The translations under genes and the position numbers were made by a program. A model generated the notes under the pieces. It made no database searches. It was given only the letters and a program-made list of their open reading frames with translations, and was not told the origin of the DNA. From Bilabrum cf. latius (taxonomy: Eukaryota), in contig OZ237737.1 of assembly GCA_965178125.1 (NCBI GenBank), positions 1,674,001-1,730,237 of the forward strand: a stretch of 56,237 nt of DNA. The letters run 5' to 3'. Below, piece after piece: positions 1 through 56,237 of the stretch. Numbering within the stretch: position 1 is the first letter of the stretch; each line of letters begins with the position of its first letter.

Positions 1-650
1 ATGGACGCGGAAAGTTGGTGCTAGTAGTTTGCAGTGCAGTCCAAGCTCAGGTATGAAGGTAGTTGCAGGCACGTAAGGACAGCAGCCTGCAGCAGCTCAC
101 ATATCTGCATGCGTGCACGGTGCATCTGGGCTTGCTTGCTGGCTAGCTGGTTGGCTGCCTTGCTTGCTCTTGCTGGCCGCACCAATCTAGGGTTGATTGC
201 CTCTCGATCGGTCCGGATGGTATCGGCTCGGCCATGCACCGCGGACAATGGGTTTGCGGGCATGCAGGTGCCAGTGGTCGCTGCGGTGAGCCGCCGCAGC
301 ATCGAGAAGAGCAGCGCGCACTGAGACGTTGCCGGTCGGTGCGTGCCGCCGGTGTCTCTTCGTGTATATCGTGCATGATTGCATTCGGAACCCATCGAAG
401 ATTCGCTCGTACTCATTTTCGAAGGTCAAGCGCGCCACGAAAGGCAGCAAGCCACTCGCACCAGCTGCACCACTCCACCGCGCCTGCTGAGGGGCAGCCC
501 CAGGGGCAACTCTGCTCAACGAACCTTGCGTACCGAACGTTCTCCTTCGGGACAACTGCAACTTGGGGTGGTGCAGGCCAATTAGTCGACGAATCGCCGC
601 ACGTCTCACGGAATCTGGTAGAATTTTGTTGATCAAGTGGATTCTGTAGG

Positions 651-3600
651 ATGGCGTCAGAATCCAAGAGCCAGAATCTGTTTGATTCCGACAGCGAAAA
701 CGAGACCAAGGGGACAGGGCTGCGCATCAACCAGCGCTATGCTCGGCATTTCGACAAGAGCAGGCGAAGGATGGAGCTCGTCCGTGCCAGACACCTGGGT
801 CTAGATGTGGACTCGCAGTCGTCCTCTGGCGAGGATGGCAGCGGCTCGTCCAGCGATTCGTCCCTCGATACGGAGGACGAGGAAATGGCCTACAGCAACC
901 CGCTCACAGACATGAAGATTTTGAGGACCATTCAAGCGATCAGAAACAGAGACTAGCGAATCTACGACCCCAAGGTTGCGTGGTTCGACGGAGAGACCGA
1001 TGCGCTGGGTCCGGGCGCCCTGCCGGCCGAGCGCGAAGGGGACGGCAGCGACGGCGACGAGCCGCTGGCCGCAGCGGGCCGGCGCAAGCGAGTGACGGCC
1101 CGGGATCTCGTGCGTGAGCAAGTGCTGAGCGCGGCTGCCGATGGCCGGGAAGACGCCTTTGCCTCGGACAGCGAGGGCGAGGGCGAGGGCGAAGACGAGG
1201 GCGGCAGCGGCAGCGGCCCCGCCCCCGGCGCTTCCTCTTCTTCCTCCGCGTCCAGCAGCGCCCCCGCCCCTCGCCGCGGCCTGCCCCGGCAGAGCGACAT
1301 GGACGCCCTCGCCTACGACGAGGAGCAGCGGGCCATCCGCGCCGCCTTCTTGCAGTCGGCCGAGGACACGGCTCGGCTGGCGGCGGAGAGCGGGAGCCGC
1401 GCCAGGGAGGGGCCCCCGGAGCGGCGGAGGGAGGACGCGCCCGCGGCCACGGGGCCCAGCCAGGTGCGGTCGGTGGCGGCGGTGCCCCGCGCCGTCCTGG
1501 AGGCGGGTGGGAGGGACGTGGCCGACCTCGTGGGTGGGGGCTCGGCCGGGGCCGGGGCCGGGGCCGAGGACGACGGGGACGGGGCGAGGGACGGGCTGGG
1601 CGGGCTGCTGCGGCCCCGGCGCAAGTCGGCCAAGTCGCACCGGTCCGCCATGGCGCTGAGCGCCCAGCGGTGGCTGGAGTCGTCGCAGGGCAGGGAGGAG
1701 CTGAGGAGGCTGGGGTCGCAGGACCGGCGGCAGCTGGCGGCCTACCTGCAGGAGGGGCCCAGCGACGAGGGGGACGCCTTCTTGAGGGCCTTCCTGCTGG
1801 GCGGGGCCTGGCGCAAAGAGCAGCCGGGTCAGGCGGGAGGCCGTGGGTCAGGCGGTGGGGGCGCGTTCAGGGGCGGTGGGCGCGCGGGCGAGCCGGGGGT
1901 CGGGGGCGATGGTGATGCGGACGAGGACGAGGACAAGGACGAGGACGAGGAAGACGACGGAGGGATGGAGTCGTCCTCTCTGCTTCGCGCCAAGAACAAG
2001 AAGGCAAAGAGCCTGCAGGGGAAGCCCGGTGCCAGCAGGGCCAGCACGAGAGATCTGGTGGAGCGCGCGCGCCGTGGGGACGTCCCGAGCTACGACGAGA
2101 TCGTGGCGGGCGTGCAGGTGAGGGACAGGGACGGCGGCAAGGGCAGCAAGGGCAGCCCTGGCGGCGAGAGCGAGCCGGAGGAATCGAAATAGGAGGAAGA
2201 GGAGGAGTTGGAGGAGGCGGGCGCGGGCAAGGGCAAGGGGGCCGGGTACGGCTCGGAGGAGGAGGCGGACGAGCTGGCCCTGCGCGCGGCCGAGGCCTTC
2301 GAGCGGCGGCACAACTTTCGGTTCGAAGAGGAAGGGGGCGCCCAGGTGGTGGGCCACCCGAGGGACATCGAGGACACACTGCGGCGGAGGGACGAGCGGC
2401 GCAAGAAGGAGAGGGAGGCCAGGAGGGAGCGGAAGAGGGAGGCCAAGCGGCGGGCCGAGGAGGAGCACCGGCGCATCGTCTCCTTGAAGCGACAGGAGAT
2501 GGGCGACAAGTACCGGGAGATCGCCGAGATGGCGGGCGGCTCTCTCACGGTGGAGCAGGTGGCGGCGCTGGCCGACCTCGAGGGCGGGTTCGACCCGGCC
2601 AAGCACGACGCGATCATGGAGCGGCTGTTCGGGGAGGACTACTACGGAGGCGAGGAGGAGGAGGCGGGGGAGGCCGGCTGGGAGGCGGGGCAGGGGACGC
2701 GGCCGTCCTGGGCCGGTGCCGGCATCGACGGGCTGGACGAGTCGGGGCCCCTGGGGAGGGGGAAGGAGGACGACGCGGCCGTGGCGGAGGAGGCGCGGGC
2801 GGCGCTGGCGGGCGAGCGGGGGGAGGTCGAGGGCGAGGGCGAGGGCAAGGGTGAGGGCGAGGGCGAGGGCGAGGGCGAGGGCGAGGGCGAGGGCAGCAGC
2901 GTGGAGAAGAAGGAGGAGGAGAAGAAGAGCAAGAAGGAGAGGCGCGGCGGGAAGCTGGACCCCGCCACCGAGGCAGCCATCGAAGAGCTCGTGGACAGCC
3001 GCCCGGAGGTGCAGGCGCTGGGCTACGACGACTTCGGCCCGGACGGGAGCAAGCGCCGGTTCCGGTACCGGCCCGTGGCAGCGGACGACTACGGTCTGAG
3101 CGCGGCCGACATCCTCTTCTCGGACGACATGGACCTGAACAAGTACGTCTCGCTGAAGCGGCTGGCGCCCTTCCGCGAGAGGCCGTGGGTGGTGCCCGCC
3201 AGCAGGCAGCGCAAGGCGGTGCCCGAGCTGAGGAGGCGGGCCCTGGAGCGGATGGAGGAGGCCAGGCCCAGGTCTCGCAGGCGCGGCGGCAAGAAGAAGA
3301 AGAAGAGCTAGCAGGACTCGGAGGGGGGCCAGGAGGGCGAGCGCGGGGCGGACCACGGGGGTGGGACGCTGGGTCGCAAGCGCCCTCGGGCCGAGGTGGA
3401 AGCGGCTGCCGGGGAGCAGCTCGAGACGGGCCCGGCTGCCAGTGGCCACAGTGGGGACCACGGGGCAGCAGCCGGAGCAGAGTCCCGAGCTTCGGAGGGG
3501 CGGGACTCCAAGCGAGGCCGCGTAGAGTCCGAAGCTGGGCGGAACAGGAAGGACAAGAAAGACAAGAAGGGCAAGAAGGACAAGAAGGGCAAGAAGGGCA

Positions 3601-3776
3601 AGGAGTCCAGCATGCCGCCAGACTCGTCCTCCAGGACGGCGGCGGGGATCAGCGGGAACAGGCTGGCCTCGTACGGACTGTCTTAGCGCGCGCTGAAAAG
3701 GGACGGTCGCGACCCCAGCAAAGACAAGAAGCGGAAGAAAGCTGGGAAGAAGAACAAGCTAGTTCCGGGGAATTGA
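651..3776 (+). CDS. KRI1: KRI1-like 40S ribosome biogenesis protein (~1041 aa, intronless, 4 in-frame TAG)
   Basis: ORF pieces 651-956, 1092-2192, 2208-3311 and 3396-3686 share one frame and are separated only by TAG (954, 2190, 3309, 3684); the frame ends at TGA 3774-3776. KRI1 motifs: LRINQRYARHF, D*RIYDP, AEAFERRHNFRFEE, HPRDIEDTLRR, RFRYRPVAADDYGLSAADIL, LNKYVSLKRLAPFR, RLASYGL. Confidence 0.9.
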
Positions 3777-3880
3777 ACCGTTCCGTAGCGCTCTGTTTTG
3801 ATGCGAAGCCTAGATTTCCAATGAACTTGCACAGTATTTTCTGTGTACTTGCAACTCTGCACGCAACCAAAGTCAAAAGG

Positions 3881-5356
<1,476 letters not shown>

Positions 5357-6129
5357 GAGGCACGGGCACCGGCCGATGGTGGATGGCAGGGGCCGGGTAT
5401 GGGAGGGAGGGGGGAGGGGGTCCCGCGTCACCGGGCAGTGGACGATATGTTGCATCAAGGTTTTCGTGTTGTGAGGCACAAGCAGACTAGCGGTTCAGTG
5501 CATGTTTCTCGGAAGCATTCTGTGCACAGATCTGAGGTGGGACCGCGAGGGCGCAACACGAGCAGCAGTGTCCAGAGTTCTGCAGAGAGATGCTTGGTCT
5601 TGATGCACACGCAGAATGCTACTAGCCGTCGCATAGGTCCCTGCACGCTGCGCACGGGACGTTGCAATGGGGCCAAAAAAGTGCCCCAACTCGAACGCAG
5701 CCAGGCCCGGTGGTGCGCGGCAGCTTGCGCGCCGACGGATGGGTTCCATCTGGCAGGTAGAATTCACACTGGCGCATTTGAGTCCGCCGATATATCACGC
5801 AGAGTGCTACGCGGCACGCTTGGCCGCCATCCGTGTCGGCACAGGCGACCAACCAGGATGCCACCAGCGAGTGCCGCAGCTGGCCTGCAGCACTCGCCCC
5901 GCAAGCTATGCTTCCAGGCGTCCTTGACCTAGGGGAAATCATCTTCTCCGCAAGAAGCGTACATGCTTTATATACGTACCTGTGTTCAATCCAATGCTTT
6001 GAAGGCAAGCAGGAACCGGCAGTAAAAAAGTCCGAGAGCTGCCAGTGATTGTCAGCGGTTGGTCGAACAGGCAGATGGGCCAAATCACCGGACAATACAC
6101 AATACTGAAACGAACAACAAACTACTACT

Positions 6130-6191
6130 GCTGCAGCGGATTGAGCCCCGTTTGTAAGCGAGCGGTCCCCCCGGTTCGATGCGGCAGGCAG
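6130..6191 (+). pseudogene. Degenerate tRNA-Thr-derived sequence (copies at ~8555-8616 and ~10568-10629)
   Basis: CCCGTTTGTAAGCGAGCGGTCCCCCCGGTTCGAT closely matches CTCGTTTAGTAAGCGAGCGGTCCCCGGTTCGAT of the neighbouring minus-strand tRNA. The B-box-like GGTTCGAT is retained; the acceptor stem is not. Confidence 0.7.
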
Positions 6192-6431
6192 TTGCAGTTG
6201 CCGCAGTGCACACGTCGGATCCGATCCGGAATCCGGATCCTAACCGCACACCCGCACCGACCGCTGGCAGGCGAATAGACTGGCGGAAAGTGCCTGCCTT
6301 GGTGATAGATGGGCCCCATTTGACGCGATATCGTGCAACTACAGGCGCAGACTTTCGAAATAGAGGCCTCGGCGCTTGCCCATGAACACGAAAAAAAGAA
6401 GTGCAACTAGGAAAAATAAAATAAAATCAAG

Positions 6432-6504
6432 TGCTGCCACCCGGAATCGAACCGGGGACCGCTCGCTTACTAAACGAGTGATACTTCCGCTGAGCTATGG
6501 CAGC
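6432..6504 (-). tRNA. tRNA-Thr(AGT), D-arm-degenerate copy (possible pseudogene)
   Basis: Cloverleaf with acceptor stem GCTGCCA/TGGCAGC, anticodon arm CTCGT-TTAGTAA-GCGAG and T arm CCCGG-TTCGATT-CCGGG. Three D-region substitutions versus the third copy break the C11-G24 pair. An oligo-T terminator follows. Confidence 0.75.
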
Positions 6505-8856
6505 TCTTAGCGATCTGAGCCCATCATCCAGGTCACAGACGAAGAGTCCCTGATGAGGGAGGCTCGCGCCGGAGTGGCTCGGCTGGGCATCGCCGTAGGT
6601 GAAGTCGGACGCCAAGCCGCCGCCGGGTCTGACACTGTGTCTGGCACTGGGTCTGCCGCACGCCAGAGCGCTGCCTTGGGGAGAGTAGGGTCCTCCGCTG
6701 CTGCAGCTCACCCTCCAGCAGCCCCCCGACCTGCCTCCGGGAGACGACCATTCGCCACCAACTCGTCGACCTCGCCGGGGAGGGCCCAGCTGCACGATTG
6801 CCACGATTACCGCCAGCGGGAACGTGTCGGCGCCCAAGTCGAGGGGCAAGTGCAAGGGGGGCAATGGCAAGGGGGCCAAGATCTCGCTGGTCGAGGCCTG
6901 CGGGATCTTCGCCCCCTACCCCACCCCCCCGGCCGCCGGCCGCGTCGCGAGCCATCATGCAGAAGTCCCTGGCGACCGTGCTGTCCGTGGTGCCGCCCCC
7001 GAGCAGGCAGAGGCTGGACATGAACGCGGAGCAGGAATGGCACGGGGAAGCCGCGGGCAGCAGCGGCGTGGGAGTCGGGGCGTGCGGGGCCAAGCGCGGC
7101 CCCATGGTGCTCGAGCTCCGCGTGCTTCACGGGCCCGGCGAGGCCCGGCGAGACTTGGAATCAGGCCCGACTGATTCCGAGTCGATCGGGTCCTAGATCT
7201 AGTTTGTGCCCCCGAGGCACTTCCCTTGGGGCAAGTGCTCTAGTGGAGGCTGAGAAGGAACACGCAGCGCCACAGATATAAAGATCTGGGCTCTGGAGTT
7301 CTATTGAAAGCCCGCCCCCCCGTGAGCCCATGGAGGGTCTACGACGGGACAGACTGGCTGCGGTGCAGGATACTACCTGCTGATCCGGCCAACTGGTCCC
7401 TGCTTGACGTGTTTTATGTGTGATTGATATCAAACCTGCCGGCAGGGAGCTCTTGTTCCCTGACGACGACCGGGACGTGATGGCGTGGGGCTGCCGAGGC
7501 GGGCAGCCCTTGGGTGAGGCTGGTGCGGGCCAGCTCACCCCATCCCCATCGCCATCTTTCTCAGCAAATACCAACCGGCAGGTTGGACAGAGATTAATTA
7601 TGCATTCGTATTTTTTCAAAACGGGACCCCTATTAGGAGGGCGGGCGGCGGGGAGCGGCGCTCCGTCCCAGCGGGACCCTTCGGCGGACTACCCCTACTG
7701 CATGCGGTGCGCGGTGCTCGTGAACGGCGGCGGCTGGGACGTCGTGCGCGTGGAGCGGCTAGTCAGCCTGGGGAAGCCTGAGAGGCACGGGCACCGGCCG
7801 ATGGTGGATGGCAGGGGCCGGGTATGGGAGGGAGGGGGGAGGGGGTCCCGCGTCACCGGGCAGTGGACGATATGTTGCATCAAGGTTTTCGTGTTGTGAG
7901 GCACAAGCAGACTAGCGGTTCAGTGCATGTTTCTCGGAAGCATTCTGTGCACAGATCTGAGGTGGGACCGCGAGGGCGCAACACGAGCAGCAGTGTCCAG
8001 AGTTCTGCAGAGAGATGCTTGGTCTTGATGCACACGCAGAATGCTACTAGCCGTCGCATAGGTCCCTGCACGCTGCGCACGGGACGTTGCAATGGGGCCA
8101 AAAAAGTGCCCCAACTCGAACGCAGCCAGGCCCGGTGGTGCGCGGCAGCTTGCGCGCCGACGGATGGGTTCCATCTGGCAGGTAGAATTCACACTGGCGC
8201 ATTTGAGTCCGCCGATATATCACGCAGAGTGCTACGCGGCACGCTTGGCCGCCATCCGTGTCGGCACAGGCGACCAACCAGGATGCCACCAGCGAGTGCC
8301 GCAGCTGGCCTGCAGCACTCGCCCCGCAAGCTATGCTTCCAGGCGTCCTTGACCTAGGGGAAATCATCTTCTCCGCAAGAAGCGTACATGCTTTATATAC
8401 GTACCTGTGTTCAATCCAATGCTTTGAAGGCAAGCAGGAACCGGCAGTAAAAAAGTCCGAGAGCTGCCAGTGATTGTCAGCGGTTGGTCGAACAGGCAGA
8501 TGGGCCAAATCACCGGACAATACACAATACTGAAACGAACAACAAACTACTACTGCTGCAGCGGATTGAGCCCCGTTTGTAAGCGAGCGGTCCCCCCGGT
8601 TCGATGCGGCAGGCAGTTGCAGTTGCCGCAGTGCACACGTCGGATCCGATCCGGAATCCGGATCCTAACCGCACACCCGCACCGACCGCTGGCAGGCGAA
8701 TAGACTGGCGGAAAGTGCCTGCCTTGGTGATAGATGGGCCCCATTTGACGCGATATCGTGCAACTACAGGCGCAGACTTTCGAAATAGAGGCCTCGGCGC
8801 TTGCCCATGAACACGAAAAAAAGAAGTGCAACTAGGAAAAATAAAATAAAATCAAG

Positions 8857-8929
8857 TGCTGCCACCCGGAATCGAACCGGGGACCGCTCGCTTACTAAAC
8901 GAGTGATACTTCCGCTGAGCTATGGCAGC
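8857..8929 (-). tRNA. tRNA-Thr(AGT), D-arm-degenerate copy
   Basis: Identical to 6432-6504. Confidence 0.75.
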
Positions 8930-10862
8930 TCTTAGCGATCTGAGCCCATCATCCAGGTCACAGACGAAGAGTCCCTGATGAGGGAGGCTCGCGCCGGAGT
9001 GGCTCGGCTGGGCATCGCCGTAGGTGAAGTCGGACGCCAAGCCGCCGCCGGGTCTGACACTGTGTCTGGCACTGGGTCTGCCGCACGCCAGAGCGCTGCC
9101 TTGGGGAGAGTAGGGTCCTCCGCTGCTGCAGCTCACCCTCCAGCAGCCCCCCGACCTGCCTCCGGGAGACGACCATTCGCCACCAACTCGTCGACCTCGC
9201 CGGGGAGGGCCCAGCTGCACGATTGCCACGATTACCGCCAGCGGGAACGTGTCGGCGCCCAAGTCGAGGGGCAGGGGCAAGGGGGGCAATGGCAAGGGGG
9301 CCAAGATCTCGCTGGTCGAGGCCTGCGGGATCTTCGCCCCCTACCCCACCCCCCCGGCCGCCGGCCGCGTCGCGAGCCATCATGCAGAAGTCCCTGGCGA
9401 CCGTGCTGTCCGTGGTGCCGCCCCCGAGCAGCAGAGGCTGGACATGAACGCGGAGCAGGAAGGGCACGGGGAAGCCGCGGGCAGCAGCGGCGTGGGAGTC
9501 GGGCCGGACGGGGCCAAGCGCGGCCCCATGGTGCTCGAGTTCCGCGTGCGCACCGGCCGCCGGAGCCCGCACGGCGGTGGCGGCGGCATGAGGATGATGA
9601 TGCCTCCCCCCCCCCTCGGGTGGCGCTGTTCCGGCGAGGCTCCCGTTTGGAGGGCGGGCGGCGGGGAGCGGCGCTCCGTCCCAGCGGGACCCTTCGGCGG
9701 ACTACCCCTACTGCATGCGGTGCGCGGTGCTCGTGAACGGCGGCGGCTGGGACGTCGTGCGCGTGGAGCGGCTAGTCAGCCTGGGGAAGCCTGAGAGGCA
9801 CGGGCACCGGCCGATGGTGGATGGCAGGGGCCGGGTATGGGAGGGAGGGGGGAGGGGGTCCCGCGTCACCGGGCAGTGGACGATATGTTGCATCAAGGTT
9901 TTCGTGTTGTGAGGCACAAGCAGACTAGCGGTTCAGTGCATGTTTCTCGGAAGCATTCTGTGCACAGATCTGAGGTGGGACCGCGAGGGCGCAACACGAG
10001 CAGCAGTGTCCAGAGTTCTGCAGAGAGATGCTTGGTCTTGATGCACACGCAGAATGCTACTAGCCGTCGCATAGGTCCCTGCACGCTGCGCACGGGACGT
10101 TGCAATGGGGCCAAAAAAGTGCCCCAACTCGAACGCAGCCAGGCCCGGTGGTGCGCGGCAGCTTGCGCGCCGACGGATGGGTTCCATCTGGCAGGTAGAA
10201 TTCACACTGGCGCATTTGAGTCCGCCGATATATCACGCAGAGTGCTACGCGGCACGCTTGGCCGCCATCCGTGTCGGCACAGGCGACCAACCAGGATGCC
10301 ACCAGCGAGTGCCGCAGCTGGCCTGCAGCACTCGCCCCGCAAGCTATGCTTCCAGGCGTCCTTGACCTAGGGGAAATCATCTTCTCCGCAAGAAGCGTAC
10401 ATGCTTTATATACGTACCTGTGTTCAATCCAATGCTTTGAAGGCAAGCAGGAACCGGCAGTAAAAAAGTCCGAGAGCTGCCAGTGATTGTCAGCGGTTGG
10501 TCGAACAGGCAGATGGGCCAAATCACCGGACAATACACAATACTGAAACGAACAACAAACTACTACTGCTGCAGCGGATTGAGCCCCGTTTGTAAGCGAG
10601 CGGTCCCCCCGGTTCGATGCGGCAGGCAGTTGCAGTTGCCGCAGTGCACACGTCGGATCCGATCCGGATCCTAACCGCACACCCGCACCGACCGCTGGCA
10701 GGCGAATAGACTGGCGGAAAGTGCCTGCCTTGGTGATAGATGGGCCCCATTTGACGCGATATCGTGCAACTACAGGCGCAGACTTTCGAAATAGAGGCCT
10801 CGGCGCTTGCCCATGAACACGAAAAAAAGAAGTGCAACTAGGAAAAATAAAATAAAATCAAG

Positions 10863-10935
10863 TGCTGCCACCCGGAATCGAACCGGGGACCGCTCGCTTA
10901 CTAAACGAGCGCTACTACCGCTGAGCTATGGCAGC
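10863..10935 (-). tRNA. tRNA-Thr(AGT), best-preserved copy
   Basis: 73-nt cloverleaf with D stem GCT/AGC, anticodon AGT, discriminator A and a T-rich Pol III terminator downstream. Confidence 0.9.
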
Positions 10936-11378
10936 TCTTAGCGATCCGAGCCAGTATAAATATGTGTATAATGTGATGTTGTTGTTAAAATACTGTTCCC
11001 ATTGTCGGAGCATTTTCACTCAAAGTCGTTAGGATTGAAATATGGCAGAATTCTTGATGAAAACGATTGCAGTTATATGCATGTAAGCTTTTCGACGGAT
11101 CTATCAACTGATCTATAGAAGTTCTTGTTGGGTTGCCAAAAAATTGATATTTAGAAAATGTTGTGCGACTGGGAAGATTGTATTTCGATTGGGCCCGGTT
11201 TTCTGAATACCCTGCAGCGGTGGTGTGTCCCGCGAGGGCTTGCAACGCGGCATTGCTTCCAACATGGGATGCTGGTATTGACGTCTGTGCTGAGAAGGCC
11301 ATTTGGAGAAATGCAATCAGGATTCGAGATGCTGGCTGCCTCTCGCCCGTGCCTCCCAAGCCACCCAAAGGCTGGAGC

Positions 11379-11528
11379 AGCCGCTCCGCGCGCGCGCACG
11401 ACGTCCCATCCGCCGCCATTCACGAGCGCGGCGCACCACATAGAGGAGGGGCATAGTCCGCCGACGGGTCCCGTGGGGACGGAAGCGCCGCTCCCCCGCC
11501 GCCCGCCCTCCAAACGGGAGCCTCGCCG
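11379..11528 (-). repeat. Diverged inverted copy of the 5195-5335 segment
   Basis: The reverse complement reads CGGCGAGGCTCCCGTTTGGAGGGCGGGCGGCGGGGGAGCGGCGC...GGGACGTCGTGCGCG, matching the duplicated block. Confidence 0.85.
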
Positions 11529-11600
11529 CCGGGCCCCCAGCGGCCGTGCCACCAGAGGGGGCTTGTCTCGATGCAGAAGCACCGACACGCCAGCAACAAG

Positions 11601-14600
11601 TCACTCATCAGAGTCCCGGGCCTCCCACCGGCTCCAGGAAACCGAGCCGCCCACTAGGGTCACCAAAGGCTGCAATCCTACCAACTCTCCACCCACTGCA
11701 CGCCCGAAGCCGGTGCCTCCTCCATCAGATCCGGCGGGCGGCGGCGGCACCCCGTCGCCCCCCTCTGGCACCCACCCGTCCGCGCCTCCCCCCTCTGGCT
11801 GGCCGCCGCGACCGCCAGTGGCGGCGGCGCCCCCCTCCGAGTCGTCCACCGGCGGGCTCAGGACCACGATATCGGCCCGCGCCCCGGGCTCCAGGTGGCC
11901 CCGCTCCCCGTCCTCGCCCAGCAGCCGCGCGGGGCGCAGCGACGCGGCCCGGATCGCCTCCGCGGCGCCGCAGCCCGTAAACGCCACCATGTTTCGCACG
12001 CACTCGTCCATCGTGACGATGGCGCCCGCCAGCGTCTCGGTGCCCGCCAGCACCGCATGTCGCCCCCTGTACCGCACCTTGGGGCGGCCCCCGGCACCGA
12101 AGCAGGCCGGTTCGGTGGTGGAGGGAGGGGGAGAGGGGGACGGGGCGGGGGAGGTGGAGGTGGATGCAGAGCCGAGCCGGGTCTTTGTCTGCGCGGCAGC
12201 CCTGCCCCCGCTCTCTCCGCGGGGGTGCGACTCGCCCCCTTCTTCCCCCTACTCTTCCTCTTCCCCTTGGATGTCCCTTCCCTGGCTCTGCCCCTGCCCC
12301 TGCCCCTGGCCCCGGCTCTGCTCCTGCCTGCGCGCGTCCTCCATGAGCCCACCCGCCGACAGCCGCCGCTGCAGCTCCGCAGGCAGCTCCCCCCCGGCTG
12401 CCACCTCACTGTCCCCGTGCCGCACCTCCACGCCCAGCTCCCCGAACGTGTACCTGCCGGGCGGCAGCCCCGAGGCGGCCATCGCGTCCGTGATGAGCAC
12501 CATGCCGCCGGGGTGCGCCGCCCGCGCGATGGACACGCTGTGCTCGTGGCAGTGCACGCCGTCCACGATGATGGAGTAGAAGGGACGAGGGTCGCTGCAC
12601 TCGGCCAGCGAGCACCCCAACGACCCCTGCCCCTGCGAGCCCGAGGGGGGTTCGGAGCCGTCGCAGGGCAGCCGGGGACGCCCAGGGAAGCCGGCACGGG
12701 CCTGCGCCGCGGAGCGAGCGCCCCTGCCCTCGCCCGCCTCGCCGTCGTCTTCCTCGGCCGGGCCGTCGCCCCCGCTGCCACCGGACGTCGTCTGTGCAGC
12801 AGCGGAGGAGCCCCGCGGCCTCTGCCCGCCCTCGCCGTGGCCGCTGCCGTTGCTGCTGCTGCTGCTGCTGTTCGCCGACCGCCCCGGGCGGGTTTGACCA
12901 TCCCCTTTCTGGCCTCCTCTGGAGCCGTTGTTGTCCCCGTGTCCCCTCACCTGCGGAAGACCGTACCGATCCACATCCACCTCAAGGCGGCCCTCGTCGC
13001 GCGCGCCGACGGCCGCTGGGCTGCACGCCGACCTTCCGTGCCCCTGACTCTGGCCCTGCCCCTGACTCTGGCCATGGCCCTGGAGCACGGGGGACTGGGG
13101 CGGGGAGGGCAGGCGAGAGGGCTGCAGGCCGGCCGCGTAGTGGCCCGCGTAGCTCGACGCCACGCCGCTGCTGAGCCGGGGCCCGAACGAAGTCTGCGCC
13201 TGGGTGTGGGCGAGGGGGTCCCAGGGCGAGGGCGGTGCGGCGGACGACGAAGGGGGGCCCACGGGAGCGGTGGGCGCGCCGGCGACGCCGGCTCGCCGCC
13301 GGGCCGCCGCCGGTCGGGCGGCTTTGCGCTTGCCGAGGATTCCCACGAGCCCGGGATCCCTGTGGTGGAACGGCTGCATGGCGTTGAACAGGTGCGTGAC
13401 GAGCGAGGCCCCGTGCGCCAGGCCCTCCGTAGACTGCTTGGCGGTTGCGGTGGAGTGCCCCATGGACACCACGATGCCTCGGGACTGCAGCGCGCGGGTC
13501 AGGGCGAGGGCCCCGGGCAGTTCGGGCGCCAGGGTCACGATGCGGCAGTCGCGCATCGCATCGGGGCCCCACAGCTCGGCCGCGTCCTGCATGCCTCGCC
13601 GGGGGGCTCGCAGGTGCTCTTCCTTGTGCGCGCCCTTCTTGGCAGGGTGCAGGAAGGGCCCCTCCAGGTGCGTCCCCAGGCAGCTGGCCCCCTCCCTGCC
13701 CCGCGCGTCCCTGCGGCCGAGCAGCGGGAGCACCTTGCGGTACGTCTCGCGGCTCGACGTGATCACCGTGGCCACGAAGGCGGTCACGCCGTGCCCCGCG
13801 AGGCCGCGAGCCACCCTGCGCACCGCGTCCGGCGTGAGACCCGGCTTGGAATAGTCCACCCCAAAGGCGCCGTTGTGCTGCACGTCGATGAAGCCCGGGG
13901 ACAGGACGGCGCCGCCGCAGTCGACCTCGACGTCGCTCTTCAGCTCGCCCTTGCCGGCCGCTTCCCAGAAGCGGCGTTGCTGCGAGGGCCAGAACAGACG
14001 CGCCAGAGAGAGAGAAAGAGATAGATAGATCAAGAGAGATACGGAAAGCAAAACGCGTGGCATCGCGGCGGCGGTTCGTCGTCAACCGCGTGAGACGGTG
14101 TCATCGTTCCAAGGGCGCGGCAGGCACCCCTATCCCCTGCGGATCCCGAGCTAGGGCACGGTGCGACGATTTAGGGCCACGCACGGGCGCGCTGGCAGGT
14201 GCTGCCTCATATTGCACTGGTTTGCGCGAGTCGCTGCGGAAGGTGGTGGTCCAATGCCAGAGGATGCGGCTGTTTGCTGCGTCTCACGGCATCGAGGACA
14301 TACCCCGCTCTGCGAACGTCGTGGTCGATACTATGAAACGGGATTCAGGTGGACCGTCTGCTTTTAGTTTAGGTCTTCTGATGGAGGGACGGTGCCATTA
14401 CTTGGTTGCCTCCCTGGGTTCATCGAACGGACCGAGGTGCGACACCCACCAACGCGGCTCTCTCACTGGATCCACAGGTCGTCCCAGACAAGTTCTTCTT
14501 CATGCGGTCGGAATACCCGGCAATTCGTAAAACGAATCACGGCCCCATGCCGCAAGTCCCGCCCGGCCCCCGTCGATACGCTCCGCCCTTCGGTTCCAGA

Positions 14601-14612
14601 GGCGCGCTGCAT
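11601..14612 (-). CDS. AMDHD2: N-acetylglucosamine-6-phosphate deacetylase (NagA/AMDHD2 family); exons 14612-14467, 14309-14288, 13979-11601
   Basis: Motifs IRFTNCRV...DLWIQ|AGYVLDA|QRRFW, PGFIDVQHNG, HLEGPFL, TLAPE, GHS, THLFNAM, IVDGVH, LITDAM, LAGAIVTMD, GARADIV. GT-AG introns at 14466-14310 and 14287-13980. One in-frame TAG at 12249-12251 precedes essential C-terminal motifs. Ends TGA. Confidence 0.92.
14004..14040. repeat. GA/GATA-rich microsatellite in NagA intron 2
   Basis: cagagagagagaaagagatagatagatcaagagagat (pyrimidine-rich on the coding strand). Confidence 0.6.
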
Positions 14613-15064
14613 GACGCCATCCAAGACCTAGTGCAGCTCGCTAAGTTTGATCCGGTAAGGCTAGGTCCTTGGCTTCTTGGCAACTGGCTACTCGAGGGCG
14701 CTCTGGCCGAACCCCCACCATCGCCGCTTCATATCCAGGCTGGGGGGAAAGGGTTTGCGGCGGATCATCCCCGTCGGCAGCCAGCGTCCGATTCCGAGTT
14801 TGGTTTGCGAGCCGCCGGGGGGGGGGCAGGCACAGCAGGCACCACTGGCAACCATTAACCCTGCAAGTGGTGGTGGTGCCGCGCGCAACAAAATGCGACC
14901 CGCACTGATTGCTCACCGAACAGCGTTGCGGTGCAGGCAGCCCTGCGGCCAGCCCATGCGCGCCGCAGCACCCCACTTCCACCAACATGATGCCGCAGAT
15001 GGTTAGTTGCTCACCAGCTCGCCGGCTGTGACTCCAAGGCCTGGTTCAAGCTGTTGCCAAAAGG

Positions 15065-17576
15065 TCACGTCCCGCGCTCCCACGAGTGCCGGAAGGAGGA
15101 CTCGAGCAGGCCGTCGCCACTGCCCTCCTAGCTCAGACCTGTGCCCGCGCCCGCCCCCCTGCCAGTATCGAAGCCCCTCTGGTGTCCGTCCGACGGCTAA
15201 TAGTGCCTGCCACTGGCAGTGTACCCCCGCCCGGCCCAGGCACCTCCAGCCCCTCTCGCGGCGGCGTCCGGCTGGCCACGGTATCCTTCCAGCCCCCCGC
15301 CCTCCTCGTCCTCCTCCTCGTCCTCCACCTCGCCGTCGGGGCCACTGTCCCCGCTCTGCAAGGAGGAAGGCCACCGGTCCTGGCTACCGGCACAGGCCTC
15401 GTTTCCGCCCTACGCCGCAGCCACAAGCCCGCCCCTGCCCCCTCTTCCACCTGGTTCCTCAGGGTACGCATCGTCGTCCTCTGAGTATTCACCCCGGTCC
15501 ATCCCACCGTCACCGTCACCCTGTTCATCAGCATCACCACCCCCGTCGCCGTCTAGGGCAGCGCTCAGCCGCTGCACCTCGGCCCACATGACCCGCATGG
15601 CTTCATCCCGCCGCGCCAGGGCATCCTCCAGGGAACACACGCGGGCCTCCAGATCCCGGTTCTCCTGCTCCAGTCGGGCGCACCGCAGTGCGGTGATCCC
15701 TCGCGCGCTGGCCACCGCACCCGCCCGCTGCACCAGAGACAGCCGCCCTCCCTCGCCCTCGGCAGCCCCGACCTCGGTGCCCCTGTCTCGGTGCAGCCCT
15801 CCCGCGCACACACCCCGCCAACCCCGGCGTGCCAACCGCCCCCTCACCGCCGCTTGCACGGGCACCGCCCGCGCCGAGAACGCCAGCAGCCGGCCCAGCG
15901 CCCTCCTGGCGCGCACCCCCCTCCACAGGGCCTGCAGGCGCACCGCCGCGTCCAGCCGTGCCAGGGCGCGGGACCCCGCGGGGGGAAGCCGGCGCCTGCC
16001 TCTATCCACGCGCAGAGGCCACCACTGCAGGTCCGACATCAGCGGGAAGGGGCGGGGAAAGGAGGCAGCCCTCCCCCTCCCCCTCCCCGCCCTTGTCCCT
16101 GTCCTCGTCCCCGTCCCCGTCGACCACCCCCGCGCAGCAATGCCCCGCGGGCCGGACGTTTCGACTGCTGCTCGCAGCTGCGCCACCTTCTCGCCGGCTT
16201 TGGCCTCGTTTGCAGCGCGTCTCACAGAATCCCCCGCCCGCCACCACCGCTGCAGCCTAAGCGCCGCCTTATCTCTCGCCCTCGCCTCCCGCTGTACCCA
16301 CACGCGCACGAACGGCCGCAGCTCCTCCACCCGCCGGAGGGCACGATCTGCCCGCCTGGCCGCACGCTCCGCGGAAGCCGGCAGTTCGTGTGCCTGCCCG
16401 TCTGCAGCGGGTTCACCCGAGCGGGCGGGTCTTTCTAGCGGTGGCCCCTGCCCCGCGGCGAACTGGCCGTGCGCTGCAGCGCTCCCATTCTCTTCCTCGC
16501 TCCAGCCTGTTGGAGGTGCACCCGCACCCGCACCCGCACCCGCTCGCGGCAGGTGGGGCGGTTGCGGGCCTCTGGGCCTGCGACTTGCTTCCCTTGCACC
16601 GGCGCCCGATCCTCCTTCCGCTACCGCTGCCCCGCTGGCACTTGCACTTGCACCACTGGTGGCGCTGCCCCCCGGTTTCGAGGAGGGACACACGCGAAGC
16701 AGGTACGCGGTGAGCGCGGCGGAGTCGTCCCCGTCGAGGAGTTCCAACAGCTCTGGGTCCTGCGCGCGGGGGTCGAGAGGGAATCAAGATGGGGCGCATG
16801 GAGCTCTGGGTGGTGGGTGTGAGAGGAGAGGGGGGTGCAGGTGACGGAGCAGACACCGGGACACTGTGGGACACCGTGCTCACGATCCGTTCCGAGCTGT
16901 CTGCCCCGGCTGAAGAGGCACCATTGCCCAAATCAATGCCAGCAGCCTCAGCATCATCCGCGCAGAAGACCATCCGCGCTTCTTCCTGGTCCCGGGACGT
17001 CACAGGACGGCCGTTCAATGTTGCGAGACCGGGGAGCAGGAACACGAAGAAGCAGTCCAGGTCCCGTCCTTCGGCTGCAAACTGGCGCATGATCGGGTTA
17101 CCACGGATGTCCAGAGATTCCAGTGATTGGCATCCTGCCAGCCCAACAAGCTCGATCGCCAGCGCAATGTCATTGTCCGTGAGGTCCAGGGCTCGTAGCT
17201 TTGGGGCGCAGGCGCCAAATCGTGGGAGCACGGCAACACGGTTGTCTGCCACGGTCAGTATGCGAAGCTCTGGCCAGTCGAAGTCTGACATTCCTTCGAG
17301 CCCATCCACTCGGTTGCCGTCGACGTGGATGGATGCGACTCGCGCAGCGATTCCGGTGGCATCCAAGGACTCCCATGGAAGATCTTCCCAACGGCCGGGT
17401 GGTAATTCTATCGAACACAGCGATTGGCGGTCATCATGCTCGCCAGCTCCTTCAAAGGTTTCATCCGCAAGCCTCTGAAGAGTCTATGCGCAGCGGCTAT
17501 CGGTAGCGCTTGACAGTCCGATTCGAGTTAAATCGAAAACTATGGGGGCTCCTCCCAATGAATGCTAGCTGCTCAT
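15065..17576 (-). CDS. CEP97: CEP97-like LRR + IQ + coiled-coil centriolar protein; intron 16883-16760
   Basis: LRRs (LRILTVADNRV, LRALDLTDNDI, LESLDIRGNP), LRR cap (LPGLATLNGRPVT), LTAYLLRVCP, IQ motifs (AALRLQRWWR, AAVRLQALWRG, VQAAVRG) and EAMRVMWAEV. Five in-frame TAGs. Ends TGA 15065-15067. Confidence 0.72.
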
Positions 17577-17828
17577 TTGGGACACAGAAGTCTGGTGGGA
17601 CTGCAATTGCTCGAGAAACCCGAAGTAAGTCGGCGCCTCGGCAACGGCAAGCACGCGAACAGGCAGGTATGTGACGAGTGCCGTTGACGACGGTTCACGA
17701 GGCCTTTTCAGGTCCTGACTGGCTCCGCCAACGCGGGTACAGCTGGGTCCCCTGTTAAGGTGCGCGTTACTTTGGTGGCAGTCCTCGGATTGTCTCTGGT
17801 ATTGAATTGCGTGCGAAAACTCTATTTT

Positions 17829-17849
17829 CTCTCTCTCTCTCTCTCTCTC
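17829..17849. repeat. (CT)n microsatellite
   Basis: Intergenic run of about 10 CT units. Confidence 0.85.
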
Positions 17850-18085
17850 ACGATGACACGATGATTCGAAGCTGCAAGTTGCAAGCAAGCGAAGAGGCAC
17901 ATCCCTCGTGCCCCCTTGCAATGGAACACCGTGGCTCGCTGCAGCAACGAGCCTGCCTGCCTGCCTCGCACCGGCGACCTCATGACGGGGTGCTCCCCAC
18001 TGCACGGCATCTCCTTGCCATCGGCGATCGGCGGGTTCCCGGGTGGCGCCTGCCAGTGAAACCCACTCTAATTTCTCTCTGTATC

Positions 18086-21000
18086 TCAGAACCCACCACC
18101 AAACCCGCTACCCCCGAAACCCCCGCCGCCCCCCCTACCACTGCCGCTGCCAAACCCTCGTCCGCCGAGGCCAAGCCCCTGAGGCTTCTTGCCGAAACCC
18201 TACCCGCCCGCCCCGCTGCCGAAACCCCGGCCCCCGTTCTAGAATGCACCACCGAATCCACCAGATGAAGCTGTACCAGACCCAAACGTAGATCCTCCAG
18301 CAAGACCCGGCTGCTATCTGCCAGACGACGCCCCCGCTCCCTGCCCCACGGCTCCGCTGCCGCCCTGCTGCCACGACGGCACGCTCCCAGACGACGCCCC
18401 CGCTCCCTGCCCCACGGCGCCGCTGCCGCCCTGCTGCCACGACGGCACGCTCCCAGACGACGCCCCCGCTCCCTGCCCCACGGCGCCGCTGCCGCCCTGC
18501 TGCCACGACGGCACGCTCCCAGACGACGCCCCCGCACCCTGCCCCACGGCGCCGCTGCCGCCCTGCTGCCACGACGGCACGCTCCCAGACGACGCCCCCG
18601 CCCCCTGCCCCACGGCGCCGCTGCCGCCCTGCTGCCACGACGGCACGCTCCCAGACGACGCCCCCGCTCCCTGCCCCACGGCGCCGCTGCCGCCCTGCTG
18701 CCACGACGGCACGCTCCCAGACGACGCCCCCGCTCCCTGCCCCACGGCGCCGCTGCCGCCCTGCTGCCACGACGGCACGCTCCCAGACGACGCCCCCGCC
18801 CCCTGCCCCACGGCGCCGCTGCCGCCCTGCTGCCACGACGGCACGCTCCCAGACGACGCCCCCGCTCCCTGCCCCACGGCGCCGCTGCCGCCCTGCTGCC
18901 ACGACGGCACGCTCCCAGACGACGCCCCCGCCCCCTGCCCCACGGCGCCGCTGCCGCCCTGCTGCCACGACGGCACGCTCCCAGACGACGCCCCCGCCCC
19001 CTGCCCCACGGCGCCGCTGCCGCCCTGCTGCCACGACGGCACACTCCCAGACGACGCCCCCGCTCCCTGCCCCACGGCGCCGCTGCCGCCCTGCTGCCAC
19101 GACGGCACGCTCCCAGACGACGCCCCCGCACCCTGCCCCACGGCGCCGCTGCCGCCCTGCTGCCACGACGGCACGCTCCCAGACGACGCCCCCGCACCCT
19201 GCCCCACGGCGCCGCTGCCGCCCTGCTGCCACGACGGCACGCTCCCAGACGACGCCCCCGCTCCCTGCCCCACGGCGCCGCTGCCGCCCTGCTGCCACGA
19301 CGGCACGCTCCCAGACGACGCCCCCGCACCCTGCCCCACGGCGCCGCTGCCGCCCTGCTGCCACGACGGCACGCTCCCAGACGACGCCCCCGCACCCTGC
19401 CCCACGGCGCCGCTGCCGCCCTGCTGCCACGACGGCAAACTCCCAGACGACGCCCCCGCACCCTGCCCCACGGCACCGCTGGGGCCCTATCCAGGGTGTT
19501 TAGGTGGAAGATTCCCTCGAGCTCCACCAGTTTGTGGAGACTGGGCCCCCCCCAAAGAGTCAATGCCTGCAGACAGCCAGTCTGGCAGTGCGCCCGGCGC
19601 CTTGATTCCTGCGGATCCTGCAACAGCACCAGCGCCGGTGCTAATCGGGCCAGTTGGGGCTGGAGCCGGCAATTGACGAGCTCCACTGCTCTACTTCTGC
19701 TGGACTTCGGCACTATGCTGATTGCCGAAGAGTCCGCTGGATGCTCCAAACAACCCGCTCGAGGGCTAGGGCTGTGCTCTCCCCGTTGCCGCCCCTCCCT
19801 GGCGAGTCGGCTGCTGGATCTGTCCCGCTGCCTGCAGGCCTGGTTGGTGCTGGGCCATCGAGGACGATTGGCCGGCTTGCACGCCCAGGCCCAGACCGGG
19901 CTAGGAGCCCTGCTCCCGAGCCGGTGCCTGCGTGCCTGCAGCAGCCGAGCTGTCTCTGGGCTGCGGCTCCGCCGGGGTCTCCTCCCCACGCAGCCAGGCC
20001 GGGACCTACGATGGTGCGGGAGCTGGGGCCTGCGCTCCTGAGGCCGATGGATGTGCCTCGGGGGCGGGAGCCGGAGCATCTTTCTGAGATGCTTCTGCTT
20101 CTGTCTTCTTGGGCTGCACGTCGAACATGCTGCTCTTGGATGCCTTGCTGCCCAGCCCGAGCCCTAGCCCGAGACCCATACCCTTGGGCCGAGCGAACGC
20201 ACCGGAGGCAGGCGCCGTAACAGGGGCGGGAGCGGGTGCGGGTGCGGGTTCCTCAGCGGCACTAGCCGGGTCATCTGCCTGCTGCTAGGCCAATTTGCCG
20301 CCAGTGGCCTCATGCGATGAGCTTGAGGAATCCTGAGCAAGACTCTGCTGCTGACCTTTCGGCTATCTCGGCGTGTCTTCTTCTTCCACCTCGAAGTCTT
20401 CGTCGTCATAGCCGTCCGCTGTTTCCTCGGCCCTGGCAGGGGTGCGCAGAGGCGAATCCCCGTGCTCTCGCGCCGTACCACCGTCTGTGCCCTGACGCTA
20501 GGAGCCCCCCTTCTGCCTCTCTGGTGACGCGCCATCTGCGACGGAACTGGCACCAGGGGACGGGTGCGCCGCTGGGGCCACCAACTGCGAGCTGTCGACT
20601 GCCGCTGGTTTCTAGCTGCCCCTAGCACTGGCCCAGGTCTCATCCAGGCCGCGCTTGGGGGCCAACTGCGAGGGGGAGCCGCCTGCCAGAGCCGCTGCAT
20701 CCTGATCCGCTTGGCTCTCCTCGGGCTCGCCGGGAGCAGTCGCTTTCGAGGAAATTGCATCTGATTGCAACCCCTTTCCCTTCTCCTTCCCTTTCCCTTT
20801 CCCTGTCTCCTAACCAGTCCCTTCGTCCTGCCCCTAGCCCAGCTTGTGCCTCAGCGCCTCGAGCTCTCTGGCCTGCTGGCCCAGCTTCTCCTCCTTCTCC
20901 TCCATGCTTCTGCGCTGCGACTCGAGCTCCCTCCTCACTTCCTGCAAGTCCCTCATGGCACCTCGCAGCAGCCTCTCCTTCTCGCGCCGCGCCTCACGTT

Positions 21001-23710
21001 CCCGCGCCTCGCCCCCGACGCTCCGGCCCGCGTCAGTTCCCCCCACCCCGCCGCCCCCTGCCTGCATGGCGGCCTGCACCCGCCTGCTCTCCTGCTCGGC
21101 CCTGTGCTCTGCCTCTGCGCGGGCCTCGTCTGTCTTGACCACCAGCCTCTGCGCCCGCGCTGCCTTCTGCTCCAGCGCTGCCACCTTCTCGAGCAGCCCC
21201 GCCCGCTCCTGCTGCCACTTGCGCTCCCGCACCGCTCTCGCGCGGTCCTGGCCCGCCTTGCTCTTGCTGGAGCTGCGACTGCCCCTCGATAGCCTGCCCC
21301 CTGCTACCGTGGATCCGCCCCCCAAGATCTCGCCAGCGGCTCCGCGGAGCCTACTGGACGATCGCACGCCGGTCTTGCCGCGCCTACCGCCCAGCGGACT
21401 GCCACGCGCCGCGTGATCCCCAGCGCCGCCGGTTCTCAGTTTCTGCTTGAGCGACCTGTTCCTGTGCTCCAGTTTGACCACCTGCTCGTGCAGCCGCTCC
21501 GAGGAGATTTGGTGCCGGGCAGCCTCGTCTTTGGCCAGCCGCAGCTTGTCTCGCAGCAGTCGCACGTCAGCCTCGAGCGACTTGCACTTTTTCTCAAGGG
21601 TCCGCTGGGCCTGCTCCTCTGCCTCGGGGCGGCGCTAGAGCATCCTCTGCACGTGGAGCAGCTCCCTGTTCTGCTCCTCCAGCTGCTCGATCCGCGCCCC
21701 CCTGGCCCTGAGCTTGCTCTCCATGTCTCCCAGGTTCTCGTCCAGCAGCATCGCGCGGGTCTTCTGCCGGACCGCCTGCAGCTTGCCCCGCAGCAGCTCC
21801 ACCTTGCCCTTGAGAGCGCGGCCCGCCTTGTCTCTCGCCTGCAGCATGGCCACCAGCCTCCTCTTTTCATCGGCCCAGCCGCGCCGCTCCTTCTCCAGCC
21901 GAGACCGCAGCTCGACGGCCTGCTGCTCGTCTCCTCCTGTTGACCGACCCACGCTCCCCGACCTGCCCTCCAGCACCGGCCGGAGCCCGCCAGCGGCTCG
22001 CGAGTGCCCTTTCGGCGGCCGTCGCTTGCTGTTGGACGCAGAGCGACCTACGCTGCGCATCCGCCTGCCGCCGGGCCCTTCCTTGGCCTTGCCCCTCGTC
22101 CTGCTCACGCTGCGCTTGGTGCCCGTCCTGCCACGCCTGCCGCCCCGCCCCGCAACTCCGCCATGTACCGAGTCTGCAGCAGGCCTCAGCTTTGCCGCTC
22201 TAGCTCTTGGCCCTCGCTTGCGGCCCGGAGAGGGCAGGTGCGGCTGGCGCATCCCCTTCCGCGGGGGGTCCTCGACCTCGATATCGCTGGGGGCCAGGGC
22301 CTCCTCGGGCGCGGGCGCGGGCGGGGACGGAGCCGAGGATGGGGCCGGGGCCTGCTGCAGGGACTTGTCCAGCGCCCGGCTGAATTGCTGCAGCTACTTG
22401 CGCAAGACGTCGTTTGCATGCTTCAGTTTCTCCACCTCCTCATCTCCCCCCACGGACTGTGCCCCCGAGGCCGAGGCACTGCCTGCTGCTGGACCGCCCC
22501 CCGTCGCCCGCTTGGCACCCTGCATCGGGGAGTGCGTCGGTCGGTCGCTGCCCTTCCTCCCCACAGTAGAGCCGCCCCTGGACCCAGATCCTGCTCCCAC
22601 CTGGGGCGTGTGCCCATCGCTACCTCCGGCACCAGGGAGCGCAGGCACAGCCACCGCCACCGATGGCGGCATGGAGCCTGCAGTGAGTAGCGGAGAAGGG
22701 GGCTCCGTGGGCTCGGATGCACCGGCCTGCTTGCCGCCCCGCTGCTATCTGCGCGAGCCGCGGTGCGCACCATCCCCCGTGCCGCTGTGCCCCGAGGCCC
22801 CCCCGCTCGCACGGGGGACAGTCACGGGGCTGCTGCGCACCTCCCCTCCCCTGCCGGGGGAAACCTGCCTACCATCGTCCAACTGCCCCCAAGCTCCCTC
22901 CTCGTCTGATAGAGGGTAGGTATCCCCCGCCCGCCCCACCGACGGGGCACCGGCATCGGACACACTGCTGGTGCCGCCGTGACCAGTCGACCTGGCTGCA
23001 AGTCCGGCGGCCGCTCGGCGTCTCTCCAGCTCAGCCGCCTTCTGGGCAGTGTCATGCCTGCGTCGAGCAGCCGCAGCATCCTATTCTTCTTGAGCCCTCC
23101 TTTGCTCCTCCAGCGCAGACCTAAGCTGGCTGGCGTCACCGTCGTCCGCCTCCCCATCATCTCCGCGCCGGACATGCACCCTCCCGTGCCTTCTGGTGAA
23201 GTGCTCGCCCTGCCTTTCGCTCTCTAACTATGCTGTCGATGCGTCTGCTCCATCTCGCGCGGATTGGTTCCCGCCCGCTCCCTCCGGCGCATCGCCACGA
23301 GCCTTGCCGCCGCCGGTGCCCGCGGGTTCTATCGCTCCGGCATGACTGCCACTGCTTGCGGCCGAGGCACTATCACCATCAACATCATTATCGTCGTCCT
23401 CGTCGTCAAAATCTTCTGAAGAGTATTCCGATTCAACATCGCTGTCGGAACCGGAATCGCTCAACTGGTTGCCAGCGTTTGGTGCAGATTGGAAACCGTT
23501 CTTGCTTTTTCGCTTGTCGTGGCCTGTAAGAGGAGACGTTTCTATCGTGCGTGGGTCTTCTGCCTGTAGTGAAGGACGAGACGCAGGGCCACCAGAGACG
23601 GCTGCGCCAGCGTCAGCGCCGCCCTTCGACTAGTCTTTCGTTTCTCCTTCGCCATCCAGAGAATCATCCGACAAGTCGCCGCCAAATGCATCATCCATCC
23701 AATCGTCCAT
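18086..23710 (-). CDS. Large (~1874 aa) intronless coiled-coil protein (weakly lebercilin-like) with a 22-aa Trp-containing repeat and FG/RG-rich tail
   Basis: One frame from ATG 23710 (MDDWMDDAFGG) to TGA 18086-18088 with about 20 TAG and no TAA/TGA. It joins track ORFs 23228-23464, 22745-22963, 22394-22672, 21635-22252, 20834-21565, 19487-19672 and 18314-19471. Confidence 0.8.
18321..19476 (-). repeat. 66-bp coding minisatellite, ~17.5 copies (GQGAGASSGSVPSWQQGGSGAV)
   Basis: Period of exactly 66 bp (ccagacgacg at 18321, 18387 ... 19443). Internal variants GGA/GGT/GGG and AGC/AGT are synonymous in this frame. Confidence 0.97.
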
Positions 23711-23903
23711 TGGATTGGATTTGTTTTCAAATTCGAGTATTGCCTGGTATTGGTCGGAAGCCTAGATTTGTACTTGCTGCAACGGTTGGATTTTTCGAAA
23801 ATATTTACTTGCCCAACCCAAAAGCACACGTAACCATGAGGAAAGGCAAGCACTTGTCGTTCAGAACCCCAGCAGCGCTTGCCCAATCAATAACCGTGCG
23901 TGG

Positions 23904-25760
23904 TCATTGCGATCCGCTTGCAACAGTCCGGACGAGTTTCAGCACGGCAGCGCGCACGACGGCAGCAGCCTTGCTTGTCTGCTCAACAGCTGCCCCGGCT
24001 TGCGGAGCCCCCGGGGAGCCGCCGGGCGCTTGCTGCAGAATGGTGCGGGCCTTCTTCATGTCTCTCTCCAGCTCTAAAGCCGCATCCTCGGGTACCTTGC
24101 CCCCGCTACCCCCCACGCCTCGGCCTCGCTTGGACCCCAGTGTCGCTGTGTCGCCGCCCCCACTCCCGCTGCTCGCGCCCCCCTCCATAGCCACAGAGGC
24201 AGGCGCGGGATCCCCCGAGCCCGCCCCCGAGGAAGGGGAAGAGGCCTGCTGCAGCAGCAGCTCGCGGCCCCTCTTGGCCAGCCCCTCCAGCTCAGCAGCC
24301 CTGCGCCGGGCCGCCGCGACGACTTCGTCTGGGAAGCAGGCCATGCGCGCCACGTGGATGCCGAAGGAGGACGGGCACGAGCCGGGCCTCACCTGGTACA
24401 GGAACGTGAGCTGCCCGGGCAGCCGATCACCAGCACCGCCTGCACGGTTTTTTGCCCCACTCCCCTCCTCATCCTCATCCTCGTCCTCGTCCTCCTCTTC
24501 TTGCGCCGCGACATGCCTGTTCACCACACCGGGGCACTCGTCCTCCAGCGCCGCCAGCTCGTGGAAGTGGGTCGCGAACAGAGTGCAGCACCGCACCTCC
24601 TTGGCCAGGTGCTCGGCGATCGCCCACCCCAGCCCGAACCCGTCGTACGTGCTCGTGCCCCTGCCGAGCTCGTCCACGATCACGAGCGACCGAGGGGTCG
24701 CAGCCTCGAGGATGGCGGCTGCCTCAAGCATCTCGGCCATGAACGTCGACACGCCGCGCACCTGGGCGTCACCAGCCCCCAGTCGACAGAGCACACGGTC
24801 GAAGACAGGCAGCTCGGCCTCCTCTGCAGGCACCCAGGCCCCCACCTGGGCCATCACTGCCATGGCCCCCAGCTGTCTGATGTACGTGCTCTTGCCGCCC
24901 ATGTTGGGCCCTGTGATCACCTCCAGCCACCCCTGCTGGCTTGCAGGGGTGCTAGCTGCAGACGAAATCGCTGCTGTATCCTTGCCGGCACTTCTCTCGA
25001 CCGTTTCCCCGCCAGGGCCTGGCAGTCGCATGTGGTGGTCGTTCGGGATGAAGTCCACGCCGTCCTGCCACTCCACCACCGGGTGTCGAGCCTGCTTCAG
25101 CCACACCCGGCGGCCCCCCTCCACCAACTTGGGCCGGCAGACCGAGCCACGAGCGGAGCGGGCCATGTGGGCGAGGGAACGCAGGGCATCGAGCTCAGCC
25201 ACAGCCTCCGCAGCGGCCTCCAGCACTGGGGCATACGAGCGGGCCACGTCCACCACAGCCGACACCACCCCGCGCTGGGCCTCGTCGTACTCCTCCTCCG
25301 CGTCCAGCAGCTCCCGCGCGAGGCTCTGCAGTCCTCCCGAGCCCCCCGTGGTGAAGTGCACCCCGTCCTTGAGCACGCCCAGCACGCGGACCCTCGGCTG
25401 CGCGCGGACGGCCTTATCGTGCCGACGGGCAGCGCGCAAGACAAACCCATGCTGCTTGTCGGCGTGCAGCTTCACGTCCAACGCGGCGCCCCAGGAGCCA
25501 CGGACGTCTTCGAACAGCTCGTCCACCGCCCCCCTGGCCCGCTCCAGCCGCTCTGCCAGCTCGGCCAGCTCGGGCTTGTACGAGGCCGACACCCGCGGCT
25601 CAGGGGCGGCCGGGTCCTCCACGACGAGATCTACCATCTTCTCCAGCGGCTGCAGCTGCTCTGCCGCCCACTGGATGCGGCCGCTGATCCGCTCCAGCAG
25701 CGGCGTGCTGGCCGCTCGACTGGCGTCCTGCTCTGCACCGGAAGCACCAGCGGCGGATGC

Positions 25761-25796
<36 letters not shown>

Positions 25797-26947
25797 CGAG
25801 GACGAGGACGACGCCCCGGAGGCAGCAGCCGCTGACCCATCACCGGCAGCTTTTACAGAGGCAGCGAGCGTAGGCATCTGGCCCGCAGCGTGGTACAGCT
25901 TGCATACGTCCAGCAGCCCAGCGGCCTTCCTCTGCACCCGCCGGTTGAGCGAGTCCAGGTCAGCGGTGGCCAGCTGCGCGCCGAGGTCATCGAAGCTGCC
26001 TGCGTCCTGCTGGAGCGATTCGACCGCGTCCTGCCGCAGATTGATGGCCCTTGGATCCACCAGCGGCTGCAGGACCCACCTGCGCATCAGCTTGCGGCCA
26101 GCCGCCGAGGCGCACCCGTGGCCCAGAATGCCAGCCAGGGAGGAGAGCGGCCCGCCCCCTGAGGGGCCCTGGGGGGGCAGCAGGTTTAGAGCGACGACAG
26201 CCGCCCTATCCAGCTGCATGTGCAGCCCCAGCTTGCCTTCTTCTAGCGCGAACCGGGGGCCGTCGCCGTGGGCGGCGTGGGCCAGCCCTTTGGAGGCGGT
26301 GTCCTCCGAGCCTGCTTCAGGGAGCTCGTCGTCGTCGTCGTGTCCATCCAGCTCGTACGTGCCTATCAGTGAAGCCAGCGAGTCCTTTGCTAGCGCATCG
26401 CGCAGCACCACCTCTACCTGCGGCAGCGCCTCGGCACCGCACAGCTCCTTCAGCTTGGACTCTACGTCGACCTTCTTTGCAAGCTTTGATTGGAAGCTTC
26501 GGACGGAAGCACCGCTGCCTTCGATAATTTCACTCATTTTTTTCATGTCAACTGCGCCACGAAGGGCTCGAAGTATGATTGCGGAGAAACGGAGAGGTCG
26601 CCCATAGCTTGATGCAAACGCTCGAGGTGATCGATACGACACTTTCTCTTACCTTTGGTGAGGCTACGTGGCTAAATGACTACTTCTGTGGGCTATGTTT
26701 TTGTCATAACGGCTTCGATTGAAGCGAAATGGTCTCCATCCAGAAAAGAATACACGACGATCTTGGAGTGCTTCGAGTCCTCAAGACTTTGCCGCGCCCG
26801 TCTTGAGACAACAGCCACTGCGACGCGCCTGGAGCCGCCATCTCGGGATGTTGATATGGCACAAAACGTACTCGACCCTGATTCCATTGTACTGCACGGC
26901 TGGACGCACTTGTTTGGTCCACCGAATTTGAAATCTGCCGAATCCAT
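23904..26947 (-). CDS. MSH2: DNA mismatch repair protein MSH2, apparently lacking N-terminal domain I; intron 26652-26552
   Basis: FLDGDHFASIEA, HMQLDRAAVVALNL, GRKLMRRWVLQPL, RQDAVE, ARHPVVE, FIPNDH, ITGPNMGGKSTYIRQ, GDAQVRGVSTFMAEMLE, DELGRGTSTYDGFGL, FATHFHEL, SFGIHVA. A GTAAG...GCAG intron restores the frame. Two TAG in exon 1 (26693, 26672). Ends TGA. Confidence 0.9.
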
Positions 26948-26991
26948 CCGAACGTTCGTTGACTCCAAATCGTCGTCATCTTCAAAAACAC

Positions 26992-29900
26992 TTAACCATC
27001 AGAGTCATCCTCAGGCTTGATTTCAGGGCCATGGGTGGGCTTTGGCGGCTTCAGCACGCGAGGGCTGCTTCCTGGGCTGCTGGCAGCGGAGCCCCCCCCG
27101 TCGCTCGACACAGTGCGCACCCTGACTCGCAGTGGCTTGCTCCCTGGCTTGGGCGCGGGCTTCAGGCCGCGGGTGTTGCCTGATGAACCGCCCTGACTAC
27201 TCGTGCCTTCCCGTCGCGGTACTCTCCTGGGCTTGGGTTTGGGCTTCGGTATCGCAGCGGTGGAGGGGGCTGCCTTTGTGCTGGGCTTGGGCTTGGGCAT
27301 TGACCTGGGCTTGGGCTTGGGCTTGGGCTTGGGCTTGCCAGCGGTCCCAGCCTCGAACTCTAGCTTGGGTTCGAGGGGCTTCGGCGCATCCACGCGTGCC
27401 TCGGCGCGTGCAGTATCCCCTTTGCTCTAGCCTGCACTCGGCACGTCATCCAAAGCGCCGCCCGTGCCCCTGCCCCTTGGTGACATCGGCTGCAGAGCAG
27501 AGAGGGTCTGCCTCCGCTGCTGCACCGCGGACTGCAGGCCGGCATACCGGGCCATCTGCGCCCTCACAGTGGCCAGCAGCTGCCGCACGCCCGCCAGCTG
27601 GGCCTCGTACTCGGCCTTCTGCTCCTCCAACCGCCCCTCCAGCGCCTTGATCTCCCCCGCCCGCCGCCGCTCCGCCTCCTCCAGCCGGGTCTGCAGGTTG
27701 CTTGCCCGCGCGCGCTCCATCGCGAGCTGTCCCGCAAGCACCACTCGATCCCCACCACTGGCCTCTTGCCTAGCTGTGGAGGATCCGTCTGCCGCGGGGT
27801 GCTGCGAGGGCGAGGCCTCATCGGCTCGTGCCGCTTCCATCAGGTCCTGCAGCTGGGCTTTTACCCGCTTCAGCTCCTGCTCCATGCGAGAGTGAGACGT
27901 CTTCAGCATGGAGCTGCGCGTGGCAATCTTGCCCGCTGCCTGCCGCTCCTCCTCGGCCTTCTACCTGGCAGCGGCCAGCTGCTTCTCCACCCGACTCACC
28001 CGCCGCACGATGGCCCCCCTGAGAGCGTTCAACTCCTGCAGCTGCACCTCGGCGAGCTCAGCTGGCTGCTTCTGGAGGAGCAGCTGCTTCATAATGCCCG
28101 CGGCATCGCCCATCATGCTGTCGCTGCGACGCATGCGCGACGGGCCTCTGCTCGCCACCTCAGCCGCAGTCGCAGAAGCAGACGCAAGAGCTCCATCCAC
28201 GCTCCCGCTCCCCTCGGCGCCGCTGCCAGTGCGCGTGCGGGTGGTTGACCCGGACCCCTGCTCCACGGACACCCCCACCTCCACCCCCGCACTCGGCGTG
28301 GGTCCCACCTCCAGCTTGCGAGAGAACGACACGGACCTGGCCCGTTCCGAGGGGCTCGCGGCTGCTGCTGCCCCGGGCATGGCGGGGGAGAGCGGTGACA
28401 TGGGAGCCTCGCGGGGGCTGCCTGGAGCAGACGAGGCTTCGGAGGGCGAGGACAGGTGCTCCTTGCCGCCCCTCTTGTGCTTCGAGGAGCTGCCCTTCAG
28501 AACGGACCCGGTCCGCAGCTTCTCGGCGAGTCCGCGCATGCGCCTGATGAGACGCACCTGCTGCTCCTTAGTCTATTGCTCTTCCTCCTTCTACTACTCC
28601 ACTGCGCCCCCGCTTTCGTCTGCATCGCATGTTTCCTGTGCCTCCTTTTGGCGAGCCTCAAGTAGCTCGAGCTCGAGCTGCTTGGACTTGGATGCGGCCT
28701 CTACCTCGATCTCCTCCCGACGGTGCTTCTCGTCCTCTAGTTGCCCAATGAGCTTGAATTTGGCGTCTTTCTCGTCCTGCAGCTCGCCCTGCATACGGCT
28801 CGCTCTTTCCTCAGCAGCTCGCAGCTGCTTCGAAAGATCGCTGGCTCGTTGCTCGTGCCGCCTGCTCTCCTTCACCAACTCGCTGGCTCGCTCCCTGTGC
28901 CCAAGCAGCTCCTATTCCAGGGCAGCAGCCCTCTTGCTTGCATCCGCGGCTTCATTGCGCGCCCTCCCCGCCTCGGCCCGAGCGCTGGCCAGGGCCTCCT
29001 CCCCCGCGCTCTCCTGCCTCTCCTCCACCCGCCGCAGCTCGTCGCTGTGCCGCTCCTGGGCCCTCTGCAGCGCGCGCTCTGCCTCCACTGCTCGTTTGGT
29101 GGCAGCAGATGCCTCGCTGCGGGCAGTCTACAGCTCGCCGCGGGCCGTTGCCAGCGCGGCCGACTGCAGGGCGGCCTCGGCCTTGGCAGAAGCGATCTCG
29201 TCTGTCTGCTCCAGCTCCCTGCGGTGGGCCTCGTCCGCCCGTCGACTCAGCTCCTTGCGGCTGGTCTCGCGGGCTTCGTTCAGCTCCTCACGGGTCCCCT
29301 GCAGCCGGGCCGTCACCTGTGCCAGCTCTGCCTGCAGCGAGCCCACTTCCGCCTTGGCCGCTGCAGCATCGCGCGCAGCTCGCCGCGCCTGTTCCTCTCC
29401 TTCCTCCCGGTCCGTGCGGGCCGCTGCCAATTCTGCCCTCGCAGAGTGTGCCTCTGCCCTTGCCCTACCCGCGGCAGACTCGGCTGCTTCCTTCTGCTCG
29501 TCGCACCTTGCCGCCTGCTCCTGCGCTCGCCTTGCTCGGGAGTCGGCGCTCTCCAGCCGGGCCCGGAGCGCGGCAAGCACCCGAGGCGCAGCCTCTTTGG
29601 CCTCTGCTGCAGACACGGGGGGATCAACCGGCAGAGGGTCGCCCCCTTCTCCGGCCGTGGCATGGATCGAGGTGAGGGTGAGCCAGAGAGACACCACAAC
29701 ATCCTTTTGCGCTGACGCGGATGTTTTGAATCTGGCAGCAGCAGCGCCTGCGCTCCTTGCGTTCTGCTCCGCATCCTTCCTCATTGCGTCATATCGCTGC
29801 TTCTCCACCTCGACAGATTTCGCCCGCTCTTCCGCCTTTGCTCGTGCGGCGCACGTCTACGTGATGGCTAGCTTGGCAGCTTGCAGCTCCTCCTATGCTT

Positions 29901-30256
29901 CGGCAACCTGCTCCCGCAGCTCCTGCAGTTCAATCACTACAAGCATTGTGGTTTTGAAAATGGCATAGACGCGCGCCGGAGGGCGTCTGAATGCAATATA
30001 ATGGGATTCAAGCACTTACCCTAATTTCGCTGTCTTCGATGTGGCCCACCTGGCTCCGCATCTTGTCCCGCCCAACACTTGCTCCGGAATGTGGTGGACC
30101 TGAAAGTGTTGCTAGCTAGTCGCCCATCTCTGCTAACATTTGGTACGCCTGCCGTAGCTCTGACTAGGATTCCTACAGGTGCCTCTTGCTTGTCTGCAGC
30201 TCGTGCTCCAAGCTACTTATAACCGAAGAGACCGCCTGCTTCCGAATGCCTTGCAT
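26992..30256 (-). CDS. Long coiled-coil protein (~1055 aa) with a C-terminal (KP)n tract; intron 30019-29923
   Basis: ATG 30256 (MQGIRKQ...) is preceded by an in-frame TAA. Track ORFs 29128-29808, 28594-28878, 27961-28557, 27427-27909 and 26992-27393 share one frame joined by about 12 TAGs (e.g. E**KEEEQ*TKEQQ). Ends TAA 26992-26994. Confidence 0.78.
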
Positions 30257-30573
30257 GATTTAATGCCCGCTACAGCAATCCGGGCTCTACTATTTCGATC
30301 CGACTCAAAAAATGCTGCAGGATCGTTCGTTCAACAAGAAATCGCGACAGGACGCATTCGAAATCCAAGCGACAAGTCTTTAAAATACGAATAGTTCGCG
30401 AGGCTATTAGATGCTCGCACGTTTCGCAACACACGTACCTAGTTGTACAGATCCAGTAAAAAAAAATGGCTTCTTATTAGTGCCACCGTGCACTGCACAA
30501 TCCACCAACTCCAAAATTTATGGAAAGAACTGGCATATTTGAGCTGCAAAGTATAGAATTATCAGTTTGAATC

Positions 30574-31170
30574 ATGCGAGCTGTGCTGCAGATCGTGTCG
30601 AGAGCGAGCGTTTCTGTTGGTGGCAAGGTAGTGGGCAGTATAGGCCCCGGCATCATGGCTTTGATCGGCATTCGAGACGACGATACCGATGACGATCGCT
30701 CATGGATTGTCTCAAAAGTATGCACTGGCAAGTACTTCTAGCTGCCGGACGGAACACCGTGGCGCGTGAACGTAAAGGATGCGGGCGGCAAGGTTCTGCT
30801 TGTATCTCAGTTTACGCTCTACGCTTCGATGAAAAAGACGAGGCCGGACTTTAGAGCAGCTCAGAAAGGAGACCACGCGGTCGAAACGTTTGACACAGTA
30901 GTCCGAGAGGTAGACGAGTTCATGGGGAAGGATTCTGATGGTGAATCTCGCGTTGAAACCGGCGAATTCGGAGCAAACATGAGTGTTGAGCTCGCGAGCG
31001 AGGGTCCAGTGACCATTGTATTGGATTCAAGAGATCGGAAAGGGCCACGGCCAGCAGGCGCCCCTCCTTCCGAAGACTCTGGGCCGAGCAAGCCAGGAGA
31101 CGGAGCTGCCACTGGCGGCGCAGGTGGTAAATCTGCCGCTGTAAGTGCGGAGGCAGCGAAGCCATAGTAA
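30574..31170 (+). CDS. DTD1: D-aminoacyl-tRNA deacylase
   Basis: MRAVLQIVSRASVSV...IGPGIMALIGI, TAG at 30739-30741 inside the fold, then VLLVSQFTLY, PDF, GEFGANMSVELASEGPVTIVLDS. The 3' end reads TAG TAA TGA. Confidence 0.92.
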
Positions 31171-31237
31171 TGAAAAAAGGTTAGTGAATTATGTGTGCCA
31201 GCACTGCACGCAGGCTGTCCCCAGCAGAGCTGCTGAT

Positions 31238-32326
31238 TCAGGTAGAGCTGCTGAATCGGCCAAGAGCCACAGTACCATCGGCGGTAACCAATGGCACCGG
31301 TAGCACGCCCTCGATTCCAGTCCCGCGGAGGCCCCGCAACTTCTCGGCGGCCTGGCGCAGGGCCACTCGCGCCGCCGCACTGCTAGGCTCGGAACCAGCT
31401 GCCCCGCCCTACTCCTACTCCTATTTCTCCTCCTCCCGACCATCGCGCCCGCGGGTCTCCATCATTGCGATATCAAGCAAGTCGGATACTGGCAGTCCCA
31501 GGGCGCTCAACGTGCGTAGGCCGCAGTTGAAGTTCACCACGGGGCCTTGGGCGAATAGCGAGGCGTCGAACAGAGTGCGCACTGCAGCTGGAGCCGGTGC
31601 AGCATCCTGCAGCGGTGCTCCGGAGCTACTGGCAGTAGTGCTGCATGCAAGGGTGTTAGTTGCAGCAGTGGCTCTAGTCGTGCGGTACCCTGGGAAAGAC
31701 CTCGCAATTGGAGGAACCGCGCCCGGTACGCACCCAGTCACAGCGTACACTTCGTCTACGCCTGCCATCTTTGCCTTGCTTGATCCCAAAAATTTACGAA
31801 CGAGCTTCCAGTCCAACTTCTTCGTCGCGGATAAGACACACAGAGCCCATGGGAATGCCTAACCCTAATCGCCGGCTTTTTTTGACGGGATGCGTACTAG
31901 CATGGCTTTTGCCCCGGATGCTAGAGGAACGCCGCGAACGCTGGCACTCTCAGCTGATGTTCTTGTGGGGAGGTGGGACATGAACTGGACGTTGACCCCG
32001 GTCTCCTTGAAGAGAGCCTTGAGACGCAGGGACGTGGCGACATCAGTTTCGGCTGATTCAACCTCGTCTGCGCGTTTTGATTTTGTGTCAATCAATTTGT
32101 GCGGATTGCTGGTAACTGCAAGGGTTGCCCTATCGAACTGCTGCTTGAAAGCTAACTGCAGGACGCGTGTTTCCTGCAGCAGGCTGCCGGCAGTGACTAC
32201 GCACCTTCGGCCTGAGAGGCACCCTTCCATCCAACGCGACGTCTTATGCATGGTGCACAATGGTGTAAACAGCACAGGCCCGGTCCTAGAGCATCCTTGC
32301 GAAGTGGAAAAGGTACTTTGGCCCAT
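31238..32326 (-). CDS. YbaK/ProX-family aminoacyl-tRNA trans-editing deacylase (start uncertain)
   Basis: HLPTRTSAESASVRG, GAKAML, KKLDWK, VYAVTGCVPGAVPP, DASL, NFNCGLRTLS. TAGs at 31865, 31859, 31421, 31415 and 31409. Ends TGA 31238-31240. Confidence 0.85.
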
Positions 32327-32460
32327 CCTGCCGGTCGAGAAAGCGAGCTGGCCGTGGTGGCGGTTGCAACCTTTGGTTCAAGAAGAAGATTAAAATCTTT
32401 GGTTCCTGGGCTGTGCGCTATTCGTGACTGCCAGCACGTCTAGCGAACGAAACATTCGCA

Positions 32461-33750
32461 ATGCGTTCGATGCTGTTGCTGTTCTCTGCAATATGTGCTG
32501 TGCAGGGCGCTCCAAATTGCGTGATGACCCAGACAGACCTGAACGGGCACCCTCACTATGCCAACAACCCTCCATTTCCCCTTCCGACGCCAACGTTTGG
32601 TGGGCCCCAGCAGTGCCCAATGCTGCAAGGAAATGGCTGTTGCAGCCCAGCACAGCAGGAGTCGCTAGCTCTGTTTGCCCATTCGCTGGTTGCAAACTTC
32701 GGCACCCCTTCCACTGGAGGTCAGAGATTCCGTAGCTAGCTCAAAAGGTTTGAATCGCGTGCGCGGTGAATCTAAGCTTTACTGTGTCCTCCTTTATGTG
32801 TGTTCGCAGGCTGTGAGGCTTGCGGCCAGAATCTAATGCGGTTTTTTTGCTCCTTCGTGTGCTCGCCCATTCAGGCGTACCATCTTCAACCGGTAGGCTA
32901 CAGAAATGCGACTGTCAATGGAAAGCGGTACGAAGTCCTGCACGCCAATATCCATGTCGATAGGCACTGGGCTTGTGGCCTTACTGCTTCTTGTCGTGGA
33001 ACTGTTCCAGCTGAGAGTGTGTCGGCTATGCAGCACTGCCAGTCATTCTTCCAATACGTCAGTGAACAAGGTGCTCCACATGGGTTTACGTTCGACATTG
33101 TGTATCACGATGGACCGCCGTACTCTGGCGCAAACGAAACCAATCGCCCGTACGTTGCCCCAACCCCGTCGCCGGCCGCGAGCGCAGCCCTAGAAGGTCG
33201 GTCCAGCAGGATGGTTGATGTCGAGGCGCAGGGCACCGCGACTGGTGGCAGCGGCTACCTCGTGTAGGAAGCAGGATTGAATATGGGTCCTGGGTGGGAG
33301 GATACTGAGGGCAGACAGGCTTGGCGGGAGAGCCTTGGCCGTGCCGGCGGCGCCGGCAAGCGGTCGCCGGTGCCCGAAGCGCTGTCGGCTACTCCTCCCC
33401 CGGCTCCTGAAGGCGGGTACAGGGCGTTCAGGCCGCCGTACGACAACTGCTGCAACTTCGTCCCGGTAGATATCACGACGTGGGTCCCGCAGAGTCCATC
33501 CAACATCACGTGTGGTGCAGCCACTTGCTACGGCATGCAGTCTGGGGAGCAGTGCTTCGACAACAAGGACCCACCCGCCGGCCACAACGCGCTTCCATCC
33601 CTGAAGAAGCTGATCTCCAACAAGCCTGGCGTCATGTTTGGTTTGAACTGGAAGCCGGTTGCCGGTGCCTATGGTGCTGTAGTCGCCGTCGCTGTGGTAC
33701 TCGTCGGCGTTGCAGTGTACCGCAGCGCGGTAGGAGCCGATGGGGCCTGA
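32461..33750 (+). CDS. Signal peptide + NPC1 N-terminal-like Cys-rich domain + single C-terminal TM helix; intron 32720-32809
   Basis: MRSMLLLFSAICAVQG signal; CPML..CCSPAQ, GCEACGQNLMRFFCSFVCSPIQ, SCRGT; a hydrophobic C-terminal helix; one TAG (33265). Ends TGA. Confidence 0.78.
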
Positions 33751-33849
33751 GATGCAGGGTCAGATGAGGCGCCGAGTGTGGCCTCAGTAGCGTCACTGCA
33801 TACATTATTTCATGCTCAACAGTACAGTGCCGCAAAAATGTCCTGAATC

Positions 33850-36800
33850 TCATGCGATGTCGAGAGCTCGCCCCCACCCGACGTCGTATCCAGCCTCAGT
33901 GGTTCTCACAGGGGGCGATACGTGCCGCGCTTCTCCAGCACGGGCCGCCTGCGTTGCTGGCTCCCCGGTATTGACTGCCCACTAAATGGCCCGACCCACC
34001 ATCGCAAAATCGTCTTCATCAACCAAACCCCCGATAATTTCTTCTGCTTGCGCGCCACCCGCGATCTGCACATCGTCCTCGTCCGTCCAAGCCCCGCCTT
34101 CACCACTCACTACTGCTAGAAACGAGTCATCTCGATCAGCATCCGGCTGCTGTACGATCATAACTGCGCGCTCCCGCACCTATGCAGCCCACGCAGACAC
34201 CTTGTCCTGCGTGAATTTCCCTTCCTTCTCTGGGCCTTCAGGTGACGCTGCTGTGAGGTGCTTCCCAACCGAGATTGCATCATCGATGCCACGCTGTACA
34301 CCTGTTGACTTCGCGGCTGTTGACGGCGCATGGTCCCCCGCTCCACGTCTGCGTGCCGGGGTTGCTGCCCCAGACTCAACCGCGTGGCCTTCCCTGCGAT
34401 GCTTGCCAACCGCAGCCTCGGTGCCGTTGTTGCCAGGCTCACTCTTCGGCGATCCAACATCGGGCTTGTCCGCGTCACTGCTGTCCAACGTTCTATCAAA
34501 TAGCATGCGACGAACTGCACCATCCACGCCGGCAGCCTGTTTAGATGGCGTTGGGAAAACCAGCTGCTTCCGAATACCGTCCGCTGCCGCATGGCTCAGC
34601 ACCATGTTGCTCAAGGTCGTTGCAGAATCGTCCTGGTGCGGCCAATTCTGTGCCTACTGCGTCGCTGGCTAGGCCCCGCGCATCGCTGTTGGTTCGATGC
34701 AGGAAGCTTCCGCGTCAAAGCTGGAGTTGCTATGCAGAACGGCCGCGGAAGCCGTGTGTGCTTGCAGACGAGCTCGACGGCGGTGGCCTGCGCTTCTGGT
34801 ATCGGCCGTGGGTATGACACCGGCAATGCGGGCTTCCGTAGCCACCTGCCACCGGATAGGCACAGGCACATGAGTGCCTCCGCGCGACCGGTTGTCATGT
34901 TCTAGTGGAACTCGGCTTGCTTGCCTGAGTCGCGGTGCCGCTGTGGACGGCTACCTGGCGCGAGCAGGGGCAAATGGCCTGGGCAAGGCCCGGCCAGCCA
35001 GGACTGGAATGAGCGAAGTGGAGTCTTCAAGTTTGCTTGAGCTGCTCCTGTCAAGCTGAAAAGTCGGTTGCTTGCCCTAGCCGGATGGAGTCTGTGCAAT
35101 GGGTGGGCCTCGTCCCATGGAGTGGACCAGTCGAGTTCGAGACACGGTTGGTTCCGCGGAGGATGCCCGTCTTTCGCGTCTCAAATCGTGACCAGAGCTT
35201 GCTGCCCGGTTTTGTGAGGCGCTAGCCAGACCCCTCTTTCGGAGCACCGCGAGCGCTGCACTCCTGCCCCTGCGCTCAACGGATCGAGCCTTCCGTACAT
35301 GAGCCTCGCGACGACCAGAGCTTGAGCTGGGTGGTCTCCGGCGAGTCCGCAGAGCAGTGCTTCGTGGCCTGGCGTGCATTTCCTGCTCGGTTCCACGACC
35401 AGCCTATCGCTAGCGCCGAGCTGCAGCGCACGCCAGCATGTGCACGCGTCTATCTGCCTCGACCGTGAAGCGTCTCCCGCAGGCCGGACAGTCGGGCACC
35501 TGGACAAACTTCTCTGCAGGGGTGTGCTAAACCCGACGCGGTGCAGACTCAAACACTGCGCGCTTGCGAATGAATACCGACTCACAAACAGACTCGTGTT
35601 TGTCTAGCCGCCCTTCCGCAAAATGTCTCCCGCAGTGCTTGCACGTGTGTGGGTCTGGTGCCACATCCCGCGGAGTGCGAATGGAGCGCTGCCTATGGCC
35701 AGCTTGTTTCCCATTAGTTCTAGGTCGTCTGAAGGGAACTCGTTTAGAAACAGCTGGTTCTGATCCATCTTTTGTGGGGTCGCTAGTGTGTGCTGCTGCA
35801 GAGACGTTTGCACCTGTGGCGCCTTGCTCGCCCAGACTCGCAGACTCTACCCCCAGCTCTCTGTTTTCGGAGACGGAGCCGCCTCCATTTCCGTTGCGGC
35901 CCACTGGTACCAGCGCCTAGAGGTGCTTGAATGCGGCAATCACGCTTGTGCTTCCGCTGCTGATGTCGCACTGGTCAGCTGCAAGTTTCGGTTGCACTGC
36001 CGATCGTCCGTGAGCCGGCCCCTCTAGCGGAGAACCTGCATGTTCACCACTAGCGGTAGTTGAAGACACCGACTTGGCCTCTGTGCCAATGGGCTAGGAA
36101 TCTTCGCCGGAGATGGCCCCAGCAGAACCATGGCTTTGTCGCGCTGCACCGGATGGCTGTCCTCCGCACTGCTGCATCCCTACCCCGCGCCGATCCACCA
36201 CTGGCATTGGGGCGGGCATACTGCTTGGATGTTTTGTTTCAACCGAGACTGGCTAGTCCTGCTCCTTTGTATCGCGCGCAGAACCTGCGGTTTGATCCTA
36301 GTCAGGATGCCCGCGAAGCTCCGAGCTGTATGTACCGCGGCATGGGATGAGCCTGGGATCCACCCCGGCAGGCGGCTCCCACTGAGGAACTCGGTATGCG
36401 TGGCGATAGTAGTACAGCCTGCCAGATGGTGAGAATGCCGACCGCCACTGCGAAGCCATGGCTTGCATCGCCTCAGTCCTGTGCTGCAGCGCTGCCAGCT
36501 CGCTGCTTGTATCCCACGCAGAGATGGCAGATGATGATTCTTCCACGGCGTCATGTGTGCCCTGAACTACTCCCTCATCCTTAACGTGAGGATTGGCTGC
36601 AGTTGCCGCAGAAACCTGAGCTGCATGAGCACCACCAGCGGGCCGGTTGCTCGCTGCTGATTTCCTCTTGTATCGCAATCGCCTCTACTACGCACGCAGC
36701 TCGCTCCCAAGAGTATTTAAGGATACATTGGTACATATTCCAGCATCAAATTGCTATTGCAGGGATTCTTTAGTCTGCTCCATCGAATCTTGTCGCAGAC

Positions 36801-37026
36801 CGACCCGTTCAGACAGCATCCGTCCGTTTGCACCATCCGAAGAGCCGTTTGAGTCCGCGTGCTCACTTGCTTCTACATAACAGTAATCTTTCCTTATTTC
36901 AATGTGGCTTGCAATGCTGTCGTCTAGCATCCCATGATAATCCGGGACACTAGCTCGGCCGAGCTGGGACGCATGCATTCGAACGGTACCAGCTCCAACT
37001 AACACATCAAGGTAGCCGTCGGCCAT
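33850..37026 (-). CDS. WW domain + two C2HC zinc-finger protein (~1058 aa, intronless)
   Basis: Single frame from ATG 37026 to TGA 33850-33852 with 16 TAG and no TAA/TGA. WW: QWRSAFSPSGRLYYYRHAYRVPQWEPP. Zn fingers: CKHCGRHFAEGRLDKHESVC..KRAVFES and CPACGRRF...HMLAC. Confidence 0.8.
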
Positions 37027-37206
37027 GGGAATGAATCCACACGAATTATGGAACGCAACCCGAACAGCAGACGCACAATGCTACGGCCACGACAGTCGGT
37101 GAGAGACGGCGAAAGTTCAAACAATGTCTTGGAATTACGGAACCGACACAGGCAGTGCGCGGCGCCATGGTCGTTGCTGTTGGGCGTGCAAACCTTGCAC
37201 GGCAGC

Positions 37207-37791
37207 ATGAACGGCGTGAACGACTACTTCGAAGAGGCGGACCAGCAAAAGTGTTCATATTTGGTTAAGTCCTGGATTATACTTGTATTTCTTCTGTTTG
37301 ACCTGTTGCTATCAGCAACAACAGACTACGACCCATCCCGTCTTATCGGTGACATTTAGCCTCTTGTGCAAACTGGAGTGCAGCTACTTCTTCTTATCTG
37401 CGTGTCAGTCATGTTTTTCTTGATGATATCGGCAACATATCCATTTCGGGTGGGCCTCATCTCTGCCCTTGGCCCGGAGTTGCGGTTTCTGCAAGTGTCT
37501 CTTGGTATCTACTGGCTTGTGCTCCTAGCTTACGCTGGAGTCAAGGTGCCACTGGTACTTGGCGACACAGATGAAGTGTATAAGCTGTACGATAGCGTAC
37601 CCTTTGCCATCGTTTCAGTCGTGTAGAAGCTTGCAGCTTTAGTGATGTACGCTGGTGCGATTGATGCCCTGCTCCGGTTGGGGGAGCCCAGGTTCTATGA
37701 ACGAAGGGAATGGACCAGAAATGCAGATGTCAAGAGAGCACTTGCAAGGCTCAATGAATAGCGAGCCCAGGGCATTGCTGGGCCTCTGTGA
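37207..37791 (+). CDS. TMEM138: TMEM138-like ciliary membrane protein (alternative start 37048)
   Basis: Multi-pass hydrophobic pattern: FLLFDLLL, FFLMISATYPFRVGL, SVV*KLAALVMY, LRLGEPRFY...W. TAG at 37357, 37624 and 37759. Ends TGA 37789-37791. Confidence 0.85.
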
Positions 37792-37799
37792 GGCACTCG

Positions 37800-39198
37800 T
37801 CAGCTCGGAATGCTCCCGGAGGGCAACCAGGTCACCCAGATGTCCTCCTTGTTGAGGCTGTACGCGACATACGTCCCATCCTGTCCACCCGAGGCACTCC
37901 AGTCGCGGATGTCGATCGCCTGCGGGTACTGCGCCCCTGGGCTCTTGGCACTCCCTGCGAATCTCTCCTTGCACCGAGAGTCGTCGGGGCCCAGCTCCGT
38001 GCAGCTTACCACCACTGACACGCGGTCGAACGAGGCGCCATCCTTCGAGGTAGCGATCGTGAGGGGGTCCCGCATGGGCCCGTCCTTGTTGCAGTTGGAC
38101 ACGAGGTACACGCGGCCATCGAACAAGCGGCCAGTGTTGATGTTCGAGTCCTTGTCGGGTATGTCGGTGGCCTCAGGGGTCGACCAGTGGGCGATACCAC
38201 CCGCAGTATAGTTGCGGTACGAGCTGTAGAGCTGCTGCTGCCTGGACCTGTATAGCAGCACGTCCACGGCGGCGTCCGAGGGTGCCACGTAGTGGGTGCG
38301 CTCGTTTGCGAGGTCCATGGACAGCGGCAGGCTCCAGTTCTGCAGGCCGCCCACCGCGGCTTCGCACTTTGTGGTTTTGCCTGCAGCTGTCGCGGGAAAC
38401 GTTGATTCGCAGGGGAGGACGTCGGGGTCTGCGAGGGTCCGCATGTCAGCCTGCGTGCGTGCGTCCATCTCCGGGACGGTGCGGATGCCCAGCGCGCGGG
38501 AGGCCGCCTCGAAGCCTGCGGGCACAGCTGTGGACGCCCAGAACATGGTTCCCAACTCAGGGGTACATGGATCATCGGCTGGCTGATCCACTCCGTTGCA
38601 GCGCGAGAAGTCCATCTGCCGGAGCAGCAGGATTGGCTGGTACTGGTCCGGAAACAAGCAGAACTGTTTCGGCGAGGCTGCAGCGTACCATCTTCCATTG
38701 AGAATAATCGGCGGTTCCGCGAATAGATGGGCTGGATTGCTGCTCGTGGACACATTTGGAAATAGAATCGCGTCGTTTGTCTGAGTTGCTGACCACTTCT
38801 TGCCGTCCTGCGTGACTGTGTACAGCACCCTCTGACCCGGCCTGTCCTCGCTTTCAACTCCATTTTTAAAGGTTACGACCAAACTGCCGTTGTAAAATCC
38901 CATCATGACTGCAATTGAAAGAAATGCGACCCGGAAGACATCGCGATCTTCAAAGATTACCGCACGCTTGATTCGCGCACGCGTTCAACTCACCCGCGTG
39001 ATTGTAGGTCCCAAACGATTGAATGGCATGGTACACCTCAGTGTGCACAGCACCAGGCACTTGGGTGTATCCAGCCAGCGGCTTCGATGGGTCTGGGCTT
39101 GGTGCATCCCACTTCGGAGTGAAGCCTTGTGCAACGAAGCCAAGCGTGCAGAACGCACAAAGATGAAGCACGTGCAATTTCGGCATTGTAGCTTTCAT
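37800..39198 (-). CDS. Secreted BNR/Asp-box sialidase-like beta-propeller protein; intron 38993-38909
   Basis: Signal-like N-terminus; GTYNHA|VMM; Asp-box-like TQDGKKW and TSKDGASF; RDPLTIA, GAQYP, YVAYSLNKEDIWV. Ends TGA. Confidence 0.8.
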
Positions 39199-39330
39199 TC
39201 CAGGTGCCTGCTCTTCGATGTCTCCGAATCGATCTTATCACAGGCGCAAGCTTCACAACAACAGGGGCTCCGGAGTCCTCGTCACACTGCTACTAGACTA
39301 GATCCACGCAGTCCCACTTCTGCGACCCTC

Positions 39331-41457
39331 TTAATCATCGAAGTCCTCGTCCAACCAGTTCGCGTCGGCGGCTACCCCGGCCCCTCCAGCGCCCGCAGGC
39401 GGGTCTGCTGCGCCTTGAGCTTCAAGGTGCTGACCAGCTCGCGGCGGGTGCCTACCTCCAGCGACAGCGGCTGCTGTCATCGTGAGCGCCGATTCAACTC
39501 GGTTACCCTTGGCCTCACCGGCCCTGGCCATCGCCCGGTGAGCACCAATGGTCTGGTTCTCATCCTCGTCCGAACCTGCGTCGTCCCAGTCGAAGTCAGC
39601 CGACGCGAGATCAATCTTCTGGCCCGCATCATGGGCAGCGACATGCGCATCTGGCACACTGTCCTCCCCAGTGGAAGGCCCAGCCTCTGTGCCCATAGAC
39701 GCACGACCTGGCATATCGCTCGACACGGCAACCGGTCCTTCCGCGACCACTGCGCGCATCCCTCCGGGCCCCCTTCGACCCGGGTCCTCCTCCGCCTCCG
39801 CATCGTCGCCTTCATCACCCGCGTCCCAGTCGTCCCACCTGGGTGCTTGCTGAGGCTTGCCTGGTCCAGCTGGTGTCGCCTGCATGCTGCTGCCACTCCC
39901 CGCGCTGGATCCCCCAGAAGCACCCGGTGGGGCTCTAGGACGCTGGTTCCCCTCCTCCTCCTGCTGCTGCTGCTGCTGCCGCCGCATCTAACGGCTGCCG
40001 CTGCTCGTGCCAGGAAGTGCCCCGGAGGCTCGCAGCAGCAGAGCCCTTCCTCCAGCGGGCCCGCCAGGTCCGGGGCGCGGGGGCAGAGACAGAGACGACG
40101 CGCCTCCTACCTGTCGGCCCCCGGCAGGAGGCTGCTTGCTTTCCCTCGAACTGCCTGTGGCTACAGGACTGGGTGTACCCCCTGCGCCCAACACTGGCGG
40201 GAGCGTGGGCAGCGTGGTAGAGCTCTGCCCGCTCGCTCCACCATCTGCCGCAGATCTCCGCCCCTGCTCCCCTCTAGTCCTCCCCTCCCACTCCTTGTCG
40301 CGCCTCTCTTTCTCGATCTTCCGCTGCTCCCTCTCTTTCTCGAGCCTCTCGAACTCGGCCTCGCCGTCATCAATGACCAGCTCCTCCTCGCCGCCTCTAC
40401 CCCGCCCTCTGCCGGCCCCCACTGCCAGTCTCGCCCCATGCTCTCCATCCAAAACGACGCCCTCGTCGGCAGAAGAGCTCGCGAGCTGCCTGGAGCCTCC
40501 CTTCCGCCACTGCCTGCGCGCAATCACGTACCGGGAGCTGTCGCCATCCTCGTCATCGCCCTCCTCCTCACCACCGGATGCACCTGCTTCGCTTGGCCGC
40601 CTGCTGCCGCCCGAGTCGTCTCCTATACCAACCTCTTCTTCCTGGAAACCAGAACCTGAGCCGATGATCCCCTCGGCAGCAGCGCGACTGCTTCCCTTGA
40701 ATGCAAGCGACGATTCCGTAGAGGCGCTGGACACGCAAGGCATCGCGCTTCTGCCACCACTAGCCGCTCCTGATGTCAGCAGTCCGCCTTGATCCTGATC
40801 AATCGAACCAGACAGTGCTGGGCCAGGAGAAGCACCACGCGCCAGCTAGTCCGCTTCCTCGTGCATTGCTTCGAGAATTTCGGGGGCAACCGGTGGTTTC
40901 GATCCGTCTGCCATGGGCCAGGCGCAGGCTTGCGGCAAACCAGCTGCTATTTGTAGCCCAGAAACCCACATTTCCAGTTCCTCTTGGTTTGAGGCCTGCA
41001 GAAAGTAATGAATTGCTCCATCTGCTCCATACACCTCAAAGCAAAGCTTCGCATTGCTAGCTATCACAGACCGCTGCGACTCATCCGCTCTTCCTTGCCC
41101 TGCTAATAACAGCCTACCAGAATCTGTTCCTGCGATCTTGTGGACGTGAGATATGTCAGCTGCGCGCATCCAGCGCTTAGCGGCGGACGGGCCGCGTTTG
41201 GTATCTTGAATGGAGGAATAATAGCAGAACACGACATCCCTGTCGTGTTTGGATGTCCTATACTGTTCAATAGTAAATACCCTGCAAAATATGAAGCCAA
41301 AGGTGCATCACTGGGACGCTACGCAAGCATGCTCTGGATACGGTAATTCATGTGCCAGAGGCTTGAATCACCTTGAATTCCAAGCAGAAGTAAAGCGGGG
41401 GATCTTGGACTTCAGCTTGCTCAAGTTTCCTTGCACGAACACGGTGCTTGCTGCCAT
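39331..41457 (-). CDS. N-terminal PH-domain protein with acidic low-complexity tail ending DANWLDEDFDD; intron 41371-41282
   Basis: VQGNLSKLK..AWNSR|VFTI..FCYY..FEV..YFLQASNQEELEMWVSGL. TAG at 40846 and 39988. Ends TAA 39331-39333. Confidence 0.8.
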
Positions 41458-41583
41458 TGGTGCAGATGGAATCTCCTGGTGTGCCGCCGTCCCGATAGAG
41501 AAGCCCATCACCGCGACAAGTTCCGGCTTGTCTGGCACGCGCGACGAATGGTCGGTACGGCTACTCTGCTCAGAAGATCTAGC

Positions 41584-42636
41584 TTACGTGCCTGCTTTGC
41601 CAGATGCCCGACTGACAGCATCCCGCAGCCGTTCTTTCGCATCCTCCAACGCTGCTTCTATCCGTCTCTCTTCAACCGCGAGAGCCTCTGCGTCCCTCCG
41701 CAGGTCTCGCGCCATCCGTTGCAGCTCAGGGTCTCTTGCCGCGGTCGAGGCTCCGCCCCCGGTGCCGCGCTCCGCCGACCTTAGCACTGATTCTAGCTTA
41801 CGAGCCGCCTGTTCCTACTCCCTACGGCTGCTTGTGGCCGTTTCAAGCGCGCTCTACAGCTCTGCAACCTCCCCCCGGATCAGGCGAGCCACAGCCCCGC
41901 CGCCCGTGCTTGCCGGGGAAACGTGCTGAACGCCCCGCTGCCGTCGCTGCTGCTGCTGCCAAGGAACTTGCACGCGCCCAGGGGACCCAAGGGCTTTGCC
42001 GGAGCGGGCTCGGCTCGCTACTCGAGATGCATCGATAGCATCAAAAGTCTCCGAAGCTGCCAGTGCCGATCTTCCAGCAGCTGCTTTGGACGCAAGGCGA
42101 GCTGCCCTGGCTTCTTTGGCCCTTGAGGCATAGTGCTGAGCAGGATCAGCCCCATATGAATCAATCGATGCCTTTGAAACCATGCTGCCAGCAGCGGCCG
42201 CGCCAAACTACTAAATGTCCTGTAGCCTTCTTTTCTCTTCGTCAGTCGCAACCGGTCTTCGAAACTTTGACTGGACACCTATGTCTGCTGCCCTTGCCTA
42301 TTCATCCTCCCTCTTTTTGATTTGATCTCGGCTCCGTACTTTGCCTTTCTTTGTTTCTATCGGCGCCTTTCTTACTGGTCTTTTAATTCCAACGGCAGGC
42401 CGCGCGACAGGCGTGTCTCGGTCAATTCGGCGACTCCTCGGGTCACTAGCGCCCGGTTTATGACCCCCAGGAAGAAATGCCTACCGGTCTCCAGGCATCT
42501 TCCGGGTTCTCACGGAGGGGTACGATATCTTCGCGGTAGATTTGCTACCGTACAGCTTCTTCAGCATCCTTCCCACATCCGAGTCCATCCCCACCTCTTT
42601 CCACAGAGTAGAGTTGTCTACACTGCTTGATTCCAT
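41584..42636 (-). CDS. Hypothetical coiled-coil protein (weak resemblance to UPF0193/EVG1)
   Basis: Single frame from ATG 42636 to TAA 41584-41586 with 6 TAG; motif DEEKRRLQDI**FG. Confidence 0.65.
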
Positions 42637-43066
42637 TGGAGTGGTATCACTTGGCAGCTCGTTTGTGTGAAGCGCTCGATGCTGGCCTTGCCGCTCGCAG
42701 GGTCTGCAGTTGCACTTGGCCGATGGCACAAGCAATGACGAGCGCCACTAGCATGGCGAGCAAGCATACTATTGTAGTGTTGGGAGGAAACGAGAGAGTA
42801 TACACGACATTTGGGCCGCATGCGGCTTTGGGTCGTGCTAGTCGCATCGGAATAATAGTGTGGTAAATGGGTAGGATGGGTTGGAGCGCGCACTGTTGGC
42901 AATTACGAACACTCATATCACGACAAATCGTCTCCATTGATGAACACAGTTTCAACACAAGCACGGGTGAGCCCCATGAGACTAGTATCTATAGCCAGGT
43001 TTGAGCGTGGTGAGAGCAGCGGCGGCAGCCGCTCCTGCGCACGCCAGGCTAGTCCAAGTACCGAGC

Positions 43067-44441
43067 TCACGCTGCTGGTCGGTCCCACGATGTCTCGTTG
43101 GTACTTTCGTTCCAGAAGTACACCTTCCCGTCATCCGTGGCCACTTCCTGCCACCCTGCGGGCAGGCCTCCTGCATCTGCCACTGCTGCTGGCTCCGCCT
43201 CGGCTGGCTCTGCTGATGCCTCAGCAGCTGCGGCTGCTGGAGCTGGGGCCTCTGCTGCTGCGGGAGTGGCGGCGCGCGCCACCGCTCTGACTCCAGGCGC
43301 CCTCTTGGCAGCGACTGCGATTTAAACAAAGAAGATGGGAGGACATCCAGGGGGTGCGACAGACGAGCATTGAAGGGAGGGGAGCAAGCAGCAGCAGTGA
43401 GGGTGCCAAAGAAGATAGCGCCACAGAGGATCCAGCGCTACAGGCACCCGCGGACACGAATCGCGGCCGTCGGCACAATGTACTGCAAGCTCACATGCGG
43501 CTGGCTTGGTGGCTGCTTTCTCCTGCTTGCGCATGGCAATGAACTTCTTTGCCCGCGCCTCGAGCTTCTGGTCCAGGGTCAGCGAGCTCGAGGACTTTCG
43601 GGTCATCTTGCTCGCACGCCTCTGAATCAGCTCCCTCTTACGATCTGCCATACTCTTTCTCTGCGGTGCAAAAGGCGAACGCGCCAATGGGTGACATGGG
43701 TGCTCACTGCAGCCGGGCCGGGTCACCGAATGCAACGCAGTTTCCGGGCGAATCCGGTGTGAAGTGGTACGGGTGTGACACTTTGTTGAATAAGAAACAG
43801 GTATCACCTATCTTCGGTCTAGGATATCACAAGGTATCGAGATGACGCGTGTCTCACCCTTGTTGCAACTGCTGCTACAGGTGCAGCAGCTGCTGCACCA
43901 CCTGCATCAGCTTCGCTTCCCGATGCAGGTGCAGGCGCAGCGGCTGGGTCAACAAATCCGGGCGGTGCTTCCCACCTGCGATAGAATTTGAGCCAATCCA
44001 GGACAGGCATGCATGGCAGGAGTCAGCAGCTTGCTGGCACAGAAGTGCTGAACCCGCAAAAACTGATACTTACTGCGTCTGCTGTGTTCCAGTATGATAA
44101 AAGTAATCCTGTCCTTCATCTGTGCTAGCTTTAGTCCACTCTCCAGTCAAGTCTGCTGGCTTGTCCCACTGTGTAACCTCGCTACCTTCGTTGTAGTAGT
44201 ACTCTTGCCCTTCGCCCGTGTAGAGCTGCGAAACGTGTGGATAGAGTTGGATTTATCATAGCAATGAATGTCAATCAATCAAGAATCGAGGAACTCGAAG
44301 CTCATTCGTTGTCGGATGACGACGGATCCGCAGTTGCATATCGTGCGGAGTCTTCTAGGTCTGTCCAAACCCATGATTTTCGTATCTGGTACGGGTGAAA
44401 GGAATCAATGTTGTAGTTCTCACAACCTACCAGCCCGACAT
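43067..44441 (-). CDS. Three-WW-domain protein, 5 exons
   Basis: [90 protein letters not shown] introns at 44423-44226, 44073-43976 and two more. Ends TGA. Confidence 0.82.
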
Positions 44442-44988
44442 TATTGCTTATGTCGTGTGTCGGAAGTGCAAGCGTGATCGACGGCTCGCCAGGTCGACAC
44501 CTCGATTATACGTATTTTATAGCAGCACGTTACAAAAGGTAACAGTGGCTGATGGGCTTAAACCGCGGAACCAGGCCATCTTACCGTGAGTATTGAAACT
44601 TTGGTCTGCGTGGCAAGTCGATCGGCGCCTCAGTGCTAGTAGAATGGGCATGAGAACCCTGCAAGCTGCCCAAGAACCCACAGACGTGGCGCTTAATGGC
44701 CTCCGAGTCGGGGCATCATGGCCAGGCGAGTGGCACTGTGGGCCAGTCGGTGGCACGCTTCTCTTACCGATGAGCAAGTTTGGCAAGCAGGCTACGTTCC
44801 CTGTGCATGTCCAGTGGTAGTGAACGACTACCTATTGGCACTGACCGTGCTACAACCATTTCCGGCGCACCCAGTGCTCCGATTTACTCAACCTCTGGCG
44901 TGATGCCTCATATCTGCGCTTCGAAGTGAACGGTAGCGTGAACCCTCCTCCAACCTTGCTAAATTCCAGCAATTCTTGCATTTTTGTA

Positions 44989-46208
44989 ATGGATGACCTC
45001 GATGCACATAAATTAAAGGTAGCAGAGCTAAGGGCGGAGCTTCAAAAGCGTGGGAAACCCACAGTTGGGAAAAAGGCTGAGCTCGTTCGTCGACTTGAAG
45101 AAGTGAGCAAAATTGTTTAAATCGACCTGGGTGTGCCGTAAGATCCACGCATCATGTAATTATGATATTCTTGCTTGAAACTCTTGATCAGGCTTTGGAC
45201 GAGGAGCTGTTCGGGGGGGACGAGGCCAAGGAGGACGGAAAGGGGAGCGACGACGCGCAATAGCCCGACGGCGGCGATGGAGCGGCAAAAGAAGAGCATG
45301 ATGCAGTACCAACAGAAAGCGACCATGATTCAAAAAGGTAGGCTGCGGAGGAAGACGAGAATCCTGACGGCACTGGTGCGCCATCCAATGATGCTGAACC
45401 AACCGCTGGAAAGGATGATCCCGATGGTGAGCAGGGGTCCAGCTCATATGATGGTATCGATGGCATTGATGATGCTACCAGAAAGCTGTTGGAGAGAGCT
45501 GATCGCTTTGGAATCGCTGGACCAGCAGTGGAAGAGGCCAGGCGCAAGCTACGTGCCGCCAAGTTCGGGACCGCGGGCTCTGCGCCATCTGCGTCGTCCA
45601 GCCAAGCCGCGACCTCTAGCGCTGCCCAGGCAGGCGGCTCTGCACCAGCTGCGGCGCCCAAGGTGACTGAGGAAGACTTGCAGGCCGAGCTGTCCAGCAT
45701 CGAGTCTCAGATCAGCGGCATCCTCGCGCGCGCCCAGAAGTTCGGCGGGGCCATGACGGGGCCTGCCCAGGCACAGCTGGATCAACTGCGCGCACGGCAG
45801 CGAGCCCTGCGCTTTGGAGGGGTTGACGCGCTGGCCAAGGAGAGGGCGCCCAAGCCTGTGGCGAAGCCCAAAGGGCCAAGAGATGGACAGAAACCGCCGG
45901 GGCAGCAGGGCAATGGCGGCAAGCCCAGAGCAGGAGGGGCCGGAGGCAAGAGGCAGCGGCCAGACGGTGGAGGCCAGCAGCGGGAGGGAGGCAAAGCTGG
46001 CAAGCGTCTTCGTGTAGATGGTGCAAGGGGAGGCTCGGGCGGAGGGGTGGGACGGAACCGCGGGGGCCAGGGGCGGCAGGCGGGCGGCGGGCAGAGGTCG
46101 GGCAGCGGGGGCAGGGGCGGGCTCGTCGTGCAGCAGAGCAGAGGGGGTGGCGGTGGATCCGGTAGCAGGCGCGGAGGTAGAGGGGGTGGCGGTCGGCGGA
46201 GGCGCTGA
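44989..46208 (+). CDS. SARNP: SAP-domain RNA-binding protein (Tho1/SARNP/MOS11-like); intron 45103-45191
   Basis: SAP domain KLKVAELRAELQKRGKPTVGKKAELVRRL; repeated RAxRFG motifs (RADRFG, RAAKFG, RAQKFG, RALRFG); RGG-rich tail. TAG at 45261 and 45339. Ends TGA. Confidence 0.78.
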
Positions 46209-46399
46209 GTCCGAGGCGGGCCGTGGAGGAGGCCGTTGCTGTTTGAGGTACGGGTACAATGCCTGAACTACGTCAGATGGTAGAACACCGTTGCTATTTG
46301 AGATGCAATGCCAGGTTTCAAATTGCGCAAAATGAATGCAGGTGTCGAAAAGTCCTAAAAAAAACACCAGCGTCGGCCCTCACAGACAGACATTAGCCG

Positions 46400-48736
46400 T
46401 CACTCCTCGACCGGTCCTCTCTTCCTGGCCACCCTCTGCCGAATGCCGCCCTCGGTAGATCTAGTCGGGGGCGCCGCAACATCAGCACCCGCCCCCGATG
46501 CCGGTGATGCCGTTTCGCGATCCACCGCCCCTCCTCCGCCCCTGCGCCCTCCCATGGCTACCCCCACTATGCCCATCACGTCAAGGATCGCATCCCCCGC
46601 GTCCGTCGATCCCGCCGACAGCCCGATGCCCCGCAGCAGCACGGCAGGGTCAACTCCAGTCACGGCCGCCACCAGTCGGGTAAGGGAGGCGCGAAATTGC
46701 CACGCCACAGCCATCAGACTCAAAATCAGGAGAGTGCGAGCAATCGCGCCCATGAAATTGCCTGCCGTGTCGCACACCGACAGGAAGGGCGAGCATGTCA
46801 CGTCCAGCAGCAGCTCCGCAATCAGCAGCGCGATTGCCAAGACCACCGTGCCTCCAAGGAGAAATAGCTTCGGGTAGGGGTTCATGTCGGAGTTGATCTT
46901 GCGGTGACTCTCCAGGGCGCCTCCCAGCGCGCCGTCGAGCCTCTGCCGATACCTCTCGATGAGCTCCTCGGACCCGAACTCGGCGCCGTCATTGAAGGCC
47001 TTCATGGCGCTCTCAAGCGCCTCTTGGTGCTGAACCAGCAGCGTAGCGTCCTTCATCTTGCCGTAGCCTCCAAGCCTTTCGATGCTCTGCTGCATCTTGT
47101 CATCATAGCTGAACCGAGCTGCGGCGTAGGCCGACCGGCAGGCCACATCTGCAGTTGCCTCCAGGACCGTGTTTGGCTGAGGGAAAGCATCTGCATCTCG
47201 AAACAGATTCACGTATGCCCTCAGGTAAAGCCGGAGGGCATGTGAGGTCACCGTGTTCCCGGCCAGCACCTTGCCTTGCAGCTGCTTGCGGACGGTCCTC
47301 TCCACGAAGGCACGCATATAGTCCACGAACTCGTCCCCGCAGGCATCCACCTTCCCGTTGAACCCGCGGCCTGTGCGTACGGCCTTCTCAGGGGGTGGCA
47401 GTTCGAACATGGTGACTGTCTGGAAGCAGCGCTAGATTTGTTCCCTGGTGCCCCGGATGTCCTAGATCCCGTCCTTACCCTTGCCAAGCGCAGCCTCGTC
47501 CTCGTCGTCCTCCTCCCCGCCCCCCGCACCACCCTCCTTCATGATCTGGTTCATCACGCGGTCGCACTCCGCAGCATAGGCGTCCTCCTGCCCCTGCTCT
47601 AGAGGACCCCTCCTCTCCGCCTTGGCCGAGTCGCGCACCAGCACGGTGACGTGCTGAAAGGGGGCCTTGGAGTCCTCCGGCTCGGGGGCGGCCGCCTCTG
47701 CTACCGAGGAGGAGGGGGAGTCCGAGCTTGCGGCACTGGCGTGGTGCTTCTGCTGCCGCTTGGACACGACCCTCGCATACTCCGTGAACATGCTCAACGT
47801 CCTGAGCACGTCTTCGCTGACGTTGCCCTTGATGTTGTACACCATGCTGCTGCTCAGCAACGTGCCCAGTCCAAACACGCTCCGGGTCACGTGCTCACTT
47901 GTCTTGCGGTCAAACATCCCCTGCGTGTCCAGCACGAGGACAGCAGTGCGGGCGCGCTTGCCGTCTCCCTTGCCGCTGGGCAGCGTGAGGTAGAACGGCT
48001 TGGACCACGCCCAGATGCCAACCGTCATGCGGCGGTCACCACCTCCCCATAAGAAACCATCCGCCTCCTCGTGATCTGGTGCTGCACCGCTGCTTGCAGC
48101 CGGCTTGTTGTAGTCGTCTCTGTCTGATTCATCTCGCTCCAAGTTCATGGTCAGGCTGTCCTCGAGCGTCAGCCAATCCTCCAATGGAGGTTGGCGCGTA
48201 CCGTCCCCTGCAAAGAGCGTGTAGGAATCATAAGAATAAATTAGCTTATGTGCAGGTCCACCGTAGATCGTGCTTCTAGGGTTACGTTGGCAACTCACGG
48301 CCTTCATCATGGTGCTGCATGTACTTCAGCATAAACGATAGCAAGAAGCTCTTTCCCGTTCGAAATGATCCTAAGACAGAGAGAACTGATACCGGCATAT
48401 TTGCAGGAATCTGCGACGTAAATGGTGGGACGGCCATCGAGCACGCAAGCATTGATCGTGCAGTTGCAGAAAGGGTGCAAGAATGCGCCGGTACTCACCT
48501 AGTCAATCAACTGATCCAAGTTGTTACCAACGAGTTCAAAGTGTTTTCCACCCTCCAGTACATTCACAATCTGCAAAACAAACGCTGTATTGATGGGCGC
48601 ACAAATCATTATGGGATAGCACGATTCCTATGGGTGCGCGAAAGTCAAGGCAACATACTTGTACCGGCCTGGGGCGCTGGTTCGGGCGAGTATCATTATC
48701 ATTGATACCGGATGTCACGCGTTCTTTGGCAGACAT
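46400..48736 (-). CDS. ATL: Atlastin/GBP-family ER-fusion GTPase, 4 exons
   Basis: RPVQ|IV..FEL; P-loop VLGSFRTGKSFLL; RMTVGIWAWSKPF; VLDTQGMFD; LLSSSMVYNI; FQHVTVLVRD; two C-terminal TM helices. TAG at 48499 (last codon of exon 2), 47462 and 47432. Ends TGA. Confidence 0.88.
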
Positions 48737-48972
48737 ATCACCAGAAATGCTTCCTAGACTGGTCAATGCGCTGTAAAGACGTGCTTGGCGCTGGCTAGGT
48801 TCGCTGTGTCCAGCGAACTTTCCTTTTAGCCACAGACGACTTCAATTGTTCGATCCCACATTATTCGAGCTTGAGACCCGTACTCGCTCACATTTTTCGC
48901 ATTACTCTATCGTTTGTATCATACAAGGGGATTTTTTATCCCTATTGACAATTATACCCAGGAAGCAACCAA

Positions 48973-50415
48973 ATGGGCGACAGTTGGGGAGATTGGGGTT
49001 CTAGCGCTGGGGTTCCACCGCCAGCACCCACTGGTAGTGACTCGAAAAAGGATTATTGGGGAGCCGGTGCTCCAGCAACCTCTGGTGATTCTGGTTGGGG
49101 GACTAGTGGCAACTCCTCTGGCTCCGGAAGCGGGTGGGGGAGCAGCTGGGACGCGCCAGCCCCTGCGAGCGGATCAGGTGCGAACAGCAGCAATGGCACA
49201 GCATCAACGAACGCGTAGGGCGCTGCAGGAGCATCTGCCTGGAGCCGCCATCCCCGAATTCCGCGTGCTTATGGAGGTTTTGATTGGTGGGAGGAGCTTG
49301 ACAAGGCTCCCTAGCAGTCTGGCGGCGGGAGCGGTTGGGACAGCGGTGGGGGCAGTGGATGGGGCACGTCTGGTTCAAGCGGCTGGGGATCTTCAGGTGG
49401 AAGCGGTTGGGACTCAGGGGGCAGCGGCTGGGGCTCATCGACTAACTCGAAGGGGAAGCAGTCAGCAGACCAGGCGGCCCAGCTTGCCACAGGCGGTCAG
49501 ATCCTGTTCCAATCCACGCTGCCTGTGCACCTGCAGCAGGTATACAAAGAGCTCCGAGACTAGTACTCCAACACCCCTGGCAAGAGCAAACTCATGCACG
49601 TGGTGGCATACGTAGGCACTGCCCGGGACGTGGTCTACTTGCCGCCCAGGTTCCCCGACTCGATCTACAGGGCCCAGCAGAGGGAGGGCAGCCGCCCAAA
49701 GAGCATCCACACGGCCCGCCCATTCGATATGATCGACAGGAAGAAACATGATGCGCTAGCTAGGAGCTTCCGGGCTGGGGGTGCAGCCGGTGATGCAGAC
49801 GCCGGCCGGTTGGTTCCTACCGTGGCGGTTGGGCTGCACGGGCTGCAGGGCAAGGCCGCGCAGATGAAGGCAGACTACGCCTCTCTGCAGGAGAACGCCA
49901 TCAACCTGGCAGTGGACCTCAGGAACGGGCTGCGAGACACGGCGGAGCACTTGAGGCAGGCGGAGAGCCTCCAGCTGCAGCAGTCCAGGCTCAACCGGCG
50001 GCTCGTGAGTGCAGTCACCGCGCTGGATGACGTGCTGCTGGCCAGGCAGGGCGCCGAGGCGCAGCAGATGACAGACGGGGAGCGGCAACTTGCGGATGCC
50101 GTCCGCTAGCTGGAGGACCAGCTGAGCAGGAGGCCCAGGTACGAGGGGCGGCTGGAGGGGCTGCACGACCTGTACCGACGGAGCGCGGCCTCGTTCGCGG
50201 CTGGCATGTCGGCACAGGTGGAGGAGGCGGCGGCTATGCACGACCGGTTCCTGCCAGAGGTCGCTCGGCACCTGGCCCGGCACTCGTCCAAGATCCAGGA
50301 CCTCGAGTCCGAGCTGGAGCAGGCGGAGAGACACGTGCACCTGATGGAGACCAGTCTGAGGCTGTGGCAGGGCGGGGCAAGGGGGGTGGACAGAGGCAAG
50401 GGGCGGCTGGGGTAA
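48973..50415 (+). CDS. NUP54: Nup54/Nup57-like nucleoporin with a WG-repeat N-terminus (480 aa, intronless)
   Basis: One frame with 4 TAG (49216, 49312, 49561, 50107) ending TAA. The C-terminal region LVPTVAVGLHGL...LNRRLVSAV...GERQLADAVR*LEDQL...YEGRLEGL...EVARHLARHSSKIQDL follows the Nup54 helical-domain pattern as recalled. Confidence 0.62.
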
Positions 50416-50542
50416 ACCTCCTGGGGTATCTACGATGAGCTTGGAGCCGGATGGCAACATTGAGTAACACCACAATTCCCAGGCTAGAATTACGCAAATC
50501 AAGACTTGTATCGCATGCTCCGAGGAGCATCGGAGTCGCACT

Positions 50543-52852
50543 TCACTCGTCCTCGTCCTCGTCCTCGCCCTCTCCCTCGGCTCCGACATCTCCACCTGCA
50601 GCCCGCGCCGCCGCAGCTTCGCGGCGGGCCTCTCGCTTTGCCTCCTCGGCCTACTCTCGCGCCTTGCGGGCAGCCACCGCGTCGCACTGCTTCAGAGCTG
50701 CCTTGCACCACCCGAGCAGAGCCTGACCCAGAGGGGACAGTCCACCAGGGGAAGCCCCCTCGCCGCCCTCCTCCTCCTCCCCGCCCGCTTCGGCATCTTC
50801 GCCCTCCTCCCCGTCCCCGGCTGCCCCTCCAACCGCAGGGGCAGGCGCCATGGAGCCCAGTGCCTCCCTCGCCAGGTCTGCCCTAGGCCCCTCTTCACGG
50901 CCGGCCACCGCTGCCAGCTCCTCCTGGAGCCCATCCGACCGCATCAGCTCGCGCACCGTCCCCCAGCGCACCTTGGCTGCATCTCTGGCGAGCGGATCGC
51001 CCAGGTCCTCCTTGCTGCTGCCCTTGCACAGGTGCAGCACCGCCGCCATCACCTGGCACTCAAGGGGAGCGGGCGACAGCGCCCTGGAACACACGTGCTT
51101 GCGCAGGGCATCCATGGGACCCAGGCCTAAAGACTTGGCAGCAGCTCCGATCGAGTGCCTAGCCCGAATAAGGGCTTCCACATCCGCAGGCAGCTCACCG
51201 CTGGGCAGCTCCTCCTCCTCCTCCTCCCCTGCAGCCCCCCCTTCCTCCGCCGCGCCGTCTCCACCCTCTCCCTCTCCCTCTCCCTCGGCAGCCTCCGCCG
51301 CAGCCTCTCTGGCAGCCTCCCTCGCCTCTGCTCTCGCGGCTGCCTCGTCAGCCGCCTTGGCCGCAGCATCCTCGGCCTCCTTTGCGGCCGCTTCCACCTC
51401 GGCAGCGGCTGCCTCCTCCGCGCCTGCGTCAAACCCGGCTGCCTCCTCGGACTGGAGCGCCTCCAGTGCGGCCGCTTCCAGGGCAGGCTGCGCCTTGTGC
51501 CGCTGGAACTCGGCCTCGTACTCGGCCCGCTCGCTGCGCTCGTAGGCCTTGGCCACCTCCTCGGCCCAGCCCTTCGCAGCTGCCTCTGCCTCGGGCCCCA
51601 GCCTGACATCGCGACCCAGAGTGTCCACGCACACGGCCAGCAAGACCTCCTTCTGTACTGGATCCGGAATCACCTCCTCGGCGGGCTGTGCATCTGCCGC
51701 TCCCTCCCCTTCCCCGTCCCCCTCCTTCCCCTCACCCTCCCCACCGCTGCCCTCTCCGTCCTCGCCCTCATTGGCATCCTCGCCGTCCTCGTCTTCCCCG
51801 TCCTCACCATCCCCTTCGCCGTCACCCTCGCCCTCTTCCTTCGGTTTCTCCTCCGGAATGCAGCTAGCATGCAGCGATGACATGTACCGCGCAGGCACAG
51901 CCAGGTACTGGCCCAGCTTAGGCACTGCAGGGCCCTGTGAGGGGAGGTACACCATGCGGGACTCGCGGAGAGTGTTGCTTACTCGGACCACAGGTAGCTC
52001 AGGAGGGGGTGGGGGCGGCTTATTGGGAGCTTCCCCTTCGCCATCCTCGTCCTCTTCTTCCTCCTCTTCCTCTTCTTCTCCATCGGCCCCTGCTGCCTTC
52101 ACTGGCTTCCATGCGTCGAAGGTGACGCCCTCGTTGCTCAGCGGGTGCTAGCCCAGCATGTGCTCGCTGCCCTCAGATGCTGCCAAGTACGTAATTTGCG
52201 AATCAACGGGGCCTCCAGCGCCTTCATCGTCCTCTGCTTCCTCGTCCTCCCCACCGACTCCAGCCGGAGGTGCCCCGTCCAGGGGATCCTTGCGAGCAAT
52301 AAAAACACCAGCTGCCCGGACATCCTACATCAATACATTTGCAACCTCACGAAGCTGCGCTGCGGTTATAGTCTGTGCTTCGGCCAGGTCAGAGCGGAGC
52401 TGATCTCTCCGTCGCTGCGCAGCTTCGTTTGCCTCACGCTCCTCCTTCGTAGCCTCAAGGTCTGCTTGCTGCTTGGTATCTGCTTCAGCTTGCTCCTTCT
52501 CCAGTTGTTCTGACATAGACGCATCCTGTGGGGGAAGAAATTATGATGAATGATGAGGGGAAGACATTCGAGTATTGATTGCAATTGGTGGGTTGATCCA
52601 CTCGTGTGCTTCTACCATAAATAGAAGAACGACGAACAAATCTGGACTATCACGTAATTAATCGATAGTATTATTGGACTACAACGCGATGATACTTGGG
52701 CTCACAGCAGCAGCGGATTCCATCCGCTCGGCTTGCTTCAACAGAAACGCGCCAAGGTATTCAATGGGATCTCGCGGTCGAGCTGCAACAACAGCGGCCA
52801 AGCCATCCGTAAGAACATCACCAACAGCTTCCTAGACATACGCAGCGTCCAT
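50543..52852 (-). CDS. Dpy-30-motif radial spoke protein 2-like; intron 52705-52526
   Basis: Dpy-30 motif MDAAYV*EAVGDVLTDGLAAVVAARPRDPIEYLGAFLL; ITYLAAS, GVTF, VSNTLRESRMVY, PKLGQYLAVP, CVDTLG. Four TAG. Ends TGA 50543-50545. Confidence 0.7.
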
Positions 52853-53115
52853 CTTGGCTGCAGTATTTGGTGCAATGTATGATCGAATCCAACTGTCCGT
52901 TGCACCAAATACGATTGTGACGAGTGCGAATGTCATGCGGTTGCGTTGTTCTGCTGGTCGGCAAGACAATGGGCGCCTGTCAAAAGCTACTTGTGTCTAC
53001 GCCATCCTATGCCACACATCAGGTCATCACATCCATGACAGCCGGGTTTGAGCCTAAGTCCCTTGAATAAAACTGATAGGTAGACAAGCACAATGCAACA
53101 TGCCGAATAGAAGCT

Positions 53116-53567
53116 CGCCCTGTCCGTCCACCCCGCATGCCACGCACTGCATCCCACACACCCATCCACCGCACGCCCTGTCCGTCCACCCCGCATGCCA
53201 CGCACTGCACCCCACACACCCATCCACCGCCCGCCCTGTCCGTCCACCCCGCATGCCACGCATGCCACGCACTGCACCCCACACACCCATCCACCGCCCG
53301 CCCTGTCCGTCCACCCCGCATGCCACGCACTGCACACCGCACACCCATCCACCGCACGCCCTGTCCGTCCACCCCGCATGCCACGCACTGCATCCCACAC
53401 ACCCATCCACCGCACGCCCTGTCCGTCCACCCCGCATGCCACGCACTGCACCCCACACACCCATCCACCGCCCGCCCTGTCCGTCCACCCCGCATGCATG
53501 CCACGCACTGCATCCCACACACCCATCCACCGCACGCCCTGTCCGTCCACCCCGCATGCCACGCACT
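53116..53567. repeat. Subtelomeric 58-bp minisatellite, ~7.5 copies
   Basis: cgccctgtccgtccaccccgcatgccacgcactgc... starts at 53116, 53174, 53232, 53299, 53357, 53415, 53473 and 53535. Confidence 0.95.
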
Positions 53568-54176
53568 TGAACCTAGACTACAGATCAGATTTGTTCCTTC
53601 AACCACACCCATTGGCTCATCTTCACGGCTGCTGCAAACTCCACTGGTTGGCAGTTACCAAAAAGAAAAATTCCTGCCCCCGGTCCCGCGGACCCACTGG
53701 GCTTCACCCCGAACGACTGGTTCTTCACCGGTCCACCAGAATGCGGTATTCATCTGACACTACGAATGTACACACCACTTTCCCCATGCACCCGACTGGC
53801 CTCGTCGCCACATGGCTTCCTGTTCCTGTTCCCCGCCCTAGGGACCGTGTGCTTTGCTCCCAGCATCGCCACCTTGGCCCTATCCTTTCAGCTTGCACGC
53901 GCCGGTCCTGGCCGACCTGCCGTGCGCCCCATCTGTCCACCCACCTGTTGGCCTTCTGCGTGCTGCTGGCCATGCAGTCCCCTGCCACCCGCGTCTCCCT
54001 CGTGCCTTGCACCTGGAGCCCCCATTCCTCCCGTTGTGTTCTCCCTGTTGACACCGCACTGTCGTCGCCTGTGCCGGTGTCCCCCTCTTCTTCTCCACCT
54101 CCTGTCCTCCCGCCTCGTCTTCCGTCTCACCTCTGCTCCCCGTTGCTTCAATCCTGATGTCCGAGTACATATAACA

Positions 54177-54244
54177 GCATCCCACACACCCATCCACCGC
54201 CCGCCCTGTCCGTCCACCCCGCATGCCACGCACTGCACACCGCA
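54177..54244. repeat. Single further copy of the 58-bp unit abutting the telomere array
   Basis: Same sequence as the 53116-53567 units, immediately followed by TTAGGG. Confidence 0.9.
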
Positions 54245-54266
54245 TTAGGGTTTTAGGTTAGGGTTA

Positions 54267-54297
<31 letters not shown>

Positions 54298-54834
54298 GGT
54301 TAGGGTTAGGGTTAAGGTTAGGGTTAGGGTTAGGGTTAGGGTTAGGGTTAGGGTTAGGGTTAGGGTTAGGGTTAGGGTTAGGGTTAGGGTTAGGGTTAGG
54401 GTTAGGGTTAGGGTTAGGGTTAGGGTTAGGGTTAGGGTTAGGGTTAGGGTTAGGGTTAGGGTTAGGGTTAGGGTTAGGGTTAGGGTTAGGGTTAGGGTTA
54501 GGGTTAGGGTTAGGGTTAGGGTTAGGGTTAGGGTTAGGGTTAGGGTTAGGGTTAGGGTTAGGGTTAGGGTTAGGGTTAGGGTTAGGGTTAGGGTTAGGGT
54601 TAGGGTTAGGGTTAGGGTTAGGGTTAGGGTTAGGGTTAGGGTTAGGGTTAGGGTTAGGGTTAGGGTTAGGGTTAGGGTTAGGGTTAGGGTTAGGGTTAGG
54701 GTTAGGGTTAGGGTTAGGGTTAGGGTTAGGGTTAGGGTTAGGGTTAGGGTTAGGGTTAGGGTTAGGGTTAGGGTTAGGGTTAGGGTTAGGGTTAGGGTTA
54801 GGGTTAGGGTTAGGGTTAGGGTTAGGGTTAGGGT
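54245..54834 (+). repeat. Proximal (TTAGGG)n telomeric array (~590 bp)
   Basis: Degenerate first units, then perfect TTAGGG. Confidence 0.98.
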
Positions 54835-54894
54835 ATCTATTATAAAGTCAGGGACAGGGTCGGGGAAAAAATATTTTCATCTTCAATTTTTGTC

Positions 54895-55739
54895 GAATTT
54901 TCGCGGATTGAGATCTCGGCAACTACAGGACATATGAAGACCGTTCAAACTGCATTGGGACGGCCTTGGGGCACAACATGGGCCAAATGTTCCCCAGGTT
55001 CCGTTTATGTCGCGCGGCGCCGATATGAGCCGATGAAGGATTTCATGCTGAATTTTCGCGGATTGAGATCTCGGCAACTACAGGACATATGAAGACCGTT
55101 CAAACTGCATTGGGACGGCCTTGGGGCACAACATGGGCCAAATGTTCCCCAGGTTCCGTTTATGTCGCGCGGCGCCGATATGAGCCGATGAAGGATTTCA
55201 TGCTGAATTTTCGCGGATTGAGATCTCGGCAACTACAGGACATATGAAGACCGTTCAAACTGCATTGGGACGGCCTTGGGGCACAACATGGGCCAAATGT
55301 TCCCCAGGTTCCGTTTATGTCGCGCGGCGCTGATACGAGCCGATGAAGGATTTCATGCTGAATTTTCGCGGATTGAGATCTCGGCAACTACAGGACATAT
55401 GAAGACCGTTCAAACTGCATTGGGACGGCCTTGGGGCACAACATGGGCCAAATGTTCCCCAGGTTCCGTTTATGTCGCGCGGCGCCGATATGAGCCGATG
55501 AAGGATTTCATGCTGAATTTTCGCGGATTGAGATCTCGGCAACTACAGGACATATGAAGACCGTTCAAACTGCATTGGGACGGCCTTGGGGCACAACATG
55601 GGCCAAATGTTCCCCAGGTTCCGTTTATGTCGCGCGGCGCCGATACGTGCCGATGAAGGATTTCATGCTGAATTTTCGCGGATTGAGATCTCGGCAACTA
55701 CAGGACATATGAAGACCGTTCAAACTGCATTGGGACGGC
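54895..55739. repeat. 155-bp tandem satellite, ~5.4 copies, embedded between telomere arrays
   Basis: gaattttcgcggattgagatctcgg... starts at 54895, 55050, 55205, 55360, 55515 and 55670; units nearly identical. Confidence 0.97.
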
Positions 55740-55740
55740 T

Positions 55741-56237
55741 TTAGGGTTAGGGTTAGGGTTAGGGGGTTTGGGTTAGGGTTAGGGTTAGGGTTAGGGTTAG
55801 GGTTAGGGTTAGGGTTAGGGTTAGGGTTAGGGTTAGGGTTAGGGTTAGGGTTAGGGTTAGGGTTAGGGTTAGGGTTAGGGTTAGGGTTAGGGTTAGGGTT
55901 AGGGTTAGGGTTAGGGTTAGGGTTAGGGTTAGGGTTAGGGTTAGGGTTAGGGTTAGGGTTAGGGTTAGGGTTAGGGTTAGGGTTAGGGTTAGGGTTAGGG
56001 TTAGGGTTAGGGTTAGGGTTAGGGTTAGGGTTAGGGTTAGGGTTAGGGTTAGGGTTAGGGTTAGGGTTAGGGTTAGGGTTAGGGTTAGGGTTAGGGTTAG
56101 GGTTAGGGTTAGGGTTAGGGTTAGGGTTAGGGTTAGGGTTAGGGTTAGGGTTAGGGTTAGGGTTAGGAGTTAGGTTAGGGTTAGGTTTGGGCTTAGGGTT
56201 AGGGATTTGGGTTAGGGTATAGGTTAGGGTTAGTATG
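55741..56237 (+). repeat. Terminal (TTAGGG)n telomere
   Basis: TTAGGG repeats to the end of the window, degenerate in the last ~80 bp. Confidence 0.98.

Follow-up and report, generated by a model that had tools for sequence, protein, structure and literature searches.

The 56,237-nt stretch of DNA analysed here (the window) very likely comes from an organism with a variant nuclear code: UAG serves as a regular sense codon, most likely read as glutamine, while UAA and UGA terminate. Such a code would be of the NCBI table 15 type, which is rare among nuclear codes. The preliminary description of the window had already read UAG as sense with UAA and UGA terminating, and this is backed by codon counts, spliced contigs and gene ends.

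The counts cover 14 ORFs of genes, 9,817 codons in all, together with five further exon segments. Because the 14 ORFs were delimited by TAA or TGA, the absence of in-frame TAA and TGA from them is partly circular, and the reality of the genes rests on Pfam matches and transcripts rather than on openness. Pfam matches back KRI1, GBP/atlastin, Nup54, MutS, amidohydrolase, tRNA_edit, TMEM138, BNR, DTD, Dpy-30, LRR/IQ and NPC1_N. The genes are as follows.

654..3776, plus strand: KRI1-like gene (Pfam Kri1, Kri1_C); four TAG (954, 2190, 3309, 3684); TGA end.
11601..14060, minus strand: NagA-like amidohydrolase with long low-complexity inserts (Pfam Amidohydro_1/3); one TAG (12249); TGA end.
15065..16783, minus strand: exon segment of an LRR and IQ-motif gene (Pfam LRR_8 and IQ matches on that strand in 14001-18202); three TAG in 573 codons.
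18086..23710, minus strand: long low-complexity/coiled-coil gene, in which a 22-residue repeat recurs in 18 perfect copies; 20 TAG in 1,874 codons; TGA end.
23904..26546, minus strand: MutS-family gene, MSH4/5-like (Pfam; domains III, IV and V); no TAG in 880 codons; TGA end.
26992..29943, minus strand: coiled-coil gene; nine TAG in 983 codons; TAA end, with a shift of base composition directly after it.
30574..31170, plus strand: D-aminoacyl-tRNA deacylase (DTD), single exon (Pfam Tyr_Deacylase, 147 bits); TAG 30739 within the fold; end CCA TAG TAA TGA.
31238..32200, minus strand: YbaK/ProX-type tRNA-editing gene (Pfam tRNA_edit); five TAG, with 31865 and 31859 within the Pfam match; TGA end.
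32433..33753, plus strand: NPC1_N-like gene (Pfam NPC1_N); intron near 32718-32809, its joint present in X5, X6 and X7; one TAG, in the second exon.
33850..37026, minus strand: WW and C2HC zinc-finger gene (Pfam); 16 TAG in 1,058 codons; TGA end.
37195..37791, plus strand: TMEM138, a ciliary membrane protein (Pfam TMEM138); three TAG (37357, 37624, 37759); TGA end.
37800..38906, minus strand: BNR-repeat gene exon (Pfam BNR_2); no TAG in 368 codons; TGA end; intron 38909-38993.
39331..41280, minus strand: PH-domain gene exon (a weak PH match that falls below the Pfam cut-off); two TAG; TAA end.
41584..42636, minus strand: gene without a known family; six TAG in 350 codons; TAA end.
43067..44441, minus strand: two-WW-domain gene with four introns, with the top contig depth in the part of the stretch compared with contigs; TAG 44427-44429.
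45192..46208, plus strand: second exon of a putative SAP-like gene, labelled from its translation; two TAG.
46400..48700, minus strand: atlastin-type GBP GTPase with three 5' introns (Pfam GBP; PDB atlastin-1, E 1e-41); TAG 47462 and 47432 in the long exon; TGA end.
48973..50415, plus strand: Nup54-like nucleoporin (Pfam Nup54); four TAG (49216, 49312, 49561, 50107); TAA end.
50543..52876, minus strand: Dpy-30-motif gene, acidic and radial-spoke-like (Pfam Dpy-30); three and two TAG in two exon segments; TGA end.

The 14 ORFs contain 73 in-frame TAG and neither TAA nor TGA, as the preliminary description had stated for the latter two. The other two reading frames of this DNA (+1 and +2; 19,634 positions) contain 288 TGA, 33 TAA and 114 TAG, and at this off-frame rate about 160 in-frame TAA and TGA would be expected in the ORFs, where none was observed. 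The TAG frequency is 0.74% in frame versus 0.58% off frame, indicating that TAG is not avoided in coding sequence. TAG is present in 12 of the 14 ORFs; the MutS-family exon and the BNR exon have none in frame. With 11 further TAG in the five exon segments (two of the Dpy-30 gene, with three and two; SAP, two; NPC1_N-like, one; LRR/IQ, three), the total reaches 84, in keeping with the more than 80 reported earlier. Read as Gln, UAG would make up about 14% of the glutamine codons in the window. The earlier figures for single genes also hold: 16 TAG and no TAA or TGA in 1,058 codons is exact for 33853-37026 (minus strand), and 18089-23710 (minus strand), for which about 20 TAG had been given, has 20 with no TAA or TGA. 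TAG was likewise said to lie within conserved folds, as it does in the DTD and YbaK/ProX-type genes. However, an in-frame TAG had also been ascribed to MSH2, and the long exon of that gene has none and its protein looks like MSH4/MSH5 rather than MSH2.

TGA closes ten of the 14 ORFs and TAA the other four; beyond them, the two-WW-domain gene and the Dpy-30 gene end in TGA. If TAA were sense, 12-21 in-frame TAA would be expected from the ratios of A- to G-ending codons in the 14 ORFs (CAA:CAG 66:391, GAA:GAG 159:547, AAA:AAG 89:314), and none was seen. The preliminary description had pointed to in-frame TAA throughout the genome as the mark of the ordinary ciliate-type code; our count covers the 14 ORFs of the window. 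Third-position GC is 0.53-0.62 after three of the four terminal TAA and 0.68 after the fourth, and 0.75 in the coding part of the coiled-coil gene. TAA is not sense, and UAA and UGA remain terminators.

It is unlikely that the code is ambiguous, with UAG read as Gln within genes and still terminating near some 3' ends in a context-dependent manner. The end of the DTD ORF, where TAG precedes TAA and TGA, would suit such a code, and the available part of PMC8271138 conjectures that some genes of the green alga Scotinosphaera may still end in TAG. Against this, none of the 14 ORFs needs TAG as a terminator, nor do the two-WW-domain and Dpy-30 genes, although the sample is small (14-19 gene ends in all) and the absence of TAG terminators is accordingly weakly supported. 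The frequency of TAG in frame, at least that off frame, also argues against an ambiguous code.

UAG most likely stands for glutamine, as comparison with relatives and profiles suggests. At TAG 34180-34182 in the WW and C2HC zinc-finger gene, the relatives P0069 and P0186 (88% identical fragments) have Q, with conserved flanks on both sides. The atlastin-type gene has the relatives P0001 and P0002; P0001, an atlastin of 62% identity, shows Q at TAG 47432 and, like human atlastin-1, E at TAG 47462. Close relatives thus show Q at two of three TAG sites and E at one. The ORF of P0070 stops exactly at the window's TAG 34669-34671, and those of P0069 and P0186 stop exactly at the window's CAG near 34147; these stops are assumed to be TAG. 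In the gene with 22-residue repeats, two TAG (19487 and 18314) fall within degenerate ends of the repeat, at places where full units have CAG. When residues were swapped at the TAG sites of DTD, TMEM138, YbaK and Nup54, the summed Pfam scores were 297.0 bits for Q, 296.0 for K, 295.2 for E, 292.8 for S and 286.4 for L, with Q, K and E within less than 2 bits. TMEM138 alone placed Q ahead by 1.8 bits, with Q preferred at 37624. A neighbour-residue classifier did not call Q for the TAG sites, and the same classifier fails on true Q sets. The earlier guess of Gln is therefore supported by the residues of relatives, the repeat CAG, the ORF breaks and the profile swaps, in which Q comes narrowly first.

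Another polar residue, glutamate or lysine, is very unlikely. A Glu reading would resemble the code of the ciliate PL0344, of which UAG as Glu is one half. The E at TAG 47462 would fit Glu, many TAG lie within acidic runs, and the TAG between two zinc fingers faces K or R in all seven aligned stretches of distant homologues (three K, four R; five proteins). K leads by 1.1 bits in the YbaK profile and E by 0.6 bits in that of DTD, and in the sum K and E trail Q by 1.0 and 1.8 bits. However, variable sites often have E or K in place of Q, which makes these residues a weak argument against Gln. The closest relatives show Q between conserved flanks, P0001 shows Q at the second atlastin site, TAG is matched by CAG both within the internal repeat and where a relative's ORF breaks, and TMEM138 favours Q.

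Genes that are real, spliced and expressed commonly carry in-frame TAG. Contigs of the public runs X5, X6 and X7 contain 11 GT..AG joints of 85-198 nt and no letter that differs from the window. The listed X5 records that carry or abut a splice joint (records 2, 3, 4 and 5) span 23 TAG; with the rest of the six listed X5 records included, the number is 33. X5 record 2 covers 32808-37099 with no difference and no joint, so that all 16 TAG of the zinc-finger gene are contiguous in it. The YbaK/ProX-type gene is covered by zero-difference contigs in X5, X6 and X7, TMEM138 by the contig that carries the 38908/38994 splice joint, and the splice joints of the atlastin-type gene are present in contigs. 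In the two-WW-domain gene, the TAG lies five codons past the ATG, just before the intron starting at 44423, and is retained in spliced contigs. Run X8 carries the unspliced form of 43164-50499. Contigs of these four runs, from three studies, are identical to the window at every compared base, and in no case does a splice joint remove a TAG. Since spliced contigs match the window letter for letter and retain TAG, tiny introns, editing and assembly error are unlikely, at the level of contigs, which drop rare variants; the library type of X5-X7 is not on record. That the code is unchanged and TAG reflects assembly or sequencing error, pseudogene lesions, tiny introns or RNA editing is scarcely credible, with little in its favour beyond the room that contigs and unrecorded run types leave for partial editing, and with a single stop codon in frame (73 TAG against no TAA and no TGA), the agreement of four runs, the absence of TAG-removing joints, the contiguous zinc-finger gene and the breaks in relatives' ORFs at the same site all against it.

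Several known codes were compared with the one proposed here. In the code of ciliates, hexamitins, ulvophytes and aphelids (table 6), UAA and UAG both mean Gln. [quoted passage not shown] Codes that reassign all three stops or leave them ambiguous (Condylostoma, karyorelicts, Blastocrithidia, Amoebophrya) were rejected on the absence of in-frame TAA and of in-frame TGA, against 288 TGA off frame. In the uncultured rhizarian exLh and some phyllopharyngeans, UAG means Leu. The exLh code likewise uncouples UAG from UAA, but the profile swaps rule Leu out: it lies 10.6 bits below Q and comes last among the five residues in each of the four Pfam domains. None of the close relatives shows L where the window has TAG. 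In Scotinosphaera, according to the available part of PMC8271138, UAG means Ser and TAA and TGA are stops, so that UAG alone is reassigned in a non-ciliate, as in the window. Ser fits poorly: it lies 4.2 bits below Q, and the residues of close relatives are Q, Q and E. Among the residues of distant homologues at three TAG sites near zinc fingers, S accounts for two of 16, both at one site. The neighbour-residue classifier recovered true Ser sets in 51 of 60 held-out trials, and Ser is outside its ten best labels for the TAG sites.

The closest likenesses are to codes with UAG as Gln. As far as the accessible text of PMC11687900 goes, Protocruzia tuzeti and some phyllopharyngean ciliates reassign UAG to Gln only and keep UAA as a stop (NCBI table 15 type), which is the reassignment proposed here; phyllopharyngeans use UAG for Gln or Leu (PMC11687900, with PMC8271138 on uncoupled UAG, each in part). 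The preliminary description had listed codes with uncoupled UAG, but its list was incomplete, omitting Scotinosphaera, Protocruzia and the phyllopharyngeans. Unlike these ciliates, the window has TTAGGG telomeres, 55-70% GC and GT..AG introns of 85-198 nt, features that seem untypical of ciliates. In the fornicate Iotanema spirale, also a non-ciliate flagellate, the nuclear code has UAG as Gln with UAA and UGA as stops, according to the available portions of PMC5304391 and PMC9161772, and the codon table proposed for the window is the same (UAG sense, probably Gln; UAA stop). Iotanema, known through a transcriptome, is an endobiotic anaerobe, and its eRF1 carries a GTS-to-GGS change.

The mechanism proposed for Iotanema may also apply here. 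By analogy with it (PMC5304391, in part), UAG would be read by a tRNA-Gln whose anticodon is CUA and which arose from tRNA-Gln(CUG). This tRNA would be unable to pair with UAA, so that UAA would stay a stop. The eRF1 would probably have lost affinity for UAG through a change in domain 1, such as that in Iotanema's GTS motif. The tRNA genes of the window number three, all tRNA-Thr(AGU), and eRF1 is not among its genes.

The stretch is a chromosome end with TTAGGG arrays at the window end, and these telomeres and the observed intron lengths agree with the earlier account (about 90-300 nt for introns). The host is a cilium-bearing, GC-rich eukaryote, with TMEM138 and a radial-spoke-like Dpy-30 gene in its gene content. 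The window contains no rRNA. Small shares of the stretch's sampled words occur in runs labelled as protist and algae metagenomes, and relatives are also found in other environmental assemblies. These shares and relatives may point, weakly, away from kinship with Iotanema. Word searches of the literature found no published report fitting such an organism.

UAG as a sense codon is real, and the window is probably a new case of the known table-15-type code. We propose, tentatively, that it is an independent and unreported reassignment of UAG to Gln in a GC-rich, intron-bearing, ciliated eukaryote that is neither ciliate nor fornicate. The reassignment appears to be shared by a close relative (85-94% protein identity), judging from ORFs that break at the same site. 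The 62%-identity relative has long unbroken ORFs, so that the reassignment might be of recent origin and, within a small clade, datable. Most known stop reassignments are in AT-rich genomes. If true, the present one would show a stop codon captured in a genome that is rich in GC and has TGA as its main stop.

In-frame stop triplets were counted in 14 gene ORFs comprising 9,817 codons, which contained 73 TAG but neither TAA nor TGA, a zero that is partly built in because the ORFs were bounded by TAA or TGA. The other two frames of the same DNA held 288 TGA, 33 TAA and 114 TAG, and about 160 in-frame TAA and TGA would be expected from this off-frame rate. TAA- and TGA-free ORFs of 1,058 and 1,874 codons cannot have arisen by chance at these frequencies. 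The two examples of the preliminary description were reproduced exactly, with 16 TAG in the 1,058 codons of the WW and C2HC zinc-finger gene (33850-37026, minus strand) and 20 in the 1,874 codons of the long gene (18086-23710, minus strand). TAG was present in 12 of the 14 ORFs and was lacking in the 880-codon MutS exon and the 368-codon BNR exon. Five further exon segments, two from the Dpy-30 gene and one each from the SAP, NPC1_N-like and LRR/IQ genes, added 11 TAG, giving 84 in all. The in-frame frequency (0.74% of codons) is not lower than the out-of-frame frequency (0.58%); TAG is therefore not avoided in coding sequence. Furthermore, Pfam profile matches extend across the TAGs. The genes recognised by Pfam are as follows.

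Genes in the window and the basis of their assignment

654-3773, plus strand, KRI1 (Pfam)
11604-14060, minus strand, NagA-like amidohydrolase (Pfam)
Within 14001-18202, LRR and IQ protein (Pfam six-frame scan)
23907-26546, minus strand, MutS III/IV/V protein (Pfam)
30574-31164, plus strand, D-aminoacyl-tRNA deacylase (DTD), complete (Pfam, 147 bits)
31241-32200, minus strand, YbaK-type tRNA-editing domain (Pfam)
Within 32301-33862, NPC1_N-like protein (Pfam six-frame scan)
33853-37026, minus strand, WW and C2HC zinc-finger protein (Pfam)
37195-37788, plus strand, TMEM138 (Pfam)
37803-38906, minus strand, BNR protein (Pfam)
46403-48325, minus strand, GBP/atlastin (Pfam)
48973-50412, plus strand, Nup54 (Pfam)
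Within 50401-54242, Dpy-30-motif protein (Pfam six-frame scan)

Six-frame Pfam scans of 3801-7102, 14001-18202, 50401-54242 and 32301-33862 added only the LRR/IQ, Dpy-30 and NPC1_N genes. The atlastin exon matched the solved atlastin-1 with an E value of 1e-41, the N-terminal piece of KRI1 was without a solved relative, and no relative of near length was found for the coiled-coil gene. In its single long exon, the MutS-family protein (23907-26546, minus strand) has domains III, IV and V, domains I and II being unmatched. In the atlas, which yielded family names but no lead to a taxon, MSH5 and MSH4 were the nearest clusters (0.97-0.98). The best named match of the protein was a different paralogue with 36% identity. 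It is probably a meiotic MSH4/5 protein and not MSH2, the atlas match being a lead only, and the in-frame TAG that had been reported for an "MSH2" gene was not found. The family annotation of TMEM138, the Dpy-30 protein and the LRR/IQ protein suggests a cilium-bearing organism. The DTD gene (plus strand) and the YbaK/ProX-type editing gene (minus strand), both for tRNA proofreading, lie tail to tail at 30574-32377, and their 3' ends appear to overlap since single contigs span both (30546-32233 and 30537-32300, in sequencing runs X5 and X7).

The 14 ORFs ended in TGA (10) or TAA (4), and the terminal codon was TGA in both the WW gene and the Dpy-30 gene. The codon-pair ratios were 66:391 for CAA:CAG, 159:547 for GAA:GAG and 89:314 for AAA:AAG. 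If TAA were a sense codon alongside TAG, these A:G ratios would predict 12-21 in-frame TAA. In-frame TAA, named in the preliminary description as evidence against its reading, was absent at every codon of the 14 ORFs, a count made within the window. Beyond the four terminal TAAs, 15-95 codons follow until the next in-frame TGA; the third-position GC of these stretches is 0.53-0.62 in three ORFs and 0.68 in the fourth, and the coiled-coil gene has 0.75 in its coding part. The DTD frame closes with CCA TAG TAA TGA (31165-31173), i.e., one TAG and then two ordinary stops, and this TAG might be the relic of a former terminator with back-up stops, or be there by chance.

Contigs of four public sequencing runs (X5-X8) were compared with 30500-50499; the part 33000-42999 was found in runs of several studies, none recorded as RNA, and the library types are guesses. 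In the X5, X6 and X7 contigs, 11 joints bounded by GT..AG on the strand of the gene left out 85-198 nt each, and one X8 contig spans 43164-50499 in unspliced form. The spliced contigs can therefore best be regarded as transcripts. No TAG was removed by any of the 11 joints, contrary to the possibility that tiny introns take them out. Record 2 of X5 contains the 32717/32808 joint and then, as far as 37099, the unbroken zinc-finger gene, all 16 TAGs included. The TMEM138 TAGs were on contigs with the 38908/38994 joint, and the atlastin TAGs on contigs with the 48206/48298 joint. Of the 33 TAGs covered by the listed X5 records, 23 were on records carrying or lying at a joint. In the WW-domain gene (43067-44441), which had the highest contig depth in 30500-50499, a TAG lies five codons past the ATG, directly before a confirmed splice donor. 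No differing letters or indels relative to the window were reported in any run; the contigs thus speak against TAG being a misreading of another codon, although rare variants are lost in contigs. With no difference in four runs and no TAG spliced out, artefact, introns and RNA editing are unlikely sources of TAG. The preliminary reading of UAG as sense, with UAA and UGA as stops, is well supported by the stop counts, the Pfam-matched genes and the retention of TAG in spliced contigs.

Seven introns were 85-91 nt long, one was 98 nt and three were 180-198 nt; GTGAG started 7 of the 11, GCAG ended 10 and CAG ended all 11. The Nup54 contigs of X5, X6 and X7 all end at 50368-50377, about 40 nt short of the ORF-closing TAA at 50413, which could reflect either a 3' intron that was missed or an assembly break at the meeting with the transcript of the minus-strand gene next to it.

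Close relatives that could indicate the residue encoded by UAG turned up only in Logan assemblies, as database fragments found by word-based protein searches. Two relatives, P0069 and P0186, match residues 809-959 of the zinc-finger protein with 88% identity and conserved flanks, and both have Q at the TAG at 34180-34182. At TAGs 47462 and 47432, the atlastin relative P0001 (62% identical) has E and Q, respectively, and human atlastin-1 has E and H. In the long gene, 18 head-to-tail copies of a 22-residue unit (about 18290-19477, minus strand) are almost identical at the protein level, and TAG stands in two degenerate end copies where full copies have CAG. P0070, which shares a 5,626-nt contig with P0069, ends at the exact site of the window TAG 34669, and P0069 and P0186 end exactly at a window CAG. 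The relative therefore also has in-frame stops, once at a window TAG and once at a window Gln codon, known from the protein ends rather than from DNA and assumed to be TAG. The atlastin fragment P0002 (94% identical) starts at the first Met past the second atlastin TAG. P0002, P0069 and P0070 look like truncation products of standard-code annotation.

We also translated TAG as different residues and compared the Pfam bit scores.

Pfam bit scores with TAG translated as each residue

DTD: E 147.6, Q 147.0, D 147.0, K 146.9, S 146.7, R 146.4, A 146.2, Y 145.1, L 144.6, W 144.6
TMEM138: Q 55.4, K 53.6, R 53.3, E 53.2, D 53.0, S 52.6, A 52.3, Y 52.1, W 51.5, L 51.3
YbaK: K 61.2, Q 60.1, E 60.0, S 59.5, L 58.5
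Nup54: Q 34.5, E 34.4, K 34.3, S 34.0, L 32.0
Sum of the four domains: Q 297.0, K 296.0, E 295.2, S 292.8, L 286.4

These swaps barely separate Gln, Lys and Glu. Glu or Lys also fits some sites: E occurs in the atlastin relatives at TAG 47462, in each of the 7 stretches that align from 5 distant homologues, K or R stands opposite the TAG between the zinc fingers, and the profile of YbaK favours K and that of DTD favours E. However, when the close relatives are weighed most, Gln is the best reading, and the assignment to Gln in the preliminary description is probable on these comparisons, with Glu or Lys less so. Ser is disfavoured by the bit scores, Leu is ruled out by the bit sums, and Trp and Tyr are ruled out by DTD and TMEM138, the sole domains tried for them. 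A classifier based on neighbouring residues, whose first version was swamped by the tandem repeat, was discarded as unreliable; with held-out controls it assigned true Gln sets (n = 60) to L (33), Q (16), R (9), H (1) and A (1), and on the TAG sites it placed R, L, E, K, V and Q all within 5 bits. If UAG is Gln, TAG makes up 73 of the 530 Gln codons (14%) in the 14 ORFs.

The window has a G+C content of 55-70% across its 56,237 bases. A terminal TTAGGG array (55741-56233, 81.7 units) is preceded by a 155-nt repeat (54895-55746, 5.5 copies, 98% matches) and by a second, telomere-like TTAGGG array that sits internally within the subtelomere (54256-54834, 96.5 units), indicating that the window is a eukaryote chromosome end. 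High GC, TTAGGG telomeres and introns of this kind appear unlike those of ciliates. A unit of 2.0-2.4 kb forms three tandem copies of about 98-100% identity at 3990-10960, in which no credible Pfam family was found; in the first copy, (CAG)n extends over a long stretch at about 4425-4590. The copies are near-identical wherever all three align and so offered no comparison of TAG with other codons. Each copy closes with a tRNA-Thr(AGU) gene (6431-6504, 8856-8929 and 10862-10935, minus strand); these are the only tRNA genes in the window, which also lacks eRF1.

Few nuclear codes give UAG and UAA different meanings. In those listed by PMC11687900, UAG is Leu in a rhizarian, Gln in Iotanema, Ser in Scotinosphaera (also PMC8271138) and either Gln or Leu in Protocruzia and some phyllopharyngeans, and an oligohymenophorean has UAA as Lys and UAG as Glu. 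The Iotanema/Protocruzia type (NCBI table 15) has the same codon table as inferred for the window, whereas the Ser and Leu variants do not. The inferred code is not table 6, since in-frame TAA is absent, nor an all-stops code, since in-frame TGA is absent. UAG-only reassignment has been ascribed to a tRNA with a CUA anticodon together with a change in eRF1 domain 1, a T-to-G change in the GTS motif in Iotanema (PMC5304391, PMC9161772). By analogy, a CUA-anticodon tRNA, one base from tRNA-Gln(CUG), would pair with UAG but not UAA, and eRF1 domain 1 may be changed as in the Iotanema GTS motif. No UAG-only reassignment fitting a GC-rich flagellate was found in the literature searched, exclusive of supplements (those of PMC5304391, PMC8271138 and PMC11687900 may contain relevant taxon lists), which leaves room for publication under the organism's own name.

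Scanning metagenomes with the atlastin alignment yielded no relatives. A scan with the MutS relative P0004 found one GC-rich contig, L001 (1-9454, 74% GC), which carries the MutS relative P0005 (60% best segment to P0004) and several long intron-free ORFs. One of these (6002-7459) may end in TAG under the standard code, and the contig has no clear in-frame TAG, so that it says nothing for or against a code change. The other 79 loci, with 35-40% best-segment identity to P0004, appear to be bacterial.

The code inferred for the window is of a known kind, in what is probably a further lineage, and may have arisen there independently. Standard-code annotation of this genome truncates most genes. 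In a further case of this kind, for which spliced transcripts, close relatives and the assembled end of a chromosome are available, the tRNA and eRF1 changes could be read directly and the event dated. It would also be a test of whether a GC-rich genome with TGA as its dominant stop codon favours the capture of UAG.

What the first reader, a model, noticed from the sequence alone, without database searches (positions are those of the whole stretch)
48973..49440. Nup54-like nucleoporin whose FG repeats appear to be replaced by WG repeats
Seen: the ~155-aa Gly/Ser-rich N-terminus has 8 WG dipeptides and several WD (SGWGTS, SGWGSS, SGWDSG) and no FG. The C-terminal region resembles the Nup54/Nup57 helical domain. 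Known: Nup54/Nup57 normally carry FG/GLFG repeats that form the pore barrier, while GW/WG repeats are Argonaute-binding hooks. Inference: either a Trp-based permeability barrier, or a central-channel nucleoporin that tethers Argonaute. The full protein is only visible when TAG is read through.
Basis: partly seen in the sequence, partly recalled or inferred. Interest (0 to 1): 0.72.

Follow-up and report, generated by a model that had tools for sequence, protein, structure and literature searches.

The report
Nup54-like pore protein with Trp-Gly repeats
A protist that reads the stop codon TAG as an amino acid encodes a divergent relative of the nuclear-pore channel protein Nup54 whose floppy front end carries conserved tryptophan-glycine motifs where all known relatives carry phenylalanine-glycine motifs, so either the pore barrier tolerates another aromatic residue or this pore protein has gained a different binding partner.

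Summary
ORF 48973-50415(+) is open for 480 codons only if four in-frame TAGs are read as sense; it ends at TAA. Residues 1-165 are Gly/Ser-rich and predicted disordered, with 14 Trp, 8 WG, 3 WD and no FG. The C-terminal half matches Pfam Nup54 (PF13874) at the family cut-off: 31.1 bits here and 30.5, 34.0 and 37.8 in three relatives. The best solved-structure match of the family profile is NUP54 (E 4.4e-4). A 62%-identical orthologue from a metagenome contig, also read through TAG, keeps all 10 of its N-terminal Trp aligned to Trp here, while other columns are 50% identical; it has one FG beside a WG. A 29%-identical homologue also starts with WG motifs and has no FG. So Trp-Gly repeats in the FG position are old and selected in this lineage. 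I read this as a divergent Nup54/Nup57 orthologue with WG acting as the FG equivalent (about 0.5). An Argonaute or other Trp-binding hook, or a non-pore paralogue, remains open. No genome is held, so Nup62, Nup58, Nup98, a second Nup54 and Argonaute could not be checked. I rate it a new variant of a known kind, with moderately high interest.

The parts
48869..48972 (+). probable 5' untranslated leader
   Evidence: Contigs of runs X6, X7 and X8 identical to the window begin at 48869, 48871 and 48875. There is no ATG in 48869-48972, and an in-frame TGA lies at 48946.
48973..50415 (+). 480-codon ORF for a Nup54-family protein, TAG read as sense, TAA stop at 50413-50415
   Evidence: Translation. 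There are no joints or indels in the laid contigs. Orthologues P0008, P0002 and P0007 appear.
48973..49467 (+). disordered Gly/Ser-rich N-terminal domain (residues 1-165) with 14 Trp, 8 WG, 3 WD and no FG
   Evidence: Counts. pLDDT is 26-43 with no secondary structure up to residue 161. Against the L001 orthologue, pN is 0.34 and pS 0.85 over 131 aligned codons.
48973..49152 (+). first WG block (residues 1-60; Trp at 5, 8, 29, 42, 55, 59)
   Evidence: Five of these six Trp align with Trp in P0008; W55 faces a non-Trp residue.
49249..49302 (+). conserved island inside the disordered domain (residues 93-110, core YGGFDWW)
   Evidence: Nearly identical in P0008 and recognisable as YGGFAW in the 29%-identical P0007.
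49321..49443 (+). second WG block (residues 117-157; Trp at 122, 130, 138, 146, 153, spaced 8, 8, 8, 7), partly a lineage-specific tandem expansion
   Evidence: Tandem Repeats Finder finds periods 12 and 21, 2.8 copies each. There is a 24-column gap in P0008 opposite residues 117-140. Spacing.
49216..49218 (+). in-frame TAG, codon 82
49312..49314 (+). in-frame TAG, codon 114
49561..49563 (+). in-frame TAG, codon 197, flanked by residues conserved in all relatives (R195, Y198, S199, N200)
50107..50109 (+). in-frame TAG, codon 379, inside the Pfam Nup54 match
49468..49797 (+). middle region (residues 166-275) conserved among close relatives; fold not predicted with confidence
   Evidence: Alignment; pLDDT below 50 over 194-255.
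49798..50163 (+). match to Pfam PF13874 Nup54 (residues 276-397, profile positions 19-136 of 140)
   Evidence: E 2.7e-7, 31.1 bits against a cut-off of 30.5; 30.2 bits with TAG read as X.
49801..50379 (+). two long predicted helices (residues 277-385 and 387-469), coiled-coil type
   Evidence: AlphaFold2 DSSP; block pLDDT runs from 57 to 84 over this span, mostly 65-84.

Best explanation
The ORF is a real gene of a GC-rich, intron-poor eukaryote that reads TAG as a sense codon (probably Gln) and ends genes with TGA or TAA. It encodes a divergent member of the Nup54/Nup57 family. In other eukaryotes this is the channel nucleoporin that forms a coiled-coil trimer with Nup62 and Nup58 and projects an FG-repeat domain into the pore; that description rests on established knowledge, not on a test here.

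This protein has the same layout: a disordered repeat domain followed by a helical Nup54 domain. The aromatic residue of the repeats, however, is Trp (SGWG, GWD) instead of Phe. I infer that the Trp-Gly motifs are the working equivalents of FG motifs. They would be aromatic 'stickers' on flexible Gly/Ser spacers that contribute cohesion and transport-receptor contacts in the central channel, with receptors presumably co-adapted.

Shown: gene structure, TAG read-through, Nup54-domain similarity, disorder, Trp enrichment, and conservation of Trp in relatives. Inferred: pore location, assembly with Nup62 and Nup58, and the FG-like role of WG.
For: Gene and code:
- I tallied 15 of the 36 ORFs of at least 340 aa, picking those that look like proteins. 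All 15 end in TGA (11) or TAA (4), and together they hold 78 in-frame TAG.
- Contigs of three runs from two studies are identical to the window over 48869-50377, with no joints and the TAGs in place.
- A relative about 91-94% identical (X9) has indels only outside the ORF, at 48827 and at 50436-50483.

Family:
- PF13874 is the top Pfam hit and the only one near significance. Scores are 31.1 bits (window), 34.0 (P0002), 37.8 (P0007) and 30.5 (P0008), against a cut-off of 30.5. All cover profile positions about 18-138 of 140.
- The family profile's best PDB hit is NUP54, chain 9sob_H, at E 4.4e-4. The next hit has E 0.14.
- For P0007, 10 of the 10 best Atlas feature hits are Nup54 clusters.

Layout: residues 1-161 have no predicted structure, and long helices span 277-469.

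WG as a selected FG equivalent:
- FG and WG counts in the N-termini are 0 and 8 (window), 1 and 6 (P0008), and 0 and 4 (P0007).
- All 10 Trp of P0008's N-terminus align with Trp here, against 60 of 120 other columns identical. Fisher P is 0.0015.
- In the N-terminus pN is 0.34 and pS 0.85.
- P0008 has GGFGGWG where the window has SGDSGWG, so F and W sit in one array.
- Engineered FG-like phases with Tyr, or with no aromatic residue, still form selective barriers (PMC9918544, passages read).
Against: - Pfam scores sit at the cut-off: 30.2 bits, just below it, if TAG is read as X.
- A profile search of 1.84 billion representatives found only this small family and no canonical Nup54 at E <= 0.001. 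Homology to Nup54 therefore rests on Pfam, one PDB hit and the Atlas features.
- The monomer model is poor (mean pLDDT 50.6).
- The N-terminus holds 12 Asp/Glu in 165 residues, three of them directly after Trp. PMC9918544 states that Nup98 FG domains select against negative charge and against Trp. [quoted passage not shown]
- Gly/Ser/Asp-flanked WG/GW is the published signature of Argonaute-binding platforms (PMC2910046 abstract).
- Pore location, partners and the absence of a second, FG-bearing Nup54 are untested, because no genome is held.
- Whether runs X6-X8 are RNA is the tool's guess, not on record.
Confidence: 0.5

Rival explanations
1. The protein is a Nup54 orthologue at the pore, but the WG/GW array is a hook for another partner, most plausibly Argonaute. 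It would be a reiterated WG/GW platform as in GW182, NRPE1 and SPT5L, tethering small-RNA machinery at the central channel instead of, or besides, forming barrier repeats.
For: - The composition is G 25%, S 22% and W 8.5%, with D next to Trp and the Trp flanked by G, S, D or T.
- Trp spacing in the second block is 7-8, and 13-21 in the first.
- Strict conservation of Trp amid 50% identity of the spacers fits any Trp-pocket ligand.
- The window lineage has expanded the WG block by tandem duplication.
Against: - The array sits exactly where family members carry FG repeats, and one FG sits inside it in P0008.
- The distant homologue P0007 has only 4 WG, flanked by G, K and T with no acidic residues nearby, which looks more like a short FG-type stretch.
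- No Argonaute of this organism is known to me, and none could be sought.
- My searches found no paper linking a nucleoporin to an Ago hook. 'Ago hook' plus nucleoporin gave 1 paper, a Tetrahymena DNA-elimination review seen as a listing only. 'WG repeats' plus nuclear pore gave 8 papers, of which 7 were listed; I saw only titles and abstract starts, plus the matching passages of two, and none of those names a WG nucleoporin.
Confidence: 0.17
2. The protein is not the pore's Nup54. It would be a lineage-specific coiled-coil protein, or a paralogue with a Nup54-like helical domain, that has another role, while a canonical FG-bearing Nup54 exists elsewhere in the genome.
For: - Pfam scores are only 30-38 bits around a 30.5-bit cut-off.
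- Coiled coils attract weak matches: Lamin, Nsp1/NUP62 and laminin hits at E 0.1-1.
- Only 5 proteins in 1.84 billion representatives match the family profile, none of them a canonical Nup54.
- The Xenopus Nup54 chain 5c3l_A scores only E 2.2.
Against: - Four of four members, spanning 29-73% identity, hit the same Pfam family over nearly its full length as the only near-significant family.
- NUP54 is the best PDB match, by a factor of about 300 in E-value.
- Ten of the ten best Atlas neighbours of P0007 are Nup54 clusters.
- The domain order matches Nup54/Nup57.
Confidence: 0.15
3. The WG-rich stretch is drifting low-complexity sequence. It would be GC-rich GGN/TGG/AGC microsatellite-like DNA with no specific role for Trp.
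For: Part of the second block is a recent tandem expansion with periods 12 and 21. The window is GC-rich (0.52-0.74) and full of simple repeats.
Against: - Ten of 10 Trp are conserved at 62% overall identity, while spacers are 50% identical.
- WG recurs in a 29%-identical homologue.
- pN is well below the saturated pS.
- There are no indels in this region in the 91-94% relative, whereas both flanking intergenic regions carry indels.
- Trp has one codon and is about 9-fold enriched.
Confidence: 0.08

Closest known systems
Nup54 (vertebrates, plants) / Nup57 (fungi), Pfam PF13874, subunit of the Nup62-Nup58-Nup54 channel trimer
   Same: The Nup54 helical-domain match covers nearly the whole profile. 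NUP54 is the best solved-structure relative. The layout is a disordered repeat domain followed by long coiled-coil helices.
   Different: The aromatic residue of the repeats is Trp, not Phe: 0 FG and 8 WG. The spacers carry Asp. The sequence is so divergent that scores lie at the family cut-off. The gene needs TAG read as sense.
Tetrahymena micronuclear Nup98 paralogues with NIFN instead of GLFG repeats (PMC5450191, listing and abstract start seen; PMC8421043, passage read)
   Same: This is a natural precedent for a nucleoporin whose repeat motif departs from the canonical FG type in one lineage.
   Different: NIFN keeps Phe and concerns Nup98 paralogues of one of two nuclei. Here Phe itself is exchanged for Trp, in a Nup54-type protein.
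Reiterated WG/GW Argonaute-binding platforms (GW182/TNRC6, NRPE1, SPT5L; PMC2910046 abstract)
   Same: Both are disordered Gly/Ser-rich arrays in which only Trp next to Gly is conserved.
   Different: Those platforms are attached to silencing or transcription factors, not to a nucleoporin domain. Binding to Argonaute is untested here, and the organism's Argonaute is unknown.
Engineered FG-like phases (GLYG, GLLG//L variants of Nup98 repeats; PMC9918544, passages read)
   Same: They show that a selective phase does not strictly need Phe, which makes a Trp-based repeat physically plausible.
   Different: They are synthetic and Trp was not among the variants in the passages I read. Native receptors were largely shut out of the Tyr variant, so a natural Trp version would need co-adapted receptors.

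Membership tests
Nup54/Nup57 (PF13874) | Nup54 helical domain scoring at or above Pfam's gathering cut-off (30.5 bits) | tested here: met
   Scores are 31.1 bits (TAG=Q) and 30.2 bits with TAG=X. Relatives score 34.0, 37.8 and 30.5. This is marginal but consistent in 4 of 4 members over profile positions about 18-138 of 140.
Nup54/Nup57 (PF13874) | Closest solved structure is a Nup54/Nup57 chain | tested here: met
   The profile of 4 members hits 9sob_H NUP54 at E 4.4e-4, with the next hit at E 0.14; 5c3l_A Nup54 reaches only E 2.2. Foldseek with the low-confidence model gave nothing at E <= 0.001.
Nup54/Nup57 (PF13874) | Layout: N-terminal disordered repeat domain, then coiled-coil segments | tested here: met
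   There is no secondary structure up to residue 161 and pLDDT about 30 there; helices span 277-385 and 387-469.
Nup54/Nup57 (PF13874) | Phe-Gly (FG/GLFG) repeats in the N-terminal domain | tested here: not met
   There are 0 FG and 8 WG in residues 1-165. The orthologue P0008 has 1 FG and 6 WG; P0007 has 0 FG and 4 WG.
Nup54/Nup57 (PF13874) | Forms a 1:1:1 coiled-coil trimer with Nup62 and Nup58 and sits in the pore channel | not testable with these tools
   No genome or proteome of the organism is held, so no partners could be folded with it.
Nup54/Nup57 (PF13874) | Is the organism's orthologue (no separate canonical FG-bearing copy) | not testable with these tools
   There is no genome. Database searches found only this small family.
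WG/GW Argonaute-binding platform (Ago hook) | Reiterated WG/GW in a disordered stretch with a Gly/Ser/Asp-type composition | tested here: met
   There are 8 WG, 7 GW and 3 WD, with G 42, S 37 and D 10 of 165 residues; the stretch is predicted disordered.
WG/GW Argonaute-binding platform (Ago hook) | Binds the Trp pockets of an Argonaute PIWI domain; an Argonaute is present in the organism | not testable with these tools
   There is no genome and no Argonaute in the window's long ORFs that I scanned.
Cohesive FG domain (Nup98-type rules in PMC9918544) | Near absence of negative charge and of Trp in the repeat domain | tested here: not met
   There are 12 Asp/Glu and 14 Trp in 165 residues. The rule is quoted; it was stated for Nup98, not for Nup54.

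The most novel reading that the evidence does not exclude
The central-channel nucleoporin of this lineage has had its FG repeats turned into an Argonaute-type WG/GW hook. Small-RNA effector complexes would then dock inside the nuclear pore itself, giving a built-in link between RNA silencing and nuclear transport. The related bold reading is that the whole pore barrier of this lineage is Trp-based. I rate that lower, about 0.07, because one FG survives in the orthologue's array and GLFG/GFG motifs occur in another protein of the window.
Probability: 0.15. Interest if true: 0.88.

Novelty: new variant of a known kind. Interest (0 to 1): 0.62.

Why it matters
FG repeats are treated as the universal currency of nuclear-pore selectivity. 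The reviews and papers I could search report natural exceptions that still keep Phe (NIFN in Tetrahymena).

A channel nucleoporin that has kept Trp-Gly motifs across relatives as far apart as 29% identity would be a natural experiment. It asks whether the barrier and its transport receptors depend on Phe itself or only on an aromatic sticker on a flexible spacer. It also asks how receptors co-evolve with the repeats.

If instead the array is an Argonaute hook, it would place RNA silencing physically in the pore channel. Either outcome can be tested with one recombinant 165-residue fragment.

The host organism is also a eukaryote with a UAG-only code change, which is rare.

Tried and rejected
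- **Own genome:** none is held.
- **Structure route:** the AlphaFold2 model from a 7-row alignment had mean pLDDT 50.6 and pTM 0.21. Foldseek against the PDB gave 18 matches, none at E <= 0.001, and all were long-helix proteins. This is uninformative and not evidence either way.
- **Single-sequence phmmer against the PDB:** only weak coiled-coil hits, with NUP54 at E 6.
- **N-terminus in short database proteins:** the search with residues 1-200, lengths 'shorter', scored none of 7,858 candidates at E <= 0.01. The WG domain of P0002's species stays unseen.
- **The search for related loci with the 7-row alignment:** turned down for lack of a conserved stretch. The 3-row alignment worked.
- **RNA evidence:** no RNA holder is listed on record. 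Runs X6-X8 are 'RNA?' guesses. I read them as transcript-like because contig ends fall between genes in three runs and depth differs 2-5 fold between neighbouring genes, but this is not proof of expression.
- **Meaning of TAG:** at 12 TAG positions in the window/L001 pair the other sequence has A four times, Q, H and S twice each, and K and I once each. In the atlastin homologue TAG faces E and H of human atlastin-1. There is no suppressor tRNA in the window; the only tRNAs are three tRNA-Thr. Gln is likely from contexts such as GxGFG and QxQ but is not shown.
- **Organism:** not identified. Atlas taxa for the MutS-like ORF said only 'Eukaryota'.
- **Earlier scan notes:** none on this genome or on look-alike sequence.
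- **Literature:** I found no paper describing a nucleoporin with WG in place of FG. The searches were 0 papers; 8 papers; 1 paper; 32 papers, 12 listed. I saw listings, plus passages of PMC9918544, PMC3774778, PMC4622936, PMC2910046 and PMC8421043. Supplements were not consulted.

Full report
**1. What is in the sequence**

The window is GC-rich (0.52-0.74 in 2-kb steps). Under the standard code the + frame starting at 48973 is cut into pieces of 81, 171 and 69 aa. With TAG read as a residue it is one ORF of 480 codons, 48973-50415. It has TAG at codons 82, 114, 197 and 379 and a TAA stop.

This is not special pleading for one gene. One search listed 36 ORFs of at least 340 aa, and I tallied the 15 that look like proteins rather than antisense low-complexity frames.
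- All 15 end in TGA (11) or TAA (4).
- None has an internal TAA or TGA.
- Together they carry 78 in-frame TAG, and 13 of the 15 have at least one.

TAG is therefore a sense codon in this organism. Contexts such as GxGFG, QxQ and AFxNGG suggest Gln. Comparative positions are mixed, though: A four times, Q, H and S twice each, K and I once each, and E and H against human atlastin-1. No suppressor tRNA lies in the window. I therefore call Gln likely, not shown.

**2. The observation**

Residues 1-165 contain G 42, S 37, A 18, W 14, D 10 and P 10. There are 8 WG, 7 GW, 3 WD and no FG, and the rest of the protein has a single Trp. Trp is 8.5% here against 0.9% in the other 14 tallied ORFs, with binomial P of 3e-10. 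Given that composition, 8 or more WG turn up in 847 of 100,000 shuffles.

**3. Is it a real, translated gene with this N-terminus?**

Contigs of three coded runs from two studies (X6, X7, X8) match the window without a single difference or joint. They cover 48869-50368, 48871-50372, and 48875-49254, 49278-49428 and 49512-50377. There are thus no introns, and the TAGs stand in those molecules.

The tool only guesses that these runs are RNA. Two things look like transcripts: contigs break between genes in all three runs, and depth differs 2-5 fold between neighbouring genes. Expression is nevertheless not proven.

ATG 48973 is the first ATG after 48869 and follows an in-frame TGA at 48946.

A relative about 91-94% identical (X9) has indels at 48827 and at nine places in 50436-50483, and none inside the ORF. 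All 40 substitutions that the tool printed lie in the 5' flank, 48731-48941; the other 99 were not shown.

One loose end remains. The three transcript-like contigs stop at 50368-50377, about 40 nt before the TAA. Thin read cover at mRNA ends is the simplest reason, but I could not test it.

**4. What family**

Pfam gives one meaningful hit: PF13874 Nup54, residues 276-397, profile positions 19-136 of 140, E 2.7e-7, 31.1 bits against a cut-off of 30.5. With TAG read as X the score is 30.2 bits.

Relatives are few.
- The word-indexed search of 5.8 billion proteins found one, P0002 (306 aa, 72% identical over residues 194-466).
- A full HMMER pass over 1.84 billion representatives found five: four fragments of close relatives and P0007 (410 aa, E 2e-7).
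- A metagenome scan found one locus, L001. Its ORF 2992-4293 has 433 codons, 8 in-frame TAG, and is 62% identical over the full length (P0008). A homologue of the window's downstream gene lies next to it.

Each relative independently hits PF13874 over the same profile span: 34.0, 37.8 and 30.5 bits.

A profile of the four full sequences finds NUP54 (9sob_H) as the best solved structure at E 4.4e-4, with the next hit at E 0.14. Xenopus Nup54 5c3l_A reaches only E 2.2. For P0007, 10 of the 10 best Atlas feature neighbours are Nup54 clusters.

The AlphaFold2 model is poor overall (mean pLDDT 50.6). It does show the expected layout: no structure up to residue 161, and long helices at 277-385 and 387-469 with block pLDDT of 57-84, mostly 65-84. 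Foldseek on that model was uninformative.

I conclude with about 0.85 confidence that this is a divergent Nup54/Nup57-family protein. The scores are marginal one by one but consistent.

**5. Are the WG motifs selected?**

Yes. In the N-terminal alignment with P0008, all 10 of its Trp face Trp in the window, while 60 of 120 other aligned columns are identical. Fisher P is 0.0015; alignment scoring itself favours W-W pairs.

Synonymous sites are saturated (pS 0.85) while pN is 0.34 in the N-terminus and 0.25 in the C-terminal part. Third codon positions carry 89 of 183 differences. The disordered domain is thus coding and constrained.

P0007 is only 29% identical. It also begins with WG motifs (4 WG, 7 Trp, 0 FG in 148 residues) and shares a small island, YGGF-x-W, with the other two.

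P0008 has one FG directly beside a WG (GGFGGWG) where the window has SGDSGWG. F and W therefore occupy the same repeat array.

The window's second block (residues 117-157, Trp every 7-8 residues) is partly a tandem expansion that L001 lacks.

**6. How it most likely works**

The position, density and flanks of the motifs, and the F/W mixture in the orthologue, point to WG being the local form of the FG motif. On this reading the motifs are aromatic stickers on Gly/Ser spacers projecting from the channel trimer. This is inference.

Physical plausibility comes from engineered repeats. Phases with YG, or with no aromatic residue, still excluded inert protein and admitted an engineered receptor-like GFP variant. 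[quoted passage not shown] It also states that Nup98 FG domains select against Trp and negative charge (PMC9918544, passages read).

The window's domain has 12 acidic residues in 165, three of them right after Trp. That composition is the published signature of WG/GW Argonaute platforms (PMC2910046, abstract). A hook for Argonaute or another Trp-pocket protein is therefore a serious rival (0.17).

Two further rivals:
- A non-pore paralogue (0.15). It cannot be excluded without the genome.
- Neutral low complexity (0.08). It is contradicted by the Trp conservation.

**7. Comparison with what is known, and novelty**

Nup54/Nup57 is the closest family. One defining feature, FG repeats, was tested and not met, so I file this as a variant and not as an ordinary member.

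The nearest natural precedent for a changed repeat motif that I could find is the NIFN repeats of Tetrahymena micronuclear Nup98, and these still contain Phe (PMC8421043 passage; PMC5450191 listing).

My searches found no paper on a WG-for-FG nucleoporin or on an Ago hook on a nucleoporin. These were seen as listings and the passages named above, with no supplements.

**8. Verdict**

The mechanism is open between an FG-equivalent role (about 0.5) and a hook (about 0.17). I rate it a new variant of a known kind, interest 0.62.

The decisive step is a TAG-aware survey of the organism's full set of nucleoporins and Argonautes. After that come localisation and binding tests on the 165-residue fragment.

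Noticed in passing
whole window; L001 521-5304: This is a eukaryotic nuclear genome in which TAG is a sense codon while TGA and TAA end genes. The 15 long ORFs I tallied hold 78 in-frame TAG, with stops TGA 11 times and TAA 4 times. The metagenome relative L001 does the same: 8 TAG in the Nup54 orthologue, and 8 and 5 in its neighbours. The encoded residue is probably Gln but this is not shown. The organism is unidentified, and I found no paper on a GC-rich eukaryote with a UAG-only change (listing only).
   Followed up: partly
54256-54834, 54895-55746, 55741-56233: The window ends in a telomere-type array: (TTAGGG) with 81.7 copies up to base 56233. Before it lie 5.5 copies of a 155-bp repeat and an inner block of 96.5 hexamer copies. 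The Nup54-like gene therefore lies about 6 kb from a chromosome end.
   Followed up: no
18086-23710 (-): A 1874-codon ORF with 20 in-frame TAG and no Pfam family. It has an acidic N-terminus and a coiled-coil-like middle. Then come 17.7 copies of a 66-nt (22-aa) repeat, each holding one Trp (PSWQQGG), and a tail with two SGLFG and many GFG/RGG motifs. Canonical FG-type motifs thus do occur in this organism; whether this protein is a nucleoporin is unknown.
   Followed up: partly
50368-50415: Transcript-like contigs of three runs stop at 50368, 50372 and 50377, about 40 nt before the TAA that closes the ORF. The convergent downstream gene's contigs begin at 50460 and 50501. Thin cover at mRNA ends is likely but unexplained.
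   Followed up: no
49249-49302: A short conserved island (core YGGFDWW, followed by acidic residues) lies inside the otherwise disordered N-terminus. It is almost identical in L001 and recognisable in the 29%-identical P0007. It may be a separate docking motif with an unknown partner.
   Followed up: partly
6431-6504, 8856-8929, 10862-10935 (-): Three tRNA-Thr(AGU) genes are spaced about 2.0-2.4 kb apart, inside repeated units whose long ORFs recur almost word for word.
   Followed up: no
4428-4586: A perfect (CAG) array of 53 copies.
   Followed up: no
46400-48310 (-), 23904-26546 (-), 651-3776 (+): The neighbouring genes are an atlastin-type GTPase (human atlastin-1 E 1.2e-41), a MutS homologue nearest to MSH4/MSH5 clusters and a KRI1 homologue. 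These are ordinary eukaryotic housekeeping and meiosis genes.
   Followed up: partly
window 48800-50600: The locus is held at 78-100% of sampled words by runs filed under four different coded organism labels (A-D) in four studies. Small shares occur in runs labelled algae and protist metagenome. The organism may be a frequent associate or contaminant of other cultures. I did not lay those small-share runs and did not pursue this.
   Followed up: no
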